IMG/VR virus record: IMGVR_UViG_3300035156_000067
Location: 1 to 52,287 of that record
DNA length: 52,287 nt
Direction: 5' to 3' (one strand)
Source: a virus
Taxonomy: Duplodnaviria > Caudoviricetes
In this document: positions 1 to 52,287 of the stretch, piece after piece
How positions within the stretch are numbered: the first letter of the stretch is position 1
Layout of the letters: each line of letters starts with the position of its first letter
Notes under the pieces: generated by a model
The model's database searches: none
What the model saw: the letters and a program-made list of their open reading frames with translations, nothing else
Told to the model about the DNA's origin: nothing
Program-made: the position numbers and the translations under genes

Positions 1-127
1 AGACGGCCACCTGCCCGGCCTTGAGGCCGCAATGGAAGAGTACGGGCGCCTGAGCGAGCAGGACGAAGACCCTGTCGAAGAAGCCGCTGCCCTAGGCGAT
101 CCGACCCTCGAACCCGACGAAGCCTAA
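1..127. repeat. 127-bp terminal direct repeat (circular-assembly overlap), identical to 52161-52287
   Basis: Exact sequence match. It lies inside the portal gene 3' end, and 127 is a common assembler k-mer size. Confidence 0.95.
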
Positions 128-139
128 GCGGAGATCGCG

Positions 140-1288
140 ATGATCATCCAAGACAGCCTGACGCTCGACGCGTCCGGCCTCGCACTCACGCGTGACGGCT
201 TCCTCGTTGGCGAGGCCCGCGTCAGCCGCGCCGGAAACGTCCAGCAATACCTTGGCCGCGAACTTGGCCTCACCGGGGATCAAGCCGACCAGAGCTTTGG
301 CGTCTTCCGCGATCCTGACGTGGTGTTCGACACCGCGAGCATGATGTCTCTCGCCGGTCGCCCCGTCACCCGTGGCCACCCTGACGGCGGCGTCACCGCC
401 GACAACTGGAAGTCACTCGCCAAGGGCCAGATGGGCGGCATCGTGAAGCGCGATGGCGAACACGTCGTGGCCTCGATGGCGATCATGGACGTCGAGGCTG
501 TTCAGGAAGTCTCGGGCGGCGCTCGATCCCTCTCCGCTGGCTACACCGTCGACGTTATCCCCAGCGTCGGGACCGCCGCTGACGGCACCCCCTACCAGTT
601 CAAGCAGGCCGGGAAGCTCCGCTTCAACCACGTCGCTTACCTGCCCGACAACAACCCACGCGCCGGGAATACCCGCGTCGGTGACGAAACCCGCATCGGC
701 GATCGGGGCAAGCCTGATGCGGTCAATCAGCCCCTCAACCATGGAGACCGTCACATGACGCTCAAGACCATCACCGTGGACGGCCTCCCGGTCGAGACCA
801 CGGACGCGGGTGAAGCCGCGATCAACCTGTTGCGCGGGAAGCTGGCTGACGCCGCCACCGTGCTTCAGACCGCCAAGACCACAAACGACGCCGCCCTCGC
901 CGCCAAGGATGCCGAACTGGCAGCCAAGGACGCCGAGATCGCCACCCTGACCGCAAAGGTGCTGGATGCTGCCGCTCTGGACGTTTTGGTCGCCGACCGC
1001 GCCACGGTCGTGTCCAAGGCGAAAGCCCTGGTCTCCACGTTCGATGCCGCTGGCAAGTCCAATGCGGACATCAAACGCGCGGTCCTCGGCGACAGCGTCA
1101 AGGACAAGTCCGACGCCTACGTGGACGCCGCCTTCGACCTGAAGACGGCCGATCTGAAGGTTGCGGATCCGCTCCGTTCGGCCATCACCGACGCGGCGCC
1201 GCCCGCTGATCTGGTCAAGGCTCACACCGACGCCAAGGCCGCTCGTCTGTCGCGCTTCGCCGACAGCCACCTCGAAGCTGCAGCGTAA
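140..1288 (+). CDS. DUF2213-type capsid maturation protease/scaffold
   Basis: N-terminal DGFL...R.G.QQY, PVT.GHP, SAGY and NHVA motifs; Ala/Lys-rich helical C-terminus; lies between portal and capsid genes. Confidence 0.85.
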   Translation: MIIQDSLTLDASGLALTRDGFLVGEARVSRAGNVQQYLGRELGLTGDQADQSFGVFRDPDVVFDTASMMSLAGRPVTRGHPDGGVTADNWKSLAKGQMGGIVKRDGEHVVASMAIMDVEAVQEVSGGARSLSAGYTVDVIPSVGTAADGTPYQFKQAGKLRFNHVAYLPDNNPRAGNTRVGDETRIGDRGKPDAVNQPLNHGDRHMTLKTITVDGLPVETTDAGEAAINLLRGKLADAATVLQTAKTTNDAALAAKDAELAAKDAEIATLTAKVLDAAALDVLVADRATVVSKAKALVSTFDAAGKSNADIKRAVLGDSVKDKSDAYVDAAFDLKTADLKVADPLRSAITDAAPPADLVKAHTDAKAARLSRFADSHLEAAA

Positions 1289-1300
1289 GGAGCGCCAGAC

Positions 1301-1777
1301 ATGCCAGTTGTTCAATCCACCTACGGCACCGACTACGCCAAGGGATTCCCCGGTCAGGTCGCTAACGGCGAAACCTCGAACCGCATCTCACGCACCTGCG
1401 AAGACGCTGCCGGTATCGCTTTCGGAGCGCCGGTCTATCGCGGCGTCGGCGATCACGGCTGCACCGGCGTCATCGGCACGGCTGCGACCTTTCTCGGCTT
1501 CGCCATCGCTGACCACGGCATCCAGCCTCTGGTTGGCGGCGTCGCGGCCGACATTTACCCCCGCTACGAAAACGTCGCCATTCTGACCGGCGGCGTGATG
1601 TGGGTGACCGCTGGCGGCGCTGTCGCCGACGGTGCCGCTGTCACGGTCGGCAAGGCCGGCGGTGCGGCTGACGGTATCGGCCAGACCGCTGCTGACGCGA
1701 CCCATATCGCCGCCACCGGCTGGGTCTTCGACGACACCCTCGCTGCGACGGGCCTCGCCCGCGTGGCCAAGCGCTAA
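1301..1777 (+). CDS. Head decoration/cement protein
   Basis: Small Gly/Ala-rich protein between protease and capsid genes; AAGGAG RBS. Confidence 0.7.
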   Translation: MPVVQSTYGTDYAKGFPGQVANGETSNRISRTCEDAAGIAFGAPVYRGVGDHGCTGVIGTAATFLGFAIADHGIQPLVGGVAADIYPRYENVAILTGGVMWVTAGGAVADGAAVTVGKAGGAADGIGQTAADATHIAATGWVFDDTLAATGLARVAKR

Positions 1778-1791
1778 AGGAGCGTCAGACC

Positions 1792-2736
1792 ATGCCAGAC
1801 ATCAACTTCACCGACGCCCAACAGGCGCTCGGCTTCATCAACCCGCAGCAACTGCGGATCGAGACCGAAGTCTATCAGATCAAGTATCCGAGCTTCGATT
1901 ACTCCCGCCTGATGCACGTCGATACCGACGGCGACATGTGGGACATCGGGTCGGTCTTCTTCTCCGGAGACATCGGCGGTAAGGCCGAGTTCCTGTCGTC
2001 CAAGGGCTTCGATATGCCCTTCGCCGACATCGCTCAGTCGCAGTACCTTCGCCAGAACCAACTGGCCGGTATCGGCTACGAGTGGTCGCTCGGGGAACTG
2101 CAACGCGCCGCTCGCCTCGGCCAGAATCTCAGTGCGTCGAAGGCCTCGGCCGCAAGCCGCATCGCTGAGCGCTTCATCTACGGCATCGCCATCTCTGGCC
2201 ATGCCGAGAAGGGCTGGACCGGCCTGATCAACGATCCCAACGTCCCCGTGGCCACTGCGGCTGCGGACGGCACCGGCTCGGCCACTGCATGGTCGACGAA
2301 GACCCCGGACCAGATCAACCGGGACTTCAACCTGGTCGTCGAGGGCGTCTACAACGCTTCCGGCGAAACCGAGATCGCCAACCGGGTTCTGCTGCCGACC
2401 TCGCGTTTGCAGTATCTGGCCCGCACGCGCATCGGCGACACGACCGACACGATCCTCAAGTTCGTGCGCGAGAACAACGCCTACACCGCCCAGACCGGCC
2501 AGCCGCTGGAAATCATCGGCACCCGCGAGTTGGCTGCGGCTGGCGCCGGCGGCACGGCCCGCATGATGGCCTACAACAACTCCAAGGACGTCGTGCAACT
2601 CCACCTGCCAGGCCCTCACGAGTTCCTGCCGGCCTTCCAGAAGTCGTCGATGACATGGGAAGTCGCCGGGATCATGAACGTCGGTGGCGTCGAAATCCGC
2701 CTGCCGAAGGGCGCTTCGTATCTGGACGGGATCTAG
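1792..2736 (+). CDS. Major capsid protein (DUF2184-like)
   Basis: 314 aa with IGYEWS..EL, TGLIN.PNV and GGVEIR.P motifs; strong RBS; synteny. Confidence 0.9.
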   Translation: MPDINFTDAQQALGFINPQQLRIETEVYQIKYPSFDYSRLMHVDTDGDMWDIGSVFFSGDIGGKAEFLSSKGFDMPFADIAQSQYLRQNQLAGIGYEWSLGELQRAARLGQNLSASKASAASRIAERFIYGIAISGHAEKGWTGLINDPNVPVATAAADGTGSATAWSTKTPDQINRDFNLVVEGVYNASGETEIANRVLLPTSRLQYLARTRIGDTTDTILKFVRENNAYTAQTGQPLEIIGTRELAAAGAGGTARMMAYNNSKDVVQLHLPGPHEFLPAFQKSSMTWEVAGIMNVGGVEIRLPKGASYLDGI

Positions 2737-2739
2737 TCG

Positions 2740-3033
2740 ATGGCCAAGTTCACCAACTACACCCAAGGGCCCAAGGGCCTGAACACCGCCGACGGCCTGG
2801 TGGTCTTCGTCGAACCCGGCAAGTCCGTGGACGTCGAGATCACCAAGGAAGAGGCGGCGTCGGCCAAAGGCACCGGCTGGTTCTCGCCTCCCAAGGCGGG
2901 CGAGGCGGAAGCGGCGCCTGAACTCTCGGACGCCGAGGTCATCGCGACCTTCAGCGAAGCCGAGAAGGCCGCCTACGACAAGGCTGACGCGGCCAAGAAG
3001 GCCGAACTGCTCGCCGACAAGCGGGCCGCCTAA
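2740..3033 (+). CDS. Hypothetical virion-associated protein
   Basis: Tightly packed after the capsid gene; 97 aa. Confidence 0.65.
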   Translation: MAKFTNYTQGPKGLNTADGLVVFVEPGKSVDVEITKEEAASAKGTGWFSPPKAGEAEAAPELSDAEVIATFSEAEKAAYDKADAAKKAELLADKRAA

Positions 3034-3034
3034 G

Positions 3035-3508
3035 ATGGCCTTCGGCGCCGACGCTGGCTTCACGGCCTATCTCGTCGCCAATGGCCTAACGCTGCCCGCT
3101 GGCGCACCGGCTCCGGCCGTCCTGCGTCAGCGGGGTAGCGCCTACATCAACGGGCTGTACGGTCCTGATTTCTCCGGTGTCCCGACCGACGGGTTTGCGC
3201 AAGAGGACTCATGGCCCCGTGTCGGTGCTGAGGCATACGGCCAGGCCATCCCCTCCGACATGATCCCTGTCGCCGTGATCAACGCCAGCTATGCGGCGGG
3301 GTATCAGGAAGCGGTGTCGCCGGGTTCGCTGTCCATCGCAGCATCAGGCTCCAAGTCGGTGAAGCGAAAGAAGATCGACGTCATCGAGACCGAGTTCTTC
3401 GAGGGCTCTGGCGACGCGCTGAAAGACAGCACCATCCGCCTGCAGGTCGTCGAAGGCTTGCTTGCCCCGTTCTTCGCCGTCTCCCTTCCCGCAATCTTTG
3501 TGGTCTGA
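3035..3508 (+). CDS. Head-tail adaptor
   Basis: Q...WPR.G and IP.AV.NA motifs typical of siphovirus connectors; synteny. Confidence 0.7.
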   Translation: MAFGADAGFTAYLVANGLTLPAGAPAPAVLRQRGSAYINGLYGPDFSGVPTDGFAQEDSWPRVGAEAYGQAIPSDMIPVAVINASYAAGYQEAVSPGSLSIAASGSKSVKRKKIDVIETEFFEGSGDALKDSTIRLQVVEGLLAPFFAVSLPAIFVV

Positions 3509-3509
3509 C

Positions 3510-3776
3510 ATGCACACCTGTGTCATCGTCCCGCCCGTGACGAACTACATCGATCCCGAGGACCCGCGCGCGACCGCTCACCAGATGCCGATGGCTATGG
3601 CGACCGAGACCCTGCAGGACATCATCAGTTCGGCCGATCTGCTCCAGAAGGCGATTATCGACGACGCCTCCCATGCTGAGCAGGCCAAGATCCGCGAAAT
3701 CGGCATCGCTCAGTGCGAATCCTACTTTGACCTGATGGCCGAGGCCGCCCGTCACTCCCGGGCTCTGAAGCCCTAA
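3510..3776 (+). CDS. Hypothetical protein
   Basis: ATG at 3510 directly after the upstream stop; fills the gap in the operon. Confidence 0.55.
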   Translation: MHTCVIVPPVTNYIDPEDPRATAHQMPMAMATETLQDIISSADLLQKAIIDDASHAEQAKIREIGIAQCESYFDLMAEAARHSRALKP

Positions 3777-3781
3777 ACCCG

Positions 3782-4804
3782 ATGGCCAAACGCCCTGTTC
3801 AACGACGGCTCTTCCGGGAGTTGGCGGCGAAGTTCGGCCAAGAGGTCGCGGATGCCTTCATGTCATCCATACGTGACCTGACAGACGGCGTTGAAATCCA
3901 ACGGCTCATCGCGGCCATCGCCAGAGGCGATCTTCAGGGTGCGATAGACGCGCTCCACATCGACCGGGCCGCGTTCCACCCATTCGAGGCCAAGCTCAAC
4001 GAGGCCTTCGTCGCAGGCGGTCAGGGCGCGGTCGCATCCATGCCGGCCAGCATATCGATCGGCTTCCGGTTCGACCCTGGCAACCAGCGCGCCGCCGAGA
4101 TCATCCGCGCTCGCGCTGGACGCTTCATCACCGGCCTCCTCGACACCGAACGTCAGGCTGCTCGCGACTTCATCGCCGACGGCATGGCGCGGGGCGCGCA
4201 TCCGAAGTCAGTGGCTCTCGATCTCGTCGGGCGCATCAACCGGGTCACCCAGAAGCGTGAAGGGCTCATCGGCCTGTCCAACCCCCAGCGCGCCGCCGTG
4301 GCCACAGCGAGGGCTGAGCTGGCATCTGTCGACCCGGCCGGACTGAACAACTACCTCACCCGCAAGCGTCGCAACCGCAGCCTCGACAGCGCCGTGCGCA
4401 CCGCCCTCAGGGACGGTAAGCGCATCAAGCCCGCAACGGCCCGCTACATGGCCACACAGTACGCCAACGGCCTGCTGAAGCTCCGGGGCGAGGTCATTGC
4501 CCGCACGGAAGGCCTACCCGCCATCCGGGCAGCAAAGCGCGAGGCCTATCAGCAACTCGTCGACGACGGCCGGGTCCAAGCTCAAGACATCACACGGGGC
4601 TGGCACGACACCGCCGACCAGCGCACCCGCGACACCCACGCTGCGATGGGCGGCCAGACGGTTCGCGGCCTCGACCGGCCGTTTGTCAGCCCGAGCGGCG
4701 CCATGATGCTCTTCCCCGGCGACACCAGTTTCGGCGCACCCGTGGAAGAGATCGTCGCCTGTCGCTGCGACGAAAGCATATCGATCACCCGCCGCGCCGC
4801 CTGA
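3782..4804 (+). CDS. Minor head morphogenesis protein (SPP1 gp7/Mu gpF family)
   Basis: IARTE, D.RTR.TH, FPGD and CRC motifs. Confidence 0.88.
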   Translation: MAKRPVQRRLFRELAAKFGQEVADAFMSSIRDLTDGVEIQRLIAAIARGDLQGAIDALHIDRAAFHPFEAKLNEAFVAGGQGAVASMPASISIGFRFDPGNQRAAEIIRARAGRFITGLLDTERQAARDFIADGMARGAHPKSVALDLVGRINRVTQKREGLIGLSNPQRAAVATARAELASVDPAGLNNYLTRKRRNRSLDSAVRTALRDGKRIKPATARYMATQYANGLLKLRGEVIARTEGLPAIRAAKREAYQQLVDDGRVQAQDITRGWHDTADQRTRDTHAAMGGQTVRGLDRPFVSPSGAMMLFPGDTSFGAPVEEIVACRCDESISITRRAA

Positions 4805-4812
4805 GGTGACCC

Positions 4813-5187
4813 ATGAGCATTCTGACCGGCGTCGCTGCTGACGCACTCCGGGACTTCGGCGACGACTTCGAAAACGGCACCCTGTTCGTGCCGGGCGTCC
4901 GCAACTCGGACGGTCAGGGCGGCTTCACCGCGGGACAGGCGACCCCGCATCCCTGCAAGGTGCTGCTGACCAGCTATTCCGACTACCGCCGCCTCGCTCT
5001 CGGCATTCCCGCCACCGACCGGCTGGTGCTGGTCCTCGGGGCGAGCCTTCTCGCTGGCGTCATCCCGGCCAAGGGGCATCAGGTCCGCGCTCCCGATCCT
5101 GCGGCCGGCGGAGCGCTCCAGACGTTCGACATCGTCGCGGTGACGGGTGATCCCGCCTCCGCGCTCTACAAGCTGCAGGCCCACTGA
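4813..5187 (+). CDS. Head closure/stopper protein
   Basis: Synteny; C-terminal DPA.ALY.LQ pattern. Confidence 0.65.
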   Translation: MSILTGVAADALRDFGDDFENGTLFVPGVRNSDGQGGFTAGQATPHPCKVLLTSYSDYRRLALGIPATDRLVLVLGASLLAGVIPAKGHQVRAPDPAAGGALQTFDIVAVTGDPASALYKLQAH

Positions 5188-5585
5188 TGGCGAAGGTCAC
5201 GCTGGACATGAACGCCGTTGACGACCTGTCCTCACGCGCTGTCGAGGGTGGTGTTCGAGCAGTCCTCGGCAAGGCGGAGCGCCTGTTGAAAGAAGACATC
5301 CTCAACCGCCCCGGCACCGGTCGGCAGTACGGACTGCACCGGGCCTCTGCTCCCGGCCAGCCGCCAGCGCCTGACATTGGCAACCTGCGGGCCCAGACCA
5401 ACGCTGACCCCACTCTGCGCGAAGAGGGCGACGAGACGGTCGGGCAGATCACCGCCGACGCCGCCTACGCCGAGGCTCTGGAGAAGGGCACCGAGCGCAT
5501 CGCAGCCCGTCCGTTCTTCGGTTTGCTGGTCTCGGAACACTCTGACGATCTGGCGAGGGCGTTCAGCGAAGGTGCACTGCGATGA
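5187..5585 (+). CDS. Neck/tail-completion protein (HK97 gp10-like)
   Basis: HRASAPGQPPA.D.GNL, YA.ALE.GT and ARPF motifs. Confidence 0.85.
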   Translation: MAKVTLDMNAVDDLSSRAVEGGVRAVLGKAERLLKEDILNRPGTGRQYGLHRASAPGQPPAPDIGNLRAQTNADPTLREEGDETVGQITADAAYAEALEKGTERIAARPFFGLLVSEHSDDLARAFSEGALR

Positions 5586-6010
5586 ACAGCGCGCTTACGG
5601 TTTTCAATCGGTTGCAGTCCGACGCTCTGACCGCTTCCGAACTGGACACCTTCGACGGCCTGCCCGCTATCTTCGACGACAACGCGCCCGACGGCTTCGT
5701 ATTCGGCAGCGATCTGGTCATCATCATCGCGGCCCCGACCCGCAACGAGGCCGACCCGACCTTCTCGGAACAGGCTTGGACCGTTGAGCGGGACCTCAGG
5801 CTCTACATGAAGCACACCGGCTCCAACGCCCGCCTCGATGCTGTGGCCGAACACGTCCGCGACCTGTTCCACCTGAAACCGGAAGACCTCTACGTCGACG
5901 GCGGCACGGTCACGATCTGCACCGCCTCCGGTCCCGTCGCCTCCCCTGCCTCTGATCCATCCCTCTTAGGACGCCGCGTCTCGCTGCGTCTGACCATTCA
6001 GGAAACCTGA
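5582..6010 (+). CDS. Tail terminator (DUF3168-like)
   Basis: Synteny before the tail tube gene; IFDD.AP and VRDLFH motifs. Confidence 0.7.
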   Translation: MNSALTVFNRLQSDALTASELDTFDGLPAIFDDNAPDGFVFGSDLVIIIAAPTRNEADPTFSEQAWTVERDLRLYMKHTGSNARLDAVAEHVRDLFHLKPEDLYVDGGTVTICTASGPVASPASDPSLLGRRVSLRLTIQET

Positions 6011-6012
6011 GC

Positions 6013-6201
6013 ATGATCCCGATGAACGCCTTGGTCGGTTTCTCCGATCGTGTCCTCGCCACCGAGCAGAACCCGTCCGGCTCCCAAGCTGCGGCGTCCC
6101 CGTTCAGCGCACCGTCTGCAGACGCCGCCAACCACCTCGAGCGGGAAGGCCTCGCCGAGCGGGTCAAGCCCGTCACCGCCTCGCCTGCCTCCAAGACCTG
6201 A
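6013..6201 (+). CDS. Small hypothetical protein
   Basis: Fills the gap; HLE..GLAERV motif of the kind seen in small tail-region proteins. Confidence 0.5.
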   Translation: MIPMNALVGFSDRVLATEQNPSGSQAAASPFSAPSADAANHLEREGLAERVKPVTASPASKT

Positions 6202-6227
6202 ACCCCATCGAACCGGAGAACTGAACC

Positions 6228-6650
6228 ATGGCTGTACTTGCCCAAGGCCTGATGAAGGCCGAGATCGACACGTCGACGACCGGCGGCCCCACTTACACGA
6301 ACGTCTCTGGCGTCACGAACATTGCGGGCGGCGGTCGTCCCGCAAACGACATCGACGCAACCGACTTCGACACCGCCGCCGGCACGACCGAAACCATCCC
6401 GGGCCCGCGCGGCAACTCGCCATTCACGTTCGATCTGCAGTACGAACCCGGTGACGTCGGGCAAGAGGCGCTGTTCACCGCTGAGGCCGCGAACACGTCG
6501 AAGCTTTTCCGGATCAAGATGGGCACCAAGCAGATCACGTTCTCTGCCGTTCCCACGCTCAGCCTCTCGGCGCCCGTCGCCGGCAAGGTCACCTATTCGG
6601 TCTCGCTGACGCCTCTCGTCGCGGCGGTCCGCGGCGCGTACGCCGCCTAA
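6228..6650 (+). CDS. Major tail tube protein
   Basis: IDATDF...E.IPG and P.D.GQ.AL motifs; GGAG RBS. Confidence 0.85.
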   Translation: MAVLAQGLMKAEIDTSTTGGPTYTNVSGVTNIAGGGRPANDIDATDFDTAAGTTETIPGPRGNSPFTFDLQYEPGDVGQEALFTAEAANTSKLFRIKMGTKQITFSAVPTLSLSAPVAGKVTYSVSLTPLVAAVRGAYAA

Positions 6651-6651
6651 G

Positions 6652-7032
6652 ATGAATGACGCCCGCCAAGGCGTCGTCCGCCTCGACCTTCCAGACGGGC
6701 GGTCACTGCCGCTCAGCGTCACCTATCAGCGACTTGATATGCTCGGCCATGGCTGGGTCATCGAGAAGCTGGAGGTGCTGCAAAAGGGCAAGGCCGGGGC
6801 GAACCAAGCGCTCGCCGATCTGATCGGCTTATTCACCAACGGCGCCGTGACCTCTGAGGAGGTCATGGAGTCGGAAGCGACGGTCTATCCGTTGGGCCCC
6901 TGCACCCGTTCCATCTGGGCCGCATGGGAACTGGCGTTTCACGGTCCTGCCGGGAGGCCAGCCACGGAAGGCCCGGCAAACCCTCAGATGCGCCGGCCGA
7001 CCCTGTTGAAGCGGCTCTTCGGAGCGCGCTGA
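6652..7032 (+). CDS. Tail assembly chaperone (gpG-like)
   Basis: Lies between tube and tape measure genes and overlaps a -1 frame ORF. Confidence 0.75.
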   Translation: MNDARQGVVRLDLPDGRSLPLSVTYQRLDMLGHGWVIEKLEVLQKGKAGANQALADLIGLFTNGAVTSEEVMESEATVYPLGPCTRSIWAAWELAFHGPAGRPATEGPANPQMRRPTLLKRLFGAR

Positions 7033-7316
7033 AGGCAGGCGTACCGGCGGCGACCTTCTGGGCCTCTACACCCTACAACGTGGCGATGGAGATCAAGGAA
7101 CGGGCTCTTGCGCGGTTCGAGGCGGCCCTGTTCACCGGCTGGTTCGCCGAACGGTTCGCCCGAGAGAGCCAACTGCAGGGGCCACAACACTATCTCGCCG
7201 AGTTTACCGGCGAGCAGGACAGCCCAGCGATACAGCAGGCCACCGCCGAAGCTGAACTCGCCCGCATGGCGCTCACCTGGGGGCTAGACCTTGAGGACGT
7301 CGAGCAGGACGACTAG
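6978..7316 (+). CDS. Tail assembly chaperone -1 frameshift extension (gpT-like)
   Basis: In-frame heptamer A AAC CCT at 6978-6984; the -1 frame encodes FW..TPY.V, typical of gpT. Confidence 0.7.
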   Translation, partial: KPSDAPADPVEAALRSALKAGVPAATFWASTPYNVAMEIKERALARFEAALFTGWFAERFARESQLQGPQHYLAEFTGEQDSPAIQQATAEAELARMALTWGLDLEDVEQDD

Positions 7317-7339
7317 CGTTGGATCAACGGGAGTCGAAA

Positions 7340-7555
7340 ATGCGAACAATGCTGAACATCTTTGGCGCGGTGCTGGTCGGCCTCGGGCTGTTGGGCTTCG
7401 CCGTTTTCCTGATTGGGTATGGCGGGGAAGGCGCGGCGGCTTTGTCCGGCGGGGCCGTGCCGATGATGCTGATCCAGACCCAGGGCATGATCATCTCGGC
7501 GACGCTGCTGATTGTTGGCGTGGTAATCTGGTGCACTGGAACGAGGAAACCCTGA
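7340..7555 (+). CDS. Small two-TM membrane protein (moron)
   Basis: Two hydrophobic segments; inserted before the tape measure gene and followed by a terminator. Confidence 0.65.
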   Translation: MRTMLNIFGAVLVGLGLLGFAVFLIGYGGEGAAALSGGAVPMMLIQTQGMIISATLLIVGVVIWCTGTRKP

Positions 7556-7589
7556 CGGGCGTCCGCGAAAACGACCAAACGGATTGATG

Positions 7590-7616
7590 AGGCGGTTCTT
7601 CGGGGCCGCCTTTTTC
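7590..7616 (+). terminator. Intrinsic terminator
   Basis: AGGCGGTTC-TTCG-GGGCCGCCT stem-loop followed by a T run. Confidence 0.8.
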
Positions 7617-7629
7617 TATGGGGGCCATC

Positions 7630-9924
7630 ATGGCAGTTGTCGGCTCCGCTGAGTTTCAGGTGCGCGCTGACCGCGCTCAGATGAAAAAGGATCTCGAGCA
7701 GGCGAAGCGCGATGTCGCGGGCTTCACGGCAGATGCAGAGCGCGAGGTCGGAGGTTCTACCGGGCGCATCGGCGGCCTTTTGGGCAAAATCGGGTTCGCA
7801 GTTGCAGCCGTCAGCGCCATCATTGGCACGGGCATCGCTTTAGCGATCAAGTTCGGCGGCGCATCGCTGCAAATGGCCGAGACCATTGCCGACGGTGCAA
7901 AGCGCATCGGTATCGGCACCGAGGCCCTGCAAGAATATCAGTACGTTGCGCGGAAGACCGGACAGGACGCGGCAGCGGTTAGCAGCGACCTAGAAGCCTT
8001 TTCGAACAAGGCGGCTCAGGCCATGGCTGGGCTCTCGAAAGAGAGCGCCGACGCGTTCCGCGCCCTCGGCTTCAAACCTGACGACCTGAAGAAATTCAAG
8101 GACACCGAGGGGCTACTTGACGCTGTTCTTGACCGGATAGGCGAGTTGTCGAGCGCGGCGGACCGCGCTGCAATCACCGAGAAGCTGGGCCTCGGCTCCT
8201 TGGCGACAGCGGCTCGCGAAGGCTCAGACGAGATCGCAAAGCTGCGGGATGAAGCCCGCGCCCTCGGCTTTGTCATGGATGACGCCCTCATTCAGAAGGG
8301 GGCCGCCGCTCAGGATCAATTGGAGGACTTGTCTCAGGTTATCGGCATCCAAATGGCCGAGGCATTCATCGGCCTGTCCGATGAGGTTCTGGCGTTCACC
8401 GGACACATCGCTGATGCGATCCGGGGCCTGAACACTTTCATCGATCGGTTCAAGGATGTCCGCGCCCGCAACGACGCAATGTACGGTGCCGACTTTACTA
8501 AAAACGTGGCCTCGGGCAATTCATTCCAAGCGCTGCGGAGTGCCGTTGGCTCGGTTTTCTCAGGTCGCACAACCGGTGCCGCCCAGATCATTCGCAGTGG
8601 TGGCGACCTCGCTGTACCTGGCCCGATCGATCAAGCGGCGCTCGCTGCGATAGCGGAAGCGCCCCGTGACCCGCGGGTCCCCACCTTCAGCGGACGGACC
8701 AGTCTCACCCCCGTTCAGCCCCGCGGCCGCACCGACAATTCGGCCCAACGCAAGGCCGAACAGGAAGCTCGCCGTGCCGAACGGGTCGAGACCGAGATCA
8801 ACCGCGCCCGCGCCGAGATGCTGGGCATCGTCGACAACGAGCTGCAGACGGTTCAGCAGCGCTATGACACAGCCAAGGCTCAGACGGAGGCCGAGCGCGA
8901 AGCTGAAAAGACGCAGCTGGAGAGCCGCAAGGCCCGCAAGGACATCACCCAGGGCGAGCTCGACCAGCTCACGCTGATCAATCGCCAGACCGCAAATCTT
9001 GAGGACCGGGTCGCCGCCGATGTGCTGGCCCGTGACCTCAGCGACGAGCGGCTGGCGAAGGAACGGCTTCTGTCGGACCTCACTTCCGATCTGTTAACGC
9101 TGCAGGCCAGCGCCGCGCGGACTGCAGGCGAACGCCGCCAGATCGAACGTCACCTACTTGCTATCGCTCAGCAGCGCGCCCGCGAAGATCTGCTCAAGGA
9201 TCCGACCTACCTCAAACTCGACGCTGATGGACAAGCGCGTGCCGTCGCTTCTCAGGATCAGGTCTTCAAGGGCCAGCGGGACGCCACGAACCGCAACAAC
9301 ATGTCCCCGATGGACCAATGGCGCGACGCCTCGCTGAAATCGATTGGCGAGGTTGACGAGGCCTATCAAGCGATCGCCGCAAACGGCCTCGATGCCCTGA
9401 ACAGCGGCATCGTCGACGCGATCATGAACAGCAAGAGCTTGGGCGACGTGTTCTCGAACGTGGCCAAGGGCATCCTCGCCGACCTTCTGGCCATCTCGGT
9501 TCGCCGCGGCATCACCGAGCCGCTGGAACAGGTTCTGTTCGGCGGCGGTAACGCAGTGAAGGACACGGCAAGTGCGGTTCCAAGCCTTGTAAAGACGTTC
9601 CTCAACAGCTTCGGACGGCGTGCTGCCGGTGGACCCGTCTCTGCAGGCTCACCCTACATCGTCGGCGAGAACCGGGCCGAAATCTTCGTCCCGTCGGTCC
9701 CCGGCACGATCATGCCGAACCTCGGCGCCATGTCCGGGGGCGCGATGAGCAGGCAATCCGCGCCTATGCACTTCGACTTGAGGGGGGCTGTGATGACATC
9801 TGACCTTCTCCAGCAGATGCAGGGCATGGCCAGCACGACAGGCGGCGCAGCCTTTGGGGCCGCTCGGAAGGCCGTGCCGTCGGACATGGCGAAGTCCAGC
9901 CGATACAACCGGTCTCGCCCGTGA
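7630..9924 (+). CDS. Tape measure protein
   Basis: About 765 aa, helical and Ala-rich; C-terminal RAAGGPV...YIVGE...EIFVP motif. Confidence 0.92.
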   Translation: MAVVGSAEFQVRADRAQMKKDLEQAKRDVAGFTADAEREVGGSTGRIGGLLGKIGFAVAAVSAIIGTGIALAIKFGGASLQMAETIADGAKRIGIGTEALQEYQYVARKTGQDAAAVSSDLEAFSNKAAQAMAGLSKESADAFRALGFKPDDLKKFKDTEGLLDAVLDRIGELSSAADRAAITEKLGLGSLATAAREGSDEIAKLRDEARALGFVMDDALIQKGAAAQDQLEDLSQVIGIQMAEAFIGLSDEVLAFTGHIADAIRGLNTFIDRFKDVRARNDAMYGADFTKNVASGNSFQALRSAVGSVFSGRTTGAAQIIRSGGDLAVPGPIDQAALAAIAEAPRDPRVPTFSGRTSLTPVQPRGRTDNSAQRKAEQEARRAERVETEINRARAEMLGIVDNELQTVQQRYDTAKAQTEAEREAEKTQLESRKARKDITQGELDQLTLINRQTANLEDRVAADVLARDLSDERLAKERLLSDLTSDLLTLQASAARTAGERRQIERHLLAIAQQRAREDLLKDPTYLKLDADGQARAVASQDQVFKGQRDATNRNNMSPMDQWRDASLKSIGEVDEAYQAIAANGLDALNSGIVDAIMNSKSLGDVFSNVAKGILADLLAISVRRGITEPLEQVLFGGGNAVKDTASAVPSLVKTFLNSFGRRAAGGPVSAGSPYIVGENRAEIFVPSVPGTIMPNLGAMSGGAMSRQSAPMHFDLRGAVMTSDLLQQMQGMASTTGGAAFGAARKAVPSDMAKSSRYNRSRP

Positions 9925-10502
9925 GCCTGATCCTTCCGACGGAGCCCGCACCCAACAACATGGGCGTGGCGCTGATCTCCACCAAGAACACTCTCGTTCC
10001 AGCCACGGGTGGCGATGAGCAGGAGATCCGCCGCAAGGGCAGCAAGTACGCCCTGACCTATTCCATGCCGGTGATGACGTACTCGACCTCGATGGCCTGG
10101 GACGATCTCATGGCCGAAGGCGACACGGCAGTGATGCGGGTTTTTCAACCCGGTTTCGACACCGGCACGCCGGGCACGCCTCTGGTGAACGGAGCTGGTC
10201 AGATCGGATCGGCGATTGTCGTTGACGGCCTGACGCCCGGCTATGTCATCCGCAAGGGCCAGTTCCTGTCGATCGTCACTGGCGGCCAGCGGTTCCTCTA
10301 TCGCGCGCGGGCCGATGTGACCGCTACGGGCGGTTCGGCTACGATCCTGCTCCGCACCCTCCTGCGCCGCCCGCCGGCTGATAACGCCGTGGTCGAGATC
10401 GCTCAGCCCATGATCGAGGGCTTCGTGCGCGATCTGGGCGAATGGTCGGTCGGCATTGAGCGTCTGGTCGGGCTCAAGTTCACGATCCGTGAGCGCGAAT
10501 AA
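9921..10502 (+). CDS. Distal tail protein
   Basis: Directly follows the tape measure gene (GTGA overlap). Confidence 0.65.
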   Translation: MSLILPTEPAPNNMGVALISTKNTLVPATGGDEQEIRRKGSKYALTYSMPVMTYSTSMAWDDLMAEGDTAVMRVFQPGFDTGTPGTPLVNGAGQIGSAIVVDGLTPGYVIRKGQFLSIVTGGQRFLYRARADVTATGGSATILLRTLLRRPPADNAVVEIAQPMIEGFVRDLGEWSVGIERLVGLKFTIRERE

Positions 10503-11143
10503 TGGACGCCACCCATGTCGCTGCGCTCCAGCAGCCGTCCTTCATCAAGGCGACCCTTGTCCGTCTCGACATGCCGGGCGGCGCGATCTGCCTGACCGAC
10601 GGCGGGTTCGTCCCGTTTGATGCAGGTGAAGGAAACGGGGCCGAACTCTACATCGGTCGGCATCCTGTCTACGGCACGCTGAACAGCATCGGCGCGATCA
10701 AGGACGGAGCCGAAGCGCAGACGACGCGGCTCGACCTCAGCATCCTCCCGGCGTCCGATGTCGCCACTGCCGCCCTCGCATCCCCGACCACGCAGGGCGT
10801 TCGCGTCCAGTGGTGGGAAGGCGCAATCGATCCCGACGCAGGCACCCTGATCGGCCAGCCGGAACTCAAGTTTGACGGCGAGATCGACAAGGCCCGGTTT
10901 CAGGTCGGCGATAGCTGGCTGCTGACGCTGGAGTGCGGGACGCAGGCCGAACGTCAGCTCGAGCCGAATGCAGACTGGCGCCTCAACGACGCCTTCCAAC
11001 GCACCATCTGGACCGACGATCTGGGGCTGCAGTTCGTCGACGGGGTCTCTCGCAAGAAGGAATGGCGCTCGCGTCCGGAGAACCCGGGCCTGTTCAAGCG
11101 CCTGCTCAAGGTCTTCTCGCCGATCATCGGGAACCAATTCTGA
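10502..11143 (+). CDS. Tail hub/minor tail protein (gpL/DUF2163-like)
   Basis: Synteny; Q...W..D.GL.FV C-terminal pattern. Confidence 0.65.
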   Translation: MDATHVAALQQPSFIKATLVRLDMPGGAICLTDGGFVPFDAGEGNGAELYIGRHPVYGTLNSIGAIKDGAEAQTTRLDLSILPASDVATAALASPTTQGVRVQWWEGAIDPDAGTLIGQPELKFDGEIDKARFQVGDSWLLTLECGTQAERQLEPNADWRLNDAFQRTIWTDDLGLQFVDGVSRKKEWRSRPENPGLFKRLLKVFSPIIGNQF

Positions 11144-11568
11144 TGCATCCAATGCTGAAGCGACAGGCCGCGACACAAGCCTGCATGGACCGGTTCGCGT
11201 TCAAGCCTGTCGTCCCCGGCGTCCGCGACTGCGGCAAACTGGCGGCGCATGCGATCCATAAGATGGGCCGCTCGGCAACACTGCTCACCGGTACGCGGCA
11301 CAAGACGTTCGCCGGCGCCGTGAAATACATCCGTGGCCTCGGCTTCAAGGATCTGGTCGAGTTGATGGACGCTCTGGGCCTCGACCGCATTCCGCCAGCC
11401 TCAGCCCTGCCCGGCGACATCATCGCCCTGCCCTCGGAGGAAGGCGACGGCTTCGGCTGCTCGCTCGCCATAGCGCTGGATAACGGCCGCATCCTCGGGC
11501 TGAACGCAGCCTCTGGCCTGATTGAACCCATGATCCCGCACCTGTTTGTCGCTGCCTGGAGGGTCTGA
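11143..11568 (+). CDS. NlpC/P60-like tail assembly protein
   Basis: G.RDC and A.PGDI motifs; precedes the tail tip gene. Confidence 0.7.
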   Translation: MHPMLKRQAATQACMDRFAFKPVVPGVRDCGKLAAHAIHKMGRSATLLTGTRHKTFAGAVKYIRGLGFKDLVELMDALGLDRIPPASALPGDIIALPSEEGDGFGCSLAIALDNGRILGLNAASGLIEPMIPHLFVAAWRV

Positions 11569-14500
11569 ATGCCATTCGCCCTGCCCTTGGCTGCGACCGC
11601 TATGGCCGCTGCTGCGCCTGCCGTCGCCGCTTCTGCTGCGACGGCATCGATCACCGCGACATTGACGTCGGTTGCGACCAACATGCTGACCAACATCGCC
11701 ATCTCGGCGGTGATGGCGGCGCTTCAGCCTCAGGTCGGCGCGGCCGGACGCACGAACGAGTGGCTGCTGTCACCTGACGGCCCGATCCCGTTCGCTGCTG
11801 GCCGCATCGGCGTTCCCGGCTCTACGGTCCACAAGGACACGTTCGGCCCTGACCTGATGTACTACGGCATCCCGAGCGTGCTTTCCGGCGCCGGGCCTAT
11901 CGACGGCTTCGAGAGCTTCACGGCTGACGACGAGCCGGTGACGTTCGATGCGACAGGCAAGGCAACGTCCAGCCAGTACGCGGGCGAGCTCTGGTACAAG
12001 AACAGCCATGGCGCCCAGCCCGCCACGGCCATCACGTCCCCGACTGGCCTAAAGAACGGCGCGACGCTGCCGGGCTGGACCTCGGCGCACAAGCTGTCCG
12101 GCCTCGCCAGCTACATGATCGTCATGGGCGAGAACTCGAAAGGGTCCGCCTTCCCGACCGGCGAAATCAAGCCGATGGTCACCTTTCGGGGGCTGAAGGT
12201 CTACGATCCTCGCCTCGACAGCACCTACCCAGGCGGCAGCGGCGCGCATCGCCTCGCTACGCCCTCTACGTGGACCTTCTCCAGTAATCCGGCGCTGTGG
12301 GCGCTGAAGTGGACTCTGGGCCTGTGGGCCGGTCCTACGGGCAAGGGCGCGCCGCAGGTCGACTATCAGGTCGGCGGCATCGGCGCGAAGCTCTCAGGGA
12401 TCGACGTGCCGGCCTTCGTTGCCGCCGCCAATGTCTGTGACGCCAACTCGTGGACCGTCGCTGCCTATCCGACCACGGACGATGACAAGGCCCAGGTCCT
12501 CGACTCCTTCCTGCAAGCTGCCGGCGCGACCTACGCGCAACGTGCGGGCAAGGTCAGCCTCATCCAGCGCGCGGCGCCCCGTACGAGCATCGTCACCATT
12601 TCGGGCCGCGACACTGCCGGGCCTCTGGAGATCGACACGGCGGCCAGCCGCATCGACCGCATCAACACTATCCGTCCGCGCTATTGGGCAGAGTCCGCGC
12701 GCTGGCAGATGCTGGCCCTCCCCGAGGTCACCGCATCCGCCTACCAGACGCAGGACGGCGGCAAGCGGACCCGCGGCATCGATTACACCTACGTCAGCGA
12801 TCCGGTTCAGGCCGCTCAGCTGGCAGCTCTCCAGATCGCGAACACCCGTGAGGGCATCGCCGGGATCATCCCGCTCAAGCCGCATCTTCAGCGCATCCGG
12901 CCCGGCGACGCGTTCACGATCACCGAGGAAGACTTCGTCCTCAACGGAGTCAAATGCCTGTGCCTGAACACGGACTATGACCCTGAGACTGGCGTCGTCC
13001 GGGTGTCGTTCGTCAGCGAGACCGACGCCAAATATCCGTTCGCGATGGGGCAGTCGCCCGACGTGCCCGTCCCGCCGGTTTTGACGCCTGTCGACACGCG
13101 CTACGTCGGCGGCCCGCTGCCGGATGACTGGACCGTTACGCTTCGCCCGCCCGCGACCGGAGGAACCCAGCTCCCGGGTTTGGACCTGACGGGTCTGGTG
13201 AGCAACCTCACGGCCACTGCCATCTTGATCGAATATGGCCCGACCGGAACCGGCCCGTGGAAGCAGGCCTATCAAGGTCCGCCGACGGTGACGAACGTGC
13301 CCATCGACGGTCTGCAGCCCGGCGCGAGCTACTACATCGCCGTCAGCTATCAGCGCGACAGCAACTATTCGCAGCGTCAGGTCTATGGCCCCTTCACCGC
13401 TCCAGAGTTGGTCGCAGGCGACATCAGTCCCGGCGGATCGGCATGGGCCACGATCGTAGACCGGATCAACGAGGCTCTGGCCGAGTTCGACCCAGCGGGC
13501 GCTATCGGTGATCAGCTGAATGCACTGGAGGCCGCAGACGACGCCTTGCAGGCCTCGCTTGCCGCTATCGACACAGACCTCGACGGTCTGGCTTCCGTGG
13601 TCTCCAGCCACACGAGTCAGATCGCGGGCAAGGCCTTGATCACCGACCTGAACGCCCAGATCGCGCGGATCAACGGCGTCGAGGCCGTCAACGCGACCCA
13701 GAACACAGCGCTGGTCGACCTGAGCCTGAACAAGGCGGAGGCCTCCAGCCTGACCACAACTCAGGCCGAGATCGCCAATGCGCGTGACGGTCAATCGTCC
13801 CTGCTGGCGAAGCTGCAGGCGATGCGGACGGCGCAGGTCGGCGACGACTCTGCCCTCGCCACCCTGATCAGCAATGTGACGGCGCGCACGGCCAATACCG
13901 AAGCCGACATCGTCGATCTGGAGATTGCTCAGGCGAACGAAAGCCTGGCTCGGGCGCAGGCGATCCAGCAGGTAACGGCCCGGTCGGCTCACCGCGATAA
14001 TCTCTTGCCTAACGGAGGCTTCGAACGGGGAACCGAAGGCATCACGGCCGTCCGCATCAGTGACGGCGTGACGATATCCCTAGGCATCGGCATCGTCGAC
14101 GGCCCGAACGGTCGTTGCCTGAACATTGGTCCTTACGGCGCCGGTCTGTATGTCATCGAGTGGCCGGACTTCGTGGTCTATCCGGACGATGCCTACACCC
14201 TCACTGGCGACGCTGCCGTGTTCAGCATCGGGTCGGTTGACCAGACCTATTTCGATCTTCAAATGCGCGGGCCGTCTGGTGAAGACCTCGGGCCGGCGGG
14301 CGACGGCGGGCAGACAATACAGTTTGGGTCGCGTGACTTTGCGCTTGCCAATCGGGACGCCTACGCGGTCACGACCACGACGCCATCTGGTGCTGGCCGT
14401 GCCCGTGCCCGGTTCGTCATAAACTGCGCAACGGCGCCCACGTTGATCCAGCTTCGCCAGGTGAAGGCTGAGCGCGGCGCAGCGCCCCCGACGGCCTATT

Positions 14501-15345
14501 CCGCCGAACAAGCAGATCGGGCGCTTTCTGCGTCCGTCACCTCTCAGTCGCTTGCCGTCATCGATCTGGAGCTTCAGCAGGCCGTTGCGCGCTGGAACGT
14601 CCGAACGGCGGCGGTCGGGAGCAAGCCGACGGTCCTTGAGCTTCTGTCCGGCTATTACGGATCGGCCATCGCCATGACGGCGGAGCAGATCTACTTCGGC
14701 GACAACACTGTTTTCGACGATGCGACCGACACCCTGACCACGACCATCGGCTCGGTCCGCTACATTACCGCGTGGGGCGCCCCCTTCGGGTCGGACAGCC
14801 TGACCCATTGGGTCGGCCCTACGTCAGTCGGTCCTGCTGGCGCGACTAAGGCGAACGCCGAAGCTGTCGGCGGCCAGTGGCGCGACAACACCGGCGACTC
14901 CCTGTTCGGAGGTAAGACGTTAAGCGGCCCTTTTGACTCTGGGACGGCCAGCGCGACGGAAATCAATCTGCCGAAGAACGTCTGGACCACGGTCGCCACG
15001 GTCGATCGCGGCATGCAGACGGCGGGCTATCTCATGGGCCGCGTGCCGTTCGACATCCGGGTCACTGGAGCCTCAGGCGGCGACGACGACTACGGGTTCT
15101 CTTACAGGATCGCCGTCACCAATGCAGACGGGGCCGGGCTGGTCGAGATAGCGGGCAACTTCGCGACAGGCCTCCCGAATGCGTGGCTCGCCCAAGGCGG
15201 GGCGCAAGGCACGCTGCTCGAAGGTGCGGTCACCCTCGCCTCCCGCGGCATGAAGAAGATCATCCTGCAGATCAACCCGACCGGCGCGAACATCGCAACC
15301 GCGACTGCCCGCAACGGTCGCCTTCGCGGCCTCTACGGCGCCTGA
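11569..15345 (+). CDS. Tail tip/central fibre (lambda J-like) host-specificity protein
   Basis: 1258 aa; G.KVYDPR and NPAL motifs, FN3-like GLQPG.SY segment, coiled coil and NLLPNGGFE beta-sandwich start. Confidence 0.88.
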   Translation: MPFALPLAATAMAAAAPAVAASAATASITATLTSVATNMLTNIAISAVMAALQPQVGAAGRTNEWLLSPDGPIPFAAGRIGVPGSTVHKDTFGPDLMYYGIPSVLSGAGPIDGFESFTADDEPVTFDATGKATSSQYAGELWYKNSHGAQPATAITSPTGLKNGATLPGWTSAHKLSGLASYMIVMGENSKGSAFPTGEIKPMVTFRGLKVYDPRLDSTYPGGSGAHRLATPSTWTFSSNPALWALKWTLGLWAGPTGKGAPQVDYQVGGIGAKLSGIDVPAFVAAANVCDANSWTVAAYPTTDDDKAQVLDSFLQAAGATYAQRAGKVSLIQRAAPRTSIVTISGRDTAGPLEIDTAASRIDRINTIRPRYWAESARWQMLALPEVTASAYQTQDGGKRTRGIDYTYVSDPVQAAQLAALQIANTREGIAGIIPLKPHLQRIRPGDAFTITEEDFVLNGVKCLCLNTDYDPETGVVRVSFVSETDAKYPFAMGQSPDVPVPPVLTPVDTRYVGGPLPDDWTVTLRPPATGGTQLPGLDLTGLVSNLTATAILIEYGPTGTGPWKQAYQGPPTVTNVPIDGLQPGASYYIAVSYQRDSNYSQRQVYGPFTAPELVAGDISPGGSAWATIVDRINEALAEFDPAGAIGDQLNALEAADDALQASLAAIDTDLDGLASVVSSHTSQIAGKALITDLNAQIARINGVEAVNATQNTALVDLSLNKAEASSLTTTQAEIANARDGQSSLLAKLQAMRTAQVGDDSALATLISNVTARTANTEADIVDLEIAQANESLARAQAIQQVTARSAHRDNLLPNGGFERGTEGITAVRISDGVTISLGIGIVDGPNGRCLNIGPYGAGLYVIEWPDFVVYPDDAYTLTGDAAVFSIGSVDQTYFDLQMRGPSGEDLGPAGDGGQTIQFGSRDFALANRDAYAVTTTTPSGAGRARARFVINCATAPTLIQLRQVKAERGAAPPTAYSAEQADRALSASVTSQSLAVIDLELQQAVARWNVRTAAVGSKPTVLELLSGYYGSAIAMTAEQIYFGDNTVFDDATDTLTTTIGSVRYITAWGAPFGSDSLTHWVGPTSVGPAGATKANAEAVGGQWRDNTGDSLFGGKTLSGPFDSGTASATEINLPKNVWTTVATVDRGMQTAGYLMGRVPFDIRVTGASGGDDDYGFSYRIAVTNADGAGLVEIAGNFATGLPNAWLAQGGAQGTLLEGAVTLASRGMKKIILQINPTGANIATATARNGRLRGLYGA

Positions 15346-15375
15346 ACCAACCACCCTCAACCCGGAGCCTGAACC

Positions 15376-15513
15376 ATGTCTGATCCCATCGTCATCGGCG
15401 CGATCGTAGTCGCCGTTCTCATCGTCGCGTTCGTCATCCTCGCAAACCGCAAGCCCGGGTCGTCAAAGGGCGGCAAGTCGGCCGGCGGCAACGTCGACAG
15501 CCAGGAGCGCTAG
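15376..15513 (+). CDS. 45-aa single-TM protein (not in the ORF track)
   Basis: GGAG RBS; MSDPIVIGAIVVAVLIVAFVILANRKPGSS...ER; its end carries the RBS of the next gene. Confidence 0.7.
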   Translation: MSDPIVIGAIVVAVLIVAFVILANRKPGSSKGGKSAGGNVDSQER

Positions 15514-15516
15514 GAT

Positions 15517-15861
15517 ATGACCGCCAAGACAAAAGCCGAGAAGCTGGCCGACGCCAACGCGGCAATTGCTGAGGCGCAGGGGCAAGCCAACGCATTGATG
15601 CTAGATAGCGCTCAGGCGGCGAAAGCGGCCCTGACCGGTCCGAAGGTCGAGGCATTCCTCGCCGACGTTCAGTCCGCTCTGGCCGACACGCTGGATGACC
15701 TTGCGCGGCCAGCTGGCCAGCCCAGCTCTGCAGAGGGTTCGAAGCAATCCCTTCAGCGCATCGTGTCCGCCATCGAGGCCGGTCGCGCGATGATCGATCA
15801 GCGCATTGAGAAGCTGTCGCCTCCAGTCACGCCTGCTGCAGCCCCAGAGCCTACGGCCTGA
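15517..15861 (+). CDS. Hypothetical helical protein
   Basis: RBS, operon packing. Confidence 0.65.
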   Translation: MTAKTKAEKLADANAAIAEAQGQANALMLDSAQAAKAALTGPKVEAFLADVQSALADTLDDLARPAGQPSSAEGSKQSLQRIVSAIEAGRAMIDQRIEKLSPPVTPAAAPEPTA

Positions 15862-15925
15862 TCTTCCTACCCGCGCCGCCTTCGCGTCGGCTGCCTCTCC
15901 ACACTAACGGCGCGGAGTATCGCCT

Positions 15926-16318
15926 ATGCCTGAACGCGCTCGCGACATTGTCGAGTTGGTCATTGCTGCCGGAGGCGGCGCCGGGATCACAGGCCTGTTC
16001 TCATGGCTGAACGGACGGAAACCGGGCGAGGCCTCCATTCTCGCGGCCACGGCCCAGCTGCAGGAAGCTCTGAACAAGGCTGCCGAGCATCAGATGTCTG
16101 GACTGCGGGGTGAAGTGGCCACGCTGAAAGCGGAGATGGCCACCCTGAGGGGCGAGCTGGCCAACGAACGGCAGAGGTCGAACAGCCTCGAAAGCATCCT
16201 TCGAAGGAACGGGTACGACCTATCCGCGGCGAAAGAGCCCGGCGCCTACACCGTCATCGATCCCGCCACTCAGACAGCGACCATCACGCCAGCGCCGAAG
16301 AATGGAGAACGGCCATGA
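15926..16318 (+). CDS. Membrane-anchored coiled-coil protein (holin-associated type)
   Basis: N-terminal hydrophobic Gly-rich helix followed by a coiled coil. Confidence 0.55.
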   Translation: MPERARDIVELVIAAGGGAGITGLFSWLNGRKPGEASILAATAQLQEALNKAAEHQMSGLRGEVATLKAEMATLRGELANERQRSNSLESILRRNGYDLSAAKEPGAYTVIDPATQTATITPAPKNGERP

Positions 16319-16614
16319 ACCTTCCAATCATCATCCGTGTTCCGCCCCTCCCTCAGACCACGACTATCCTCGCGTTGATGCTGATGACGGGCGTCCTGCT
16401 CTACACGCCCATGCTGGCGTGGCTGGGCGATGCCGTGCCCGCCGCATTCACGGACGAGGTGATCTCGACTGGCAAGTTCTTCCGTGACGCGCTGTTGCTG
16501 GTCCTCGGGTTCTACTTCGCCAAGGTCGTCAACGCGGGTCAGCAGGACATGGCGAACCGGGCGATCGATGCCGCCGTTGCGTCCACGCCGCCAACCGCTC
16601 CGCCAGCCGAATAG
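16315..16614 (+). CDS. Putative holin (2 TM)
   Basis: Two TM helices ending in LVLGFYF, a common holin pattern. Confidence 0.6.
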   Translation: MNLPIIIRVPPLPQTTTILALMLMTGVLLYTPMLAWLGDAVPAAFTDEVISTGKFFRDALLLVLGFYFAKVVNAGQQDMANRAIDAAVASTPPTAPPAE

Positions 16615-16647
16615 CCCTCCCCTCAACCTGACCGAATGGAGGCCCGG

Positions 16648-17262
16648 ATGTCGGCTGCCCTTATCCCTGCCCAACTGGTTCCCATCGCGCGTACCGATGC
16701 GGACTGGGCGTTCGACATCGACTTTCAGGGTGAAGACTGGACGAGCTCGACGGTGAAGGTCGCGTTCGCGCGGCAGGGGCTTAGGGGCGATGGACCGCCA
16801 GAGCCCCTCTTCGAAATCGACGCCGTGACACCCTCGGCGGATATGGCCTGCGCTATCCGCCTGCCCGCGTCCGTCTTGGCCACCAAGGAACCCGGCACCT
16901 ACAGCGTCGAGGTCCGCCGGTTCGATGCCGACGCCATCGACGACGCGGCCGTGTTCAAGCTGATGCTGTATCGCGGGACCTCGGTTGAAGGGACCGTCGC
17001 TCCACCCGTTGGCGACGGCACGGCAACCGGCGGCGTGATCGTCAGTCGGGTCAGCACTGTGACCGTCGTTCGCAGTGGCGGGATCATGGGGCCTCCCGGC
17101 GCGACAGACGCCGACTTCATCGCCTTCGACCCGACCGGCACGGACCTTGTCTCCGTCACGCTGGGCAACGCCATCCGCGAGCTGGCGAACCGTGAGCCGA
17201 CCGGCCCAACCGATCCCCTTCCCTTCTGGACCACCAACCCCGGCCTTCTTGGAGCCATCTGA
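16648..17262 (+). CDS. Putative virion accessory protein (Ig-like N-terminus)
   Basis: GGAGG RBS; beta-rich, G.Y..EV motif, short GxxGPPG segment. Confidence 0.5.
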   Translation: MSAALIPAQLVPIARTDADWAFDIDFQGEDWTSSTVKVAFARQGLRGDGPPEPLFEIDAVTPSADMACAIRLPASVLATKEPGTYSVEVRRFDADAIDDAAVFKLMLYRGTSVEGTVAPPVGDGTATGGVIVSRVSTVTVVRSGGIMGPPGATDADFIAFDPTGTDLVSVTLGNAIRELANREPTGPTDPLPFWTTNPGLLGAI

Positions 17263-18002
17263 TGACCCTTTCGATCACCGCGCCGGGCTCGGCGAACCTC
17301 AAGTCCAACCTCGACGGCGGCGAACATGTCGTGGTCCATTCCGAGGACACGACGCAGCGCGCGGCGCTGTTGGCTGCTCTGGCCGCTCTCGACCCTGACG
17401 TGGGCTTGGCTGCCGTCGTTACGGCTCTGGGCGGCACCCTTGCCATATCGGCCTCTGCCCTTCCCCTCCCTGCCGGAGCTGCTACTCAGACCACCCTTGC
17501 CGCCCTGTTGGCCAAGATCATCGCCGCTCCCGCCACGGAAGCCAAACAGGACGCAGGGAACACCGCTCTCGGCCTGCTGGCGACCCAGACCACGGCGGCT
17601 GCCATCCTCGCCAAGCTGTCGGCCGATCCGGCGACGCAGACCACCCTCGCGGCGGTTCTGGCCAAGATGATTGCCGCCCCGGCGACTGAGGCAAAGCAGG
17701 ACACCAACACTGCTGCCGTCGCTCTGGTCGGCACCCGCGCTCACGGTACGCCAGCCGCCCGCGTCGCTGTCGCAGGAACCACGGCCTACTCCACCGCCAT
17801 CACGGCAACTGAGGTTCTACTACACGCATCGACCCGCTGTTTCGTTCAGGCTGTCGCCGGGACCGGGACGCCAGCCGTCACGACCGACGCCATCCCGCTC
17901 GAGATCGGCGAGAAGTTCTATCTGCGCATCACCTCGGGCCAGCGCATCGGCGTCATTCAGGACACCGCAGCCGGGTTCCTCAACGTCGTGCCGGTGGCCT
18001 AA
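17262..18002 (+). CDS. Ala/Thr-rich repeat protein (putative fibre shaft)
   Basis: Repeated ATQTTLAA.LAK.IAAPATEAKQD units. Confidence 0.55.
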   Translation: MTLSITAPGSANLKSNLDGGEHVVVHSEDTTQRAALLAALAALDPDVGLAAVVTALGGTLAISASALPLPAGAATQTTLAALLAKIIAAPATEAKQDAGNTALGLLATQTTAAAILAKLSADPATQTTLAAVLAKMIAAPATEAKQDTNTAAVALVGTRAHGTPAARVAVAGTTAYSTAITATEVLLHASTRCFVQAVAGTGTPAVTTDAIPLEIGEKFYLRITSGQRIGVIQDTAAGFLNVVPVA

Positions 18003-18005
18003 GCC

Positions 18006-19715
18006 ATGCTTCTGCGTCCCGGCCGGGTAGGCAGACTAGGCGCCACCCGTAACAGGGGCGGGGGCGCTCCCGCTGGCGGACCGTTCGATTACAACCCGCT
18101 GACGGCGCGTTACGTCTGGACCGGGGACAGCATCGCTTCCCTTCAAGACATGACCGACTTCATTAACGGCGGGATCGGCGTCGCTGGCGGGGCCTCGCCT
18201 CGGCCGCCCTATGCCGGTCAGTCGGTGTCAGGCTCTGAGATCAATGAGGGCACTGTCGCCACAAACGTGAAAGACGTTCTGTACCCGACCCGCCTCCAGC
18301 TTTTCATCGATGCGATTCTGCCGGGTGACATCGCGGCGATCTATGTCGGCACGAACAGCTCCGGCACGGGCCAGAACACGACGGCTCAGATGATCGCTGG
18401 CTACACCGAACTAGCAGGCCGTGCGCTCGCTAAAGGCGCGTTTGTCGAAATCGGCACCATCCTGCCTTCAGCCTCGAACGCCAGCACAATGCTGGACGAG
18501 ACCAACGCATGGATAAGGAACCTCGAAACAACGGGCTTGACCTACGACGGCGTCACCTACCCCGGCACTAAGTTCCTCGTGGTAGACGGCTATACTGCGC
18601 TTGGCGAAACCTACGTCGGGAACACCGATAGCGGAAATCTGCACATCAACACGCTGGGCCGTCAGAAGATTTCCCGCAAGCGCCGCGATGCCTACAAGGC
18701 CAAGGGGCGCGCCTATGTGCCACGCATGTTCGGGGTGACGAACCCAGCCGACAACTTGATGACCAACTGGGCGCTGACGGGGACAGGCGGGACGTTGACG
18801 GGATCGGGGACGCTGACCAACAACGGCGTCCCGACCGGCCTCGCCATCGCCAACGCCATTGCGGGCCTCTCGATCACCGCCGAGACTGTGACCGGCTTCA
18901 CCGGTGTAGACAGCCTTTATTCCGGCGTTGCCCCTTGGCCGGTGTCCAAGATCACCGTCACGGGAACGAGCACGGAGGTCACCGACAAGGACATCACGCT
19001 CACGATGGCGCAGACCCTGACCAGCGAACCCGCTGGGTCGGCCTATGACTCGTCAGCCTATCTCCTGATGAAGGGTATCGGCGCGACGGAAGACCCAACC
19101 GGGCTGTTCGCTTACCAGTTCGGCTACGGATCGGTGACCCGCTTCTTTCAGACCAACAGCTCCAAGCTCACGAACTACGCGAAGGTGTCCCTGAGAGAAG
19201 AGGTGGTTGCGCGCGGGCGGATGATCCCGGCCGTTCAAGCGTTCGGCAACTCGTCCATCGTCGCCAGCTTCCGGGTCTTGGCTGGAGACACCGTCAGCTT
19301 TGAAATCTACTTCGGCCAACCTTACGCCAACAAGGCAGAGCGGGTCGCCTATGGCGTTCCAAAGTCCCTGAACACGGATCAGGACGGCATCGGCGGCATC
19401 CTCGCGACAGGTCCGCAAGTCGGCACGAGCAACACCAGCTTTCTTGTTGCGAACGGCACGGCCCTCACCGGTCGTCCGGGACTGGCGTGGTACGGCGGCG
19501 GGCTGACCTTCCAGTTCACGTGGGAGAAGCTGGCCGTTGACGGCGTGACGGTCTCAACCCTCGCAGGGCCAACCACGGTAACAACGGTTCTGGCCTCCAC
19601 GCAGTTCACCCCCTCGGGGTTGGTGACCGGCGAGAAGGTTCGACAGAAGGTCACGGCGACCAACTCCTTCGGCAGCGGCATCGCCTATTCCGTTTGGTCA
19701 AACGCCCACGCCTAG
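18006..19715 (+). CDS. SGNH/GDSL esterase-domain protein (putative spike/receptor-binding protein)
   Basis: GDSI (block I), GTN (block III) and NLH.N..G (block V variant), followed by Thr/Gly-rich beta domains. Confidence 0.75.
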   Translation: MLLRPGRVGRLGATRNRGGGAPAGGPFDYNPLTARYVWTGDSIASLQDMTDFINGGIGVAGGASPRPPYAGQSVSGSEINEGTVATNVKDVLYPTRLQLFIDAILPGDIAAIYVGTNSSGTGQNTTAQMIAGYTELAGRALAKGAFVEIGTILPSASNASTMLDETNAWIRNLETTGLTYDGVTYPGTKFLVVDGYTALGETYVGNTDSGNLHINTLGRQKISRKRRDAYKAKGRAYVPRMFGVTNPADNLMTNWALTGTGGTLTGSGTLTNNGVPTGLAIANAIAGLSITAETVTGFTGVDSLYSGVAPWPVSKITVTGTSTEVTDKDITLTMAQTLTSEPAGSAYDSSAYLLMKGIGATEDPTGLFAYQFGYGSVTRFFQTNSSKLTNYAKVSLREEVVARGRMIPAVQAFGNSSIVASFRVLAGDTVSFEIYFGQPYANKAERVAYGVPKSLNTDQDGIGGILATGPQVGTSNTSFLVANGTALTGRPGLAWYGGGLTFQFTWEKLAVDGVTVSTLAGPTTVTTVLASTQFTPSGLVTGEKVRQKVTATNSFGSGIAYSVWSNAHA

Positions 19716-19864
19716 ACCCCACGCGTCTACTCAGCCTGAAGGTGCGGCGACCCATCCCGCATCGCTTTGTCCGCAGGCGGGTCGCCTAAGAGCCGTTCGG
19801 TCGGTCCGACCCCTGCGCTGCTGAACGCACAGTTAAATCAAATCGACAACCTGGAGACTGCCCC

Positions 19865-20341
19865 ATGACCTATTCGCTAGGTGCGAAGTCGCGCGCCGAA
19901 CTCAAAGGCGTCGATCCCGATCTCATCCGCGTCGTTGAGCGCGCGATCCAGATCACTGCGCAGGATTTCAGCGTCCACGATGGCCTCCGGACTGCCGAGG
20001 AGCAAAAGCGGCTCGTCGCGGCGGGCGCGTCTCAGACCATGAACTCGATGCACCGGGCTCAGGCTGACGGCTTCGGCCATGCCGTGGACCTCGTCCCCTT
20101 CATCAATGGCAAGCTGCGTTGGGAATGGCCAGCCATCTACCCGATCGCCGCCGCCGTCTGGCAGGCCTCGCGCGAGTTGGGAGTGCCCATCCGTTGGGGC
20201 GGCGCCTGGATCAACATGGCGGACATTAAGATTGGGACGCCCGGCGCGATGAAGGCGGCCGTTGATGCCTACGGAGCCGCGCGCCGCAAGCTGGGCAAGG
20301 CCGCTTTCACGGACGGCCCGCATTTCGAGCTGGCCCGCTAA
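19865..20341 (+). CDS. Endolysin, M15-family L-Ala-D-Glu peptidase
   Basis: GLRT..EQ, S.H, GHAVD, IRWGG.W and DGPHFEL motifs. Confidence 0.92.
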   Translation: MTYSLGAKSRAELKGVDPDLIRVVERAIQITAQDFSVHDGLRTAEEQKRLVAAGASQTMNSMHRAQADGFGHAVDLVPFINGKLRWEWPAIYPIAAAVWQASRELGVPIRWGGAWINMADIKIGTPGAMKAAVDAYGAARRKLGKAAFTDGPHFELAR

Positions 20342-20712
20342 TGCGTACCCTCACCCCCATCGGCTGGGCCATCGCAGGCGCCGGTCTCATCGCCCTCGCC
20401 GTCATCGTCTGGTTCGTCCTGACTGAACCGGGCCGTCAGAAGACCGTCGCCGCACAGGCCACGGGAACGGCAGTCGTAGCGTCCGCAGGCCAAGCCGCAG
20501 CTCACGACGCCATGAACGCCTCAGAAACAGCCGCTGAGGCCGCAAGCGCCTCTCAGGCCATCACGGAAGCCAACCATGCTGAAATCCTCTCTGCGCCCGG
20601 TGCTGATGTCCGCGTCGGCAATGTCTCTGACACTGGCCTGCGGAGCCTGTGCAAGCGGGCCGTCTATGCCGACCATCCTCGCTGCCGTGCAATGCGGTCC
20701 GCTGGTTCCTGA
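20341..20712 (+). CDS. Inner-membrane spanin (Rz-like)
   Basis: N-terminal TM and Ala-rich periplasmic helix with two Cys; follows the endolysin. Confidence 0.8.
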   Translation: MRTLTPIGWAIAGAGLIALAVIVWFVLTEPGRQKTVAAQATGTAVVASAGQAAAHDAMNASETAAEAASASQAITEANHAEILSAPGADVRVGNVSDTGLRSLCKRAVYADHPRCRAMRSAGS

Positions 20713-20923
20713 GAGCCTGCGCCGCGATGTTCCGGGCGCCGATCTCCCGGCAGACGATACGGCGGGCTCATGGGTGGCGTTCTCCGATGCCCAGACCGGG
20801 CGGCTCGACGTGGCCAACTCCAACAAGCGGGCCGTGGTCGAGATCGTGGACGCCTGCGATCGGCAACAGGCCGCGATACGTCAGGCACTGAAGCCGAAAC
20901 CGTGGTGGCGCTTCGGCCTCTGA
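20576..20923 (+). CDS. Outer-membrane lipoprotein spanin (Rz1-like), overlapping
   Basis: Signal peptide with LACGAC lipobox; Q.GRLD.AN motif; +1 frame overlap with the i-spanin. Confidence 0.8.
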   Translation: MLKSSLRPVLMSASAMSLTLACGACASGPSMPTILAAVQCGPLVPESLRRDVPGADLPADDTAGSWVAFSDAQTGRLDVANSNKRAVVEIVDACDRQQAAIRQALKPKPWWRFGL

Positions 20924-20992
20924 TTTCAGTTGTCCAAGAATCTAGGATAACTGAAATCGACCGATCATATTGGCGGCTCCATCCAAATGATC

Positions 20993-21030
20993 AGCCCGGG
21001 TCGGTCCTCACGGATCGGCTCGGGCTTTTT
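20993..21030 (+). terminator. Late-operon intrinsic terminator
   Basis: AGCCCGGGTCGGTCC-TCAC-GGATCGGCTCGGGCT followed by TTTT. Confidence 0.85.
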
Positions 21031-21083
21031 GCGTTTTGGGCCCGTGCCGTGCAACGGTGCGGTCAATCGTAGGGAGCGCGTAG

Positions 21084-21320
21084 ATGGTTGAGCGGATGGC
21101 GGGCCAAAGGGCCGGAGTGCAGCAGACGGTCGACGAGTACCGTGACGAGCTACGGCAGGTTCAAGAGAACCTTCGCCTGCTTCGGAGCGGCGAGCCATTG
21201 CTTTTCCCGCTGAGCGCGGAAGACGCCGGGATCGAAGCCTACGAGACACGTGAGCGCAACTTGCTCGAGGTCATTGCAGGTCACGAGGCTGACATCGCAG
21301 CGGGCCGTTTCGTGGACTGA
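21084..21320 (+). CDS. Hypothetical protein (moron)
   Basis: AGGGAG RBS; standalone gene after the terminator. Confidence 0.55.
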   Translation: MVERMAGQRAGVQQTVDEYRDELRQVQENLRLLRSGEPLLFPLSAEDAGIEAYETRERNLLEVIAGHEADIAAGRFVD

Positions 21321-21401
21321 GGAACCTGACACAACCGCGCCGGGTTGTGGAGTCGGTACCGGCCACGGGGAGGTGGCTCCGGCCTTGCGCGCCTCCCCAC
21401 T

Positions 21402-21689
21402 TCACGACCGCATTCTCTCCGACCTCGCCACGTCGTGCCTGTTGGTCGAGATCATGGGCCGCTTGGGTGTCGATGGTCTGCGGGTGAACAGCAGGATCAG
21501 CTCACGCCCACACCGGTCACACGGAAACCGCCTGTCCCATAGCCAGTAGTCGACACCGTAGTCGCGGGCGAGGTCGAGCAGGCTAGGCGGCGAACGGTGC
21601 TGACACACCTCGCAGTACGTCGTCACGCTGACGCCGTTTTCCAACGCATCCCCGACCGTTTCGCACCAGGTGGGGATCAGGCACCCCAT
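21402..21689 (-). CDS. Small Zn-ribbon protein (CEVC...CDRC)
   Basis: Two CxxC motifs; TGATG-coupled to the upstream ORF. Confidence 0.7.
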   Translation of the reverse strand: MGCLIPTWCETVGDALENGVSVTTYCEVCQHRSPPSLLDLARDYGVDYWLWDRRFPCDRCGRELILLFTRRPSTPKRPMISTNRHDVARSERMRS

Positions 21690-21835
21690 CAGCGCCGAGC
21701 AAACGCCGGAAGTCCCCGCGCTATAGCGGCGATCATAGCTTGGCTCTGGGCCTCAGAGCAGACGACGTTGGACTGGTCGGGCTGGCCGTTCGGCAGGAGT
21801 CGGGGCGGGGCGGATTTCGTGGGGCGCGGGGTCAT
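21689..21835 (-). CDS. 48-aa hypothetical protein (not in the ORF track)
   Basis: MTPRPTKSAPP...LPAFARR; its stop overlaps the next ATG. Confidence 0.5.
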   Translation of the reverse strand: MTPRPTKSAPPRLLPNGQPDQSNVVCSEAQSQAMIAAIARGLPAFARR

Positions 21836-21856
21836 GCCGAAGTGGTAGCGCGGCGT

Positions 21857-21871
21857 GAACGGAAAGGGTAC
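21857..21871. promoter_or_regulatory. Putative alphaproteobacterial LexA (SOS) box
   Basis: GAAC-GGAAAGG-GTAC (GAAC-N7-GWAC), about 20 bp upstream of the ATG at 21835. Confidence 0.6.
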
Positions 21872-21876
21872 AAACA

Positions 21877-22087
21877 GTTTGCAGCCGCGCTTCCGATCCA
21901 GTGCGCCCGTGGGGATAACCCGCGCCGGTTTGCAGCCGTATCATTGAAAACAGCCAACAAGTCACGGCCTGCAAATCCTTGCACCCCGGTTCGATTCCGG
22001 GTCAGGCCTCCATCGCGGATTCAAGGGGTTAGGTCGATTTCTGCCTAACCCCTTGGTCTCCGGTTTGCATAGGAGTTTGCAAACTCC
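21877..22087. repeat. Integrase arm-type repeats around attP
   Basis: GTTTGCAGCCG at 21877 and 21928; GTTTGCA at 22063 and 22075; palindrome GGAGTTTGCAAACTCC at 22072-22087; 12-bp inverted repeat at 22022-22055. Confidence 0.65.
21969..22012 (+). mobile_element. attP: attP core: 3' half of tRNA-Cys(GCA)
   Basis: CTGCAAA anticodon loop, CCCGG-TTCGATT-CCGGG T-arm and GGCC-TCCA end; no 5' half; abuts the integrase 3' end. Confidence 0.88.
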
Positions 22088-23129
22088 GTTCCCGCTTTGG
22101 CCTGTAGAACCGCGCCCAGAGGCGAGTCGCGTTCTTGATCGCAACAGCTAGGCGATCGACATAGACGCCTTGCGCCCCCCTCTCGTCGGCTATTGGGTGA
22201 CCGCTGCAATAAGCCGTTTCCTCAGCCGTCCAGCCCATCCCCCGGCGGCTGGTGATGAAGGTTCCGCGTAGGTCGTTGAAGGTCCGGTCCTCAACCCCGG
22301 CCTTGGCCGTCATAAGCTGGAAGTCGGAGCGGAGCCCGTTGCCGTTCGGGTTGAAGGGCCGCTCGCGGGGCGTCGAGAGTATGGTCGTGCATACCCGAGG
22401 CGCATCAGCCAACATCGCAGCGAGGGTCGGAGAGATTGGGATCGCGACCGGGACGCCGGTTTTCAGGCGCTTGGACACGATGACGTTGGACTGGATGGCG
22501 GACCACGGCAGGACGAGAAGGTCTTCCTGCGAAAGGCCAGTCTCGAGCGCGAGGATGACGGCCCGCTGGATCGCCGGCGATGACGCGGCGAGGATGGCCT
22601 TCACCATTTCAGGCGTCCACACCTTCTCAGTCCGATCAGCCTTGTAAACATCCTCGATGCCGCTGGCCCGGTTGTGCGTCACCAGCCCGCGCTTGCCGCA
22701 CCACGTCAGCATGGCGCCCAGAACCGAGATTGCGTAGTCCGCCTGCCGGGGCGAGGTCTCGGCCATCTTGTCCCGCCACTCGTAAAGGACGCCCGCGATC
22801 TTCGGCGACTGGATGGCGGCGATGGAGAGCTTGGCGAACCGGGCATGGATCTTGTCGAGTTGCCGGTGATAGTCGCGCTGGGTCAGGGGGCGCAGCTTTT
22901 TGAACTCGGGCGAGGACTTGTAGCGCCAGATCAGGTGCGAGACCTTCCCCTCCTCCGGGGCCCGCCTCAGGACCTCGGCAAGGTTGAAGTGGAAGTCGGG
23001 ACCGCCTTCGCGGCCAAGCGCCTCCATGCCCTCCCCACGGCCATAGTAGCCGTATCGAATGACCTCCCCGCTCGCGAGGGTCTTCTTCTGAAACCAGACG
23101 CCTTTAGGCAGCGTCGTTCTGGATTTCAC
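22029..23129 (-). CDS. int: Tyrosine integrase
   Basis: KTG, FNDLRGT and SGH motifs with a downstream Tyr; adjacent to attP. GTG at 23129 is the likely start. Confidence 0.88.
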   Translation of the reverse strand: MKSRTTLPKGVWFQKKTLASGEVIRYGYYGRGEGMEALGREGGPDFHFNLAEVLRRAPEEGKVSHLIWRYKSSPEFKKLRPLTQRDYHRQLDKIHARFAKLSIAAIQSPKIAGVLYEWRDKMAETSPRQADYAISVLGAMLTWCGKRGLVTHNRASGIEDVYKADRTEKVWTPEMVKAILAASSPAIQRAVILALETGLSQEDLLVLPWSAIQSNVIVSKRLKTGVPVAIPISPTLAAMLADAPRVCTTILSTPRERPFNPNGNGLRSDFQLMTAKAGVEDRTFNDLRGTFITSRRGMGWTAEETAYCSGHPIADERGAQGVYVDRLAVAIKNATRLWARFYRPKRERSLQTPMQTGDQGVRQKST

Positions 23130-23310
23130 AGCGTAGTGCCTCGATCTCAGCATCAATGCTGTCTGGCGTATCATTGGCGGCGGTCGGGCGCACGGTGACG
23201 ATGGGCTTGCCTTCGCCGTCGAACCTAATGTCGTAGCTCTCTACGCCAGCCAGTCGCATGGCGGATGCAACGCGGGCGAGCTCTACCTTGCGAAACCGGG
23301 CCGCGCTCAT
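23104..23310 (-). CDS. Putative excisionase/recombination directionality factor
   Basis: Small gene overlapping the integrase start; ARF...EL.R...A pattern. Confidence 0.55.
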   Translation of the reverse strand: MSAARFRKVELARVASAMRLAGVESYDIRFDGEGKPIVTVRPTAANDTPDSIDAEIEALRCEIQNDAA

Positions 23311-23513
23311 CTCGTGTCCTTGGTGGCGAGATTTGGTTTCACTCCGCCTGACGGTTTATCCGGTTCTTCGTACCAGCCCGCCCTTACGGCCTGCTTTGAC
23401 AGGTTTCCGCTCGCATCGAATACGTCCACGCCATTGATGTGAAACGACCCATTTCGCATTCCCATGCAATCGGACAGGCGCTGAGATCCGTCCTTACTTA
23501 CGAAGGTCGTCAT
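23307..23513 (-). CDS. Hypothetical protein
   Basis: GAAGGAG RBS; ATGA overlap with the next gene. Confidence 0.6.
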   Translation of the reverse strand: MTTFVSKDGSQRLSDCMGMRNGSFHINGVDVFDASGNLSKQAVRAGWYEEPDKPSGGVKPNLATKDTR

Positions 23514-23592
23514 GACGACGCTCCTTCATCGGAATTGTTAGCTCCGCCTGACGGCTGCGTACCTAGCGGGTCTGGTGAGGGGGTCCGGGTCA

Positions 23593-23847
23593 TCACTCGC
23601 CCTCGTGTTCGATGCGGCGCATGGCCAGCGGTTCGTCGGCGTCGAGCGTGAACATCCAATAGTGGAACTCAACGGCATCAGCGATTTGTTGGACCGGGAC
23701 GCGCAGGGCCGAAGCGGCGTCACCGAACGTGGGCGCGGTCCATTTGCCGGTGTCGGCATAGCGCTTCTCACCGGCATTGATGGCCCATTTCTGAACCTTG
23801 TTGGCGAAGTCGGCCATTGCGTAATCAAAGTCGGAAGCGGCGGTCAT
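23593..23847 (-). CDS. Hypothetical protein
   Basis: ATGA-coupled chain of small genes. Confidence 0.6.
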   Translation of the reverse strand: MTAASDFDYAMADFANKVQKWAINAGEKRYADTGKWTAPTFGDAASALRVPVQQIADAVEFHYWMFTLDADEPLAMRRIEHEGE

Positions 23848-24176
23848 TCGCCCGCTCCTTCAGACAGGATGGCGTCGATGATGGCGGTGAAGGATGAGCG
23901 AACATGGTCGGGTGTCGTCTGCATGTACGGGAGCTCGTCACGCCCCGCGCAGACCATCTCGACGTCAGGCTCTCGGATTGCCAGTAGGCCGGCGCGGGCG
24001 AGGTCGAGATAGAGATCGGGATTATTGTCGTAGAGCGTCGCGCCCTTGAAACGATCGCCATCACGTTGAGCAATGGCCCGGCCCATTCTCTCGAGCATGG
24101 TGGCGGGCGTGTCCGATTGCTCGGTAGGTATGAGCCCGTCGGGCGAATGAAACCCTGACCCTGATCCGCTAGTCAT
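23844..24176 (-). CDS. Hypothetical phage protein
   Basis: M.ERM.RAI...AR....AIREP...M pattern; ATGA overlaps at both ends. Confidence 0.65.
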   Translation of the reverse strand: MTSGSGSGFHSPDGLIPTEQSDTPATMLERMGRAIAQRDGDRFKGATLYDNNPDLYLDLARAGLLAIREPDVEMVCAGRDELPYMQTTPDHVRSSFTAIIDAILSEGAGE

Positions 24177-24472
24177 GATGCAACTCCGAGGGCTTGGTCT
24201 CGGGCTTGGTCGAACGAAACGTCGAACAGCGTTTCCATGTCGTCCACCAGCGTGAAAGCCGCGCTGTTTCCGTTCTGACGATTGATCAGGGCCGTGTGGT
24301 ACTTGGTCAGCGCCGCTCTACAATCTGCTAGAGCTTCGAGAAGGGCGGTGGCGTCGGCGGTGCTGACCAGCGTCAGGGAGCCTTCAGGGTCGCCCGCGTA
24401 GTGTCCGAACGGGCTAGACAGGCTTTCCTTCAGCCTCTCAATCAGCTCTGCGGTGTTGGCGGGGACGGTCAT
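24173..24472 (-). CDS. Hypothetical protein
   Basis: ATGA overlaps. Confidence 0.6.
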   Translation of the reverse strand: MTVPANTAELIERLKESLSSPFGHYAGDPEGSLTLVSTADATALLEALADCRAALTKYHTALINRQNGNSAAFTLVDDMETLFDVSFDQARDQALGVAS

Positions 24473-24639
24473 GCCTTACCACCGGATTGCTGAACACGAT
24501 CGAACGCCTCTTGTAGCTCTGCGAGGACGCTGGGGCTGATGACGTAATCTTCGTTGTCAGGCGTCACCGCGCCGACCGGCTCAGCGTTCTCCAGAACTGC
24601 AAAAACCGCAGCTTGCAGATCGTTCATTGCATCACCCAT
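24469..24639 (-). CDS. 56-aa hypothetical protein (not in the ORF track)
   Basis: MGDAMNDLQAAVFAVLENAEP...SGGKA; completes the coupled chain. Confidence 0.55.
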   Translation of the reverse strand: MGDAMNDLQAAVFAVLENAEPVGAVTPDNEDYVISPSVLAELQEAFDRVQQSGGKA

Positions 24640-25081
24640 TGGTCTTGCCTTCTTTGTTGGAGGTTATGGTTTCATTTGCTTCGCAAATACCGCAGGTGCT
24701 GGAGGAAACGCTCTGATTTACCTTTGGTTTGGCCACCTTGATCTTTGCCGATCCAAGCTTAGTCAGTTTTGCCCTGCTCGCGCTGTCTGGATGAATGCCG
24801 AGAAGGCCCAGACCGCATAGGTGCGCCACCGTTTCCACTGGCCACGGCCCACCTTTTTCGGAATCTGCCTGAAACTCCGACCAGTTCGCCCGCGCCCACC
24901 ATCCTAGATCGGTCTCCCGGCTAAGGGGGCAAACCTTGCTGGCCTGCTTTCGGATCAGACCATAGCCCTTCGCTGCACTTAGGCAGGCCATCAGCACAGG
25001 TGGCAGTTGACTGGAAACTCCCGCCTCCCGCTCGGTGGGCATGGAGCCGCTTGGCGGAATAATCCCAGAATACTCGGTCAT
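24632..25081 (-). CDS. Hypothetical protein bracketed by inverted hairpin repeats
   Basis: Coupled overlaps; repeat copies lie in both termini. Confidence 0.6.
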   Translation of the reverse strand: MTEYSGIIPPSGSMPTEREAGVSSQLPPVLMACLSAAKGYGLIRKQASKVCPLSRETDLGWWARANWSEFQADSEKGGPWPVETVAHLCGLGLLGIHPDSASRAKLTKLGSAKIKVAKPKVNQSVSSSTCGICEANETITSNKEGKTNG

Positions 25082-25266
25082 GCAGGGGTCTCTGGGTTGG
25101 TGCGGAGAGACGCGAAGTAGGCGTATTCGTCACGGACACAGCGCGCCACAGATCGAGAGTTCCAGTACCAGCCTTCGCCGTATACGTTCCGGTTCAGAGC
25201 GTCTTTGACTTGCCAGCCGCCGTCATCCACGACGCGAAAAGGCGCCACGAAAACTATCTCGTTCAC
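25078..25266 (-). CDS. Hypothetical protein
   Basis: GTGA/ATGA overlaps; GAGG RBS. Confidence 0.6.
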   Translation of the reverse strand: MNEIVFVAPFRVVDDGGWQVKDALNRNVYGEGWYWNSRSVARCVRDEYAYFASLRTNPETPA

Positions 25267-25703
25267 TTCGTCACCTCTTCATTCGGGAGAGGGGGAAGGG
25301 CTGCGAACTTGAGCGGGCGAACAAGGCGGATGCGGGGGCCGCCATCAGGGCGCTCGTGCGTCAGGCGATTATGCCAGATGCCCATGAACTGTTGTTCGAA
25401 AGCCCAAGCGTCAGCGTCTCCGGAAGAGGTGGCTAGGGCGGCTACGACCACCTTGTGGATGTCCGTCTTCTTGGCTGCCGAGAGAGACAGGAAGCCCTCG
25501 ATGCCCGCGACGCAGCGATCGTATGCGTCCTTTTTGACAGCCTCCCCGCCCCCTTCCGGTGCGGATTGAACGGGGGATGCTGCGTAAAGGGGTGTTCCGA
25601 TTGGCACGTCAGCGGACCTGAAAGCCGCCATCGTGAAGCCGTCCGTTCCGGGCATTGAGCCCGCGACGCCGACCGGCACGACTTTATAGGGGTGGGCGGT
25701 CAT
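25263..25703 (-). CDS. Hypothetical protein
   Basis: ATG at 25703 overlaps the upstream stop. Confidence 0.6.
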   Translation of the reverse strand: MTAHPYKVVPVGVAGSMPGTDGFTMAAFRSADVPIGTPLYAASPVQSAPEGGGEAVKKDAYDRCVAGIEGFLSLSAAKKTDIHKVVVAALATSSGDADAWAFEQQFMGIWHNRLTHERPDGGPRIRLVRPLKFAALPPLPNEEVTK

Positions 25704-25936
25704 TTCGAATATCCGAGTGCTGGAGTGATTGAGACGCGGGCCAGTCGCCAGCCCTTGCGGTAGGCGCGCTGCCACACCTTTGAGGTCGTGAGGCCGTCGT
25801 GTCCGCCATGCCGCCAGTCAGCCACAAATCTGGCCATAGACCCGGCGCGGGTTCCTGAGACGGAGTAGATGTCCACCTCGACAAAGCCCCATTCTGGCGG
25901 CGTCAGAACCGCCCATGCGAAGGTCACGGCCCTCAC
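25700..25936 (-). CDS. Hypothetical protein
   Basis: Coupled overlaps. Confidence 0.6.
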   Translation of the reverse strand: MRAVTFAWAVLTPPEWGFVEVDIYSVSGTRAGSMARFVADWRHGGHDGLTTSKVWQRAYRKGWRLARVSITPALGYSK

Positions 25937-26592
25937 GCCCCCTCTCCGCGCTTCGTATCGAGGAGGGCTCGCCGGGCGTTAATCTGCTCGACGGTCGCCC
26001 ATTCGTCAGGGGCCTTGGCGTTATCCCATCCGCCGTGTTCGTTCATGGCCTGCCAGCGACCCTTGATGCCGCGTCGGAACTGCTCGCTGGAGGGCTTGTA
26101 TGCCTGCCAGCGATACGGCGACCACGTATGCCCGTAGATCGGTTCGGCGGACCTCGGAGGTGCATCGGACCGCCATTCGATTTGAGCCTCCAGCTCCTTC
26201 ACCCGCTGGTCGTCAGGCGCGGCTAGCGTGGCTTTACGGTACGCGGCCCACGGCGTGTCAGGCGCACGCTCCCCCCGTTCGTCATCAGCTATTGATGGGG
26301 TGAGGGCGCCGCTCAGGGCGAGGATGGCGCGGAGGTCCAGAGCATTGACAACGACCGTGTCGCCCTCACGCCAATCGAACTCGTTGGCGGCGGAAGTCAG
26401 CCGCTCGACAGCCTCCCGCATCCCTCCGACATCACCCGCCTGCAAGGGAGGGGGTGGATAGACGGAGTTCATGCTGTTGGCGAAAGAGGTCGCGTCTCTC
26501 TTTTTGGAGAACCGCGCTATCGTCTGTCCGTCGCTCTCGATGGCCCATCCATCAGGATCGCCTTGAACGACTACGACACCCACGCCGCTCAC
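25933..26592 (-). CDS. Hypothetical mosaic protein
   Basis: Coupled overlaps; Trp-rich C-terminal module. Confidence 0.6.
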   Translation of the reverse strand: MSGVGVVVVQGDPDGWAIESDGQTIARFSKKRDATSFANSMNSVYPPPPLQAGDVGGMREAVERLTSAANEFDWREGDTVVVNALDLRAILALSGALTPSIADDERGERAPDTPWAAYRKATLAAPDDQRVKELEAQIEWRSDAPPRSAEPIYGHTWSPYRWQAYKPSSEQFRRGIKGRWQAMNEHGGWDNAKAPDEWATVEQINARRALLDTKRGEGA

Positions 26593-26870
26593 GCCTTCAC
26601 CTGTTGAGCTTGGTTTACTTCGCCAAGAGGCTCCGTACCGCAGGTGCTTGGGGATGCGGCGGGACCAATGATCTTGATCGTGCAGATGGTCTCGCCCTCA
26701 GATACGATGTCGGCCTGCATGCCGATGCCGATGTGATCCATGACGGCCTTGAGAGCGTCGCTCGTTAAGTCGTAGCGAGGTTCCTTGAACCCCATCCCAT
26801 CCTTGGTTGGTCGTCCGGCGAAGATGCGACCCGAAAGCGCGGCGGTCGCGAGGCGGATGGGATTGCTCAT
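26589..26870 (-). CDS. Hypothetical phage protein
   Basis: LSGRIFAG...DLTSDAL.AV motif; coupled overlaps. Confidence 0.65.
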   Translation of the reverse strand: MSNPIRLATAALSGRIFAGRPTKDGMGFKEPRYDLTSDALKAVMDHIGIGMQADIVSEGETICTIKIIGPAASPSTCGTEPLGEVNQAQQVKA

Positions 26871-27778
26871 TTTGAGACCTCTTCATTCGGGAGTTCCCAC
26901 CCGGCAGTCGCCGCAGCGAGGTTTTCTACGTGGCTCTCCCGCGTCCCGGTCCAGAGCGCTGGAACAGCCTTGACCTCAGGACCAATAGCGTTTGCTCGAT
27001 CCGACCATTCGACGGCAGTTTCGTAGTTCGGAGCCGGATAGATGTCGTCCGGGCCGCGAGCATGCATCATCCAGAGCAGGTAACGAGCGGTATCCCATTG
27101 ACCGGCGGTCTCGTCCGCCTGCTCGGTGGGTACGAAGCCCGTCTCGGGCGTAGTGAAACCCTTATCCTTCTCAGTAGGGAGTGAAGAGCTTGGCTTACTC
27201 GCCGAAGACGGCTCCGTACCCGCCGTCGATGGGGATGCAGCGCCACTCAGACGGAAGGCGATGATGCAGCAAGGGCCGCTCGGCACGTTCCACGATGCGG
27301 CGTCGGACGGCCTGTTCATCCACGACCGCTTCCAATCATCGACATAGTCCACCATCAGCCCCGGAACCGGGTTCTCCCCTCCGCTCCACGGGATCCAGCC
27401 TTCTGCGTCAGGACGACCGATGAAGGCGAATGACTTCGGCGATGAGTTTCCGAACGACGTGCCGTTCAGGTAATCGCCCGACCAGCCGTCGCCGTGGATG
27501 AAACGAAGCCATGCGACCCGCCCGTCTCGATGGCGGATAAGGTCACCCGCCTCGCCAACCGGCGGCATGGCCTGACCGGAAGCATCAGCCACAGTCTCGG
27601 TGGGGATTTCCAAGTCGCTCAGCGTCGGTCCGGGGTCCTGACCCATCGCTATCAGCTTGGCGGCATCATCTTGCAGGGCCGCGTCCATGACGGGATCGGT
27701 GCTGTAGATGCCGGTCCCGGTGGGGATTTCCTGCAAGGAAATAGAACCAAAATCTTCCATGGGGTGGTCGGTGTTCAT
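26867..27778 (-). CDS. Mosaic protein reading through a back-to-back repeat junction
   Basis: ATG at 27778 overlaps the upstream stop; GWIPWSGGENPV...IIAFR module fused to a GPDD...AP module. Confidence 0.65.
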   Translation of the reverse strand: MNTDHPMEDFGSISLQEIPTGTGIYSTDPVMDAALQDDAAKLIAMGQDPGPTLSDLEIPTETVADASGQAMPPVGEAGDLIRHRDGRVAWLRFIHGDGWSGDYLNGTSFGNSSPKSFAFIGRPDAEGWIPWSGGENPVPGLMVDYVDDWKRSWMNRPSDAASWNVPSGPCCIIAFRLSGAASPSTAGTEPSSASKPSSSLPTEKDKGFTTPETGFVPTEQADETAGQWDTARYLLWMMHARGPDDIYPAPNYETAVEWSDRANAIGPEVKAVPALWTGTRESHVENLAAATAGWELPNEEVSK

Positions 27779-28140
27779 GCTTGCACCTGAGCTTTGCGTT
27801 CGCGACGTTCGCGGTTGCGACGTTGTTCGCGAGATTCCGGCCGAATGTTCTGGACCTTCATGCGAAGGGTGCGCGGCATCCACGTCACGTCAGAGGACAG
27901 AAGCCCTCTGCCCATGATTTGACACTGGCCAGCCGCAGCGCCGATCCGCATCCCCTCCGAGCGCGAGACAAAGCGGCCTTCCGACGTCCAAAACCCGTAA
28001 GTGTCGCTCATGTCCTTCTGATAAGGATCGGGGCGACCAAGGCTCGCGCGTAGCTCCCAATGCTCTCGAAAGCCGTGATGCGTGACGCCATCGCCATCGA
28101 TCAATGCAACCTCGACAAGTCGTTCTGTTGGTTTCGTCAT
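27775..28140 (-). CDS. Hypothetical phage protein
   Basis: GF.TS.GRFVSR.E...I...AGQ...L.S.D.W motif. Confidence 0.7.
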   Translation of the reverse strand: MTKPTERLVEVALIDGDGVTHHGFREHWELRASLGRPDPYQKDMSDTYGFWTSEGRFVSRSEGMRIGAAAGQCQIMGRGLLSSDVTWMPRTLRMKVQNIRPESREQRRNRERRERKAQVQA

Positions 28141-28311
28141 TCAGAAAAGCTCCATCTGTTGAGAGTTGGCGCGATCAGCCTCAAGGGCTCGGCGCTCTGC
28201 GTTGGCGGCCCAGGTATCGAGGACCGAGGCGAAGGCACGATCGCAGCGCATGTCCGACTGCCGGCGCACATCGGCCTCAGTGCGGAGAACAGCGGCGGTG
28301 TGGCGGCTCAT
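28141..28311 (-). CDS. 56-aa protein ending QMELF (not in the ORF track)
   Basis: ATGA-coupled to the MTase; resembles 43283-43465. Confidence 0.65.
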   Translation of the reverse strand: MSRHTAAVLRTEADVRRQSDMRCDRAFASVLDTWAANAERRALEADRANSQQMELF

Positions 28312-29321
28312 GCGGCGAGCCTTTCGGCTGGGGCCGCGTCCATGTAGGCACCGATCAGGTTCGTGAACGCCTCGACGTCGATCGCGTCACCGAACCCTGA
28401 CAGGAGGCCCATATTTTTGGGATCCGCATCAGCGAGCGGGCTAAGTCCGGGTTCAACCGGGCGCCAGAGTCCATCACGGCCGAGGAGCCAGTCAGGGCCG
28501 CCGCCATATTCAGGGTCTGGTTCGGCCCGAATGGATCGCCACCCTGCCCCCGATGACCATCCGTCACAGTCGGAGTAGGCCAGACGGACAGAAGGGCCTG
28601 ATCGCCCAGATAGAGCGGCACCGTGCTCTGGTTGGCGTTGCGCTTCCGGAAGTCCGCGCACTTCGCCATAGTCTCGTCCGAGCGCGGGCGATCCGTCACG
28701 GCTGGGGTCGCCCAACCGGATGCCCGTGCCGCCATATCCAAGGTCACCTGAGCTTTCGACCCGTCCGGTTTTCGGCCAGTGACCGTCGTGCCATGGGGCA
28801 CGGTCTGACCACCACTCGGCGTTGTCGGCGTCGGCCACGAAGCCAAAGCGCTGGCGTCGGTGCGCGCCTCCGAAGCCCGCAGCCGGTATATCAGGCGTCC
28901 CGATGGCGTAACGCTCGCCCTCCAGGTCACCTGAAACAAGATCGAGCCACTCGATCGCGTTCGCAGATTGCTCACCAAAGATGCAGACAGGCCGGCGCTG
29001 GCGGATGAGCCGAAACCATTCCGGCCATAGGTGGCGCGGGTCGTCAAATCCGAGGCCGAGCCCGGCTTCCGAGAAGGGGCCGCAGGGGCAAGAGCCTGTC
29101 CAAACAGGTCGGTCATCTGGCCATCCGGCACGACGCAGGCAGAGGCTCCAGAGACCGATCCCGGCGAAGAAATGATGCTGGTCGAAACCGGAGAGGTCGT
29201 CGGGTTGGACTTCCTCGATCGAGCGCTCGTCAACGATGCCATGAGCGATCTCGCCCTCCTCTATGAGATTGCGAAGCCACGCGGCCTTCTTGCGGTCGAA
29301 CTCGTTGTAATAGGCGGCCAC
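28308..29321 (-). CDS. DNA (cytosine-5) methyltransferase, catalytic polypeptide
   Basis: FFAGIG (I), GSCPCGPFS (IV), GEQ (VI), HRRQR (VIII) and GFGDAI (X) motifs. Confidence 0.88.
   Translation of the reverse strand: MAAYYNEFDRKKAAWLRNLIEEGEIAHGIVDERSIEEVQPDDLSGFDQHHFFAGIGLWSLCLRRAGWPDDRPVWTGSCPCGPFSEAGLGLGFDDPRHLWPEWFRLIRQRRPVCIFGEQSANAIEWLDLVSGDLEGERYAIGTPDIPAAGFGGAHRRQRFGFVADADNAEWWSDRAPWHDGHWPKTGRVESSGDLGYGGTGIRLGDPSRDGSPALGRDYGEVRGLPEAQRQPEHGAALSGRSGPSVRLAYSDCDGWSSGAGWRSIRAEPDPEYGGGPDWLLGRDGLWRPVEPGLSPLADADPKNMGLLSGFGDAIDVEAFTNLIGAYMDAAPAERLAA
28355..29116 (-). CDS. Nested alternative-frame MTase subunit (WxTP repeats plus motif IX-like segment)
   Basis: Open frame of up to 295 codons wholly inside the MTase gene; three W[PA]TP modules; LNPDLARSLMRIP..W. 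Start is uncertain (ATG 29116 assumed). Confidence 0.7.
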   Translation of the reverse strand: MTDLFGQALAPAAPSRKPGSASDLTTRATYGRNGFGSSASAGLSASLVSNLRTRSSGSILFQVTWRASVTPSGRLIYRLRASEARTDASALASWPTPTTPSGGQTVPHGTTVTGRKPDGSKAQVTLDMAARASGWATPAVTDRPRSDETMAKCADFRKRNANQSTVPLYLGDQALLSVWPTPTVTDGHRGQGGDPFGPNQTLNMAAALTGSSAVMDSGARLNPDLARSLMRIPKIWASCQGSVTRSTSRRSRT

Positions 29322-29355
29322 GGTCAGCCCTCCCCTTGCGTAACGGAGGGGGTCT

Positions 29356-29535
29356 TCATCCTTCTGCTCCGGGATTTTGATGGTCTATTTCGCGTTGCGA
29401 AATCCCCACCGAGAGCGTGTCGGCGTTATCGCTTACTGGACGCATCACCTCGGGAAGCCGGTCTAGGCCGACGAGATGGATGCCGATGGCCACGGCCTGA
29501 AGCTCAGCGGCAAGGCGGGCGTTGGAGACGGTCAT
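29356..29535 (-). CDS. 59-aa hypothetical protein (not in the ORF track)
   Basis: ATGA-coupled to the upstream MTase. Confidence 0.5.
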   Translation of the reverse strand: MTVSNARLAAELQAVAIGIHLVGLDRLPEVMRPVSDNADTLSVGISQREIDHQNPGAEG

Positions 29536-30422
29536 GCGGCCACGCTGACGTTGGCGAACATGCCCTGCTCATCGCTGATGCGACGGCGAGCGATCTCGGC
29601 ATATTCGGGGTTCAGCTCGATCAGGACGGCACTGCGTCCGAGACGATCAGCGACAAGTCCGGTCGTGCCAGCGCCGCCAAATGGGTCAAGTATCGTGTCG
29701 CCCTCGCTACTCGAGCAGACGATGCAGCGCCTTGCTATTTCGGGCGTCATTGGCGCGGGATGCTCAGTCGCGCCCGATGGCGAGACCCTCCAAACACTTG
29801 AGCTAAACCAGTCCTCGCCCGGATTGCGGACGCGGCTTGGGCCATTAGGGGTCAGCAGAAAAATGTAAGAATGTGAGACGGACGGGCGGTCCTGCCGAGG
29901 CGGTTCGGTGGCCGTGCCTTTATCCCAGATGATCGTCTTGCGGAGATACCACCCATCGGCCCGGAGGCGGTCGGCGACCTGAAACGGAGTCAGCGAGAGG
30001 TCGCGAACCTTGTACCCCTTCGGCGGCGACCGCCATCCCGTGCGCTGTTGCAGGCTGGTCAGTTTATGGCGCTTGGCGGCCCTGCTCCCGCCGCCGCCGT
30101 TTCCGCCGGCGGCATAGGTATCGCCCAGCTCGATCCACAGCGATCCGTCTTGCGCAAGCGTCCGCCGTACCTCTCGCATGACTTCAACCAGAGAGTCGGC
30201 GAAGTCTGCCGGACACCCCTCCGTGCCAAGCTGTCCGTCCGCTTCGTAGTCACGTTGCCGCCAGAACGGTGGGCTGGTTACACAGGCCGTCACGCTTCCC
30301 GTGGCGACGTCAGCGAGCCGGTCCCGACAGTTGCCCGTGAGGAGTGACAGTGACGTCTGCTCGGTAGGTACTCGACGGTCTTCCGGCGAGTGAAACCCAA
30401 CCTTTCCATCAGGATATGTCAT
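29532..30422 (-). CDS. DNA amino-methyltransferase (N4-C/N6-A, beta class)
   Basis: TSPPF catalytic motif precedes HPA and LDPFGGAGTT SAM-binding motif. Confidence 0.9.
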   Translation of the reverse strand: MTYPDGKVGFHSPEDRRVPTEQTSLSLLTGNCRDRLADVATGSVTACVTSPPFWRQRDYEADGQLGTEGCPADFADSLVEVMREVRRTLAQDGSLWIELGDTYAAGGNGGGGSRAAKRHKLTSLQQRTGWRSPPKGYKVRDLSLTPFQVADRLRADGWYLRKTIIWDKGTATEPPRQDRPSVSHSYIFLLTPNGPSRVRNPGEDWFSSSVWRVSPSGATEHPAPMTPEIARRCIVCSSSEGDTILDPFGGAGTTGLVADRLGRSAVLIELNPEYAEIARRRISDEQGMFANVSVAA

Positions 30423-30787
30423 AGCGTGGGCTCCGAAGCTTTGGCGGCAGCTCGGAGAGCCTGAACGACTTCAGATTGGGTGCGCTTGGGGGCGTCGTTG
30501 AAGCCCATAGGGGAGCAGCCGTGCACGGCTATGAACGCGGCTTGCAGGTTAGCGCGTAGATCACCATGCTCCACATATCTGCGGCCCAGAACCTTCTCAA
30601 AGGCCCCGTCTGCGCACCAGCAGGCAGCCTTCGGTTCGTCGCCGAAGTCCACGATACGTCCCGCCGAGTCGCGGGCCCACGCATGCTGTATCCAAGCACC
30701 CGGCTTATCCAGCAGATCAGCAGCAGCGTTCAGAACACCCGCCACACCCTCGCCAGACCCTGAAGCCTCTAGGCTGGAGTTATCCAT
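30419..30787 (-). CDS. Hypothetical phage protein
   Basis: AADLL...W.Q...CWCA.GA...FND...RT..EV..ALR pattern; GGAG RBS. Confidence 0.7.
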   Translation of the reverse strand: MDNSSLEASGSGEGVAGVLNAAADLLDKPGAWIQHAWARDSAGRIVDFGDEPKAACWCADGAFEKVLGRRYVEHGDLRANLQAAFIAVHGCSPMGFNDAPKRTQSEVVQALRAAAKASEPTL

Positions 30788-31019
30788 TAGTTTTGCTCCG
30801 GGGCTGCTTCTTGGCTGCAGGGCTCGGACGGGCATGCACCCGGTCGACGACGAACTCCTGACCGCTCAACGGCGCGGTGTGTCCGCCCCGGAACAGGGCG
30901 GCAGCGACCAAGTCTCGGTTGGCGACGAGCTTTGACCAGACCTCCTCAACCTCGGCGGACGTCGGGAACGTCTCGCGACTGTGGATGCCGATGATCGTGA
31001 CGAGTTTGTAGTCGGCCAT
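30780..31019 (-). CDS. Hypothetical protein flanked by 16-bp direct repeats
   Basis: CCATTAGTTTTGCTCC at 30784 and 31016. Confidence 0.6.
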   Translation of the reverse strand: MADYKLVTIIGIHSRETFPTSAEVEEVWSKLVANRDLVAAALFRGGHTAPLSGQEFVVDRVHARPSPAAKKQPRSKTNG

Positions 31020-31570
31020 TAGTTTTGCTCCCCGAGGAGGCGCGAGGAGAGACCCAGCGCGGCGAACTTTCGAATGATCGGCATGGCGGGCGAACCGTCA
31101 CGGAAGGCGGCGACCAGCTCCGAGGCGAAGTCGGCGACGGCGTCACGAAGCCCAAGGCGATCCCAGAACTTGCGCTGACCGTTGTCGCAGGCGTTCGGCA
31201 GGCCAGTGTGATGCAGAGTGCATAGCGGGACGCAGCGGGCGTCATGGATCCGCTTGCCCCCTCCCCGTTCCCGCCACCCCTTGGCCGCGATGGCCAGGTT
31301 CTGGTGAGCGGCCTCAATGGTCGACTGCAGGCCGTGCGGGTTCGGCGCCGGGCCTTCGATGAGGCAGGCGATGCAGGCGACGTCCACGTGGAGCCATGAC
31401 ACATAGGCGGCGTCGAGCTGGCGCGGGTTGCGCTGGCCTTCGCCCTCAGGCTTGAAGGTGCGGCTCCGTATGCCCGGCGCAAACGCACGGCCCGATCGCG
31501 CAGCCTTCTTCTCCTGCCGAAGTCGGGTCAGGTCGTTCTGGATTTCCCAGAGGGGGCGGGTCTCGGTCAA
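31019..31570 (-). CDS. DUF968/HNH-like Zn-binding nuclease-fold protein
   Basis: CIAC, EAAH and D...VPLC..HH motifs. Confidence 0.65.
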   Translation of the reverse strand: MTETRPLWEIQNDLTRLRQEKKAARSGRAFAPGIRSRTFKPEGEGQRNPRQLDAAYVSWLHVDVACIACLIEGPAPNPHGLQSTIEAAHQNLAIAAKGWRERGGGKRIHDARCVPLCTLHHTGLPNACDNGQRKFWDRLGLRDAVADFASELVAAFRDGSPAMPIIRKFAALGLSSRLLGEQN

Positions 31571-32274
31571 TGCGCCCTCCGTCGGTCAATCTCGCGCTGG
31601 GCGTTCCATTTCAGGTCGGCTTCCATGGTCGGCTGGGCGATCATCCACGACAGGAACCCGGCCTCGACGTCGGCCCACGCCTTGCCGCGGAACTTGCCGA
31701 TCGGGCACGTCGGGAGCAGCCGGGGCTCACGGGTCCACGCGACCATCTGCTTGCCCGTCGCGCCGGTCAGGAGCAGCGCCTTGAGGATGTGGGCGGTGAC
31801 ATAGGCGTCCGGCCCGGCGCGGTGCGGCGGCATGGCCGTGTCGTGGTCTAGGGTCAGCAGACCCCGGTCCTCGAGCCAGTAGCGCAGGACGCCGTTGGAA
31901 TGGGCCGGAGCATCAGGCCAGACCCGGAGAGCGGCCTTCAGGGTGCAGATCGCGGGCATGATCCCTTCGACCTGCAGCCACTGCTCCTCGAAGGCGTAGT
32001 TGTGGGCGGCGAGGACGGCGCAGTGATCGCTGCTCTCAATGAGCTTGATCGCGTCGTAGGGCTCCGCGCCGCGCACCTCGGTCATGGTGATGTGGTGGAC
32101 AGCGCGGGTCTCCGGTGAGATCGCTTGGACCCCGCACAGATAGGTGACGGGCTCCTCGACGATCCAGCCGCCGTGCGGGTCCTGCCGGAGATCGCAGTAG
32201 CCGACCTCGACCACCTCTGCGGCCGGCGGCTCAAAGCCCGTCGTTTCGAAGTCGATGACGCGGATGACGGTCAT
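31567..32274 (-). CDS. DEDDh 3'-5' exonuclease (ExoX-like)
   Basis: DFETTG, AHN..F and HRA.PD motifs; C-terminal IGKFRG..W.D segment. Confidence 0.9.
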   Translation of the reverse strand: MTVIRVIDFETTGFEPPAAEVVEVGYCDLRQDPHGGWIVEEPVTYLCGVQAISPETRAVHHITMTEVRGAEPYDAIKLIESSDHCAVLAAHNYAFEEQWLQVEGIMPAICTLKAALRVWPDAPAHSNGVLRYWLEDRGLLTLDHDTAMPPHRAGPDAYVTAHILKALLLTGATGKQMVAWTREPRLLPTCPIGKFRGKAWADVEAGFLSWMIAQPTMEADLKWNAQREIDRRRAH

Positions 32275-32278
32275 GATC

Positions 32279-33163
32279 TCAGCCCGCCGCTTTGATGGCG
32301 GCCTCGAGCGCCTTCGCCTTGTCGAGGTCGGTCGCCATCAGGACCGCGAACGTCGCCTTGGTCTTCCGGTCGGACTCGAGGAACGCGATCTGCTCCGGCG
32401 TGAAGAACGGCAGGTCAGAGATCAGCTTGTCCGCCCATCCGATGACATCGACAGCCAGGCCCGACCCTTCCGAGGTCTCAGCGGGCCCAGCTGCCGCGTC
32501 TTCACCGGCGCTCGGGGGGCGGTCACCGGGGGAGGTCGTGTCGATCACTTCGCCCGTGTCGGGGTCATGGTCGGTTTCATCGAAAGCGGATTGGTCAGCC
32601 TTGGTAGCGGCGGCCTTCAACTCGGCGTCGAGCGTGGGCTTGGCGGCGACCTTCTCTTCGCGACCGAGGCCGGTCCACCACGCGGTCAGTTCGGCCGATC
32701 CTCGGGCTGCGGCGGCGCGGCCAGCGATCAGGATGGGGCGCAGGTCGATCGTCGAGGCCCCGCCCTTCACCGACGGCAGGGGCTTCACGGTGAACGGCGC
32801 CCGCTTCCCGCGAGTGACCATGAGCGCCATCGTGGCCTCACGATCGATGCCGGACATGTGGGAGATGCGGACGCCGCCGACCGCGTCGCTGCCGAAGCGG
32901 ACCTTGTCATCGCGATAGACGGTCATGCGCTGGCCGATGAAAGCCTTGCCGTCCTCGCCCCAGACCTTGGCCATGACGCGGCGCATCGACTTGCAGGGCT
33001 TGTAGGGCCGACCGTCCCCGCCTTCCCAATGGACTGCGACGGGTTGATCGGCGGCATCCAGAAGGCGCACATCGGTGATGGTGATGGTCATCGGCCCGCC
33101 GATTAGGTCGTCGGCGTTGAGCTGGTCGCTCTTGGCGATGATGGTGGGACGTAGATCGATCAT
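32279..33163 (-). CDS. Putative recombination/ssDNA-binding partner of the exonuclease
   Basis: KSDQLNADDL...KPCKSMRRV...GGVRISH domain; ATGA-coupled to YqaJ; DPDTGEV motif. Confidence 0.55.
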   Translation of the reverse strand: MIDLRPTIIAKSDQLNADDLIGGPMTITITDVRLLDAADQPVAVHWEGGDGRPYKPCKSMRRVMAKVWGEDGKAFIGQRMTVYRDDKVRFGSDAVGGVRISHMSGIDREATMALMVTRGKRAPFTVKPLPSVKGGASTIDLRPILIAGRAAAARGSAELTAWWTGLGREEKVAAKPTLDAELKAAATKADQSAFDETDHDPDTGEVIDTTSPGDRPPSAGEDAAAGPAETSEGSGLAVDVIGWADKLISDLPFFTPEQIAFLESDRKTKATFAVLMATDLDKAKALEAAIKAAG

Positions 33164-33855
33164 ATCGTGATCTCCTGTTCGTACCGGCGCTCGGTCGGGA
33201 TCAGGCGGACGCCCGATTTGCAGACGCGCTGGAACTCGGCGTGCATCTGGTTGATCTTGATTTCGGCGTCGGTCGCGATGGACACGATCGCCTCTTGGAT
33301 GGTCGGGTCGGGGTGGACGCGAACCGTCGCCATCGGCAGCCCGGCGCTGTAGCTGATGAAGTCCAGCCACTTCCGCTCGCTGACCAGAAGGCCGGTCTGG
33401 CACTGGATCAGGAACTCGGCAGGCACCTTGTCTTCGGCTACCGACTTGAGGATCGTCTCGACCTGGAACTTGTGCTTGCGGGACTTGCACTCGATCAGCC
33501 CGTCGTCGCCGACCAGTCCATCCGGCGAATAGCCGATGGTGAAGCCCCAGCGGTCGTTCGTGATGAAGCCGCAATCCTGAACCGGCTCGTAGTGCTCGGC
33601 ATAGGCAATGCGGGCGTCGATCTCGTCTTCGTGGCCGCGAAGCATATCGAAGCCGGTGTAGGTCTCCTCGACGTAGCCAGCGATGCGCTGCGACACGAGC
33701 GTGAAGAGGTGGGCGCGCTGGTTGTCGTTCGCGGCCGCCTTCATCGTGGCGGGCGTGACCAGCAAGCGCATCTCGCTCGCCGTGAGGACGCCCCGGCGGA
33801 TTTCGAGCCAGTCGCCGGAGCCCTGAGCGAGGTCGTGGTGATATTTGACGGCCAT
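33160..33855 (-). CDS. YqaJ/lambda-exonuclease family nuclease
   Basis: QGS..WL..R.G.LTAS, SPDGLV and IECK motifs. Confidence 0.92.
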   Translation of the reverse strand: MAVKYHHDLAQGSGDWLEIRRGVLTASEMRLLVTPATMKAAANDNQRAHLFTLVSQRIAGYVEETYTGFDMLRGHEDEIDARIAYAEHYEPVQDCGFITNDRWGFTIGYSPDGLVGDDGLIECKSRKHKFQVETILKSVAEDKVPAEFLIQCQTGLLVSERKWLDFISYSAGLPMATVRVHPDPTIQEAIVSIATDAEIKINQMHAEFQRVCKSGVRLIPTERRYEQEITI

Positions 33856-33859
33856 CGGC

Positions 33860-35038
33860 TCAGAACCTGATGCTGACGGCCGGCACGTCACCGGCGGCGA
33901 TGGCTAGGACGACGGATTTCGCGGCGGCTTCACCGATGCCGAGCGCCATGATCGCGGACTTGGCGGCGCCCATGATCTTGCCACGGTGCGCCACGTCAGC
34001 GGCGCGAGCCTCAGCGGCAGCCTGAACACGGGCGGCCTCGGCGGCGACGCTGCGGGCCTCAGCCTCACGGGCAGCGGCTTCCTTGGCGATGCGGGCCGTC
34101 TCAGCCGCGCGAGCCGCTTCCGCCTCGTCCGCCCGGCGCTTCTCAGCGGCAAGGGCCTCGGCGTGGACCCGTTCAGCAGCAACCCGATCCTCGTTCGCCT
34201 TGGCTTCGGCAGCCTGACGCGCGGCGTCCTCGGCAGCCTTGGCGGCGGCGGCGATACGATCCTCAGCGGCAGCAGCCTCGGCGGCGGCGCGAGCCTCGGC
34301 TTCGGCACGGTGGCGCTCAGCGGCCTCCGCAGCGGCCTTGGCTTCCGCTTCCGCCCGTTCCCGCTCGGCGCGTTCTGCAGCTTCGGCCCGCAGCCGGTCG
34401 AGTTCGGCTCGGTCAGCAGCTTCGCGTTGCAGCCGGGTCAGGGCCGTTTCGAGCGACTGGATGGCGTTGCCCCGCGCCGTGGCGGCGAGAGGGGCCCAAT
34501 CCTGGAACACGTCGGCGTCGAAGGTCAGGGCGCGGAGATAACCGAGACGGCTCTCGACATCAGCCACTGTTTCGTCAGCCGACACAATGCCGTCGTGCTG
34601 CAGCCGGTCCATCGCTTCCTTCACGGTAGCGAGGCGGGTTTCCTCGGCGGCTTCCCATGCCGTCAGCGGCTTGCGGACCTCGACGGCCAGATCTTCCAAC
34701 CGACCCTTGATCTCGCGCCGGGCCGCATCGACCTTGTTGACCGTGGCCTGAGCCTCTTCCTTCAGGAGCTTCCCGGCGGCGTCGATGGCGGTCTTGGTCT
34801 TGGTGACCTTGAACGCCATCGCCTTGATCGCCGCTCTGCCCTTCTCCGAGGTCGTGTCAGGGACCAGCTTGTCGGTCTCTTCCTTGATGGCCTCGTAGAA
34901 CTGGTCAAAACGCTGGCGATCCAGCAGCACGAGGCCGGGATCGGCGTTGACCGCGACGACGATGTCTGTGGTCCGGGGCGTGTTGTCGTTCGTCTCGTCA
35001 GCAGGAGCCGTGTCTAGGGCGCGAAGGGGCTGGGCCAT
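33860..35038 (-). CDS. Coiled-coil Ala/Glu/Arg-rich phage protein
   Basis: KGR.AI...A.KV.K.K and VR.PLT.WE motifs; low-complexity helix; GAGGAG RBS. Confidence 0.75.
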   Translation of the reverse strand: MAQPLRALDTAPADETNDNTPRTTDIVVAVNADPGLVLLDRQRFDQFYEAIKEETDKLVPDTTSEKGRAAIKAMAFKVTKTKTAIDAAGKLLKEEAQATVNKVDAARREIKGRLEDLAVEVRKPLTAWEAAEETRLATVKEAMDRLQHDGIVSADETVADVESRLGYLRALTFDADVFQDWAPLAATARGNAIQSLETALTRLQREAADRAELDRLRAEAAERAERERAEAEAKAAAEAAERHRAEAEARAAAEAAAAEDRIAAAAKAAEDAARQAAEAKANEDRVAAERVHAEALAAEKRRADEAEAARAAETARIAKEAAAREAEARSVAAEAARVQAAAEARAADVAHRGKIMGAAKSAIMALGIGEAAAKSVVLAIAAGDVPAVSIRF

Positions 35039-35047
35039 GATGGCTCC

Positions 35048-35305
35048 TCAGTTCAGGATTGCGGGAAGAATGACGGCCATCAGGGCGGCGAGCCCGAGCG
35101 CGAGGGCGATGGCGAACGGGACGAACGACGGGCGGAACCCGGCCTCGGGAATGTCGTCGTGGTCGTCGTCGGCCTCGATGTCGGCAGGGTCAGCGACGAA
35201 CTGAGCGAGCCATAGGGCGTCGCGGATTTGCCGGACCCGTTCCCATTCGGGGTTCGGGGCGTCGGCGGGCGTGGTCAGGCCCAAGGGGTGCAGGACGTCG
35301 GTCAT
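35048..35305 (-). CDS. Small protein with C-terminal TM helix
   Basis: Hydrophobic C-terminus; coupled overlap. Confidence 0.6.
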   Translation of the reverse strand: MTDVLHPLGLTTPADAPNPEWERVRQIRDALWLAQFVADPADIEADDDHDDIPEAGFRPSFVPFAIALALGLAALMAVILPAILN

Positions 35306-35463
35306 GCCTCGTCCCCGTCTTCGACAACCGCGCCCTCAGGCAGGGTGACATCGACGATCTCAATGCCTTCGGCCTCAAGCATCCCGATAACGATGGCCTC
35401 AATCTCGCTGATGGGCTTCATCGTGAGTTCGACCTTGAAGGTGACCGGGCTTTTGCGGGGCAT
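35302..35463 (-). CDS. Hypothetical protein
   Basis: ATG at 35463, TGATG-coupled. Confidence 0.5.
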   Translation of the reverse strand: MPRKSPVTFKVELTMKPISEIEAIVIGMLEAEGIEIVDVTLPEGAVVEDGDEA

Positions 35464-35771
35464 CAGGCAGCCCTCGCCAAGACGACGCCGCCGGTGATGG
35501 CTTCGATGTTGGCCCGGCACTCAGACGCCCAGCCGCGATGTTCGTTGGCGCTGAATGTCTCGCCGCTGGCCTCGTACTCGGCGAGCATCCGCTCGTGCCA
35601 AGCCAGCTGCGAGACCATCGTGTCGAGGTCCGTCGCTTCGGCTGCGCGCATGTTGGCGTGAGCGGCCTTGATGGTGGCGTCGAGGTCGTCAACCGGGCCG
35701 GAGTTGTCCAGCCAGATCAGGGCCTCGCGGGCCTTGGCGATGGCCGAACCGTTGTCATTCACGGCGCCCAT
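35463..35771 (-). CDS. Hypothetical protein
   Basis: Operon packing. Confidence 0.6.
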   Translation of the reverse strand: MGAVNDNGSAIAKAREALIWLDNSGPVDDLDATIKAAHANMRAAEATDLDTMVSQLAWHERMLAEYEASGETFSANEHRGWASECRANIEAITGGVVLARAA

Positions 35772-35772
35772 C

Positions 35773-36135
35773 TCAAGCAGCCTCAGCCAGAGCAGCAGGA
35801 GGCGTCGGGTCTTTGCCCTCGGCAGCCCGGATCGCGCGGATCAGGTGTGCGATGTGGATGATGTCGATGTCGACCAGATCGGAGTGGCGGGTCTCCAGCG
35901 CGTCGTCGACATAATGCCCAAGCGCTTCACGGGCCTGCAGGACAGTCTGTGACCGACCCGAGGTGACCGAGACGATCCTTCCGTCTCGCACAAAGTACCG
36001 GGGCTCGAAGCTTGTCATCCGGGCGAACAGGTCACCGATGATGGTCGGCAGGATCGCGCTGACCGGACGGAGGCCGTGATCATTGGCGCCGCGATGCGTG
36101 TCCGTGATGTCTTGGAAAATCGGGTGCAGGCCCAT
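35773..36135 (-). CDS. Hypothetical protein
   Basis: GGAGG RBS. Confidence 0.6.
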   Translation of the reverse strand: MGLHPIFQDITDTHRGANDHGLRPVSAILPTIIGDLFARMTSFEPRYFVRDGRIVSVTSGRSQTVLQAREALGHYVDDALETRHSDLVDIDIIHIAHLIRAIRAAEGKDPTPPAALAEAA

Positions 36136-36137
36136 GA

Positions 36138-36260
36138 TCAGAAGCCCTCCGACATAGCGGCAGCTTCTGCGGCGACGGTCTGGCGTTGCAGCTCAACGGC
36201 GGCGTCCAGCTCAGCGAGAGCGGCGGCGTAGGCTGCGGTCTTGGTGGTGGTGACAGGCAT
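36138..36260 (-). CDS. 40-aa first gene of the leftward early operon (not in the ORF track)
   Basis: GAGGAG RBS; MPVTTTKTAAYAAALAEL...SEGF. Confidence 0.6.
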   Translation of the reverse strand: MPVTTTKTAAYAAALAELDAAVELQRQTVAAEAAAMSEGF

Positions 36261-36292
36261 CTGTGTCTCCTCGGTTCAGGAGAACAGCAGTA

Positions 36293-36338
36293 CTACGGTA
36301 TTCCGTAGGTCGCAACACCTTTCTACGATTTTCCGTAG
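36293..36338. promoter_or_regulatory. Left operators (OL) overlapping pL
   Basis: CTACGGTATTCCGTAG at 36293-36308 and CTACGATTTTCCGTAG at 36323-36338 flank a minus-strand TTGCGA. Confidence 0.85.
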
Positions 36339-36431
36339 CGACCGGTTGCGTCAGGTTTGGACGTGGGCGTTGAGGCGGGGACTCGACTCCGGGCTCGATC
36401 CGGCGATTCGTTAACGGGAGAGGAGGCGTAG

Positions 36432-36683
36432 ATGGCCAGAAAGACGATCTACTGCGCACAAGCGTTTTGGCGGCGGGACGGACGGTTGACCGGCGGCGTC
36501 GTGCATCAGTTCCACACGGAGGAGCGGGCTCGGGCTGGCGGCGAGATCCTTGCGGGATCAGCGGACGGCGTAGCCGTATTTAGACTGACGGGAGAAGCGG
36601 ACGTCGACTTCTGGGATGAGCCCGTGCTGATCGTGACCTTTGGCGCGACCCCCGGTCATGGGGACGAAGCCGACGCGGCGTAG
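36432..36683 (+). CDS. Hypothetical protein (immunity-region accessory)
   Basis: AGGAGG RBS. Confidence 0.7.
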   Translation: MARKTIYCAQAFWRRDGRLTGGVVHQFHTEERARAGGEILAGSADGVAVFRLTGEADVDFWDEPVLIVTFGATPGHGDEADAA

Positions 36684-36684
36684 G

Positions 36685-37083
36685 CTACCAGGCCCGTTCC
36701 CAAGGCTTGCAATCGGGCTTGCCTGTTTCGCAGGGCGGCATCGCGGGCTTTTCCGCCAAGCGGGCGCCTTCAACCTTTGAAACGGACTGCTGGACGGCCG
36801 ATACGTCCCGGGAAACACCATCAATCTTCGCCGCAAGCGTCGATGTCTGTTGGATTATAAGGCCAGCCAATACCAAGAAACCCGCCGAGAAGGCGAGCAG
36901 TAGCCACTTGAGGTGGCTATCGAGACGATCGTCTAGCCGCCCTAGTCGATCCTCAACCGATTGTTGCCAACCATCCATGTCGGGAGGAATAGGCCCCCCA
37001 CCGTGCGGCGGCAAGTCCGGCGGCTGAAACGCCGGACCGGGCGGGCCCTTTGCCCGAAGGGGAATTACGTTGTCAGACGGCAT
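36685..37083 (-). CDS. Single-TM coiled-coil membrane protein
   Basis: TM segment WLLLAFSAGFLVLAGLII; lies downstream of the repressor. Confidence 0.6.
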   Translation of the reverse strand: MPSDNVIPLRAKGPPGPAFQPPDLPPHGGGPIPPDMDGWQQSVEDRLGRLDDRLDSHLKWLLLAFSAGFLVLAGLIIQQTSTLAAKIDGVSRDVSAVQQSVSKVEGARLAEKPAMPPCETGKPDCKPWERAW

Positions 37084-37366
37084 CCGTGCGATCCTCGCCG
37101 ACGAAGACCTCGTTGTTAAGGCGGTCCGCAAATCGTTTGACGGTGTCCCTGGCCAACGACTGGTATGGGGCTAGGGAAGGGTCGAAATTGGCGGCCTGAG
37201 AGAAGATCAAGCTTTCGACGTACTGCTTCATGATCCAGCTTGCGCGGCTGACATAGGACTGAGCGACCAAGGGGTCGTCACGGCTATCGACCATCCGGGC
37301 AACGGCTTCCAGATAGGCCACCCTTATTTCCAGTGCTGCGATGCGCTCGTCTTTGTCGTCAGTCAT
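37073..37366 (-). CDS. Hypothetical protein co-transcribed with the repressor
   Basis: ATGA overlap with the repressor stop. Confidence 0.6.
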   Translation of the reverse strand: MTDDKDERIAALEIRVAYLEAVARMVDSRDDPLVAQSYVSRASWIMKQYVESLIFSQAANFDPSLAPYQSLARDTVKRFADRLNNEVFVGEDRTDAV

Positions 37367-37896
37367 CCGCCCGTCCCACTCTTCACGCCAGACCATGTAG
37401 GCGCCGGCGCGATCTTGGTGCTGGGTTTAGCTAAGACCGCCTCAAGCGCGCCGGTGTCCACCTCGTTCGGATTGAATTCGCGAAGGAAACCAGGCCGGGT
37501 TTGAAGCGGCGGAGCTAGACGGCGCAGCCACTTGTCGGACGGCGGCCCGGGTTGTTCCTCGAGAAGCTCGATGGTGGCCGGAGGAACCTCGACCCGAGCG
37601 GCCAGCTCGTCGACGGTGAGAAAGCGAAACTCGCGCCACGCACGGATGTTGTTCCGCTCACCTTCTTCCGGATCCGGACCGCCGAAAATGTCCTCGACCG
37701 TCAGCCTATAGGCAGCGGCGATCTTGGCCTCATTCACGCCGGTTAGGCTGGCGGTCCGCTTACCATTGGTCTCGACCATGTAGGAGCGGATGGTGTTGTA
37801 CTGGACACCAGAATGCTCGGCGACTTGGTTCATGTTTAAGCCGCTCGCCTTCATCCAGGCGTCGAAATTCTCGCGGCGAAGGTCCTGCAGGGTCAT
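37363..37896 (-). CDS. CI-like repressor with two XRE HTH domains
   Basis: LNMNQVAEHSGVQYNTI and IRAWRE...LTVDELAARV...TI..LE; divergent from cro. Confidence 0.82.
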   Translation of the reverse strand: MTLQDLRRENFDAWMKASGLNMNQVAEHSGVQYNTIRSYMVETNGKRTASLTGVNEAKIAAAYRLTVEDIFGGPDPEEGERNNIRAWREFRFLTVDELAARVEVPPATIELLEEQPGPPSDKWLRRLAPPLQTRPGFLREFNPNEVDTGALEAVLAKPSTKIAPAPTWSGVKSGTGG

Positions 37897-37917
37897 CGCC
37901 TGCCATTGTCGCAATAC

Positions 37918-37984
37918 ATACGGATTTTCGTAACCGCGAAGTTCCGTAGACGGGCTTGCCAACATCTACGGTATTCCGTAGTCT
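37918..37984. promoter_or_regulatory. Right operators (OR) and pR
   Basis: TACGGATTTTCGTA at 37919, degenerate GCGAAGTTCCGTAG near 37936, CTACGGTATTCCGTAG at 37966; TTGCCA-N17-TAGTCT promoter. Confidence 0.85.
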
Positions 37985-37990
37985 GCGCAC

Positions 37991-38209
37991 ATGACCGATC
38001 TCGCCAGCATTATCCGCGCAATCGAAACCGCTGCCGAGGCTGAGGGGCTTCCCTCGCTGTCGAAGCGAAGTGGTGTTCCATACACCACCTTGCGCGATTG
38101 GCAGAAGGACGGCTGGCGTCCCAAGGCGGTCCAGACCTTTGAGCGAGTTGCGCGAGCTGCAGCCTCCCTCCCCGCAAACGACACCGCCGCCCAAGCCGAG
38201 GCGGCCTGA
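37991..38209 (+). CDS. cro: Cro-like HTH protein
   Basis: LSKRSGVPYTTLRDW HTH; divergent from the repressor. Confidence 0.8.
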   Translation: MTDLASIIRAIETAAEAEGLPSLSKRSGVPYTTLRDWQKDGWRPKAVQTFERVARAAASLPANDTAAQAEAA

Positions 38210-38243
38210 CCGATGGCTCCCTCAGCCCTCACGCGAGGCGCCC

Positions 38244-38516
38244 ATGTCGATCTGTGACCGGGTGATGGAACTGTCGGATGGTCTCGCGGACCTGCTGCTG
38301 GCTGCGGACGCCGCCACCGACGAGGGCGACGCGCTGAGGTTTCTCCGCAAGGCCGTCGACGCCGCCGAGGCCGTCAAGTTCGGCAACAAGTGCGCACGGA
38401 CAATCCTCACGATGGCAGCGGCCGACGTCCGCAAACAGCGCCTCGCGCCTGACCTTCCCGTTCCGGCCAATGATCATCTGCCTGACTCCTCTCCACATGA
38501 CCCCATCGTCGCCTGA
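38244..38516 (+). CDS. Hypothetical protein
   Basis: GAGG RBS before ATG 38244. Confidence 0.6.
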   Translation: MSICDRVMELSDGLADLLLAADAATDEGDALRFLRKAVDAAEAVKFGNKCARTILTMAAADVRKQRLAPDLPVPANDHLPDSSPHDPIVA

Positions 38517-38558
38517 CCGCAGGCCCTCCGTCATCCGAACTTTCGCAAGGTCTAAACC

Positions 38559-39014
38559 GTGAACAAACTCAGTCATCGTGAACACGCCCGGTTAGCCGAA
38601 GACTTGATCGACGAGTGCGGCGGTCAAGCCGAAGCCGCGAAGGTCTGCCGGGTCGGCAAGTCCACGCTCTCGACCTACGCCAACCCGCATGAAGCGGCCA
38701 CGATGCCCGCCGATGTCATCGCCGACCTCGAATGGCACTGCCGGAAAGCCATCTATTCGACTGCCCTGGCTGAGTTGTTCGCCATGGCGCCGGCCGTCGG
38801 CGACCTTGCTGCTGCCGCCTGTGACCTGACCGAACACACGACTGCGGTTCAGGGCGTTGTTCGCCGCAGCCTTGCGGATGGCGATCTGACCCCTCGCGAG
38901 ATCGATGCCATTGCCGACGCTGAGCGCGACGCTGAGGACGCCCTCGCCCGGCTCAAATCTACCCGCCGCGCCATCGAAGCCGGGACCGACCGCAAGCTCC
39001 GGACGGTGTCCTGA
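38559..39014 (+). CDS. CII-like regulatory protein
   Basis: CGG...AA...RV.KSTLS.Y..P....MP.DV..DLE and ADG.LT..E motifs. Confidence 0.7.
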   Translation: MNKLSHREHARLAEDLIDECGGQAEAAKVCRVGKSTLSTYANPHEAATMPADVIADLEWHCRKAIYSTALAELFAMAPAVGDLAAAACDLTEHTTAVQGVVRRSLADGDLTPREIDAIADAERDAEDALARLKSTRRAIEAGTDRKLRTVS

Positions 39015-39337
39015 TGTGCGACTTCAAGCCCGGTGACGAGGTGGTTTGCATCATTGCAGGCATGTTGCCTTGGCAAGGGCGCGACCCTGCCCTTCCGACC
39101 GCTGGACTGACCGAGGGCGCGACCTACAGCGTGCACTACGTCGGGCTCGACGATGATGATGAGATCACTGTCTGGCTCAACGAGACGGGCAACTTCTGCG
39201 ATGACGGTATCGATTGGGGATACTGCCCGATCCGCTTCCGCAAGGTCGAGCGCCGCGACTGGTCCGTCTGGCTCGCCGCCGAGAACACCATCGAAAATCC
39301 CAATCCTGTCCACCGCCGAAAGCGCGAGACGGCCTGA
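39014..39337 (+). CDS. Hypothetical protein (SH3-like)
   Basis: FKPGD.VVCI...L.EG.TY.V...RFRKV pattern. Confidence 0.65.
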   Translation: MCDFKPGDEVVCIIAGMLPWQGRDPALPTAGLTEGATYSVHYVGLDDDDEITVWLNETGNFCDDGIDWGYCPIRFRKVERRDWSVWLAAENTIENPNPVHRRKRETA

Positions 39338-39387
39338 CCACCAAACGGGACCGACCGGCCCGTTGACCGGTCGAACAGGAGGGCCAG

Positions 39388-39978
39388 ATGGCCAAGACGC
39401 TTACAGCAGATGCCGCACCGCCCGCCGGGTCGTCGGCTTCCATCCCGAACGCCAGTGAAGAGGCCAACTTCCTCTCTCACATCGGCAAGCTTCGTATTCA
39501 GGACAACAAGGTCGCCATCGCGAAGGCCGCTCTGGATGCCGAACGTGCCGTGCTGAACGACCTGTTCGGCGAGGCCAAGCGCGACAAGTTCAGCCGCAAG
39601 GAACTCCGCGCGATCCTCGACGACGGCAAGGCCATCCGTCGCGATCTGGTCGCCGAGGAAGAACGCCGCGCCAAGCTCCGCATCTGGGCGGGACTGCCAG
39701 CCGGCGCCCAACCTGATCTGTTCGGTCTGGGCGACACCGCCCGGGACGCGGTCGACGCCGACGCTCATGGCTACGCGATGGGCCGTCGTGGTGAGGACGA
39801 GTTTGCGCCGGACTGGATCGGGCCGAACAATCTTCCGGACTTCTCGGGCGGCTGGCGCCGGGCGCAGGCTGAACTGCTCGCTCAGGTCGGCACGGCTGAC
39901 GCCCCAAAGGCGAAAGGCCCCAAGCTGGTCGCCGACAATGACGCCAAGGCCGACGAACCGAAGACGGACGCGGCATAG
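39388..39978 (+). CDS. GapR/DUF2312-like protein with Rmf-like C-terminal motif
   Basis: LNDLFGEAKRDKFSRKELRAIL; QPDLF; GY..G..G...P.W...F..GW. Confidence 0.5.
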   Translation: MAKTLTADAAPPAGSSASIPNASEEANFLSHIGKLRIQDNKVAIAKAALDAERAVLNDLFGEAKRDKFSRKELRAILDDGKAIRRDLVAEEERRAKLRIWAGLPAGAQPDLFGLGDTARDAVDADAHGYAMGRRGEDEFAPDWIGPNNLPDFSGGWRRAQAELLAQVGTADAPKAKGPKLVADNDAKADEPKTDAA

Positions 39979-40515
39979 ATGTACCTCGCGCTCGACCTCG
40001 CAACCGAGACCGGCTTCTGCGTCGGGGCTGCCGACACCGGCGAAGTCCCGACGCTGGGTCACGTCCGCATGCCGTCCACTGGCCCAGATGTGGGTCAGTT
40101 CCTGGCTGCGTGGCAGGACTGGCTGGACGCAAAGGTCTGCGAGGTCGAGCCGACCCTCATCATTTTCGAGGCCCCGATCCTTCCGTCTGAGACCCAGATG
40201 TCGACGACCCGGAAGCTTCAGGGCCTCGCAGGGGTCACTGAAATGGTCTGCCACCGCGCCGGTATCGAAGTCGCGGAGCTGACGACCAGCACCGTGAAGA
40301 AGGGCCTCACCGGCAACGGCAGGGCCAGCAAGTCGGACATGGTCCGCGCCTGCCGCGCCTACGGCTTCAACCCCCACACCTACATCAAGAAGGGCGAAGA
40401 ATCGTCCGACGAGGCTGACGCCTTTGGCATCTGGCTCTGCGCCTTACGCCTTCGCCACCCGACCCATGCCGGACGCTGGGACCCCATGAATTTCACACCG
40501 AGGACCGCCGCATGA
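39979..40515 (+). CDS. RuvC-like Holliday junction resolvase
   Basis: LALDLA..TG, FEAP, VKK.LTGNGRASK..M and DEADA motifs. Confidence 0.88.
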   Translation: MYLALDLATETGFCVGAADTGEVPTLGHVRMPSTGPDVGQFLAAWQDWLDAKVCEVEPTLIIFEAPILPSETQMSTTRKLQGLAGVTEMVCHRAGIEVAELTTSTVKKGLTGNGRASKSDMVRACRAYGFNPHTYIKKGEESSDEADAFGIWLCALRLRHPTHAGRWDPMNFTPRTAA

Positions 40516-41306
40516 GGTACTTACAAACCCGAGACGAACAGCGCGAGTTCTGTGCCGAATGGCGCGCTGGCGTTCCTATCACCGAGCTGACCGCCCGATA
40601 CGGTATCAGCCGCAGCGCCATGAATGCGCATCGCCGGAAGCTGAACCTTCCAGAGCGCGGCGAAGTGGCTGGATGGACCCCTGCCCGCCTTGCCCTCGCC
40701 CAGCGCCTCTATCAAGTCGAAGGCCGTTCCGCCTCTCAGGTCGCGGCTGTTCTGGGTCTCGGATGCACCCGCAACGCCGTCATCGGCAAGGCGCACCGGA
40801 TGGGATGGGCTAAGGCTCGCAATCAGCAGCCGTCCGACCCGTCCGTGCTGACGGTTCGCGCCCATAGGGTCGTCCGGTCGCGCGTGAAACCTCCAAAGCC
40901 CGGCCCCGGCGCCAAGACCCCCGGCACGTTCAGCCTCATGTCTCAGGCGACATCAACGGCAACCGAATCCGTTCGCAAGGAACGCGCCGCCGAGGGTCAG
41001 AAGGCCATCGCCCGGGCTAGCGTTTCGGATGTCCTGAGCCCTAACGCCGTGCCGTTCCTCGACGCCCAACACGGCTGCAAGTGGCCGATTGGCGAGGGGA
41101 TGGCGATGATGTCGTGCTGCAACAAGATCGCGCGCGGCGTTTATTGCGAAGGTCACGCAGCCGTCGCGTTCTCAGCTTTCCAGCCTGCCGAACGTGACCG
41201 CGCCGACCGACGGACCTCAAGCTTCACCCGCCATGACCGTATCGCGACCCCGCGCAAACAGGCGGCCACTGACGGCCTGTGGGACGAGATCAGGAACGCG
41301 GCGTGA
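40512..41306 (+). CDS. gcrA: GcrA-family transcriptional regulator
   Basis: WT..R......EG.SASQVA..LG..TRNAVIGKAHRMG and CKWPIGE...CC......YCEGH; extra N-terminal HTH. Confidence 0.88.
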   Translation: MRYLQTRDEQREFCAEWRAGVPITELTARYGISRSAMNAHRRKLNLPERGEVAGWTPARLALAQRLYQVEGRSASQVAAVLGLGCTRNAVIGKAHRMGWAKARNQQPSDPSVLTVRAHRVVRSRVKPPKPGPGAKTPGTFSLMSQATSTATESVRKERAAEGQKAIARASVSDVLSPNAVPFLDAQHGCKWPIGEGMAMMSCCNKIARGVYCEGHAAVAFSAFQPAERDRADRRTSSFTRHDRIATPRKQAATDGLWDEIRNAA

Positions 41307-42754
41307 TGGCAGGGCACCGCACCAGCGTCCGGCGCTTCGCTTCCGCCGAGATCGACACCTCCCGCTCCACTGGCTTGAAAGCCGATCACCCCGCCCTGTC
41401 TGAAGGCCGGACTATCTTTCCCACGACCGTCAGCAGCAGCAAGGCCAGCCCCAGGTTCCTCGTCTCGGGCCATAACAACCCGAAGCTCGGCAAGGCTGTC
41501 CTGAAGGGGCCTCGCACCGGCTGGCCGATCTATCAGCTCTCGCTCGAGGAGCGCGCCACCTGTCCCCGGACCTGCGCTCAATGGGCGGACTGCTACGGCA
41601 ACGCCATGCCGTTCGCCCGGCGCCATACCCCGGATGTCGACTTCGAGCGGTTCCTTGTCGCCGAGATCATTACCCTGTGCCGCGCGCACCCTGAGGGCCT
41701 CTTGGTCCGACTGCATGCCCTCGGCGACTTCTACTCTGTCGAGTACGTCTACATCTGGGCCCGGCTCATCACCGACTTTCCTCAGCTTCACGTCTTCGGC
41801 TACACGGCCCGCAAGGTCGATGATGCTGACCCGGATAGCGCCCGCATTGCCCGCGCCATCTACCTGCTGACCGAGTCGGCATGGGATCGGTTCTCGATCC
41901 GCACGTCGGGAGTGTCGACGGCCCGCTCGCGCTCTGTCGTGGTCGACGAAAACCCGATGCTGGCCGACACGATCGTCTGCCCTGCTCAGACCTCCGACAC
42001 CGAGGCCTGCGCTTCCTGCGGGCTGTGCTGGGCATCAGCGGCGCGGGACAAGACTATCGCCTTCCTGAGGCACGGCATGAAGACGCGAGGCCCGAAGGCC
42101 GCGAATGATGTCGTGGCTGTCCCTGCCGCCAAGATCGTCGCTGTCGCCGCACCCGCACCTAAGGCGCCGCCCGCCACAAAAGCCCCGGCGACCGACCGCC
42201 CCCTGTCGCCGGGATGCGCGAAGGCGTTCGCCTACCTCACTGACGCCGCCGATGCGGACGGCAAGGTCTCCGCAACATGGGCCGAGATTTGCAAGGGTTC
42301 GGGCGTTCCGTCGGGATCTATGGGCTACACGATGGAGACCCTCGTCAAGCGGGGCGTGATCTCAATCGCCATCAAGGGCAACGGGCGTGGTGACCCGGTC
42401 ACCTATCAGATCGGAAAGACCAGCGCGGCTCCGGTGACAGCAGCTCCGGCCGCTACCAGGCCCGCCTACGTCTCTCCGATCAAGCTGACGACCAAGGTCA
42501 CGCCCCGGATGGTGACGCGTGGACCCGCTGCCCCATCGGCTGACGACCTGTCCGACATCCCGGCCAACGATGCGAAACCTCGCGGTCTGGTGGCCCGTAA
42601 GGCTGGCCAATGCGCCTACCCGACCAACTCACCCGCCATCGGTCGGGGCGAGGACACCACGTTCTGCTGCGAGCCGTCCGTCGGGCGCCTCTCGTACTGC
42701 AAAGAACACACCGCCCTGATGTTCAGCCGTCCGGCCAAGAAGGTGGCGGCATGA
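41306..42754 (+). CDS. Gp88-like Cys-rich protein fused to wHTH and GcrA-type C-terminal domain
   Basis: N.KLGK, TCP..C....CY, RLH..GDF and CPAQ...CASCGLCW; C-terminal CAYP...FCC......YCKEH. Confidence 0.7.
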   Translation: MAGHRTSVRRFASAEIDTSRSTGLKADHPALSEGRTIFPTTVSSSKASPRFLVSGHNNPKLGKAVLKGPRTGWPIYQLSLEERATCPRTCAQWADCYGNAMPFARRHTPDVDFERFLVAEIITLCRAHPEGLLVRLHALGDFYSVEYVYIWARLITDFPQLHVFGYTARKVDDADPDSARIARAIYLLTESAWDRFSIRTSGVSTARSRSVVVDENPMLADTIVCPAQTSDTEACASCGLCWASAARDKTIAFLRHGMKTRGPKAANDVVAVPAAKIVAVAAPAPKAPPATKAPATDRPLSPGCAKAFAYLTDAADADGKVSATWAEICKGSGVPSGSMGYTMETLVKRGVISIAIKGNGRGDPVTYQIGKTSAAPVTAAPAATRPAYVSPIKLTTKVTPRMVTRGPAAPSADDLSDIPANDAKPRGLVARKAGQCAYPTNSPAIGRGEDTTFCCEPSVGRLSYCKEHTALMFSRPAKKVAA

Positions 42755-42939
42755 ACCGCGCTGACCTGATCCACGCGCGCCAGAAGGCCGACCTCGTCAT
42801 GACCGAGACCGTGAAGATCGAAGGCTGCCTCCGCGCAATCAAGGACGTCGCCGGTTTTCAGGGAGCCGAGACCGCCGCCCGCGTCGCACTTCAACGAGTC
42901 TGCCGCGCCAGCAACGACAACGACGGATGGGTGGCATGA
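42751..42939 (+). CDS. Hypothetical protein
   Basis: ATGA overlaps. Confidence 0.55.
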   Translation: MNRADLIHARQKADLVMTETVKIEGCLRAIKDVAGFQGAETAARVALQRVCRASNDNDGWVA

Positions 42940-43286
42940 CCAACTCCAAAGAGAACTACATGGTCGACCGCATCGATCGGAAGCGCGAGGAGCCCGCCGC
43001 TAAGGCCCTCCGCCTGCGCCGGAACATGTATCTGCTGATGCAGGCCCGCCGGTCCGTCACCTCCCTTCTCGCCGATCTGACCAGTCCCGACGAGCAAGGC
43101 GCGATCCTGGGTCACCTGATCGACATCGCCGCCGAGCAACGCCACCCGCTCATTGGCAGGGTCGAGACGGCAACGGCACTCAACAGCGTCGCCGCCGACG
43201 TCTGCGCCGTGTTCAGGCTCGACCGGGGCGTGAAGTTCGCCCGTGCCGAGCAGTTGTTCGCGGCGAACGATGGGGATCAGACGTGA
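42936..43286 (+). CDS. Hypothetical protein
   Basis: ATGA/GTGA overlaps. Confidence 0.6.
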   Translation: MTNSKENYMVDRIDRKREEPAAKALRLRRNMYLLMQARRSVTSLLADLTSPDEQGAILGHLIDIAAEQRHPLIGRVETATALNSVAADVCAVFRLDRGVKFARAEQLFAANDGDQT

Positions 43287-43465
43287 ATCGGAAGGATCTG
43301 GTCGCGCTAGAACTCCACTACGCCGGGATGCTGCGCCGTGAGGCCAAGTCTCGCGCCAAGCGATACCCCAAGATCGCCGAGCAGCTGACCAAATGGGCGG
43401 ACAACGCCGTTGCACGGGCTGAGACAGTTCGCTGCGGGCCGCTGTTTTCGGGAGCGGCCGAATGA
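43283..43465 (+). CDS. Small helical protein, likely paralog of 28141-28311
   Basis: H.A..LR.EA..R...L..WA.NA..RA pattern. Confidence 0.65.
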   Translation: MNRKDLVALELHYAGMLRREAKSRAKRYPKIAEQLTKWADNAVARAETVRCGPLFSGAAE

Positions 43466-44892
43466 TGGATCCCCGCGACTTCGAACAGGCCGCCGACCCG
43501 CTGACGGCCAACATGGAAGCCGAGACGGCGCTGCTGGGGATCCTGCTCTATGAGCCGACCGCGCACCGTGACGTGCAGGACCGGGTGACGGCTGAGGACT
43601 TCTCCGAGCCGTTCTTCCAACGCCTGTATGCCGCCATCGTCGAGAGTATCGCCGCCCACGGGCTGGCCGATACCGCCCTGCTGAGCGGTCGCCTGTCGTC
43701 CGATCCCGCATGGCAGGACTTTGGCGGCGCGAGCGGCCTCGGCGATATGATTGAGAAGGCCGGTAATCCGAAGCTGGCCGCCGACTACGCCCTGCAGATC
43801 GCTGATGCCGCACTGCGTCGCCGTTTGATCCGCATGGGGCAGGAGGCTATCGTCAGGGCTCGTTCCGACGAGCTGAGCGCCTTCGACGCCGTGGCGGCCA
43901 CCCGAACAGCCCTAGAGGATGCGGAGCGCGGCTCGGCGCCGGAAGACGCCCTGTTCGTCAATGCCCATGACGCAGCCCTGTCCCGTATGGACCGGCTAGA
44001 GATGGAAGTCGCGACCGGGAAGCCGAAGGGCATTCAGACGGGCATGTCCTGCTTCGACAAGCGGCTCGGCGGGTTCATGCCGGGTTCGGTCCTGATCCTT
44101 GCCGGTCGGCCAGGTATGGGAAAGACGGCGCTTCTCGGCAACGCCCTCTACGGCGCCGCAATCCGTAACCCGAACAAGCTGTTCGCGGGCTTCTCGCTCG
44201 AGATGGACACCGACCAGTTGAATGACCGCGCCCTATCGCGCCTCACCGAGAGCGAGTCGCAGCCGGTTTCATTCTCCGACATCGCCAAGGTGCTACCGCT
44301 CACGTCATTCGACATGCAGGCACTGCACCGGGCGAAGGGCTTCATACCCAAAAACCTGTGGCTACGAGACCGGGCGGGCGTGTCCGTGGAGGACGTGGCT
44401 CGCGCTGTCTGGGCCATGAAGCGCCGAGGGGACTTGGGCGCCATTGGCATCGACTATCTGCAGCTTATGCGCCGCCCTGCCCTCGCGGGCCGGAATGAGG
44501 CCAGCGCCATCGCCGAGATGACCGGCGCCCTGAAGAACCTCGCCCGCGAAGCCAAGATCACGATCCTGCTGCTGAGCCAGCTCAACCGATCGGTCGAGAG
44601 CCGGGACGATAAGCGGCCCATGCTGAGCGACCTGCGGGAGTCGGGCTCCATTGAGCAGGATGCCGACGCCGTCCTCTTCCCCTTCCGCGAGGTCTACTAC
44701 CTCCAGAAGGCCGAACCCAAGCCTGACCTCACCGGAATGAACGGCCCTCACTTCGAGTGGGAGATGCAGGTCGCGAACCTGCGCCGGCACATGGACGTCA
44801 TCATCGCCAAGAACCGCCATGGCTCCGAGGGCTCCGAGCCCATGGACTACCAGGCCGAAATCGACCTCATCATGGATCGGAGGGCCGCGTGA
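43462..44892 (+). CDS. dnaB: DnaB-like replicative helicase
   Basis: AGRPGMGKT, FSLEM, IDYLQL, LSQLNR, SDLRESGSIEQDAD and AKNRHG motifs. Confidence 0.96.
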   Translation: MMDPRDFEQAADPLTANMEAETALLGILLYEPTAHRDVQDRVTAEDFSEPFFQRLYAAIVESIAAHGLADTALLSGRLSSDPAWQDFGGASGLGDMIEKAGNPKLAADYALQIADAALRRRLIRMGQEAIVRARSDELSAFDAVAATRTALEDAERGSAPEDALFVNAHDAALSRMDRLEMEVATGKPKGIQTGMSCFDKRLGGFMPGSVLILAGRPGMGKTALLGNALYGAAIRNPNKLFAGFSLEMDTDQLNDRALSRLTESESQPVSFSDIAKVLPLTSFDMQALHRAKGFIPKNLWLRDRAGVSVEDVARAVWAMKRRGDLGAIGIDYLQLMRRPALAGRNEASAIAEMTGALKNLAREAKITILLLSQLNRSVESRDDKRPMLSDLRESGSIEQDADAVLFPFREVYYLQKAEPKPDLTGMNGPHFEWEMQVANLRRHMDVIIAKNRHGSEGSEPMDYQAEIDLIMDRRAA

Positions 44893-45818
44893 AGAAGGGC
44901 CAGAACTTTTACCGCCGTGATCCGTCCAAGGCGCTGTCAGGCATGATCGGTCTGAGCCTAGAGGAACGCGGCGTCTACAACACCGTCCTCGACCTGCTGT
45001 ACATGACATGGCGTCCCGTCGAAGACGACCGGCGCTTCATCGCCAACTGGTGCGGCTGCGCTGTCCAGAAACTGAACCCGGTCATCGTTCGCCTGATCGA
45101 GAAAGGGCGCCTCATCACCTTCGTCGAGGGCGGACGGACGTACCTGTCAGACGAGGCCTTCGAAGCCGAGCGCACGACCGTGAAAGGCGCTGCGACGACC
45201 CGCTCCGGAAGGGCTCAGGTCGAGGAGAAGTCAGAAGAAGTCGAGGAGAAGTCGGCAGGTGTCAGCCTAAACCCCGCAGTTCTCGATACCGAAACCGCCG
45301 AAAATCAATCGGTTACGCCCCTAGAGAAGAGTAGAGTAGAGAAGAATATACCCCCTAACCCCCAAGGGGGAAAACAGCGACGCCCCGAAACACCCATCCC
45401 CGATGGCTGCCCTAGCGCCGAGATCGTTGCCGCAATGCAGGCTGAGGCCCGGCAGGCTGGGGCAAACATCGATCTGACCCATGAGGGCCGACAGTTCCAC
45501 GACTGGTGGCTGGCCAAGGACGGGAGAAACCGGGATTGGGACGCCTGCTGGCGAACCTGGGCTCGCCGAGCGATCAAGGCCGCCCCCAAAACCGCTGCCG
45601 CAAACCTCACAAAGCCCTGTTCCGCTGGACAGGACGAGGTCTGGCGGCGACGCATTCGGGAGTTCAAGGCCAACCGCTTCTGGCCCGTCGACGATCTCGG
45701 TCCGCGCCCCGGCCACCCCGGCTGCAAGGCCCCCGTCCACGTCCTCAGCGACCTTGGCTTCAAGCCCGAACACGCCAACGACACCCCGCCCCTTCTCGCC
45801 AAGGATCAAGCCGCATGA
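44889..45818 (+). CDS. Replication initiator (DUF1376/YdaU N-terminus)
   Basis: LSLEERGVY..LLDL.Y N-terminus; F.DWW...DW.ACWRTW C-terminal domain; GTGA overlap. Confidence 0.8.
   Translation: MKKGQNFYRRDPSKALSGMIGLSLEERGVYNTVLDLLYMTWRPVEDDRRFIANWCGCAVQKLNPVIVRLIEKGRLITFVEGGRTYLSDEAFEAERTTVKGAATTRSGRAQVEEKSEEVEEKSAGVSLNPAVLDTETAENQSVTPLEKSRVEKNIPPNPQGGKQRRPETPIPDGCPSAEIVAAMQAEARQAGANIDLTHEGRQFHDWWLAKDGRNRDWDACWRTWARRAIKAAPKTAAANLTKPCSAGQDEVWRRRIREFKANRFWPVDDLGPRPGHPGCKAPVHVLSDLGFKPEHANDTPPLLAKDQAA
45219..45372. other. Putative replication origin within the initiator gene
   Basis: GTCGAGGAGAAGTC twice, 21 bp apart, followed by a purine/AT-rich tract. Confidence 0.5.
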
Positions 45819-47236
45819 CCGCGATCATTCCCCGTTCGACAGTCGTCGAGTTGGAAGCGCACCGCGCTCGTGCGCTCGAGCTATACGCCACCGCATGGGA
45901 GGCGCTGGAAGCGGCAGGCCGGGCCCATGGTCAGGCCACCGTGAAGGGCGGAACAGGCGGAATGATCTTCTCGACCGGCCGCTATGGCGACGCGAAGCAC
46001 TACAGCGCCCTCGCCGACCGCGAGCCGTTCCTCGATGAGGCCCGCAAGCAGATCGATCGCGGCATGTGGGATCACCTGATCTTGTCGACGGGCATTGAGC
46101 GACTGATGGACAAGACCGAGCGGGACGCCTTCCGCGATCAGCTATCTAAGGATCCGCCACCCGCCACCGCCGACAACGTCTTGGCCACCTTCGAGCGGCT
46201 GGCTGGGGAAGCGGGCATGATCTTCGCCCGAGGTTTGGCGCTGGCGTTCAGCAAGCTCGACCGCCGGTTCCGCTCCCACGATGGGTTCAAGATCGGTGCC
46301 CGGGTCGTCTTCAACAGCGGGTTCTCCGATGGTCGCTGGAACTACTATTCGAAGCGGGACGAGCATCTGCGTGACGTCGAACGGTGCTTCTACGTCCTCG
46401 ACGGCAAGGTGCAGCCGGACCGCTCAGCGGGCATCGTCGGCACTGTGGACCTCGCCCGCCCCGCGCTCTGGGGGCCCCAGGCCTTTGAAGCTGAGGACGA
46501 ATACTTTCGGGTGAGGGTGTTCAAGAACGGCAACGTCCACGTCTGGTTCAAGCGCGACGATCTGGTGGAGAAGGTCAACCTCGTCCTCGCCGACCACTAC
46601 GGCGCCGTCTTGGGCGCAGGCTCCGATGCTGCCGAACGAACGCACGAACCGACACGCGAAATGGCGAAGAACTTCGGGTTCTTCGAGACGCCGCCCGCCG
46701 TCGTGGCCCGGGTGATCGAGGAGGCGTATCTGCAGTCGGGCATGACCGTGCTTGAGCCAAGCGCCGGAAAGGGCGCGCTCGCGATCCCCGCTGGCCGGGT
46801 GACGGGACATGTGGTCTGCGTCGAAGTTCAGCCTGATCTCTGCCTCGCACATTGCGGCATCCTCAGCCCCGACGTCCTGTCGTCCATTCATGCGGACTTC
46901 CTCGACATGACGCCCGAACGGCTGGGCTGGTTTGACCGGATCGTCATGAATCCTCCGTTCGACCGAGGGCGCGACGTCGACCATGTCACCCACGCCATGC
47001 GGTTCTTGAAGCCCGGCGGACGCCTCGTGTCGGTGATGTCGTCAGGCACCGAGTTTCGGGAAGACCGGAAGACGCAGGACTTCCGCGCCACGGTCGAGCG
47101 GTTTCGCGGCAGCTTCCGCGACCTGCCGCCGCTGTCGTTCGCCGAGAGCGGAACGAACGTGAACACCGTGATGGTGACAATCAACGCCCCACTCGCCGCC
47201 GCCAACGATCAGACCAGCCAAAAGGAAGCCGCATGA
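45815..47236 (+). CDS. DUF4942-domain N6-adenine methyltransferase
   Basis: FFETP, VLEPSAGKG and MNPPF motifs; RVFKNGN.H..F; ATG at 45815. Confidence 0.85.
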   Translation: MTAIIPRSTVVELEAHRARALELYATAWEALEAAGRAHGQATVKGGTGGMIFSTGRYGDAKHYSALADREPFLDEARKQIDRGMWDHLILSTGIERLMDKTERDAFRDQLSKDPPPATADNVLATFERLAGEAGMIFARGLALAFSKLDRRFRSHDGFKIGARVVFNSGFSDGRWNYYSKRDEHLRDVERCFYVLDGKVQPDRSAGIVGTVDLARPALWGPQAFEAEDEYFRVRVFKNGNVHVWFKRDDLVEKVNLVLADHYGAVLGAGSDAAERTHEPTREMAKNFGFFETPPAVVARVIEEAYLQSGMTVLEPSAGKGALAIPAGRVTGHVVCVEVQPDLCLAHCGILSPDVLSSIHADFLDMTPERLGWFDRIVMNPPFDRGRDVDHVTHAMRFLKPGGRLVSVMSSGTEFREDRKTQDFRATVERFRGSFRDLPPLSFAESGTNVNTVMVTINAPLAAANDQTSQKEAA

Positions 47237-48039
47237 CCTCCGCCCGCATCCGCCGCAAACGTCAGAACAAGCCGTCCGCACCCCGTCAGATCGGGGCGAA
47301 CGACAACGCCAGCCTGATCGCGAATGACAACGGGACGCCCCAGGTCATCCGAGGCGTGAAGCTGACCGACAACCAGCGCCACCGGATGAGTGTCGCCGAG
47401 GCCCGGCTCGCCACTGACGACCTCGGAAACCGGCGCCTTGGCCAGCGGATGATGGAATCACTCGAGGAGGAGATCGCGGCCAAGGGCGTGGCCAACGATG
47501 TCGAGAAGGCGCTCACCGAACGGCGCGGGCTCGAGGCGCTGCGGGGTTATGAGATCGGCGCGTCTCAGGTCGAGGGCGCAGTCGGGACGCCGAAGGTTAG
47601 CCGCGACGGGCTGGAGACCCTGCTGACGGCCAATGCGATCGACCGGAACCAGCATGCGGCCGGGCTCCGATACCGGAACGACTACGAGGCCATCGACCCC
47701 GAAAAGGGCCTGACCCCGCCTTCCATCGACCAGACCCGCAACATCGTCAGGGGAGGTGACGGCTATGCGCAGAAGCGCCGGGAGATCGAGGAGCGAGTGT
47801 TCGGCATCCACTGCATGATCTTCGGGATAGAGCCGCCGACGTCGAAGGAAGATCGGAGATCGCTCCCGGCCCTGCCCGCCGGACACCCTGCCATGAGGGC
47901 GATCCATGCCCTGAACCACATCGCTGGGCGTGGGGACAACCTCGGCGACATGACCACGTCAGGGTCGGTTAAGGCCCGGATCCGCGAGGACTTGATCTTC
48001 GGGCTCGATGCGTGCGCTATCGTCTACGGGCTGGAGTGA
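47233..48039 (+). CDS. Putative late transcription activator/antiterminator
   Basis: Q-like position; L.....ID..QHAAGLRYR.DY and L..GLD motifs. Confidence 0.55.
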   Translation: MTSARIRRKRQNKPSAPRQIGANDNASLIANDNGTPQVIRGVKLTDNQRHRMSVAEARLATDDLGNRRLGQRMMESLEEEIAAKGVANDVEKALTERRGLEALRGYEIGASQVEGAVGTPKVSRDGLETLLTANAIDRNQHAAGLRYRNDYEAIDPEKGLTPPSIDQTRNIVRGGDGYAQKRREIEERVFGIHCMIFGIEPPTSKEDRRSLPALPAGHPAMRAIHALNHIAGRGDNLGDMTTSGSVKARIREDLIFGLDACAIVYGLE

Positions 48040-48042
48040 GCA

Positions 48043-48756
48043 ATGGTGAAGCGCTGCCGGATTTGTGGAGCACAGCCCACGGTGCGGGCCCACCTATTCC
48101 CACGCGCGCTCTCCAGCGACATCAGAGCTGGAGCCAAGCACGTCGTCGCGATCATGCCAGGGGCGCCTCGGCCAAAGTTCCACCAGTCGGGAGAGTGGAG
48201 CGACGAGATACTCTGCAGAGAGCACGAAGATGTCGCTCATGATTGGGAGGAATATGCGATCGAGTTTTCCCGTCGGTACAGAGCGTTCGCTCCGCCGCCA
48301 GGGGCTAATCTGAGCGTATCTGTTGCAAACCCCGACCCGGTGGCCCTCACGATGTTCGCCCACATCGTGGTCTGGCGTCACGCTGCCGCCTACTCCCACA
48401 TTGCGCGAGGCTTGGGACCATACTTCCTGCGTATCCAAGACGCGATATTCAGCGGTAAGCCACCCTTGGAAGTGGTTTTGATCGACCCTGGACACACTAA
48501 GGACGGAGCACGCGCGCGACTTGCAATCTGTCCAAGCCCTGGCCGACTGGCAGGCCGCCGCATCTTCCGCTTCGATATCGGAGGTCTCGGCTTCATCCTA
48601 CGGACCACCAATAAGCCGTTCGAGTGGCCTTTTGACGAAGGGTTCTCTGCCTCGCTCAACCCGCTTGTAGTTATCCAAAAGGACCCCCTCGATATCGGCC
48701 AGAACAAGTCCATCCGGAAATCAGTTCAGCAGGGTCGCTTGACACCGGAACGGTAA
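48043..48756 (+). CDS. Hypothetical moron with HNH-like N-terminus
   Basis: CRIC, AH.FP and LC..HE; visibly more A/T-ending codons than its neighbours. Confidence 0.6.
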   Translation: MVKRCRICGAQPTVRAHLFPRALSSDIRAGAKHVVAIMPGAPRPKFHQSGEWSDEILCREHEDVAHDWEEYAIEFSRRYRAFAPPPGANLSVSVANPDPVALTMFAHIVVWRHAAAYSHIARGLGPYFLRIQDAIFSGKPPLEVVLIDPGHTKDGARARLAICPSPGRLAGRRIFRFDIGGLGFILRTTNKPFEWPFDEGFSASLNPLVVIQKDPLDIGQNKSIRKSVQQGRLTPER

Positions 48757-48825
48757 CATGCGCACAAGCCCATAGCGCAAGACGCGCCCCAGACCGGCCC
48801 CAGCCCTCGCGGCGGGGTCGTTTCT
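48739..48825 (+). promoter_or_regulatory. Candidate late promoter plus leader terminator
   Basis: TTGACA at 48739; hairpin CGGCCCC..GGGGTCG at 48795-48820 followed by TTTCT. Confidence 0.45.
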
Positions 48826-48912
48826 CGTTCTAGACCCCGTCCATACTCGGCGCTTCGGCAATGGTTGGCTCGGGAGGATGGAGCGCGAAAGCCCGTATAA
48901 GCCGGAGGCCCG

Positions 48913-49362
48913 ATGACCCGAGAGATCGAGTTTGATCAGGTCGTGGCAGACTACATCTGCGAACACATCGCCGACGGTCGCAGCCTCCGCTCCATCTGCG
49001 GCGATACCGGGATGCCCGCCAAGTCGACGGTCTTCAAGTGGCTCGGTGCGGTCAAGGACTTCTCGGACCAGTACGCCCGCGCCCGCGAGGCCCAGGCTGA
49101 CAGCTACGCCGACGACATCGCCGACATCGCCGACGACAAGGCCCTCGAGCCCAATGACCGCAAGGTTCGCATCGATGCTCGGAAGTGGCTGGCCGGAAAG
49201 CTGCGCCCCAAGGTGTACGGCGACCGGCAGCAGCACGAACACGCTGGCCCCAACGGCGGCGCTATCCCCTTCGCCAACATGACCCGCGAAGAACGTCAGG
49301 CCCGGATCCGAGAGTTGCAGGAGCGACGCGAACGTGGCGCTGACGGATCAGGAGGAAGTTGA
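48913..49362 (+). CDS. terS: Terminase small subunit
   Basis: IADG.SLRSIC...MP..STVFKWL, QYARARE and RKWLAGKL.PK.YGD motifs. Confidence 0.92.
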   Translation: MTREIEFDQVVADYICEHIADGRSLRSICGDTGMPAKSTVFKWLGAVKDFSDQYARAREAQADSYADDIADIADDKALEPNDRKVRIDARKWLAGKLRPKVYGDRQQHEHAGPNGGAIPFANMTREERQARIRELQERRERGADGSGGS

Positions 49363-50938
49363 GCTACTCGCCCTCCTAGAGGCCCAGACAGAAGACGACC
49401 ATCGCGAGGCCGAGCGCGAACGCATCGAAGCCGAGGCTGGAGGATGGGAAGCCGAGAAGGCAAAATGTGCTGCCGATCCGCTCTACTGGTTCGACCGCTA
49501 CGCATGGACCTACGACCCTCGCCTCGTCGGTAAGCCCGGCGGCGCATTCGTCCCCTTCAAGCTCTGGCCTCGGCAGCGTGACTTCATCCTGTGGCTGAAG
49601 GCCCGGGTAGACGCCGCTGAGGAAGGCCTCGGGGAAAAGAGCCGGGACGTCGGGGTCACCTACCTATGCGGCGGGTTCGCGCTCTGGGCCTGGCTGTTCG
49701 TCCCCGGGTTCAAGTCCACCTTCGGCAGTCGCAAGGTCGATTACGTCGACAAGAAAGACGACCCCGACAGCATCTTCGCCAAGGTGCGGATCATGCTGTA
49801 CCGGCAGCCGGCGCAGTTCCTTCCAGCGGGCTTTAACCGGACCCAGCACGACAACTACATGCGGATCACCAACCCGGAGACGGGCTCGGTCATCACGGGT
49901 GAAGGCGGCGAGGACATGGGCCGGGGCGGTCGCTCCTCCATGTACGTGGTCGATGAGGCGGCCTTCGTCGCCAACGCCGAAACGGTCGAGAAGGCACTTT
50001 CCGGCAACACCGATTGCGTGATCTGGGTCTCGTCGGTCAACGGGATGGGCAACCTGTTCGCCCGCAAGCGTCACTCAATCCTCAAGCCCCACCAGATATT
50101 CCGCCTTCACTGGCGCGACGACCCCCGCAAGACCGAGGAATGGGCCGCCGCCAAGCAGGCCAGCTTCTCAGACCCGACGACATGGGCCTCGGAATACGAC
50201 ATCGACTACAGCGCCTCGGTCGAGGGCATCTGCATACCGGCCATATGGGTCGAGAGCGCGAAACGGCTGGCGGCTCTGGAGCCACGGCTTACCCCGTCGA
50301 ACCAAGGCGTCACCGGCCTCGACGTCGGCGCGGGCAAGTCCAAGTCGGTCGCCATCACGCGGCGGGGCCCGTTTGTCGAAACACCCCGTTCACGCGGCGA
50401 GCCGGACACGACAGAGACTGCCCATTGGGGTCTTGAGACGGCGAAGGATCACGGGGCCGCCTTCCTCAACTTCGATGCCCCGGGCGTCGGCGCTGGTGTG
50501 GCCTCGGCTCTGAAGCACAACCCGGTCGCGGGCCTCACAGTTTCGGCGGTCAACACCGGCCTGCCCCCGACCAAACGAATCTGGCCCGATGGCCGGACCT
50601 CGGAAGAGATGTTCGGCAACTCCAAGGCCGAAGTCTGGTGGCTCTGCCGCACGGCACTCCAGCGGACACACGAACACGTCGCCTTCCTCGATGGCAAAGC
50701 CAACGGCGTCGAACACAGCGTCACCGATCTGCTGGCCCTCACCTCAGGTGACCGGGAAAGCGACGCCCTCAACCTCCAGCTCTCGCTGGTGAAGTGGGGC
50801 CGCAACGAGAAGGGCAAGATCGTGATCGAAACGAAAGACGCCCTGAAGCGCCGCGGCATCGCATCGCCTGACTATGCGGACGCGCTGATGCTGACGTACG
50901 TCGACACGAAGCCCACCTACAGCCTGGCCAACGTCTGA
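49334..50938 (+). CDS. terL: Terminase large subunit
   Basis: EKSRDVGVT Walker A variant, VVDEAA Walker B, GLDV and SPD.ADA motifs. Confidence 0.92.
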   Translation: MALTDQEEVELLALLEAQTEDDHREAERERIEAEAGGWEAEKAKCAADPLYWFDRYAWTYDPRLVGKPGGAFVPFKLWPRQRDFILWLKARVDAAEEGLGEKSRDVGVTYLCGGFALWAWLFVPGFKSTFGSRKVDYVDKKDDPDSIFAKVRIMLYRQPAQFLPAGFNRTQHDNYMRITNPETGSVITGEGGEDMGRGGRSSMYVVDEAAFVANAETVEKALSGNTDCVIWVSSVNGMGNLFARKRHSILKPHQIFRLHWRDDPRKTEEWAAAKQASFSDPTTWASEYDIDYSASVEGICIPAIWVESAKRLAALEPRLTPSNQGVTGLDVGAGKSKSVAITRRGPFVETPRSRGEPDTTETAHWGLETAKDHGAAFLNFDAPGVGAGVASALKHNPVAGLTVSAVNTGLPPTKRIWPDGRTSEEMFGNSKAEVWWLCRTALQRTHEHVAFLDGKANGVEHSVTDLLALTSGDRESDALNLQLSLVKWGRNEKGKIVIETKDALKRRGIASPDYADALMLTYVDTKPTYSLANV

Positions 50939-52287
50939 TGTGGTTCCAGGACCGGCTTCAGAACCTCGTCAGCCAAATGGGCACGGCGAAGGATAAGCTG
51001 ACCGCATCGACGTATTTCGTTCAGGAGCTGACGCAGCAACAGGCTCTGGCCGCGTACCGCTCGGACTGGATCGCCCGTAAGGTCGTCGACATCCCTGCCT
51101 TCGACATGATCCGTGAGGGTCGAGACTGGCAGGCCGAGGCCCCGAAGATCGAACTGCTCGAGGCAGAGGAAGCCCGCCTGCAACTCTGGCCCAAGATGGC
51201 CAAGGCGCTAAAGCTGGCTCGGCTCTACGGCGGTTCGGCCATCATCCTCGGCACCGGTGACGCCAATCCTGCCCTCCCGCTCGAACCCGACAGGATCGGC
51301 AAGGGCGGGCTGGCCTACATCCACGTCGCCAGCCGCTATGACATCACGGCAGGTGCGATCAACAAGGACGCCGCTTCGCCGGGGTGGGGCGAGCCCATCG
51401 AATACACGATGGCGACCAACAACGGCGGAGGCCTCAAGCTTCACCCCTCGCGCGTCATCCCGTTCATCGGGGCCGAAGTGCCGGACATCAGTTATTCGCA
51501 GGGCTGGGGCGACTCGATTCTGCAGGCCGTCGACGAGGCAGTGAAGAACGCGGGGCTCGCCGCGACATCGATCGCCCAGCTTCTGCAAGAGGCCAAGATC
51601 GACGTCTTCAAGATCCCCGACTTCATGGCCAACGTGGGCGATGCCGCCTATCGCCAGAAGGTCGTCGACCGGTTCAGCCTCGCCCAGCAGGCCAAGTCGA
51701 TCACGAACGGCCTGCTGATGGATGCGGCCGAGGAGTACATCCAGAAGCAGATCAGCTTCGCCCAGCTGCCCGAGGTGCTGCGGCTCTACCTCCAGATCGC
51801 CGCCGGCGCGGCCGACATCCCGGCCACCCGGCTTCTGGGCCAGTCCCCCGACGGCATGAACGCCACGGGCGAGGGCGATCTCAGGAACTATTACGACCGC
51901 CTCGCCGCCGAGCAGGAAGTCTACCTCCGCCCCCGCATCGAGAAGCTGGACGAGGTCATGATCCGGTCCGCCTTGGGCTCCCGTCCGTCCGAGGTTCACT
52001 TCGCCTTCGCCCCGCTGTGGCAGATCAGCGAGAAGGAAAAGGCCGACATCTTCAGCACCAAGGCGACCGCCGCCCGCACCATCGCAGGCACAGGCGGCAC
52101 GTCCCCGGCTCTGATGCCCATCGAGGCCCTGTCGGACGCCCTGGTCAACGCCTTGGTCGAAGACGGCCACCTGCCCGGCCTTGAGGCCGCAATGGAAGAG
52201 TACGGGCGCCTGAGCGAGCAGGACGAAGACCCTGTCGAAGAAGCCGCTGCCCTAGGCGATCCGACCCTCGAACCCGACGAAGCCTAA
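50938..52287 (+). CDS. Portal protein (DUF1073-like)
   Basis: ARLYGG, HPSR, WG.S.L, IPATRLLGQSP.GMNATG..D..NYYD and F.PLWQ motifs. Confidence 0.92.
   Translation: MWFQDRLQNLVSQMGTAKDKLTASTYFVQELTQQQALAAYRSDWIARKVVDIPAFDMIREGRDWQAEAPKIELLEAEEARLQLWPKMAKALKLARLYGGSAIILGTGDANPALPLEPDRIGKGGLAYIHVASRYDITAGAINKDAASPGWGEPIEYTMATNNGGGLKLHPSRVIPFIGAEVPDISYSQGWGDSILQAVDEAVKNAGLAATSIAQLLQEAKIDVFKIPDFMANVGDAAYRQKVVDRFSLAQQAKSITNGLLMDAAEEYIQKQISFAQLPEVLRLYLQIAAGAADIPATRLLGQSPDGMNATGEGDLRNYYDRLAAEQEVYLRPRIEKLDEVMIRSALGSRPSEVHFAFAPLWQISEKEKADIFSTKATAARTIAGTGGTSPALMPIEALSDALVNALVEDGHLPGLEAAMEEYGRLSEQDEDPVEEAAALGDPTLEPDEA

Follow-up and report, generated by a model that had tools for sequence, protein, structure and literature searches.

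Conserved AND/Ala-Ala tails on early proteins of a temperate Brevundimonas phage as putative encoded SspB/ClpXP degrons

Introduction

The N-terminal AAND[N/E] segment of the Escherichia coli ssrA tag is described as the binding site of the adaptor SspB (PMC9963277, PMC10659297), and deletion of sspB is reported to slow the decay of a protein carrying the Caulobacter ssrA tag (PMC9393093). The terminal Ala-Ala of the tag is critical for degradation, yet insufficient. In an E. coli screen, degradation was favoured by an upstream Leu and disfavoured by short polar antepenultimate residues, and a change of the terminal Ala to Asp is reported there to block direct recognition by ClpX (PMC10862746). 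Encoded ssrA-like degrons are already known, for example in mycobacteriophage BPs, where such tags are reported to destabilise phage proteins and to set the frequency of lysogeny, as part of integration-dependent immunity (PMC4557955, PMC9262239). In addition, RseA 1-108 is listed as a non-ssrA substrate delivered by SspB (Table 1 in PMC8138137).

Here we describe a family of C-terminal tails in a complete temperate phage genome, analysed as a single window of 52,287 nucleotides. Judging from sequence, it is probable (roughly 0.6) that these tails are gene-encoded copies of the host ssrA/tmRNA tag that direct many unrelated early proteins to SspB/ClpXP turnover. An earlier note on this DNA had proposed such mimicry by reference to the Caulobacter tag; the host is instead Brevundimonas, which has a tag frame of its own.

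Sequences and gene sets

Gene starts in the window are from our own gene calls, and the set of 83 genes is 84 calls minus one duplicate produced by a 127-bp terminal overlap. The host sample is 400 kb of one B. diminuta chromosome (8487 N; 378 genes, called with our own caller). For conservation, 1190 proteins from the window and 40 related prophage or viral loci were clustered into 348 families; these loci are kin, so that raw sequence counts are inflated, and family-level counts lessen the effect of kinship but do not remove it.

The host tag and its adaptor

The Brevundimonas tmRNA tag frame is ANDNFAGEVRLAA in four of five genomes and ANDNFAGEVALAA in the fifth, summarised as (A)ANDNFAGEV(R/A)LAA. 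In all five, an SspB orthologue (PF04386) lies ∼180 bp from the tmRNA gene, and it matches the Caulobacter SspB structures 2QAS and 2QAZ (E=2e-57). The adaptor invoked by the earlier proposal is thus available in the host. Within the phage, neither an SspB nor a tmRNA was found.

Tagged genes in the window

The tagged genes, together with two untagged negative cases, are collected in Table 1. Every AND/AA C-terminus quoted previously was found at its gene, although the labels Cro, Xis-like, GapR-like and late regulator gained no support from Pfam or PHROGs.

Table 1. Tails, related motifs and untagged negative cases in the 52-kb window.
Gene	Gene coordinates	Strand	Feature coordinates	Sequence and remarks
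Cro-position gene	37991-38209	+	38174..38209	ANDTAAQAEAA + stop; canonical 11-residue tail
DUF4942/methyltransferase	45815-47236	+	47201..47236	ANDQTSQKEAA + stop; canonical 11-residue tail
DUF1376 replication initiator	44889-45818	+	45774..45818	ANDTPPLLAKDQAA; extended tail
Small gene adjoining integrase	23104-23310	-	23104..23178	ANDTPDSIDAEIEALRCEIQNDAA (AANDTPD...QNDAA); long tail
	39388-39978	+	39934..39978	DNDAKADEPKTDAA; DND in window copy, AND in relatives
	38244-38516	+	38466..38516	ANDHLPDSSPHDPIVA (PANDHLP...IVA); VA-ending class
	42936-43286	+	43263..43286	ANDGDQT; AND without terminal AA; ends of relatives acidic
	42751-42939	+	42910..42939	SNDNDGWVA (quoted earlier as ASNDNDGWVA)
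	47233-48039	+	47296..47331	ANDNASLIANDN (GANDN...IANDN); N-terminal tandem
YqaJ-like exonuclease	33160-33855	-	33724..33732	AAANDN; internal AND
	35463-35771	-		AND-like motif, N-terminal or internal
	35773-36135	-		AND-like motif, N-terminal or internal
DnaB-like helicase	43462..44892	+		...DRRAA; AA only
RuvC	39979-40515	+		AA end; ATGA/TGATG overlap with next gene
GcrA-domain protein	40512-41306	+		AA end; ATGA/TGATG overlap with next gene
Gp88/DUF7227+GcrA protein	41306-42754	+		AAND, PAND, ...KKVAA; AA end; ATGA/TGATG overlap with next gene
C5-type DNA methyltransferase	28308-29321	-		GCC GCA TGA (AA); ATGA overlap
N6/N4-type DNA methyltransferase	29532-30422	-		GCC GCA TGA (AA); ATGA overlap
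HTH repressor-like gene	37363..37896	-		...SGTGG; untagged, negative case
Integrase-position gene	22029..23129	-		...RQKST; untagged, negative case

The Cro-position protein terminates in ...LPANDTAAQAEAA, its tail matches AND-x6-AA-TGA exactly, and three distinct homologues terminate in IPANDDAPASEAA. In an AlphaFold2 model of this protein, helices span residues 4-58, residues 63-72 have pLDDT below 50, and the tail is predicted to be unstructured. The DUF4942 methyltransferase terminates in ...AAANDQTSQKEAA and the DUF1376 initiator in ...HANDTPPLLAKDQAA; in the initiator family, AND is kept in 17 of 18 distinct tails, as is the AA end. The product of 39388-39978, with ADNDAKADEPKTDAA at its C-terminus, has relatives in which seven of eight distinct tails are [A/P]AND-x8-11-AA. 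A family of the relatives' set that resembles the VA-ending class has AAND in 15/17 distinct tails and ends [T/D]VA. Homologues of the DnaB-like helicase end mostly in RRAA or RSAA, and also in TERS, RSFA and EVAQ. The sole homologue found for the YqaJ-like exonuclease reads AANE at the position of the internal AND, and the small gene adjoining the integrase has neither a family assignment nor a homologue among the related loci fetched.

The two negative cases bear out the earlier observation that repressor and integrase lack tags. In the repressor-like family, all 17 homologues found have a TGT-x-G end. The integrase label is that of the earlier note, as no Pfam family was found for the gene in that position.

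Enrichment over shuffles and host proteins

Measured against composition controls and host proteins, both AND and AA ends are enriched in the phage, as had been expected. The tripeptide AND occurs 14 times in the 83 window genes against 4.2 expected from within-protein shuffles, none of 2000 of which reach 14, while each of the other five orders of A, N and D occurs 3-8 times in the window proteins. Within the last 25 residues there are six occurrences versus 0.5 expected (0 of 20,000 tail-only shuffles), and 18 of the 83 proteins end in AA where 1.9-2.5 would be expected (0 of 20,000 shuffles). The proposed concentration on early proteins is also borne out, with 13 AND in the early module and one in the virion module (8036 and 7962 residues, respectively; binomial p=0.001); for AA ends the figures are 14/48 and 4/34 (p=0.05). 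The B. diminuta sample has 19 AND in total (21.9 expected), none of them in the last 25 residues of its 378 proteins, and 26 AA ends (6.9%). Fisher tests of window against host give p=2.9e-5 for C-terminal AND and p=1.5e-4 for AA ends. Proteins with AA alone had also been listed, and their AA ends are present, but given the 6.9% in the host a terminal AA by itself is a weak marker.

Pattern searches of the DNA itself, independent of gene calling, give the same picture. The pattern AND-x6-AA-TGA has two matches in the window, seven in five whole host genomes, all inside prophage loci of the related set (reversed control, 0), and ten in 201 genomes of the family (control, 0). In IMG/VR, AND-x5-EAA-TGA has 112 matches in 104 stretches, comprising 72 distinct tails, and 107 of the matches end open reading frames of at least 50 amino acids. 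Against these 104 stretches, the reversed pattern gave one, the ADN order 28 (12 in reading frames of at least 50 amino acids) and the DNA order seven (three in such frames).

Conservation of the two-part layout

Most members carry AND in their last 25 residues in 31 of the 348 families, and in 15 of the 88 families with at least three members; 16 families fit AND-x4-13-AA. An AA end is found in 19 of these 31 families, compared with 44 of the 317 others (odds ratio 9.8, p=1.7e-8), and in ten of the 19 the tail, counted from AND, is 11 residues long. The consensus is [A/P]-A-N-D-[N/D]-x4-5-[E/D/K/G]-A-A-COOH, which mostly measures 11 residues when counting starts at the A of AND, and the commonest form is [A/P]AND[N/D]-x5-AA, of 11 residues. 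Across relatives the linker and the codons change while AND and AA stay constant; in the alignment of one family (family 36), seven of the ten invariant columns are AANDD and the terminal AA. Among the 19 AND+AA family representatives the antepenultimate residue is E in nine, D in four, G in two, I in two, K in one and R in one, and unlike in the host tag it is Leu in none. Enrichment and conservation together support the earlier view that the tails are under selection at the protein level and imitate the host tmRNA tag at each of its two functional ends.

A different partner for the AND tail is unlikely, though it deserves consideration. The tail would then be a short linear motif recognised by another common partner, either a phage protein or a different host factor (for instance ClpA, a ClpXP adaptor other than SspB, or a hub of replication or recombination), and its likeness to the tmRNA tag would be partial or coincidental. 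The Phe and Leu of the tag are indeed missing from the tails, and 12 of the 31 AND families lack the AA end, with acidic, VA or W-I-G ends instead. In the family of 42936-43286, each of the 23 distinct tails combines AND with an acidic end after it and none closes with AA, and of the 12 invariant columns among the 123 of its 20-sequence alignment, three are A110, N111 and D112. The 42751-42939 family can be written ANDN-x2-W-I-G, its relatives reading [S/T]ANDN-x2-W-[I/V]-[A/G]. Near the N-terminus of the 47233-48039 family lies a tandem, IGANDN-x3-4-[A/V/T]NDN; among the 23 distinct N-termini listed for homologues of 44-65% identity, 21 have it, and the two exceptions read IGANDNHTNDN and IGAANDD..IANDN. 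The residues around AND nevertheless point back to the tag: in IMG/VR, AND is often preceded by A (40/82) or P (15/82) and followed by N (25/82) or D (24/82), reproducing the AANDN of the host tag. Moreover, AND is strongly associated with a free Ala-Ala end, at a spacing that is preferentially constant, as in the tag with its known two parts. The tagged proteins have unrelated functions, as would be expected of a signal for protein fate in general rather than of membership in a functional complex, and no candidate partner emerged.

Two sets of AND motifs sit apart from a simple degron, namely the acidic-ended family without AA and the family with the N-terminal tandem ANDN.

Coding constraint and gene coupling

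Could the tails reflect nucleotide constraint alone? They would then be by-products of a Shine-Dalgarno element and an overlapping start (GAGG..., GCATGA), the peptide being functionless, and conserved junction DNA would have spread through mosaic recombination. Several features of the AA end lean this way. GAG-GCN yields GAGG 8-9 nt upstream of a start lying past the stop, seven of the 18 window AA ends lie in -4 overlaps, of which six are ATGA and one is GTGA, and the last codon is GCA in 11 ATGA overlaps of the window. An AA end is present in 10/54 host genes with -4/-1 overlaps and in 16/324 of the remaining host genes, and applying the host rate for each coupling class to the window yields 8.0 expected AA ends against the 18 seen; taken class by class, the AA excess in the window is individually significant only at a spacing of 0..12 nt. 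Identical tail DNA and downstream start are common to four upstream families (35, 36, 38 and 72), which means that recombination, and not independent selection, lies behind part of the spread, and a second, unrelated junction, LPNEEV[T/S]K, repeats in the window.

The AND part, however, sits at least eight codons upstream, beyond the reach of coupling, and remains invariant in alignments where the linker changes. Its synonymous codons are at background frequencies (AAC 74% and AAT 26% for N, against 82/18 overall; GAC 74% and GAT 26% for D, against 72/28), which points to selection on the protein, and C-terminal AND is found in 0/378 host proteins. GCN-AAY-GAY inside window genes is mostly in frame (14 in frame, one out of frame, seven antisense); together with the varied codons, this marks the AND enrichment as a protein-level signal. 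AND and AA are statistically linked, AA ends also occur where no downstream gene is coupled (for example in 36432-36683, and in the Cro-position gene, where the next start is 34 nt away), and the IMG/VR tails comprise 72 distinct sequences. The earlier caveat that ATGA coupling can yield AA but not AND is sustained: coupling accounts for ∼8 of the 18 AA ends but leaves AND wholly unexplained, and nucleotide constraint as the whole explanation is very improbable.

Proposed mechanism and implications

If the tails are encoded degrons, the host SspB dimer would dock the AAND[N/D] part and the free Ala-Ala end would enter ClpX, so that tagged proteins would be fed constantly to ClpXP and would be short-lived. 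The targets would be the Cro-position regulator, the replication initiator, methyltransferases, recombination proteins and small proteins of unknown function, while the untagged repressor and integrase would be stable. The distribution of tails suggests that the phage may deliberately keep its regulators and replication proteins short-lived. Where the tag has Leu ahead of AA, the tails usually have an acidic or polar residue, so the ClpX site is probably a weak one and degradation would probably depend on the adaptor, as it does for engineered SspB-dependent tags; by the standard of the E. coli screen, tails with an antepenultimate residue other than Leu may be poor ClpX degrons (PMC10862746).

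The same contacts might serve chiefly as decoys, with abundant early proteins saturating adaptor or protease, so that tmRNA-tagged or regulatory host proteins are spared, or other phage proteins protected, rather than the lifetime of the tagged protein being tuned. Many proteins carry the motif at once, the acidic-ended AND-only proteins resemble non-degradable binders, given the Ala to Asp effect reported in PMC10862746, and a dimeric adaptor might be engaged through the tandem ANDN. Ala-Ala, however, would be superfluous in a pure decoy, yet it is kept in 19 of the 31 AND families, and the proteins concerned are regulators and enzymes whose own dosage is plausibly important; we regard this reading as improbable.

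Were the degron reading correct, leaky lytic functions would be tightly silenced in lysogens, protein levels in the lysis/lysogeny circuit would follow the spare SspB/ClpXP capacity of the host, and the phage tails would compete with genuinely tmRNA-tagged proteins for SspB and ClpXP.

Comparison with known systems

A close likeness is to the ssrA tag/SspB/ClpXP system itself, with its two-part layout of an AAND[N/E] SspB site and a free C-terminal Ala-Ala ClpX site. The host tag is added by trans-translation, whereas the phage tails are gene-encoded, mostly two residues shorter, without the Phe (ANDNF) and the Leu of the tag, and acidic or polar at the position preceding AA. E. coli RseA 1-108 (VAA end), lambda O and MuA are precedents for native ClpXP substrates, among them phage proteins of replication and transposition; as described, their signals are individual, with an adaptor-binding part unlike the ssrA tag, or N-terminal, and none is presented there as a modular tail common to the early proteome of one phage (PMC8138137). 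Engineered DAS+4-type degrons keep the SspB segment and weaken the ClpX end, making degradation adaptor-dependent (PMC10659297), and the replacement of LAA by [E/D]AA in the phage follows the same logic on paper. Those degrons are man-made and, according to that source, tested in E. coli and mycobacteria, whereas the phage tails are natural, putative degrons that retain the terminal Ala-Ala. Mycobacteriophage BPs and its relatives also encode natively translated, ssrA-like C-terminal tags. There the tag (-LAA or similar) is reported on the repressor and integrase and is removed by integration (PMC4557955, PMC9262239), while in the Brevundimonas phage these are the untagged proteins, and the tag of the Brevundimonas phages is found on dozens of early-protein families and copies the adaptor-binding AAND as well.

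C-terminal AND and Ala-Ala in early proteins

Many unrelated early proteins carry a mimic of both ends of the host tmRNA (ssrA) tag, an observation made in an earlier note that is here confirmed and generalized; the C-termini quoted there are all present in window genes. Within the 83 proteins predicted by a self-trained codon-usage caller, Ala-Asn-Asp (AND) occurs 14 times, against 4.2 expected from within-protein shuffles (0 of 2,000 reach 14), in contexts that include PAND, AAND, HAND, and AAAND. The five other orders of A, N, and D occur 3–8 times each. In the last 25 residues AND is found 6 times versus 0.5 expected (0 of 20,000 tail-only shuffles), and terminal Ala-Ala (AA) closes 18 of the 83 proteins, among them the Cro-position protein, the initiator, and the DUF4942 methyltransferase, where ∼2 are expected. 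The shuffles and permuted-order controls rule out chance and composition. The codons of the motif vary between sites, and GCN-AAY-GAY within window genes is enriched in the coding frame only (14 in frame, 1 out of frame, 7 antisense), which makes AND a protein motif and rules out a motif at the DNA level.

The earlier note had proposed counting both elements in early, virion, and host proteins with composition controls, and the counts show enrichment in early proteins and over the host. AND occurs 13 times in the early modules and once in the virion modules over equal residue numbers (p = 0.001), and AA ends are found on 14/48 versus 4/34 proteins (p = 0.05). The host background was 400 kb of a B. 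diminuta chromosome (8,487 bases masked), with 378 genes from our own caller. In this sample AND occurs 19 times versus 21.9 expected and in the last 25 residues of none of the 378 proteins, while 26 (6.9%) end in AA; the window differs from it in both C-terminal AND (p = 2.9e-5) and AA ends (p = 1.5e-4). The note's caution that coupling to the next gene can itself yield a terminal AA is correct for part of the signal. Among host genes with a 4- or 1-nt overlap with the following gene, 10/54 have an AA end, compared to 16/324 for the rest, and host rates per coupling class predict 8.0 AA ends in the window, where 18 are seen (p = 0.0015). Terminal AA by itself is a weak marker.

Coordinates of window features; the modules are taken from the gene calls
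Feature	Position (nt)	Strand	Remark
Direct repeat	1–127 and 52161–52287		exact, 127 bp
Virion genes	1–21.3 kb	+
Integrase-position gene	22029–23129	-	ends ...RQKST
Gene ending LPNEEV[T/S]K	25263–25703	-
Gene ending LPNEEV[T/S]K	26867–27778	-
Leftward early operon	up to 36.3 kb
HTH repressor-like gene	37363–37896	-	ends ...SGTGG
Rightward early and replication operon	37991 to ∼48.7 kb		then terminase
Cro-position gene	37991–38209
GcrA-domain gene	40512–41306		ends AA
Gp88/DUF7227-GcrA fusion gene	41306–42754		ends AA
42936 gene	42936–43286		AND, acidic end
Initiator (DUF1376)	44889–45818		tail at 45774–45818
DUF4942 methyltransferase	45815–47236
47233 gene	47233–48039		tandem at residues 22–33

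Genome organization and host

The window, at 52,287 bp, is an entire phage contig; it has a G+C content of 65% and is classed in IMG/VR under direct terminal repeats. Its repeat contains a second copy of the last gene's 3′ end, and represents either a genuine terminal repeat or the assembly overlap expected of a circular or permuted genome. Pfam and PHROGs support DnaB, RuvC, GcrA, a Gp88/DUF7227 plus GcrA protein, YqaJ, a DUF1376 primosomal/initiator protein, the DUF4942 methyltransferase, and C5 and N6/N4 DNA methyltransferases. The labels Cro, Xis-like, GapR-like, and late regulator are without family support in either collection and serve as position names only. The GcrA domains, carried by two adjacent genes, indicate an alpha-proteobacterial host, and a DnaB search recovered related prophages in six Brevundimonas genomes (69–85% identity) as well as 34 IMG/VR contigs. 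Among 50,697 phage records there was no close annotated phage, and megablast of the early region gave only a 48-bp match; protein searches for annotated relatives returned one sewage phage and distant rhizobial and Paracoccus phages. A search of the window found no tmRNA, tRNA, or SspB gene.

A two-piece tmRNA is present in all five Brevundimonas genomes (Rfam RF01849, 210–234 bits), although ARAGORN detected none in the same five loci. Translation of the RF01849 matches gives a tag frame of ...ANDNFAGEVRLAA-stop for four of the genomes; the remaining one has ...ANDNFAGEVALAA-stop. In all five, the gene for the adaptor SspB (PF04386) adjoins the tmRNA gene within ∼200 bp, and its product is an orthologue of Caulobacter SspB, matching the solved chains 2QAS and 2QAZ at E = 2e-57. 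The adaptor invoked in the earlier note is present in the host, which is Brevundimonas and not Caulobacter. In Caulobacter, deletion of sspB slows decay of a protein bearing the Caulobacter tag (PMC9393093).

Conservation of the tail in related loci

Together with the 83 window genes, 1,107 genes called in 40 related prophage and viral loci form 348 families, 88 of them with at least three members. In 31 families (15 of the 88), most distinct tails carry AND within their last 25 residues, and AND-x4-13-AA holds in 16 (9 of the 88). The two elements are linked: AA ends are found in 19/31 AND families versus 44/317 others (odds ratio 9.8, p = 1.7e-8), and 10 of the 19 families with both measure 11 residues from the A of AND to the C-terminus.

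C-terminal tails of families in the related loci; numbers such as 42936 are window gene starts
Family	Tail	Distinct tails
Cro-position homologues	IPANDDAPASEAA
Three other small regulator-position families	[E/S/P]ANDDAPASEAA
Family 29	TANDNVEIGEAA
Family 6	VANDDGDDTEHQQDAA	21/21
Initiator	[A/P]AND-x1-2-KPDLF-x3-AA	17/18
39388	[A/P]AND-x8-11-AA (window copy has DND)	7/8
DUF3799 nuclease	ANDNTPNSEIAA
42936	AND without AA, acidic end
38244-like	ends [T/D]VA
42751	ends W-I-G or W-V-A

In MAFFT alignments, only 12 of 123 columns of the 42936 family are invariant (20 sequences, down to 23% identity), and three of these are the A, N, and D of the motif; in family 36, AANDD and the closing AA make up seven of the ten invariant columns. 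Codons at the motif N and D (74:26 and 74:26) are close to overall usage (82:18 and 72:28). Most initiator tails have KPDLF conserved between AND and AA, which we take to resemble sliding-clamp-binding motifs; in the window copy, PPLLAK takes its place. In the repressor family every member ends TGT-x-G and none ends AA; the C-terminal halves of its members are very divergent, with an end that is always [R/S/K][T/S]GT-x-G, a conserved terminal motif distinct from the AND tail.

Searches independent of gene calls recover the same tail. AND-x6-AA-TGA, matched twice in the window, gives 7 matches in five whole Brevundimonas genomes, all inside prophage stretches already fetched (reversed control 0), and 10 matches in 9 of 201 genomes of the host's family (control 0). 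In IMG/VR, AND-x5-EAA-TGA hits 104 stretches with 112 matches, 107 of them closing ORFs of at least 50 amino acids, with 72 distinct tails; the reversed control hits 1 stretch, ADN 28 (12 in such ORFs), and DNA 7 (3 in such ORFs). Fifty of the 80 stretches listed lie on contigs absent from the DnaB search results. Forty of these further loci (G+C at least 0.58) yield 566 gene calls with 67 C-terminal ANDs, each locus having been chosen for one, and frequently hold several different C-terminal ANDs. Across 82 distinct IMG/VR tails, AND is preceded by A in 40 and P in 15 (55/82) and followed by N in 25 and D in 24 (49/82), flanks that match the AANDN of the host tag; AAND[N/E], with which the tag begins, is the segment recognized by SspB.

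Twelve IMG/VR matches are in loci below 55% G+C. ORFs ending AANDDSNDAEAA and AANDNEDQPEAA occur in the viral loci L072, L088, and L111 (44–47% G+C) and L101, L104, L128, and L133 (51–52%), and searches with one 52% G+C ORF bearing the AANDNEDQPEAA tail returned no match from the phage and E. coli genome collections. The tail's presence in contigs of much lower G+C suggests that it is probably not confined to phages of Caulobacteraceae.

Constraints on the DNA may have shaped the tails in part, through an SD sequence, an overlapping start, or recombination at the junction. In four upstream gene families the tail DNA is byte-identical, as is the start of the downstream gene that they have in common, so recombination at the junction spreads the tail. 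GAG-GCN, for its part, doubles as a GAGG ribosome-binding site serving the gene that follows. Such constraints fail to explain AND itself, the variability of its codons, its absence from host termini, or its linkage to AA, and we consider their contribution minor. Separately, the two otherwise different leftward genes that end LPNEEV[T/S]K have the same 17 bases (CTCCCGAATGAAGAGGT) immediately ahead of the following gene's overlapping start, in what looks like a repeated SD-containing junction sequence.

A putative SspB-dependent degron

The tails are in frame within their ORFs and closed by ordinary stop codons. True tmRNA tagging by trans-translation is rejected, as the tails are gene-encoded and the phage has no tmRNA. 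The most economical reading, judged from sequence, is an encoded degron, bound by SspB and read by ClpX, that would keep early proteins short-lived. The phage tails copy both ends of the host tag and hold them at a preferred spacing while the middle drifts. Modelling of two proteins predicts an exposed, unstructured tail. The Cro-position model has helices at residues 4–58 and pLDDT below 50 at residues 63–72 (from a shallow alignment of 4 sequences), and the last four residues of the 42936 model are also below 50. The predicted complex of Brevundimonas SspB residues 1–125 with the 72-residue Cro-position protein scored 0.41, and one unrelated control scored 0.70, a comparison that we count neither for nor against binding.

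The end seen by the protease appears to be a weak one. The host tag has Leu before Ala-Ala, and ends of the LAA type have Leu or Val there; representatives of the 19 AND+AA families have E in 9, D in 4, G in 2, I in 2, K in 1, and R in 1, that is, E, D, G, K, or R in 17/19. An E. coli screen describes Ala-Ala as necessary but not sufficient, with an upstream Leu favored and small polar residues disfavored (PMC10862746). From this screen and the residues before AA we infer a weak, adaptor-dependent protease site, at which turnover by ClpX would depend on SspB. Of the degradation reading in the earlier note, mimicry and selection are borne out, and proteolysis by SspB and ClpXP is what the sequences suggest. 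Its statement that the repressor and integrase lack such tags holds for both window genes.

The 12 of 31 AND families without terminal AA, and likewise the 47233 family, may bind the adaptor and escape degradation; alternatively, they may indicate a different partner. Members of the 42936 family (family 4/45) are small all-helical proteins whose genes lie immediately upstream of the DnaB cluster and occur in nearly all related loci, with an invariant AND 7–8 residues from the acidic C-terminus and never an AA end; a Foldseek search of the PDB with the model gave nothing at E ≤ 0.001. In the 47233 protein, a tandem IGANDN-x3-4-[A/V/T]NDN comes after a very basic N-terminus; of the 23 distinct N-termini listed for homologues from the 40 related loci (44–65% identity), 21 keep the tandem in this form. 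These two AND-only proteins have no Pfam or PHROGs family, and protein-atlas leads are weak (scores at most 0.92, unnamed clusters; DUF6456 for 47233).

Implications and comparison with known systems

If the tails work as they look, the phage would use one host adaptor to set how long a large share of its early proteins last, by a modular peptide that recombination could move between genes, which would also account for a common tail on so many small early phage proteins. Lysis/lysogeny control would gain a new layer, tied to trans-translation load and ClpXP capacity. A more far-reaching proposal, which we consider unlikely (roughly one chance in seven), is that a degron cassette, portable and adaptor-specific, sets timing across the genome in temperate phages that infect Brevundimonas and probably other proteobacteria. 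SspB/ClpXP would control most early proteins, and the AND-only 42936 and 47233 proteins, with an acidic end and a tandem N-terminal ANDN, respectively, would be non-degradable SspB competitors. Their accumulation, or a rising load of tmRNA-tagged proteins, would stabilize the whole early proteome together and couple ribosome-stalling stress to lysis/lysogeny. The tails could also serve as ready-made tunable degrons for alpha-proteobacteria, and [A/P]AND[N/D]-x5-AA-stop as a signature that flags prophage early regions.

A full-text literature search found no description of tag mimics that include the adaptor site across a phage proteome. Phage-encoded SspB, reported in one paper (PMC5587285), is a different thing from tail mimics, and other precedents are RseA(1-108), lambda O, and MuA (PMC8138137). 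Mycobacteriophage BPs and its relatives carry encoded ssrA-like tags on the repressor and integrase, and integration removes the tag of the repressor (PMC4557955, PMC9262239). The distribution here is the reverse: neither protein bears the tags on which such integration-dependent immunity turns, many early proteins are tagged, and the mimic also includes the adaptor-binding segment. With engineered DAS+4 tags (PMC10659297) the phage tails would share the logic of a weak, adaptor-dependent site and, if they function in this way, they would be a natural counterpart of engineered SspB-dependent degrons.

Follow-up and report, generated by a model that had tools for sequence, protein, structure and literature searches.

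The small DNA hairpin repeats of this phage genome are a genuine family: within the window (the whole 52,287-nucleotide stretch of viral DNA analyzed here, which represents a temperate phage with Brevundimonas as the probable host), a conserved hairpin is present in about a dozen copies at the starts and ends of accessory genes. The copies share a structure and a characteristic placement, they are confined to the accessory regions of prophages, and the gene content of related phages differs at their edges. We favor, at about even confidence, the interpretation that these elements are portable structured junction modules which border accessory genes in a temperate-phage pool, probably that of Brevundimonas, and at which gene bodies are swapped.

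Detection and structure of the hairpin family

A sequence-only reading of this DNA had proposed about 14 related elements. A covariance model (R1) trained solely on two copies from other viral contigs, with no window copies included, was used to scan the entire window on both strands with filters off. Six of the proposed copies were matched at E <= 0.011 (whole window) and another four more weakly (E from 0.21 to 0.74), so that proposed copies make up 10 of the 12 top matches; the other two, 19909(-) with E 0.44 and 51991(+) with E 0.65, look like chance. With a second covariance model (R2), also run on the window with filters off, 12 of the 14 copies were found within the top 14 matches, every one of the top 11 was a proposed copy located in the 23.3-30.8 kb region, and the best match beyond this region had E 1.6. 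The copy at 24667(+) ranked 14th (E 2.3) and is backed instead by 92% identity over 37 nt with a copy in contig L013 (17131-17162, itself E 0.037). The elements that had been described as 'degenerate' (25698) and 'partial' (27611) were recovered by no model, and the proposed family therefore stands with 12 of its 14 members. Both covariance scans also agree with the original observation that core genes carry no copies. In addition, a sequence-only HMM trained on four minus-strand copies and one foreign copy yielded, as its best non-training matches, the plus-strand copies at 26612 (E 0.0066) and 27196 (E 0.029); given that a profile with mainly minus-strand training finds plus-strand copies, the two sets represent one element on both strands. 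The copies in the window are:

23334-23382, plus strand: antisense copy with an internal insertion, weak, in the C-terminal tail of a 68-aa ORF (23307-23513), 23 nt ahead of the next start; R1 E 0.74, R2 E 0.26
23534-23570, plus strand: antisense copy 20 nt ahead of the next start (23513), in the spacer that separates this start from the stop of an 84-aa ORF (23593); R2 E 0.013 (absent from R2 training), R1 E 0.47
24120-24155, minus strand: sense copy 21 nt past the start of a 110-aa ORF (23844-24176), with a sense copy at the same place in the L002/L011 homolog; R1 E 2e-4
24667-24700, plus strand: antisense AT-stem copy that lacks the internal loop, in the C-terminal tail of a 149-aa ORF, 26 nt ahead of the next start; R2 only
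25031-25067, minus strand: sense copy 14 nt past the start of the same 149-aa ORF (24632-25081); R1 E 9e-5
26610-26646, plus strand: antisense copy in the C-terminal tail of a DUF7446 gene (26589-26870), ending 17 nt short of the next start; R1 E 0.007, HMM E 0.0066
27122-27161, minus strand: sense copy, right half of a back-to-back junction inside a 303-aa ORF, joining two modules of the ORF without a stop or start; R1 E 6e-9
27190-27227, plus strand: antisense copy, left half of the same junction, inside the 303-aa ORF; R1 E 0.011
27716-27749, minus strand: sense copy, AT-stem variant, near the start of the 303-aa ORF (26867-27778), beginning 11 nt past an ATG; weak alone (R1 E 0.44, R2 E 0.65), supported by the cluster and the gene-start position
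29380-29413, plus strand: antisense AT-stem copy in the C-terminal tail of a 59-aa ORF (29356-29535); R1 E 0.21, R2 E 0.095
30360-30398, minus strand: sense copy within the 22-residue N-terminal extension of an N6/N4 DNA methyltransferase (29532-30422); R1 E 0.0026, R2 E 3e-5
30749-30787, minus strand: degenerate sense copy at the N-terminus of a DUF6197 gene (30419-30790, assigned from Pfam), in the same position as the sense copy of the DUF6197 homolog in L005 (4214-4250); R2 E 0.26

The element is an extended hairpin, or imperfect DNA palindrome, of ~35-45 nt, the pyrimidine-rich strand of which consists, in order, of GG, TTC, AY, TCC, a variable GC stem with its loop, TCC, RT, A and CC, with a tail close to C-ACCGAG after the final CC. 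The conserved boxes, of ~11 and 15 nt, are thus separated by a stem that varies among copies. In a set of 44 copies from 27 sources searched, 150 of the 152 stem cells hold a standard pair and none holds a wobble pair; 43 stem changes are double-sided and none is one-sided (wobble). The Y (5' box) and R (3' box) positions, which are not pairs in the model, combine as UA in 24 copies and CG in 20, with no unpaired case among the 44, and thus covary without exception. Together, these data bear out the claim that stems differ in sequence while pairing is kept. A mismatched internal loop is also kept in nearly all 44 copies. Given that the element occurs in both orientations and lacks wobble pairs, it is probably as DNA that the hairpin is maintained.

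Placement at gene junctions

The junction layout comprises an antisense copy, 14-30 nt that hold the ribosome-binding site, the start codon, 0-24 nt and a sense copy; most junctions contain only one half, either the antisense or the sense copy. By our reading of the loci, sense copies begin 0-24 nt past a start codon in 13 of 15 cases and antisense copies end 14-30 nt ahead of the next start in 8 of 10, in agreement with the earlier assignment of minus-strand copies to positions just inside gene 5' ends and of plus-strand copies to 3' ends. Neighboring reading frames traverse the copies, which are passively translated as N- or C-terminal tails outside the conserved protein body. The GFxSP...PTEQ and SPSTxGTEP peptides noted previously are indeed shared, but as by-products of the DNA element: because the element is read in all three frames, the conservation lies in the nucleic acid rather than in the peptide. 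For example, the 5' box of the copy at 27122-27161 is read in a frame different from that in the copies at 24155 and 30398, and the copies at 26610 and 27190 are read in different frames because the DNA similarity continues over a 1-nt length difference. By the same reading, the 3' box is in one frame in 13 of the 15 sense copies; the commonest frame renders the R-T-A position as a GTA or ATA codon (3.2% of Val and 5.7% of Ile codons in this phage, respectively), and neither box contains a stop codon in any of the three frames. The preference for one frame, and the strict polarity by which sense copies lie at gene starts and antisense copies at gene ends, would also be compatible with a role in translation.

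It is possible, though on balance unlikely, that the hairpins act primarily as cis-regulatory RNA. An upstream antisense copy and a downstream sense copy would then enclose the site at which ribosomes load on each accessory cistron, and would act in translational coupling, start-region shielding, or processing or stability; their connection with gene swapping would be incidental, arising from the similarity among copies. The tight positioning of copies relative to start codons, their strict polarity with respect to transcription and the predominance of one 3' box frame among sense copies are all compatible with such a role, and so are the observations that distant relatives keep a hairpin with a different stem at the same gene and that the back-to-back junction (27122-27161 and 27190-27227) folds as one long hairpin (-61.9 kcal/mol, z -4.5) around an SD-like stretch. 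However, the sense and antisense RNAs would differ, with pyrimidine-rich and purine-rich internal loops, respectively; the complete lack of wobble pairs is unusual for an RNA helix selected on one strand; seven of eight folds of single copies with their flanks are no better than shuffled sequences (z -1.6 to +0.7); ribosomes would melt the hairpins given that the copies are translated; and the element matches no Rfam family.

Gene-content differences at element edges

Within the probable host genus, the family is clustered in prophage-like regions and was detected in 10 of 151 Brevundimonas genomes. In two near-complete related viral contigs, all copies fall in a single short region, namely 7 of 7 within 22.4-25.6 kb of a 38 kb contig and 3 of 3 within 2.0-7.0 kb of a 37 kb contig.

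Comparison of homologous genes among the relatives shows that the element can be present or absent at either end. In the family of the 59-aa gene, L039 has both copies, L005 only the sense copy, the window only the antisense copy, and L007 and L009 neither. Similarly, one gene with a conserved body has both sense and antisense copies in L037, only the sense copy in L013 and a plain leader in L012, and the 73%-identical L001 homolog of the N6/N4 methyltransferase begins past the sense leader and has no element there. An identical stretch of ~90-100 nt is common to L011 and L039 (a single BLAST match of 89 nt, 100%). It takes in the last part of the upstream gene, the stop/start overlap and the entire sense copy; the identity stops at the 3' edge of the sense copy, and the proteins downstream (101 and 484 aa) show no similarity past the leader. 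In this one sharp case, the 100%-identical unit common to two unrelated contexts is the junction itself, not a gene. More generally, of 15 in-register similarities found between genomes and overlapping a copy, 11 end no more than 9 nt from its 3' edge, a count that involves some circularity, since conservation is what defines the element; the only informative breakpoints are the five of these 11 in which the similarity extends 13-51 nt upstream of the copy and stops at the 3' edge. The 183-aa gene common to L010, L011 and L013 is followed in each by a sense copy, behind which the body differs in all three. These comparisons support the expectation that gain, loss and replacement of genes in relatives map to element edges. 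Some junctions that differ between relatives have no copy, for instance the window's border between methyltransferase and 59-aa gene, and in L012, L014 and L017 three different bodies follow a common plain leader that has no hairpin, which implies that gene starts can be swapped with no need of the element.

Under the favored interpretation of the elements as junction modules, the common boxes would serve as short homology patches, crossover at which, mediated by phage (e.g., a YqaJ-type exonuclease) or host recombination functions, would result in gene bodies being gained, lost or exchanged behind a standard junction; the hairpin may additionally shield the translation start region from pairing with the adjoining gene body. 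Recombination between diverged sequences has been proposed (PMC2327257) as a possible basis of phage mosaicism. The contiguous homology offered by the element is short, with boxes of ~11 and 15 nt split by the stem, which makes it a poor substrate for ordinary homologous recombination. Homology alone explains neither the retention of a hairpin with a conserved mismatched internal loop nor the first joining of a new gene body to a copy. Two recombination genes are encoded in the window:

22029-23174, minus strand: integrase at the operon end; PHROG phrog_1 integrase E 1e-27, with no Pfam match at E <= 0.1 and, in a six-frame search, none to PF00589
33160-33891, minus strand: YqaJ-type recombination exonuclease, upstream of the repeat-bearing accessory genes; Pfam PF09588 E 4e-13, PHROG exonuclease E 2e-24

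The exonuclease is a candidate for short-homology recombination. The integrase and the YqaJ module had both been put forward as candidate recombinases of the repeats, and we found no tie of either to them.

The sequence-only reading had interpreted the elements as ends of mobile mini-cassettes. What holds of this proposal is the structured family restricted to the accessory region, with inverted sense/antisense pairs that bracket one or two genes (in the window, L037, L039, L005 and L013) and with edges that coincide with gene-content changes; movement through structured single-stranded DNA ends, in the manner of attC or HUH/REP elements, did not gain support. It is quite unlikely that the elements are structure-specific recombination sites, with the folded single-stranded hairpin recognized and the conserved tail cut by some phage or host enzyme, such that sense-gene-antisense units or junctions are excised and inserted as in-frame cassettes, similarly to attC sites or HUH-nuclease ends but outside those families. 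The architecture of the element (conserved boxes around a variable stem, plus a mismatched loop and a single-stranded tail that are both conserved), its wobble-free occurrence in both orientations, the inverted pairs, the sharp break from 100% identity to unrelated sequence exactly at the tail end and the L011/L039 junction common to otherwise dissimilar contexts would all fit such sites. Against this stand the lack of a Y1/HUH transposase or serine recombinase in the window, and of any window protein common to the seven element-bearing genomes compared; no co-occurring recombinase emerged, and the contigs of two public runs, one of which may be the source of this DNA, contained no circles, deletions, inversions or alternative joints. 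Furthermore, no near-identical copies exist in the window, hence no sign of recent within-genome copying, the start and stop codons fall outside the sense-to-antisense units, and the four combinations of end pieces in the 59-aa gene family are not a product of simple cassette excision. For the favored swapping explanation, too, no recombination event was seen directly, the two public runs being contigs.

Selfish miniature palindromic insertions, in the style of MITEs or Rickettsia palindromic elements, that spread among phage genomes and survive only at gene ends, where in-frame insertion is tolerated, appear very improbable. Such insertions would account for palindromic copies in both orientations, for in-frame translation (as in the Rickettsia elements described in PMC10969869), for variable presence at the ends of homologous genes, and for the back-to-back and gene-free arrangements. 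Nevertheless, neither near-identical copies within the genome nor target-site duplications were seen, the window search found no transposase, frame use is non-random (13 of 15 sense copies) even though all box frames are stop-free, orientation strictly tracks gene polarity, the mismatched loop is conserved, and matches are rare and clustered. A peptide tag or linker as the conserved feature, with the DNA similarity secondary, is hardly tenable: PTE-type peptides do recur in early proteins, and PTE is also found at a window N-terminus (28120-28131), where it is written with other codons, and in the plain leader common to L012, L014 and L017, but the use of three frames and both strands already contradicts this reading, rare codons are retained, a synonymous change at a His codon and an Ile/Val change some ten codons away covary without exception, and homologous proteins without tails exist.

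Comparison with known repeats

Membership in the attC, REP/RAYT and PeSL groups was considered and rejected, the defining features of attC and REP/RAYT being absent. Integron attC sites conserve pairing and flanking boxes around a variable centre and lie at the borders of promoterless genes; they are longer, occur once per cassette with the same facing, and have a characteristic core site and a partner integron integrase. The element described here resembles attC in its conserved pairing and boxes, variable centre and gene-border position but has none of the length, single occurrence per cassette, uniform facing, core site or integron integrase. REP and REPIN sequences, like the phage element, are imperfect palindromes that are short and GC-rich and sometimes form inverted doublets; REPs lie outside genes, reach tens to hundreds of copies per chromosome and are paired with a Y1 transposase (RAYT), whereas the phage element is present in few copies, confined to prophages, translated and without a Y1 transposase in the window. 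REP elements are mentioned in PMC3184786.

Rickettsia palindromic elements and intragenic MITEs are likewise in-frame palindromic repeats that add tolerated peptide segments; according to the review PMC10969869, these elements are ~150 bp long and lie in unrelated metabolic genes of a bacterial chromosome, whereas the present element is 35-45 nt long, occurs only at ends of phage accessory genes and shows strict polarity and a preferred frame. The start-associated sequences (SAS) and extended SAS (ESAS) of Cluster K mycobacteriophages (Pope et al. 2011, PMC3203893) are also repeats at translation starts of many genes in a single phage group, and ESAS forms an imperfect inverted repeat whose spacer varies and whose function is given there as unknown. 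By that account, SAS/ESAS precede the start and, except where marked, all face the same way, and ESAS tends to stay with a gene family across genomes, whereas the present element lies downstream of starts or at gene ends, is translated, occurs in both orientations and varies on one family.

PeSL (promoter-early stem-loop) cassettes of T4-type phages (Arbiol et al. 2010, PMC2839356; PMC4122927) are intergenic units with a sigma-70-type promoter and a terminator, and exchange between units is reported to yield mini-circles (PMC2839356). In contrast, the present element has no promoter or T-run, is embedded in a translationally coupled operon and translated, occurs in both orientations and possesses a conserved internal loop, and no circles were seen. 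Nonetheless, both are short repeated stem-loop units among small accessory genes in variable, non-essential phage regions, and insertions, deletions and replacements between related phages fall at both.

The repeat family in the accessory region

The virus record has direct terminal repeats at its ends and is complete at 52,287 bases. From 22.0 to about 36 kb its genes lie on the minus strand, mostly with stop-to-start overlaps, and include the following two:

22029-23174, minus strand: integrase (PHROG phrog_1)
33160-33891, minus strand: YqaJ-type exonuclease (Pfam/PHROG match)

Other named functions encoded in or near the accessory region are an N6/N4 DNA methyltransferase, a C5 methyltransferase, DUF7446, DUF6197 and an RNase T-like exonuclease; most of the small genes between 23.1 and 31 kb gave no family match. 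A search for close relatives among GenBank phages matched only methyltransferase pieces, with none of the 80 matching records covering at least 80% of the query. The third-position GC content of the accessory genes at 23.1-31 kb is about 0.70-0.76, below the roughly 0.80 or higher of most structural genes, which fits a different or more mixed origin. At 32279-33891 (minus strand), the 431-residue frame listed from 33574 overlaps the YqaJ-type exonuclease frame by about 400 nt; the gene downstream of the exonuclease probably starts near 33163, belongs to a PHROG without an assigned function and occupies the place expected of a strand-annealing partner.

Taken alone, simple repeat finding and a 12-mer pattern (10 matches in the window against a shuffle mean of 5.9, with 10 or more reached in 8 of 100 shuffles) were unconvincing as evidence for a repeat family. 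A pattern scan of viral contigs supplied two foreign copies of the element, and a covariance model built from these two copies only (R1, with a 5-bp stem) was used to search both strands of the entire window with the filters switched off. At E <= 0.011, R1 matched six of the copies that a sequence-only reading had listed, four of them minus-strand copies (27161, 25067, 24155 and 30398) and two plus-strand copies (26610 and 27190), which establishes the repeat family that this reading had claimed. Four further listed copies (29380, 27749, 23534 and 23334) were matched at E values of 0.2-0.74, and only 2 of the 12 best R1 matches in the window fall elsewhere. A second covariance model built from 20 matches (R2) placed all of its 11 best window matches inside 23.3-30.8 kb, and five of these (23534, 29380, 30749, 23334 and 27716) were absent from the training set. 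The best new matches of an HMM derived from minus-strand copies were the plus-strand copies 26612 and 27196. Iterated nhmmer yielded 10-12 matches, with none in five shuffled copies of the database, and did not extend the family, for which the covariance models performed better; a fixed-pattern descriptor scan was dropped as too rigid, its six matches comprising three model copies and three probable chance matches. The copies listed at 25698 and 27611 were recovered in none of these searches.

Relatives of the 183-residue gene located upstream of the accessory region were found in four Brevundimonas records, and a model search of four such Brevundimonas genomes detected one copy in total. When 44 first-look candidates were scored per genome, a procedure that misses weak copies, 10 of 151 genomes of the genus showed 1-6 matches; in a family sample, with the same number of candidates scored per genome, matches were found in 3 of 151 genomes, two of which were already known. 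Multiple matches in one genome sit within 8-20 kb (six on contig 8 of genome G109 and three on contig 1 of genome G111, both from the host genus), and the copies in near-complete related viral contigs are limited to one short stretch each. The element is not a chromosome-wide host repeat. Its architecture is reminiscent of a CRISPR repeat, and no CRISPR-like regular arrays were detected among the model matches in the 151 genus and 151 family genomes.

Hairpin structure and conservation at the DNA level

At E <= 0.1, R2 identified 44 copies in 27 sources totalling 394 kb, with copy lengths of 32-49 nt in the alignment (A9). Across the 44 copies the modelled stem has a standard pair in 150 of 152 cells, and all four modelled pairs vary on both sides, with 43 double-sided changes and no one-sided ones, so that wobble pairs are absent from the modelled stem; these counts come from an alignment that was fitted to the stem and is hence biased toward pairing (MAFFT alignments misplaced the stems and were left out of the structure analysis). 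This bias does not affect the Y of the 5' box (CAY) and the R of the 3' box (RTACC), which are unpaired positions in the model and combine as UA in 24 copies and CG in 20, with nothing else among the 44. The adjacent A-U pair is kept in 43 of the 44 copies, the exception being a G-U. Together, the stem, the Y-R pair and the A-U pair make the element an extended hairpin, which consists, from the outside in, of GG/CC (present in 29 and 38 of the 44 copies, respectively), AY/RT, a mismatched TCC/TCC internal loop and a variable GC stem, with a 3' tail close to C-ACCGAG.

Covariation can be mimicked by shared descent. Apart from Y and R themselves, we saw no positions that set the UA and CG copies apart, and junction copies related to one another can differ in class (L010 versus L011 and L039; L numbers denote the related viral contigs and prophage regions compared with the window). 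The arms could also stay complementary through palindrome correction during replication, without selection, but a mismatched loop that stays the same in almost every copy speaks against such correction as the sole cause. The window junction 27190/27161 folds into one long hairpin (-61.9 kcal/mol, compared to -43.9 +/- 4.0 for shuffles); a single copy plus its flanks did no better than shuffled sequence in 7 of 8 folds. A C-rich run (29321-29360, minus strand) that immediately precedes the GTG start codon of the C5 methyltransferase can pair with the G-rich Shine-Dalgarno stretch, possibly forming a start-site-masking hairpin that is separate from the repeat family.

The peptides reported in the sequence-only reading as shared among the copies are real but secondary to a DNA element that is read in several frames. 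The copy at 27161 reads GGT TTC, and those at 24155 and 30398 read GGG TTT; between 26610 and 27190, DNA similarity persists past a 1-nt length difference, beyond which the reading frames differ. In locus L005, the copy at 4893 has a third frame at the 5' box; the copies L005:1681, L005:3208 and L037:8794 have a different frame at the 3' box, and the antisense copy L037:8060 is also in a different frame. By manual reading, the 3' box is in one frame in 13 of the 15 sense copies (those in gene 5' ends), and neither box has a stop in any frame. The most frequent frame reads the R-T-A position as GTA (23 of the phage's 723 Val codons) or ATA (31 of its 542 Ile codons), and the Y-R covariation pairs a synonymous His change with an Ile/Val change about ten codons off; selection on the protein cannot explain this covariation. 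The element is conserved at the DNA level, and is lineage-specific and structured. Two sense copies, L005:3208-3240 and L005:1681-1716, lie within long open frames and are not in the usual frame, and at L005:3208 a start codon sits directly on the copy, with its frame closing after 21 codons; these cases could represent fusion, or a frameshift caused by altered hairpin length.

Gene borders and differences between relatives

In a manual reading, which was used because an automated call of the coding strand from the longest open frame is too noisy in this GC-rich DNA, 13 of 15 sense copies begin 0-24 nt past a start codon, which itself overlaps the upstream stop or lies shortly behind it, and 8 of 10 antisense copies (those at gene 3' ends) end 14-30 nt ahead of the next start. 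Along the mRNA, the window contains a degenerate sense copy, a sense copy, an antisense copy, four more sense-antisense pairs and one extra antisense copy. The same placement rule is obeyed in the prophage regions L037-L041, and both halves occur at one junction, 30-48 nt apart, in the window (27190/27161) and in L037 (8060/7975). The 303-residue frame at 26867-27778 (minus strand) appears to consist of two once-separate genes fused via a back-to-back antisense/sense junction, where the stop and the start are lost and an SD-like stretch remains in the 30 nt between the copies.

The expectation that gene gain, loss and replacement among relatives would map to the repeats was borne out at L001, in a 59-residue gene family, at L011/L039 and at other loci. 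The L001 methyltransferase is 73% identical from residue 24, where it has its own ATG, and the element is absent. The 59-residue gene family occurs in four states: with both end pieces (L039), with the sense piece only (L005), with the antisense piece only (the window) and with neither (L007 and L009); the L005 sense copy that precedes the gene of this family matches the window position of a sense copy followed by the methyltransferase body. Another gene with a well-conserved body carries both a sense and an antisense copy in L037 and a sense copy alone in L013; in L012 it begins with a plain leader of ten residues. In the alignment of these three the end pieces fall outside the conserved body. 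The 183-residue gene occurs both with copies (L010, L011 and L013) and without them (L007, L008, L009, L012 and L015-L017), and downstream of it a sense copy is followed by a different body in each of L010, L011 and L013. In the Brevundimonas prophage loci L012, L014 and L017, a plain ten-residue leader without a hairpin, which looks identical in all three (~10471-10500), is followed by three unrelated bodies; therefore, swapping at gene starts is general here, and the element is one kind of standard leader.

The loci L011 and L039 are identical over about 90-100 nt (89 nt in a single 100% BLAST match), a stretch that runs from the final codons of the preceding gene through the stop/start overlap and the entire sense copy, and the identity stops at the final base of the tail. 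Upstream of this stretch the genes are only distantly alike, and the downstream proteins, of 101 and 484 residues, respectively, share similarity limited to the leader. An L010-like source of the gene body behind the L039 copy was considered and dropped (32% identity over 75 residues including the leader). Comparison of copies across genomes gave 21 similarities, of which 15 overlap a copy in register, and 11 of these 15 end no more than 9 nt from the 3' edge of the copy, a figure with some circularity, since conservation is what defines the element; five of the 11 extend 13-51 nt upstream of the copy, and four in-register similarities continue 11-90 nt into the gene body. These comparisons show that the element marks the borders of accessory gene bodies and points of difference among related phages.

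Possible role and relation to known systems

We infer that the element may well act as a crossover point, and the YqaJ-type exonuclease encoded here is a possible recombination function. Recombination between diverged sequences has been proposed as an origin of phage mosaicism (PMC2327257). Against a crossover role, the boxes are short for such recombination and the conserved loop is unexplained by homology.

A function chiefly in translation or RNA handling, which we consider unlikely, would fit the placement of the copies and the frame preference. A structure-specific recombination system acting at the hairpins, to which we would give somewhat less weight still, is consistent with the architecture, the use of both orientations, a stem free of wobble pairs and the abrupt end of identity at the tail. 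Under this rather doubtful scheme, the hairpins would be the ends of structure-specific accessory gene exchange, in which a host or phage enzyme would read the folded single strand, recognizing the stem, the mismatched TCC/TCC loop and the tail, and cleave where the tail ends, so that gene bodies or whole junctions would be moved in frame among phages with a common host. If true, this would amount to an integron-like cassette economy within translationally coupled phage operons.

The only recombinase found in the window is the phage-type integrase (PHROG phrog_1, no Pfam match); six-frame searches detected no serine recombinase in the window and no match to the Y1/HUH transposase (PF01797) in the complete virus record. 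The integrase shows strong PHROG integrase matches yet no Pfam model at E <= 0.1, and by eye its first conserved arginine box has S in place of the usual R; the enzyme could be a tyrosine recombinase that has diverged or is impaired. The search for a gene co-occurring with the repeat, suggested in the sequence-only reading, came up empty: when 70 window proteins were compared by tblastn with seven element-bearing genomes and eight other loci, no gene was found in all seven bearers, a weak negative because most loci are fragments. The element-bearing genomes differ in structural and replication genes. Contigs of two public DNA runs, one of them possibly the origin of this DNA, showed the reference arrangement only, with no alternative joints, insertions or deletions, and are uninformative on excision or expression.

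A selfish palindromic insertion seems improbable. MITEs and the Rickettsia palindromic element, which resemble the element in their in-frame presence inside coding sequence, have terminal inverted repeats and form near-identical dispersed copies with target-site duplications, whereas no copies within the window are near-identical and no such duplication was seen where a homologue is element-free. Programmed -1 frameshifting at the GGGTTTC start is rejected (the upstream frame ends ahead of the site, which antisense copies are unable to use), as are a tRNA-like or attP-like origin (the window is without tRNA or tmRNA, and no Rfam match was found at E <= 1 in 21-32 kb) and a promoter reading of the boxes, ruled out by eye from the consensus, in which a -35/-10 pair at workable spacing is absent.

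'Linker' sequences at gene borders have long been regarded as a means of modular phage evolution, and we know of few well-documented examples. The element family adds a linker case with an unusually clear structure, perfect covariation including a pair outside the model, strict placement about translation starts, several natural comparisons of one gene with and without end pieces, and one junction of ~90-100 nt that is identical in two otherwise unrelated prophage contexts. It is a defined sequence that is testable in a culturable host genus. In practical terms, the copies flag the beginnings and ends of accessory genes in these phages, and many small phage proteins have N- and C-terminal tails that fall outside the functional protein.

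Membership in the integron attC or REP/RAYT families, to which the sequence-only reading likened the element, fails on orientation, boxes, length, Y1 transposase and copy spread. An attC site is found once per cassette, in one orientation and at the gene 3' end, whereas the element occurs on both strands and at gene 5' and 3' ends; unlike attC in length and core-site boxes, the copies span 32-49 nt, have other conserved boxes and gave no Rfam match. REP/REPIN sequences with RAYT have a Y1 (HUH) transposase, of which the virus record contains none (no PF01797), and many extragenic copies over the host chromosome, whereas matches to the element are few and clustered (10 of 151 genus and 3 of 151 family genomes). 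No description of the element family was found in the literature searched. PeSL are intergenic and combine a sigma-70-type promoter with a terminator stem-loop, whereas the element lies inside reading frames and has no T-run; they are similar in that gene gain, loss and replacement between relatives occur at the repeats. SAS/ESAS differ in placement, given that sense copies of the element follow the start and antisense copies, on the opposite strand, precede the next start by 14-30 nt. Membership in the PeSL, ESAS or Rickettsia element families fails on at least one defining feature each, and the closest described case is the PeSL of T4-type phages, followed by the ESAS of Cluster K mycobacteriophages and the in-frame palindromic elements of Rickettsia.

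Follow-up and report, generated by a model that had tools for sequence, protein, structure and literature searches.

Small, fast-changing genes, a good number of them directed against host defences, have their main reservoir in the early regions of phages, and the way in which early-region modules come to be re-joined in frame is poorly understood. Short repeats of alternating orientation that are translated inside coding sequence are familiar from shufflons and other invertible segments (e.g. R64 with Rci/sfx and Mu with Gin/gix). The attC sites of integrons are imperfect hairpins of about 57–141 nt that have extrahelical bases and, at the palindrome ends, R'' (RYYYAAC) and R' (GTTRRRY), with one complete site after every cassette, in uniform orientation, and with IntI and attI beside the array. 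REPs and REPINs occur as numerous extragenic copies in bacteria whose genome also bears a RAYT transposase.

Mosaic or ‘polyvalent’ multi-module phage proteins have been described (Iyer et al. 2017, PMC5512222; Smug et al. 2023, PMC10684548); their modules occur independently, several per polypeptide and in many architectures, with the genes being in early or accessory regions. T4-type phages have regulatory cassettes called PeSLs (Arbiol et al. 2010, PMC2839356; see also Comeau et al. 2014, PMC4122927), which are intergenic promoter-plus-terminator units in direct orientation, and recombination between the repeats shuffles the genes (PMC2839356).

The phage dealt with here is temperate and belongs to the Caudoviricetes (IMG/VR record IMGVR_UViG_3300035156_000067; the window, i.e. 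the whole stretch of DNA analysed, is its 52,287 nt). Each of its module starts bears, in one orientation, a connector from a small set repeated at the DNA level, and many of the module ends bear one in the inverse orientation; one boundary has been caught fused. That boundary is in the interior of ORF 26867–27778, whose ATG overlaps the stop codon of the upstream ORF as ATGA and which holds two inverted repeat copies back to back, making one long imperfect hairpin (27100–27250). Its parts are as follows.

26867..27778, minus strand: ORF of 303 codons, a chimera made up of module 0, module A, a connector and module B; its only full-length match is the ORF itself
27587..27727, minus strand: module 0, residues 18–64, with 18-nt direct repeats on both sides; the outside matches P0094 (165 aa) and P0112 (57 aa) are to module 0 alone
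27203..27562, minus strand: module A, residues about 73–192; 82 of the 149 listed outside matches are to module A alone
27184..27250, plus strand: 3'-end-type repeat copy, one hairpin arm, with the minus-strand reading ...AASPSTAGTEPSSASKP (residues 177–199); detected by nhmmer and alignable with the copy at 26606–26669
27162..27190, no strand: 29-nt spacer forming the hairpin loop, read as SSSLPTEKDK, with out-of-frame TGA and TAA codons inside
27100..27169, minus strand: 5'-end-type repeat copy, the other hairpin arm, read as KDKGFTTPETGFVPTEQADETAGQ (residues 204–227); detected by nhmmer
26885..27082, minus strand: module B, residues about 233–298, a small beta-beta-alpha-beta-alpha domain; 64 of the 149 listed outside matches are to module B alone

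The original prediction, made from the DNA letters, had a minus copy at 27120–27161 and a plus copy at 27192–27225, some 30 bp apart and pairing as a long imperfect hairpin. An nhmmer profile built from the copies puts them at 27100–27169 and 27184–27250, with the minus core ending at 27161 and the plus core starting at 27191, which leaves a spacer of 29 nt, and the arms do pair, with mismatches and bulges. Folding against shuffled sequence bears the hairpin out on both strands. As DNA, 27115–27230 reaches −24.1 kcal/mol on the plus strand (z −2.61, 0 of 200 shuffles as good) and −25.5 kcal/mol on the minus strand (z −2.77, 1 of 200 as good); as RNA, 27100–27249 gives −73.3 kcal/mol on the plus strand (z −3.82) and −70.6 kcal/mol on the minus strand (z −4.38), each with 0 of 200 shuffles, RNA folding at the junction being equally good on both strands. 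When the whole genome is cut into 2081 folding windows of 150 nt, those of the junction rank 22 and 26 by raw fold energy and 5 and 7 after regression on GC, and the one at 27101 is the sole single hairpin among the ten best. Similarity scores of the plus arm are 18 with the adjacent minus copy and 17 and 16 with two minus copies elsewhere, so that its neighbour does not stand out and the hairpin can be explained without a local inverted duplication. Rfam gave no family at gathering score for the whole window, nor any at E up to 1 for 23000–30600.

The junction DNA recurs, identical, in a 47.7-kb contig of sequencing run X1, possibly the source sample, and in run X2 of a second study, where a 151-nt contig covers 27068–27218 and so takes in the minus copy and the spacer but just 28 nt of the plus copy. 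Neither a recombination joint at the repeats nor an inverted form of the repeat segments was seen in these contigs, those of X2 leaving parts of the region uncovered.

It had been proposed that the hairpin is an integron-like attC, a folded single-stranded recombination site at an intact cassette–cassette junction, and to this we give next to no credence. The likeness is in an imperfect, bulged hairpin of attC-like length that lies between two independently occurring coding units; its size and extrahelical bases do fall within what is described for attC, and these are generic features, not attC-specific ones. However, the R''/R' core sites are absent: a regular-expression search of both strands of the genome gave no RYYYAAC...GTTRRRY pair at 30–130 nt spacing, and neither box is present in 27000–27350. 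Nor was an integron-type integrase found, the only tyrosine recombinase detected among the ORFs scanned (22029–23174) being an ordinary phage integrase that matches phrog_1 and has no Pfam or NCBIfam family match at the thresholds used. Unlike the per-cassette, uniformly oriented sites of an integron, there is a single full palindrome in the array, copy orientation alternates, indels change arm and loop lengths among copies, the site is inside an ORF and not after one, and the contigs hold no joints. On core sites, integrase and array structure, attC and integron are rejected.

What the same proposal said about the ORF fares better. The relatives examined were the best 149 outside proteins, plus the query, of 266 matches. 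Among these 149, 82 have module A only, 64 module B only and 2 the small N-terminal module only, and in none are both ORF halves in one protein; P0106, flagged as having A and B, was dropped, its alignment running through the low-complexity linker with the module B motif missing. Module B makes up standalone proteins of 77–118 aa and elsewhere is at the N-terminus, in the middle or at the C-terminus of other multi-module proteins, and module A in most relatives is near the N-terminus of long multi-module proteins. Per residue, the number of matches among the 149 listed goes from 70–84 in module A to 6–12 over residues 196–230 and then to 65 in module B, homology to the ORF falling exactly over the repeat-encoded residues 177–227. 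That two unrelated-looking modules are joined, as claimed, is borne out: A, B and the N-terminal module are each seen alone or beside other partners, with breakpoints at the repeat, and homologues always full-length with both halves, which would count against shuffling, are not what was seen (0 of the 149 listed). Such comparisons support ORF 26867–27778 being a chimera of independently occurring modules with breakpoints at the repeats. Of the companion claim, that cassette insertion makes chimeric proteins, the chimera with its independent modules stands and cassette insertion as the process was not shown.

The AlphaFold model has module B at pLDDT 81–93 and a helix at residues 29–44 of module 0 (pLDDT about 87–89 over residues 31–50). 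Module A is modelled poorly, and the repeat-encoded connector (residues 177–227) is below pLDDT 50 with no secondary structure. Foldseek comparison of this model, with its poorly modelled module A part, to the PDB gave nothing at E up to 0.001.

Connectors are reused among the relatives. PVEASGSE is in 28 of 150 proteins (the 149 outside ones and the query) with 27 different sequences after it, PLALGGQ is in 14 of the 150 with 13 different sequences after it, and VPTEQ is followed by a different module in each of P0038, P0088 and P0147. SPEGSVPTEQ-type connectors are in proteins of other phages (these three, P0074, P0017 and P0146), and in L001 two linkers of a single multi-module ORF are encoded by a 25-nt direct repeat without mismatches. 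With several modules to a polypeptide, each of which also stands alone or recurs in other architectures, these are mosaic multi-module phage proteins; unlike those described, they are small (about 100–650 aa) and their modules are without Pfam family, and further differences are the reused connectors and, in this genome, the DNA repeats in both orientations and the tie of orientation to position. One relative, P0006, bears a Lar restriction-alleviation domain.

The repeat family consists of nine long copies and three 18-mers, all in the 23.3–30.4 kb accessory region of the phage. In addition to the two copies at the junction they are:

30337..30405, minus strand: 5'-type copy, core beginning 24 nt past the ATG of the N6/N4 DNA methylase gene (29532–30422)
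25008..25073, minus strand: 5'-type copy, core beginning 15 nt past the ATG of ORF 24632–25081
24096..24162, minus strand: 5'-type copy, core beginning 21 nt past the ATG of ORF 23844–24176
26606..26669, plus strand: 3'-type copy, C-terminal tail of the DUF7446 gene (26589–26870), with 19 nt from core to stop codon
24661..24713, plus strand: diverged 3'-type copy, C-terminal tail of ORF 24632–25081 (nhmmer E 0.05; not recovered by sequence model R1)
23538..23568, plus strand: truncated, untranslated 3'-type copy, 25 nt past the stop codon of ORF 23593–23847
23331..23378, plus strand: 3'-type copy with an 11-nt insertion, C-terminal tail of ORF 23307–23513, in a frame that differs from that of the other translated plus copies
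27594..27611, minus strand: 18-mer akin to the right flank of a 5'-type copy, read as EIPTET, at the module 0/module A boundary
27714..27731, minus strand: direct copy of the EIPTET 18-mer (17/18 identical), read as EIPTGT, at the start of module 0
29398..29415, plus strand: inverted copy of the EIPTET 18-mer (16/18 identical), near the 3' end of small ORF 29359–29535

Orientation follows a rule, with six of six minus-strand copies at gene or module starts and six of six plus-strand copies at gene or module ends; three of the minus copies have cores beginning 15–24 nt past ATGA-type starts, and all copies but one lie inside ORFs. Self-blastn with short words is too insensitive for copies so diverged. 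With a profile made from the four minus copies only, the best other matches are four plus-strand copies, all in 23.3–27.3 kb (E 0.008, 0.011, 0.063 and 0.1), and in 60 shuffled genomes there were no matches of at least 8.5 bits in 56, one in four and two or more in none. Cross-orientation pairs of repeats score 15–19 against a background 99th percentile of 13, and the diverged copy at 24661 has a 19-nt stretch identical to the 26606 copy at 17 of 19 positions. The combined profile has one match outside the region, at 11483–11534 (E 0.0046; E 2.2 with the minus-only profile).

Some homologues are without the repeat. The methylase homologue of L001 does not have the repeat-bearing N-terminal extension of methylase 29532–30422, and the repeat leader is missing in two of three outside homologues of ORF 24632–25081. 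In the two best plus copies the likeness in DNA persists across indels that shift the reading frame, GGGTTTCAC is translated in two different frames, and the 5' copies keep the rare codons GTA (2–8% of Val), ATA and TTT; judged from such comparisons, conservation of the repeat is at the DNA level.

With somewhat less than an even chance, and so tentatively, we take the junction to be a stop-less gene boundary of connector repeats that act as recombination joints or are the scars of them. The palindrome is where a 3'-end-type repeat and a 5'-end-type one, both from a single family of gene-boundary repeats private to this phage, stand back to back with 29 nt between. As predicted, the ORF crosses the junction without a stop codon, and from the junction to module B there is no in-frame ATG, GTG or TTG; because stop and start codons are lacking at this boundary, translation of both copies yields an unstructured connector of roughly 55 residues by which A is fused to B. 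The A–B fusion would itself have been derived from an ordinary stop/start boundary. The small early-region proteins of this phage and its relatives are assembled from promiscuous modules via a limited set of reused connectors; the modules would be swapped by homologous or short-homology recombination within connector-coding DNA and not by integron-type site-specific recombination, and the hairpin would be a by-product of the inverted arrangement, not a working part. If connectors are such joints, in-frame chimeras without loss of function would be explained and module boundaries would be predictable.

Several of the results above count towards this: that the family is real, the DNA-level conservation, the orientation rule, the independence of modules, the reused connectors, the L001 linkers, the disorder of the connector, the unremarkable similarity of the arms and the equal folding of both strands. 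To these may be added the 18-nt direct repeats around module 0 (17/18 identical) and the presence in the phage of genes for a YqaJ-type exonuclease, an RNase_T-like protein and a RuvC-type resolvase. Against it, no event at the connectors was seen in contigs. Moreover, recombination between inverted copies inverts DNA and does not swap modules, so the inverted arrangement at gene ends is unexplained by joints, and searches beyond this genome did not turn up the repeat DNA, which leaves its use for exchange with other phages unproven. A similar small-hairpin architecture in each core hints at a structural constraint for which joints have no need, and the SPEGSVPTEQ-type peptide, conserved in proteins of other phages, could have a role at the protein level.

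Might the repeats instead bound small cassettes as their terminal inverted repeats, or belong to a selfish palindromic element, of MITE/RPE/REPIN type? We regard this as unlikely. Cassettes would be units of 0.4–1 kb flanked on both sides by (T/G)GGTTTCAC... ends that face outward; they would be moved in trans and be tolerated since these ends are open in frame, and the junction would be two abutting ends or one full doublet. The minus strand can indeed be parsed into minus-then-plus units (30405–29398, 27611–27184, 27169–26606, 25073–24661 and 24162–23538) with repeat-free genes between them, and the cores are quasi-palindromic. Arms and spacer come to about 110–150 nt and resemble RPE and Correia elements, and translated in-frame palindromic repeats are known in Rickettsia (PMC10969869). 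Common to the junction and to such elements, REP doublets (REPINs) included, are a palindromic repeat of ~100–150 nt translated in frame, units that are imperfect palindromes and inverted doublets that form a hairpin.

However, in place of the dozens of palindromes of those systems there is one full doublet here. No target-site duplication was seen at unit ends when the flanks were read by eye, no transposase was present in the subset of ORFs whose proteins were scanned, and composition is alike in units and backbone genes. The copies are confined to one 7-kb region of one phage genome: pattern scans of IMG/VR and metagenome contigs gave none, and of 152 genomes in and around Brevundimonas three have single matches at chance level. 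An element that had entered a pre-existing gene should have homologues contiguous without it; no homologue among the 149 listed (in the best 150 of 266 matches, query included) has A and B together, so insertion of this kind is not the explanation. A version in which a phage-private system has 0.4–1 kb units with inverted, quasi-palindromic ends of 40–65 nt, kept as open reading frames and moved by a putative hairpin- or end-recognising activity, is distinctly improbable. Were it true, with units either expressed singly via ATGA restart or joined to the next one as here, a virus would possess a translated, in-operon counterpart of integron cassettes or REPINs; should the repeats be the ends of mobile cassettes at all, the gene-cassette systems of viruses would gain a new type.

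The strength of the RNA fold brings up a role for the hairpin within a long early transcript, as a processing site (for RNase III, for instance), a stability element or a coupler or limiter of translation of the downstream module, the conserved unit being then the small hairpin in every copy. Each core can form an outer GGGU/ACCY stem and an inner stem of 3–6 bp whose sequence varies by copy, and the retained rare codons preserve GTACC. RNase III cutting of Correia elements at their inverted repeats is a precedent (PMC10969869). Nevertheless such a role is quite improbable. Folding is equal on both strands, with no preference for the sense strand. The full hairpin is at one of about ten boundaries, and the solo copies, partnerless, do not fold (RNA z from −0.99 to +0.40). 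The small core hairpins are weak too (z from −2.3 to +0.9, mean −0.83), RNAalifold found no consensus structure on a MAFFT alignment of the cores that places indels poorly, no Rfam family matches, and terminator-like and promoter-like sites are at chance level.

A slim chance is left for the encoded peptide being what matters, [IVM]-P-T-E-[QRT] after S/T-P-x-G serving as a linear motif that marks each module start, whether as a polyprotein processing site that releases modules or as a docking or targeting tag, with the DNA similarity being due to descent and gene conversion. The G-F...P-T-E frame is kept in four of four 5' copies despite indels, the same motif is ahead of both module 0 and module A, and connectors of SPEGSVPTEQ type are in the six proteins of other phages named above. 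Against this, the plus copies are in at least two frames, with one untranslated, rare codons are conserved, and the leader is missing from homologues of ORF 24632–25081 in two cases of three. Head-protease cleavage, an idea that comes from T4, was considered and rejected, [IVLM]PTE-type motifs being missing from the structural genes. Likewise no GANTC sites for CcrM, as in the CIR repeats of Caulobacter, are present in 27091–27260.

With PeSLs, in which short conserved stem-loop repeats bound non-essential genes of a hyperplastic region (PMC2839356), the resemblance is of that general kind. Unlike PeSLs, all copies but one are in ORFs, the repeats are translated and in both orientations, no recombination product has been seen, and nothing like an intergenic early promoter with a terminator stem-loop rises above chance: one promoter-like site was found where 1.8 were expected and five terminator-like sites where 5.4 were expected, none at repeats. 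Shufflons are similar in having short translated repeats of alternating orientation, and differ in that here repeat length varies by indels, the contigs hold no inverted form, no invertase or Rci-like gene is among the proteins scanned and alternative segments on the opposite strand are not evident. A GC3-based choice of genes has just two short plus-strand ORFs in 23.3–30.4 kb (28060–28347 and 30566–30763), neither at a repeat copy.

Beyond this genome, blastn of 26500–27900 against phage records gave no match, and two DNA patterns of the repeat had 0 matches in IMG/VR viral and metagenome contigs. A back-translated peptide pattern matched 70 viral loci, all of them single matches in unrelated conserved proteins, and the repeat profile fits none of them at E below 0.3. 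Viral contigs gave no match for P0038, and a search with the connector alone (residues 172–232) returned, among proteins of 166–531 aa, the query only. R1 had 0 matches in a Brevundimonas genome (G001) and, in 151 further genomes of its order, the three chance-level ones mentioned above; the host may be a different one. For the accessory region no close relative turned up on which breakpoints could be mapped, and in L077 and L078, which have relatives of the integrase, repeat and accessory genes are absent; what they have in common with the phage is only int and one small neighbouring gene.

The junction at 27100-27250 is as originally described with respect to its sequence, its two arms and the open reading frame traversing them (26867-27778, minus strand, 303 codons; here the chimeric ORF), with the spacer being 29 nt. 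When both strands were folded, the long imperfect hairpin far outdid its own shuffled sequence on either: for RNA, z is -4.4 for the minus strand and -3.8 for the plus strand, a level reached by 0 of 200 shuffles, and for DNA the two strands give z of -2.6 and -2.8. After GC correction it ranks 5th-7th among 2081 windows of 150 nt, and that at 27101 is the sole single hairpin in the ten best. An assembly artefact is unlikely, since sequencing run X1, possibly of the source sample, yields an identical 47.7-kb contig and run X2, of a second study, a 151-nt contig over 27068-27218 with zero differences. The contigs of these runs show no recombination product. The genome's strongest GC-corrected fold, at 20876-21075 (z about -4.3), is located where the plus-strand late genes end and before the minus-strand block; it contains 37 nt of self-complementary sequence (20922-20958) and could be a bidirectional terminator or att-region structure.

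Both hairpin arms are members of one repeat family, as judged with a profile of six copies, whose minus copies are of 5'-end type and plus copies of 3'-end type:

30337-30405, minus strand, minus copy
27100-27169, minus strand, minus copy forming a junction arm
25008-25073, minus strand, minus copy
24096-24162, minus strand, minus copy
27184-27250, plus strand, plus copy forming a junction arm
26606-26669, plus strand, plus copy
24661-24713, plus strand, weaker plus copy
23538-23568, plus strand, weaker plus copy (23542-23568 in the profile match)
23331-23376, plus strand, weaker plus copy

To guard against circularity a second profile was made with no copies but the four minus ones. Apart from these, its top four matches are plus-strand sites without exception and fall within 23.3-27.3 kb (E 0.008-0.1), and at least two matches of such strength occurred in 0 of 60 shuffled genomes. 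Cross-orientation pairs score 15-19, above the background 99th percentile of 13, and a sequence-only model of nine cores finds 8 sites in the genome, all at 23.3-30.4 kb. Three 18-mers, against 0.08 expected, resemble the minus copies' right flank:

27594-27611, minus strand, 18-mer
27714-27731, minus strand, 18-mer
29398-29415, plus strand, 18-mer

The sole combined-profile match outside the accessory region, at 11483-11534 on the minus strand, is weak (E 0.0046) and finds no support from the minus-only profile (E 2.2). Beyond this genome, phage records, viral and metagenome contigs and 152 bacterial genomes gave no repeat DNA beyond chance, and a protein search with the connector only (residues 172-232; proteins of 166-531 aa) returned the query alone.

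The copies obey a rule of position and orientation. Minus copies stand at gene or module starts (6/6): in three the core is set 15-24 nt behind a start codon of ATGA type, and the other three open modules 0, A and B within the chimeric ORF. Plus copies stand at gene or module ends (6/6): three are in C-terminal tails, 19-32 nt from core to stop, one is just past a stop codon, one close to where a small ORF finishes and one ends module A. Across the family it is at the junction only that a minus copy comes straight after a plus copy, and this is also the only boundary devoid of stop and start; solo copies have no partner nearby and fold no better than shuffles.

Searching 1.84 billion representative proteins produced 266 matches at E up to 0.001; the best 150 comprise the query and 149 outside proteins, and a local re-scan took in these 149. 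Among the latter (best 150 of 266 matches), module A (about residues 73-192) is the sole match in 82, module B (about 233-298) in 64 and module 0 (18-64) in 2. One, P0106, was flagged for A and B together and was rejected as such, its alignment passing through the linker and module B's motif being absent. Among these 149, modules A and B recur apart. Module B is found standalone in proteins of 77-118 aa, as the C-terminal part of a multi-module ORF (476 aa) of a related viral contig, L001, and, in two regions of the Brevundimonas sanguinis chromosome, as the N-terminal part of multi-module ORFs. Per-residue coverage by the listed matches falls to 6-12 over residues 196-230, and residues 177-199 and 204-227 are repeat-encoded. 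In an AlphaFold2 model from a shallow alignment, module B has pLDDT 81-93, module A is poorly modelled, residues 150-222 are below 50 and 155-232 lack secondary structure. No module has a Pfam family, and Foldseek of the model against the PDB gave no match.

Connectors are reused. Within the best 150 of 266 matches (149 outside proteins plus the query), PVEASGSE is in 28 proteins with 27 distinct following sequences, PLALGGQ in 14 with 13, and ASPLPEGG/GGG in 7 with 7 distinct preceding contexts; EAQDE/A occurs 26 times, and VPTEQ is in 3 outside proteins with a different module after each. In multi-module relatives such as P0006, which carries a Lar restriction-alleviation domain (Pfam PF14354), and P0010, a small vocabulary (PVEASGSE, PLALGGQ, EAQDEGAAGE, HPSPTPAAD) precedes many modules. 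A perfect 25-nt direct repeat in L001 (5833-5857 and 5971-5995) encodes two linkers (SSAPEARE...) of its 476-aa ORF; a 29-nt repeat there, 76% identical (5149-5177 and 5575-5603), encodes two others (EAPA.EG.GE). Module 0 of the present ORF lies between 18-nt direct repeats (17/18 identical). The leader of ORF 24632-25081 is absent from two of three outside homologues and degenerate in one, and the L001 homologue of this phage's methylase (29532-30422) lacks the N-terminal extension that the latter has.

The proposal of an attC-like junction between cassettes, whose insertion creates chimeric proteins, stands in part: module shuffling is well supported by the modules' separate occurrence, and attC identity is unsupported by boxes, integrase or array. 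Marks of attC sites are R''/R' boxes, an integron integrase and one palindrome per cassette. Here the boxes are missing, no integron integrase was found among the proteins scanned, the palindrome is single instead of one per cassette, copies alternate in orientation, and arm and loop lengths vary. Tentatively, and at a little under an even chance, we view the junction as a fused gene boundary: connector repeats at gene and module boundaries would serve as recombination joints, or remain as scars of them, and the hairpin would arise as a by-product. In favour of this reading, the plus arm matches its neighbouring minus copy no more closely than it matches other minus copies, and both strands fold alike. 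The weak point of the connector-joint reading is that the inverted form of the repeat at gene ends is unexplained. That inversion fits a parse into units with inverted ends, and so the repeats being the ends of cassettes or of a selfish element is kept in mind, as unlikely. PeSL boundary cassettes are dealt with in PMC2839356, and RPEs, Correia elements and CIR in a MITE review (PMC10969869); in a non-exhaustive literature search, translated boundary repeats obeying such an orientation rule were not found described.

Conservation of the repeats leaves marks at the DNA and protein levels alike. For the DNA level, the two best plus copies keep similarity in their DNA across frame-shifting indels, reading SSASKP versus LGEVNQ after ...GTEP; GGGTTTCAC is translated in two frames, the plus copy at 23331 is translated in another frame and that at 23538 is downstream of a stop codon. 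Rare codons GTA, ATA and TTT are also kept. For the protein level, G-F-x-x-P...[IVM]-P-T-E-[QR] is kept in 4/4 minus copies, and SPEGSVPTEQ-like connectors are found in other phages' proteins; a role for the encoded peptide motif we rate as improbable. Action of the repeat or hairpin at the RNA level we likewise rate as improbable. Each core forms a weak quasi-palindrome whose outer stem is GGGU/ACCY and whose inner stem varies in sequence, single-copy cores fold modestly (mean z -0.83), and RNAalifold on a MAFFT alignment of cores gave no consensus.

The virus is a temperate phage whose 52,160-bp genome has a GC content of about 64%. Its record has direct terminal repeats, and the identity of bases 1-127 with 52161-52287 shows it to be circularly closed or terminally redundant. 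It encodes an integrase (22029-23174, phrog_1), a CII-like regulator, YqaJ-type and RNase_T-like exonucleases, a RuvC-like resolvase, a DnaB helicase and two GcrA-domain proteins. GcrA domains, together with the module relatives in B. sanguinis, suggest an alphaproteobacterial host. The junction is in a minus-strand accessory region flanked by exonuclease genes on one side and the integrase on the other, with genes of lower GC3 than core genes chained by ATGA stop/start overlaps. Such minus-strand overlaps, often GCATGA, are at 30419-30422, 29532-29535, 27775-27778, 26867-26870, 25078-25081 and 24173-24176; their recurrence is suggestive of translation being tightly coupled through the accessory operon. 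Two genes share an identical 17 nt at their 3' ends (25273-25289 and 26877-26893), which encodes ...LPNEEV(T/S)K directly before the stop/start overlap and contains GAGG, Shine-Dalgarno-like for the next gene. The GcrA cell-cycle-regulator domains are in adjoining genes, 40512-41306 and 41279-42754, the latter fused to DUF7227/GP88-like sequence; with three DNA methyltransferase genes (28308-29321, 29532-30422 and 45506-47236), they point to manipulation of host methylation-dependent regulation. Within a plus-strand late gene an 81-nt direct repeat (17472-17552 and 17622-17702; 74% identical, 150 nt apart) may reflect domain repetition in a tail or fibre protein.

Follow-up and report, generated by a model that had tools for sequence, protein, structure and literature searches.

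Among the known systems closest to the gene reported here is M.EcoHK31I, a heterodimeric C5 methyltransferase of which both chains are reported to be needed for activity, and of which the beta chain has a partly dispensable N-terminal part and internal Met codons at which it can start (PMC2836561). The initial annotation of the DNA analyzed here had cited this enzyme as a precedent for a motif-IX beta chain nested in the alpha gene in another frame, and the published description agrees with it. Another known design is represented by the multispecific C5 methyltransferases of Bacillus phages, single chains which carry tandem recognition domains with one specificity per domain (as cited in PMC8936443). 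M.BatI, the subject of that paper, was considered as a further relative and rejected, being an unrelated small Bacillus prophage enzyme.

In this study we analyzed a stretch of 52,287 nucleotides of the viral record IMGVR_UViG_3300035156_000067, referred to as the window. The reading that we favor, with a probability of about 0.78, is that one phage gene encodes in two overlapping reading frames an alpha and a beta subunit, which assemble into one heterodimeric C5 DNA methyltransferase. A search of the literature, with subscription journals and REBASE outside its scope, returned no description of such a two-frame arrangement.

Organization and Annotation of the Two-Frame Gene

The window contains two nested reading frames on the same strand, which were both confirmed and which both lie on the minus strand; the strand was absent from the initial annotation. 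Frame A, the proposed alpha subunit (28308..29321, minus strand; 337 aa), starts with a GTG at 29321 and ends with the stop at 28308-28310. Frame B, the proposed beta subunit (28355..29242, minus strand; 295 aa), starts with an ATG at 29242, is wholly nested in the +1 frame relative to frame A and covers 88% of the gene, which has a G+C content of 64%. The frame A GTG is preceded at a distance of 6 nt by the Shine-Dalgarno-like sequence GGGGAGGG (29328..29335, minus strand), and the frame B ATG at a distance of 12 nt by an AGGAGG (29255..29260, minus strand), before which the last upstream frame-B stop, a TAG, lies at 29261-29263 of the same strand. An N4/N6 methyltransferase gene adjoins the two-frame gene.

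Gene callers retain one of two same-strand nested frames, and the records differ in which one is kept: the record of the window's contig has frame B annotated as a protein and not frame A, in RefSeq records of plasmids and of E. coli it is frame A that is named, and in one record of a Burkholderia phage frame B is given as a "putative metabolic enzyme."

Frame A Carries a C5 Methyltransferase Core

The conserved segments of frame A, whose naming as C5 motifs is our own reading, comprise motifs I, IV, VI, VIII, and X, as the initial annotation had proposed, and they were located, all on the minus strand, with their invariant residues judged over 101 sequences. The motif I-like FFAGIG (aa 51-56; 29154..29171) comes with invariant H50, F52, A53, and G54; motif IV, CPCGPFS (aa 78-84; 29070..29090), contains the catalytic Cys80 and has S77, P79, C80, and S84 invariant; motif VI, GEQ (aa 116-118; 28968..28976), has invariant G116 and E117; motif VIII, RRQRF (aa 155-159; 28845..28859), has invariant R156 and R158; and motif X, GDAI (aa 311-314; 28380..28391), has invariant G311. 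The GD of motif X and an LMRIP had been regarded as divergent, and these deviations are present, but they are traits of a whole subfamily and not decay: position 312 is N in at least 90% of the family and D in the window's subfamily, which as a whole also has PCG replacing PCQ in motif IV.

The Pfam profile PF00145 matches frame A at aa 74-170 only (E 7.1e-8, 32.7 bits with a cut-off of 22; profile positions 65-167 of 324), TIGR00675 stays under its cut-off (18.7 vs 100.65), and phrog_363 matches nearly the entire chain (aa 1-330, E 7.3e-58). The structural model of frame A resembles the catalytic domain of M.HhaI (Foldseek E 1.5e-8, probability 1.00, TM 0.34, 193 columns) and M.HaeIII (E 4e-8), with 170-193 aligned columns for these two enzymes and with 125 chains found in total at E ≤ 0.001.

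The motif I-like stretch aligns with the N-terminal segment of M.HhaI, and the earlier suggestion that motifs II and III are placed before motif I is compatible with this alignment and with the model. In the M.HhaI alignment the chain jumps from residue 32 to 71 while frame A moves just from 66 to 70, which means that about three residues stand where M.HhaI has residues 33-70, and a beta-alpha-beta unit is predicted at aa 3-31, ahead of motif I; a search of the PDB with the N-terminal 44 aa returned nothing at E ≤ 10. From the alignment and the model, the N-terminal motif order of frame A looks rearranged relative to M.HhaI.

At the place of an in-chain recognition domain and motif IX, frame A has no conserved or ordered segment, in agreement with the initial description. 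This middle stretch (frame A aa 166-276; 28494..28826, minus strand) is unconserved among relatives and predicted to be disordered, with a pLDDT below 50 at aa 185-259; here frame A is a neutral linker without stops and frame B is the selected frame.

Frame B Carries WxTP Modules and a Motif-IX-Like Segment

Frame B (all coordinates on the minus strand) begins with a passenger region over frame A motifs I-IV (aa 1-76; 29015..29242), for which disorder is predicted at aa 22-51 and 55-73 (pLDDT <50). It is followed by aa 77-125 (28868..29014), a helix (aa 80-96) and a beta-hairpin (aa 103-125) predicted with a pLDDT of 86-92, which form the main predicted contact with frame A. The three WxTP modules and the motif-IX-like end reported in the initial annotation were all found in this frame: WPTP (aa 136-139; 28826..28837), which overlaps VADAD of frame A and of which 90% or more of 101 sequences retain W136, T138, and P139; WATP (aa 177-180; 28703..28714); WPTP (aa 221-224; 28571..28582), with W221 conserved in at least 90% of the same number of sequences; and LNPDLARSLMRIPKIW (aa 263-278; 28409..28456), in which L263 and L271 are invariant and N264, P265, P275, and W278 reach at least 90% (101 sequences), giving the conserved pattern LNP...WLMG.P..W. 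The number of WxTP modules among relatives ranges from 0 to 6, with a mode of 3 and a median spacing of 38 aa.

Database searches place frame B in a very large group of proteins. It is matched by phrog_1008 (E 1e-17) and, at E ≤ 0.001, by at least 32,954 representative cluster proteins, which fall outside all Pfam families and carry the name "hypothetical protein"; in the 150 representatives listed the match begins at protein residue 1-41. Only six longer proteins were present among the matches listed, none of them with a Pfam family, and 0 of the 120 near-length matches listed contained PF00145, as would be seen in single-chain forms with a frame-B-like region. In-frame fusions were seen at two loci, each on a single metagenomic contig, namely to a Dam domain (L037; PF05869, E 3.4e-28) and to an HNH domain (L173; E 1.5e-5). 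A 101-sequence profile had no match among PDB sequences at E ≤ 10, the 101 frame B members had no match to PF00145 at E ≤ 1, and the Pfam and NCBIfam searches with frame B were empty as well. At the level of structure, the frame B model found nothing in the PDB with Foldseek at E ≤ 0.001 (best E 0.96), a best Z of 3.1 (rmsd 5.8, 55 aligned) in the VIA wide search, and unnamed viral clusters only in the ESM Atlas. Frame B is without detectable sequence or fold kinship to canonical C5 methyltransferases, and therefore the label motif IX rests on its pattern and on predicted contacts.

The Nested Frame Is Conserved Across Relatives

In the window alone, the openness of frame B stands out little: among 200 synonymous-codon shuffles, 9 attain its open length (p ~0.045), and such shuffles of the window's frame A give about 3 to 7 expected stops in the +1 frame. 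This statistic is weak because few +1 stops are possible in a gene of 64% G+C, and it could be taken to mean that frame B is not a gene, being a by-product of the high G+C content and of the constraints on frame A, a frameshifted pseudogene or an assembly error. Since the openness in the window is weak evidence, family-wide tests were used.

A set of 190 loci was assembled through frame A (189 fetched loci and the window), and every one of them was found to have a frame B homolog at +1 on the same strand; in 172 of the 175 complete loci this homolog runs open over 200 codons or more. In the reverse direction, all 80 loci found by a frame-B profile carry frame A at -1 on the same strand, with frame B nested in 77 of them, and a free-standing beta was found in none of these 80. 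The loci are not near-identical copies, given that frame A identity among them is 35-68%. All 26 loci from named genomes, which cover many phyla and reach down to 50% G+C, keep frame B open for at least 200 codons; it is thus open also in genomes of 50-53% G+C, while the third frame is short across loci (32-151 codons). Over the 141 distinct coding sequences, frame B contains the pattern W.[TS]P 375 times, but frame A and the third frame contain it three times each. Because the loci share ancestry and some recur in more than one collection, the p-values given here overstate independence.

A nested frame that arises from base composition alone is difficult to reconcile with this distribution, and a frameshifted pseudogene or an assembly error is rejected because phages of Aeromonas, Salmonella, and Burkholderia, like every locus analyzed afterwards, have the two frames open. 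Together with the selection on frame B described below, this brings the probability that frame B is not a gene close to zero. The significance of the open nested frame comes from its conservation across relatives and not from the window alone, and the proposal of a gene within a gene with both frames kept open holds throughout the family. An interrupted nested frame in close homologs, which had been set beforehand as a refuting outcome, was not observed.

Purifying Selection Alternates Between the Frames

dN/dS was determined per frame in six locus pairs at 72-81% nucleotide identity. Purifying selection alternates along the gene, acting on frame A in the core and motif X, on frame B in the middle and on both around motif IX. 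In A27-100, dN/dS is 0.28 for frame A (p 2e-36) and 1.00 for frame B, and from A306 to the end it is 0.36 (p 6.6e-8) and 1.01, respectively. The middle (A166-276) has the opposite pattern, with 1.09 for frame A (p 0.59) and 0.40 for frame B (p 4.8e-17), and the most variable position of this stretch is the third position of frame B; the per-frame comparison across homologs that had been proposed as a check hence revealed purifying selection specific to frame B, and this selection, with the codon periodicity of frame B where frame A is neutral, speaks against a frame that is not a gene. In A277-305, both frames are under purifying selection (frame A 0.37, p 8.6e-4; frame B 0.33, p 2e-4), and these approximately 29 doubly constrained codons (28407..28493, minus strand) combine frame A aa 277-305 (DWL..RDG.WRPVEPG) with the motif-IX-like segment of frame B. 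For A101-165 the frame B value of 0.81 is not significant (p 0.19), and therefore the constraint on the best-folded part of beta rests on the predicted fold and on the frame-A third-position difference rate, which drops from 0.44 to 0.25 over frame B aa 77-125. Codon-position entropies from 70 sequences agree with the per-frame dN/dS pattern. Both frames are conserved and kept open, each under purifying selection in its own stretches; the dual-frame constraint is limited to the approximately 29 codons, perhaps with about 65 more, and in the rest of the gene selection acts on one frame while the other simply stays open.

An alternation of the selected frame from A to B and back to A would also be produced by a single polypeptide made through two programmed frameshifts, from the frame A core into the +1 frame with the modules and motif IX of frame B and back into frame A for motif X, and the order of such a spliced chain (motifs I-VIII, recognition domain, IX, X) would be the canonical one of a standard monomeric enzyme. 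In that case frame A would not have to be open in the middle, yet 0 of 134 loci contain a frame A stop in this neutral stretch, against 2.46 per locus expected from frame-B-synonymous shuffling, in which 12% of the shuffles were stop-free. The frame B ATG and the approximately 100 open codons ahead of the switch would be unneeded, yet 140 of 141 loci have an ATG in the start zone, where 75% would be expected to have one, and these codons cluster at five alignment positions; the passenger region of frame B (A45-100) is stop-free in 129 of 134 loci (74% expected), a modest depletion; in the remaining 5 of 134 loci with a stop in the N-terminal region, frame B starts later. Purifying selection on both frames in A277-305 likewise argues against splicing by frameshift. 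Frame B has its own ATG and frame A is open past the would-be shift, which is not what programmed frameshifting calls for. We know of no precedent for two recoding events conserved across phyla, which further counts against such a chain, and we consider it very improbable.

Separate initiation of frame B is indicated by the context of its start: an SD-like 4-mer precedes the ATG in 96 of 140 loci, GGAG is enriched at this place (46 of 121 vs 16% expected, p 2e-9), and codon bias favors the ATG through enrichment of GAT (p 1e-11).

The Two Products Are Predicted to Form a Complex

Co-folding of the two products, another check proposed at the outset, predicts a complex that passes its controls: the ipSAE is 0.88 (three runs, 0.87-0.89) and that of the best of three controls is 0.00; 58 of 80 solved complexes attained the mark applied, as did 2 of 110 mismatched pairs. 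The alignments used for the co-fold were built in this analysis. The runs share at least 62% of contacts, and the partner pLDDT is 58-59. Frame B residues 77-123 are predicted to contact frame A residues 139-157 and 321-326, the motif-IX-like segment LNPDLARSLMRIPKIW is predicted to contact A 310-316 and A19, and beta is packed on motifs VIII and X of alpha in the model. The score may lean on the likeness of the pair to monomeric methyltransferases.

Both frames could also be translated with beta having a job other than that of a methyltransferase subunit, for example as a DNA-binding regulator or as the partner of the neighboring amino-methyltransferase, and with alpha acting alone or with another partner. 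Consistent with this, no homology between frame B and any methyltransferase was detected, one relative joins it to a Dam domain instead, and the neighboring gene encodes an N4/N6 methyltransferase. However, alpha would then be left without any conserved or ordered segment for a recognition domain and motif IX, the fixed +1 relation to frame A in 80 of 80 frame-B loci with no free-standing beta would be unexpected, and so would the co-fold score of 0.88 against 0.00 with beta placed on motifs VIII and X. We regard a separate function of beta as unlikely.

Discussion

In the heterodimer that we propose, the two reading frames of one mRNA would yield an alpha and a beta polypeptide, which together form one C5 DNA methyltransferase. 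Alpha, translated from the GTG at 29321, would provide the AdoMet-binding and catalytic core with motifs I, IV, VI, and VIII, continue with a disordered linker of approximately 110 residues with a sequence dictated by frame B, and end in a beta-hairpin followed by the helices of motif X. Beta would be initiated internally at the ATG at 29242 behind the AGGAGG, and its first approximately 75 residues would be disordered with a sequence dictated by frame A. Its helix-hairpin would dock on alpha, followed by a variable number of WxTP modules, three in this case, and by the motif-IX-like segment that may pack against motif X. Beta would supply the small target-recognition domain missing from alpha. 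We infer that both frames are translated, that the products bind each other and that beta sets the specificity; the role of the enzyme would most likely be the self-protective methylation of phage DNA.

Beyond the single locus, it seems reasonably probable that two subunits are obligatory throughout a very large family of C5 methyltransferases from phages and prophages, both being encoded in one frame-interleaved gene with approximately 90% overlap, in which the frames are alternately selected and each imposes a disordered passenger segment on the other, and in which beta is a modular specificity subunit with WxTP modules that set the target or targets. If this is true, tens of thousands of "hypothetical proteins" in databases would be beta subunits, and each family member annotated as "DNA cytosine methyltransferase" would represent only half an enzyme. 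Few same-strand overlapping gene pairs known from prokaryotic viruses would then be longer or more widespread. The two-frame gene offers a clean and deeply sampled natural case for the study of overlapping-gene evolution, with alternating ownership, approximately 29 doubly constrained codons and disordered passengers. A separate modular specificity subunit would allow the target to be changed by module gain or loss while the catalytic core is untouched. In practical terms, cloning of the two-frame "methyltransferase gene" takes both proteins unknowingly, and codon optimization of frame A would destroy frame B.

Comparison With Known Systems

As in M.HhaI and M.HaeIII, frame A has the catalytic-domain fold and the invariant PC, the E of motif VI and the R.R of motif VIII; unlike these enzymes, it contains neither an in-chain recognition domain nor motif IX, and its N-terminal order looks rearranged. 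The arrangement is like that of M.EcoHK31I in that the alpha gene fully encloses a beta coding sequence read in a different frame of the same strand. The division of labor differs, since alpha of M.EcoHK31I carries the recognition domain and its beta is small, whereas here the WxTP modules are on a beta of 295 aa and alpha has only a disordered linker. Compared by description, the present arrangement is moreover family-wide, with hundreds of loci in many phyla, and phage-borne, with no partner nuclease in view. With the multispecific enzymes of Bacillus phages it shares tandem modules between core and motif IX whose number varies among relatives, but the modules are on a separate overlapping product and multispecificity is putative here. 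The gene also resembles long same-strand overlaps of the phiX174 type, for which the review PMC8227390 describes two proteins per stretch with disordered passenger parts. It differs from them in that both of its products seem to belong to a single enzyme and that the ownership of the sequence alternates; the two-frame methyltransferase gene is not a case of an older gene on which a new accessory gene was overprinted.

Organization of the Two-Frame Gene and Its Surroundings

Frame A, the proposed alpha subunit (28308..29321, minus strand), encodes 337 aa from a GTG start behind GGGGAGGG, and frame B, the proposed beta subunit (28355..29242, minus strand), which encodes 295 aa from an ATG start with AGGAGG 12 nt upstream, lies fully inside it in register +1 relative to A. 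C5 cytosine methyltransferase motifs are present in frame A, which matches Pfam PF00145 over aa 74-170 only (E 7.1e-8) and phrog_363 over aa 1-330 (E 7.3e-58). Frame B gave no PF00145 match in Pfam; it matches phrog_1008, labeled "DNA methyltransferase" (E 1e-17), as well as phrog_31772, carries WxTP modules at aa 136 (WPTP), 177 (WATP), and 221 (WPTP), and reads LNPDLARSLMRIPKIW at aa 263-278. The description of both frames in the initial annotation is accurate. Ahead of motif I, frame A has a beta-alpha-beta unit (YYNEFD..., GIVDERSI) at its N-terminus (29211-29321, minus strand; aa 1-37). The suggestion that motifs II-III were moved ahead of motif I would fit the alignment to M.HhaI, in which the frame A query advances only from 66 to 70 as the M.HhaI chain goes from residue 32 to 71; Pfam leaves the frame A N-terminus unaligned, and a PDB search with aa 1-44 gave no match.

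An N4/N6-type DNA methyltransferase gene (29532-30422, minus strand; 296 aa; phrog_67, E 2.3e-47) lies directly upstream, so that the phage has at least two adjacent methyltransferase genes. The start of the N4/N6-type gene overlaps by 4 nt with a function-unassigned frame of 138 aa (30419-30835, minus strand; phrog_762), and no nuclease was recognized beside the two methyltransferase genes. Opposite them, antisense open frames at 29031-29801 (plus strand, 256 codons) and 28553-29008 (plus strand, 151 codons) are most likely by-products of the 64% G+C content.

Occurrence of the Arrangement and Its Annotation

Searching 50,697 phage records with frame B by tblastn returned 115 records at <60% identity, 51 of which cover at least 80% of the query. 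The match is one base off the frame of the annotated cytosine methyltransferase gene in Aeromonas phage AeroV_348 and in Salmonella phage SEN5. Burkholderia phage vB_E354 has its annotated gene, a "putative metabolic enzyme", in the frame-B register itself. The initial expectation that frame B is a frameshift artifact or pseudogene was ruled out, since six-frame reading found both frames open in all three phages.

Loci were gathered with frame A from viral (80), genome (26), and metagenome (80) collections, some being the same contig in two collections, and they yielded 141 distinct complete coding sequences. Interruption of the nested frame in close homologs had been named as one finding that would speak against the proposal; instead, a frame-B homolog occurs in all 190 loci (the window and 189 fetched ones), always at +1. 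Where frame A is complete, frame B is open for at least 200 codons in 172 of 175 loci and for at least 250 codons in 154, with a median B/A length ratio of 0.90, and the third frame reaches only 32-151 codons. The genome loci belong to Pseudomonadota, Desulfobacterota, Actinomycetota, Nitrospirota, Bacteroidota, Saccharibacteria, Omnitrophota, and others, and their G+C content goes down to 50%. Of 80 loci gathered in reverse with a frame-B profile, all carry a same-strand frame A with B in register +1, B is nested in 77, and no free-standing B was seen.

At E<=0.001 the frame-B profile matches 32,954 representative proteins, and at E<=1e-30 it matches 9,363. Their source name is "hypothetical protein", no Pfam family was found in eight scanned matches, no Pfam domain in any of the 120 matches listed, and the ESM Atlas returned only unnamed viral clusters. 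The window's frame B is on record in a public protein collection (P0271, 100% identical) and the best match of frame A there is only 86% identical, which indicates that gene calling on this contig retained B and discarded A. Elsewhere there are records with only frame A annotated, and one Burkholderia phage record with frame B annotated; same-strand nesting makes annotation pipelines choose one frame at random.

Selection on the Two Frames

A conservation profile was computed from 70 of the 73 distinct viral sequences, leaving out loci L069, L074, and L078, which are truncated or shifted. In frame A, aa 1-165 and 277-325 are conserved and 166-275 poorly so; frame B is poorly conserved at 1-25, highly at 80-146, and very highly at 250-290, and codon-position entropies concur. 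Differences were counted by class in 12 of 42 listed pairs, each sequence being used once per set. For six pairs at 72-81% nucleotide identity, frame A dN/dS is 0.28 (p 2e-36) over A27-100 (frame A numbering), with frame B at 1.00 (p 1), and 0.58 (p 1.5e-4) over A101-165, where frame B is at 0.81 (p 0.19) and the frame-A third-position difference rate drops from 0.44 to 0.25. In the middle, A166-276, frame A is at 1.09 (p 0.59) and frame B at 0.40 (p 4.8e-17), the frame-B third position being the most variable (0.335 vs 0.183 and 0.165); this per-frame comparison, proposed in the initial annotation, favors the nested frame. Both are constrained over A277-305 (frame A 0.37, p 8.6e-4; frame B 0.33, p 2e-4), and from A306 to the end frame A is at 0.36 (p 6.6e-8) and frame B at 1.01 (p 1). 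Six closer pairs point in the same direction with small counts. These values show that the frames take turns as the selected frame along the gene, and dual-frame constraint covers only about 29 codons and perhaps 65 more.

These selection tests are stronger evidence than per-locus openness. When frame A was shuffled among synonymous codons (200 shuffles for each of 73 distinct sequences), only about 3 to 7 stops were expected in the +1 frame; no shuffle attained the observed +1 length in 23 of the 73, and 9 of 200 did so for the window, the per-locus test being weak. The +2 frame stood out in none of the 73 sequences.

A single chain made by two frameshifts was considered as a rival explanation. 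Such a chain requires no open frame A in the middle, yet none of 134 loci (of the 141 sequences, 7 that were truncated or had a frame-B stop in the middle were left out) carries a frame-A stop in this neutral stretch; shuffles preserving the frame-B protein predict 2.46 per locus and leave only 12% stop-free. Nor does it require an upstream frame-B start, yet an ATG lies upstream of A100 in 140 of 141 loci (75% expected), clustering at alignment positions 27, 29, 31, 37, and 41 and preceded by an SD-like 4-mer in 96 of 140. Both observations argue against the single chain. Over A45-100, 129 of 134 loci lack a frame-B stop vs 74% expected, and in the five exceptions B simply starts later. With p-values that ignore kinship among loci, as do all those for start sites and passenger stretches, GAT serves as the Asp codon creating the ATG in 200 of 366 cases vs 496 of 1420 elsewhere (p 1e-11), and Arg33-Ser34 is encoded as GGAG in 46 of 121 loci vs 16% expected (p 2e-9). 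Both frames thus appear to be read through their passenger stretches.

Predicted Structures and Complex

The AlphaFold2 model of frame A (101-row alignment) has a mean pLDDT of 76, exceeding 90 over aa 1-170 and falling below 50 at 185-259, and residues 277-336 are modeled as a hairpin and helices; Foldseek matched frame A to M.HhaI (E 1.5e-8) and M.HaeIII (E 4e-8). Frame B alone is modeled with a mean pLDDT of 64, disordered at 22-73 and confident (86-92) in a helix (80-96) and a hairpin (103-125), and fold searches gave no match. The co-folding of both products suggested in the initial annotation, carried out between A and residues 60-295 of B, predicted a complex with ipSAE 0.88 (runs 0.87, 0.89, and 0.88) vs 0.00 for the best of three controls. 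Of 80 solved complexes 58 attain the pass mark, as do 2 of 110 mismatched pairs, although this calibration holds only roughly with the custom alignments used. The runs agree in at least 62% of contacts with a partner pLDDT of 58-59. Predicted contacts join B 77-123 with A 139-157 and 321-326, B 132-142 and 171-177 (WxTP modules 1 and 2) with A 162-176, and B 260-284 with A 310-316 (motif X) and A 11-24. The model supports alpha-beta binding, and it may lean on likeness to monomeric enzymes.

Variation Among Relatives

The loci carry 0 to 6 W.[TS]P modules (mode 3, median spacing 38 aa), in total 375 in frame B and 3 each in frame A and the third frame. In one metagenomic locus (L037:1494-2993) frame B reads on, without a change of frame, into a Dam-type N6-adenine methyltransferase domain (PF05869, E 3.4e-28, aa 355-471), 472 nt beyond the frame A stop; on this single contig it reflects either a beta-Dam fusion that occurs naturally or the loss of a stop. 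Some relatives (L064, L068, L173) have an HNH endonuclease frame in the B register between the frame A hairpin and motif X. In L173 (686-2053; E 1.5e-5) it forms a fusion with frame B, and in L064 (1501-3150 and 2474-2983) it is separate and frame A is open through it. The insert spans about 170-200 codons, frame A remains open across it, and it looks like a mobile insertion tolerated by both frames. In L070:1501-3018 a single mid-gene indel, either a sequencing error or a dead copy, shifts both frames at one position, B continuing in the register of frame A and A in the third register, which shows that the +1 relation is kept and not the absolute frame.

The window's PCG, GDAI, and LMRIP deviations, of which GD and MRIP had been noted as divergent, are common to relatives of 55-86% identity and are therefore subfamily traits. 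Three near-invariant positions are altered together in this subfamily: frame A has PCG for PCQ (window 29070-29090) and GD for GN (28380-28391), and frame B has LMR for LMG (28409-28456). The substitutions may be coupled at the active-site interface between alpha and beta.

Comparison With M.EcoHK31I

The evolutionary and modeling evidence supports the proposed C5 methyltransferase with a nested subunit, and we put the probability that the two-frame gene encodes a two-subunit enzyme at roughly 0.78. No description of the two-frame arrangement was found in the literature searched, and a prior mention in subscription journals, REBASE, or paper supplements is possible. According to the accessible part of its report, M.EcoHK31I has a beta polypeptide encoded wholly within alpha in another frame, alpha carrying motifs I-VIII as well as X together with the recognition domain, and beta motif IX; both chains are required, and beta contains internal Met codons able to initiate (PMC2836561). 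Read from sequence and models, the present family would work like this nested system. As far as that part of the report allows comparison, it differs in that beta is nearly gene-length, that the recognition-like modules are on beta, and that conservation of the arrangement extends over a very large phage-borne family.
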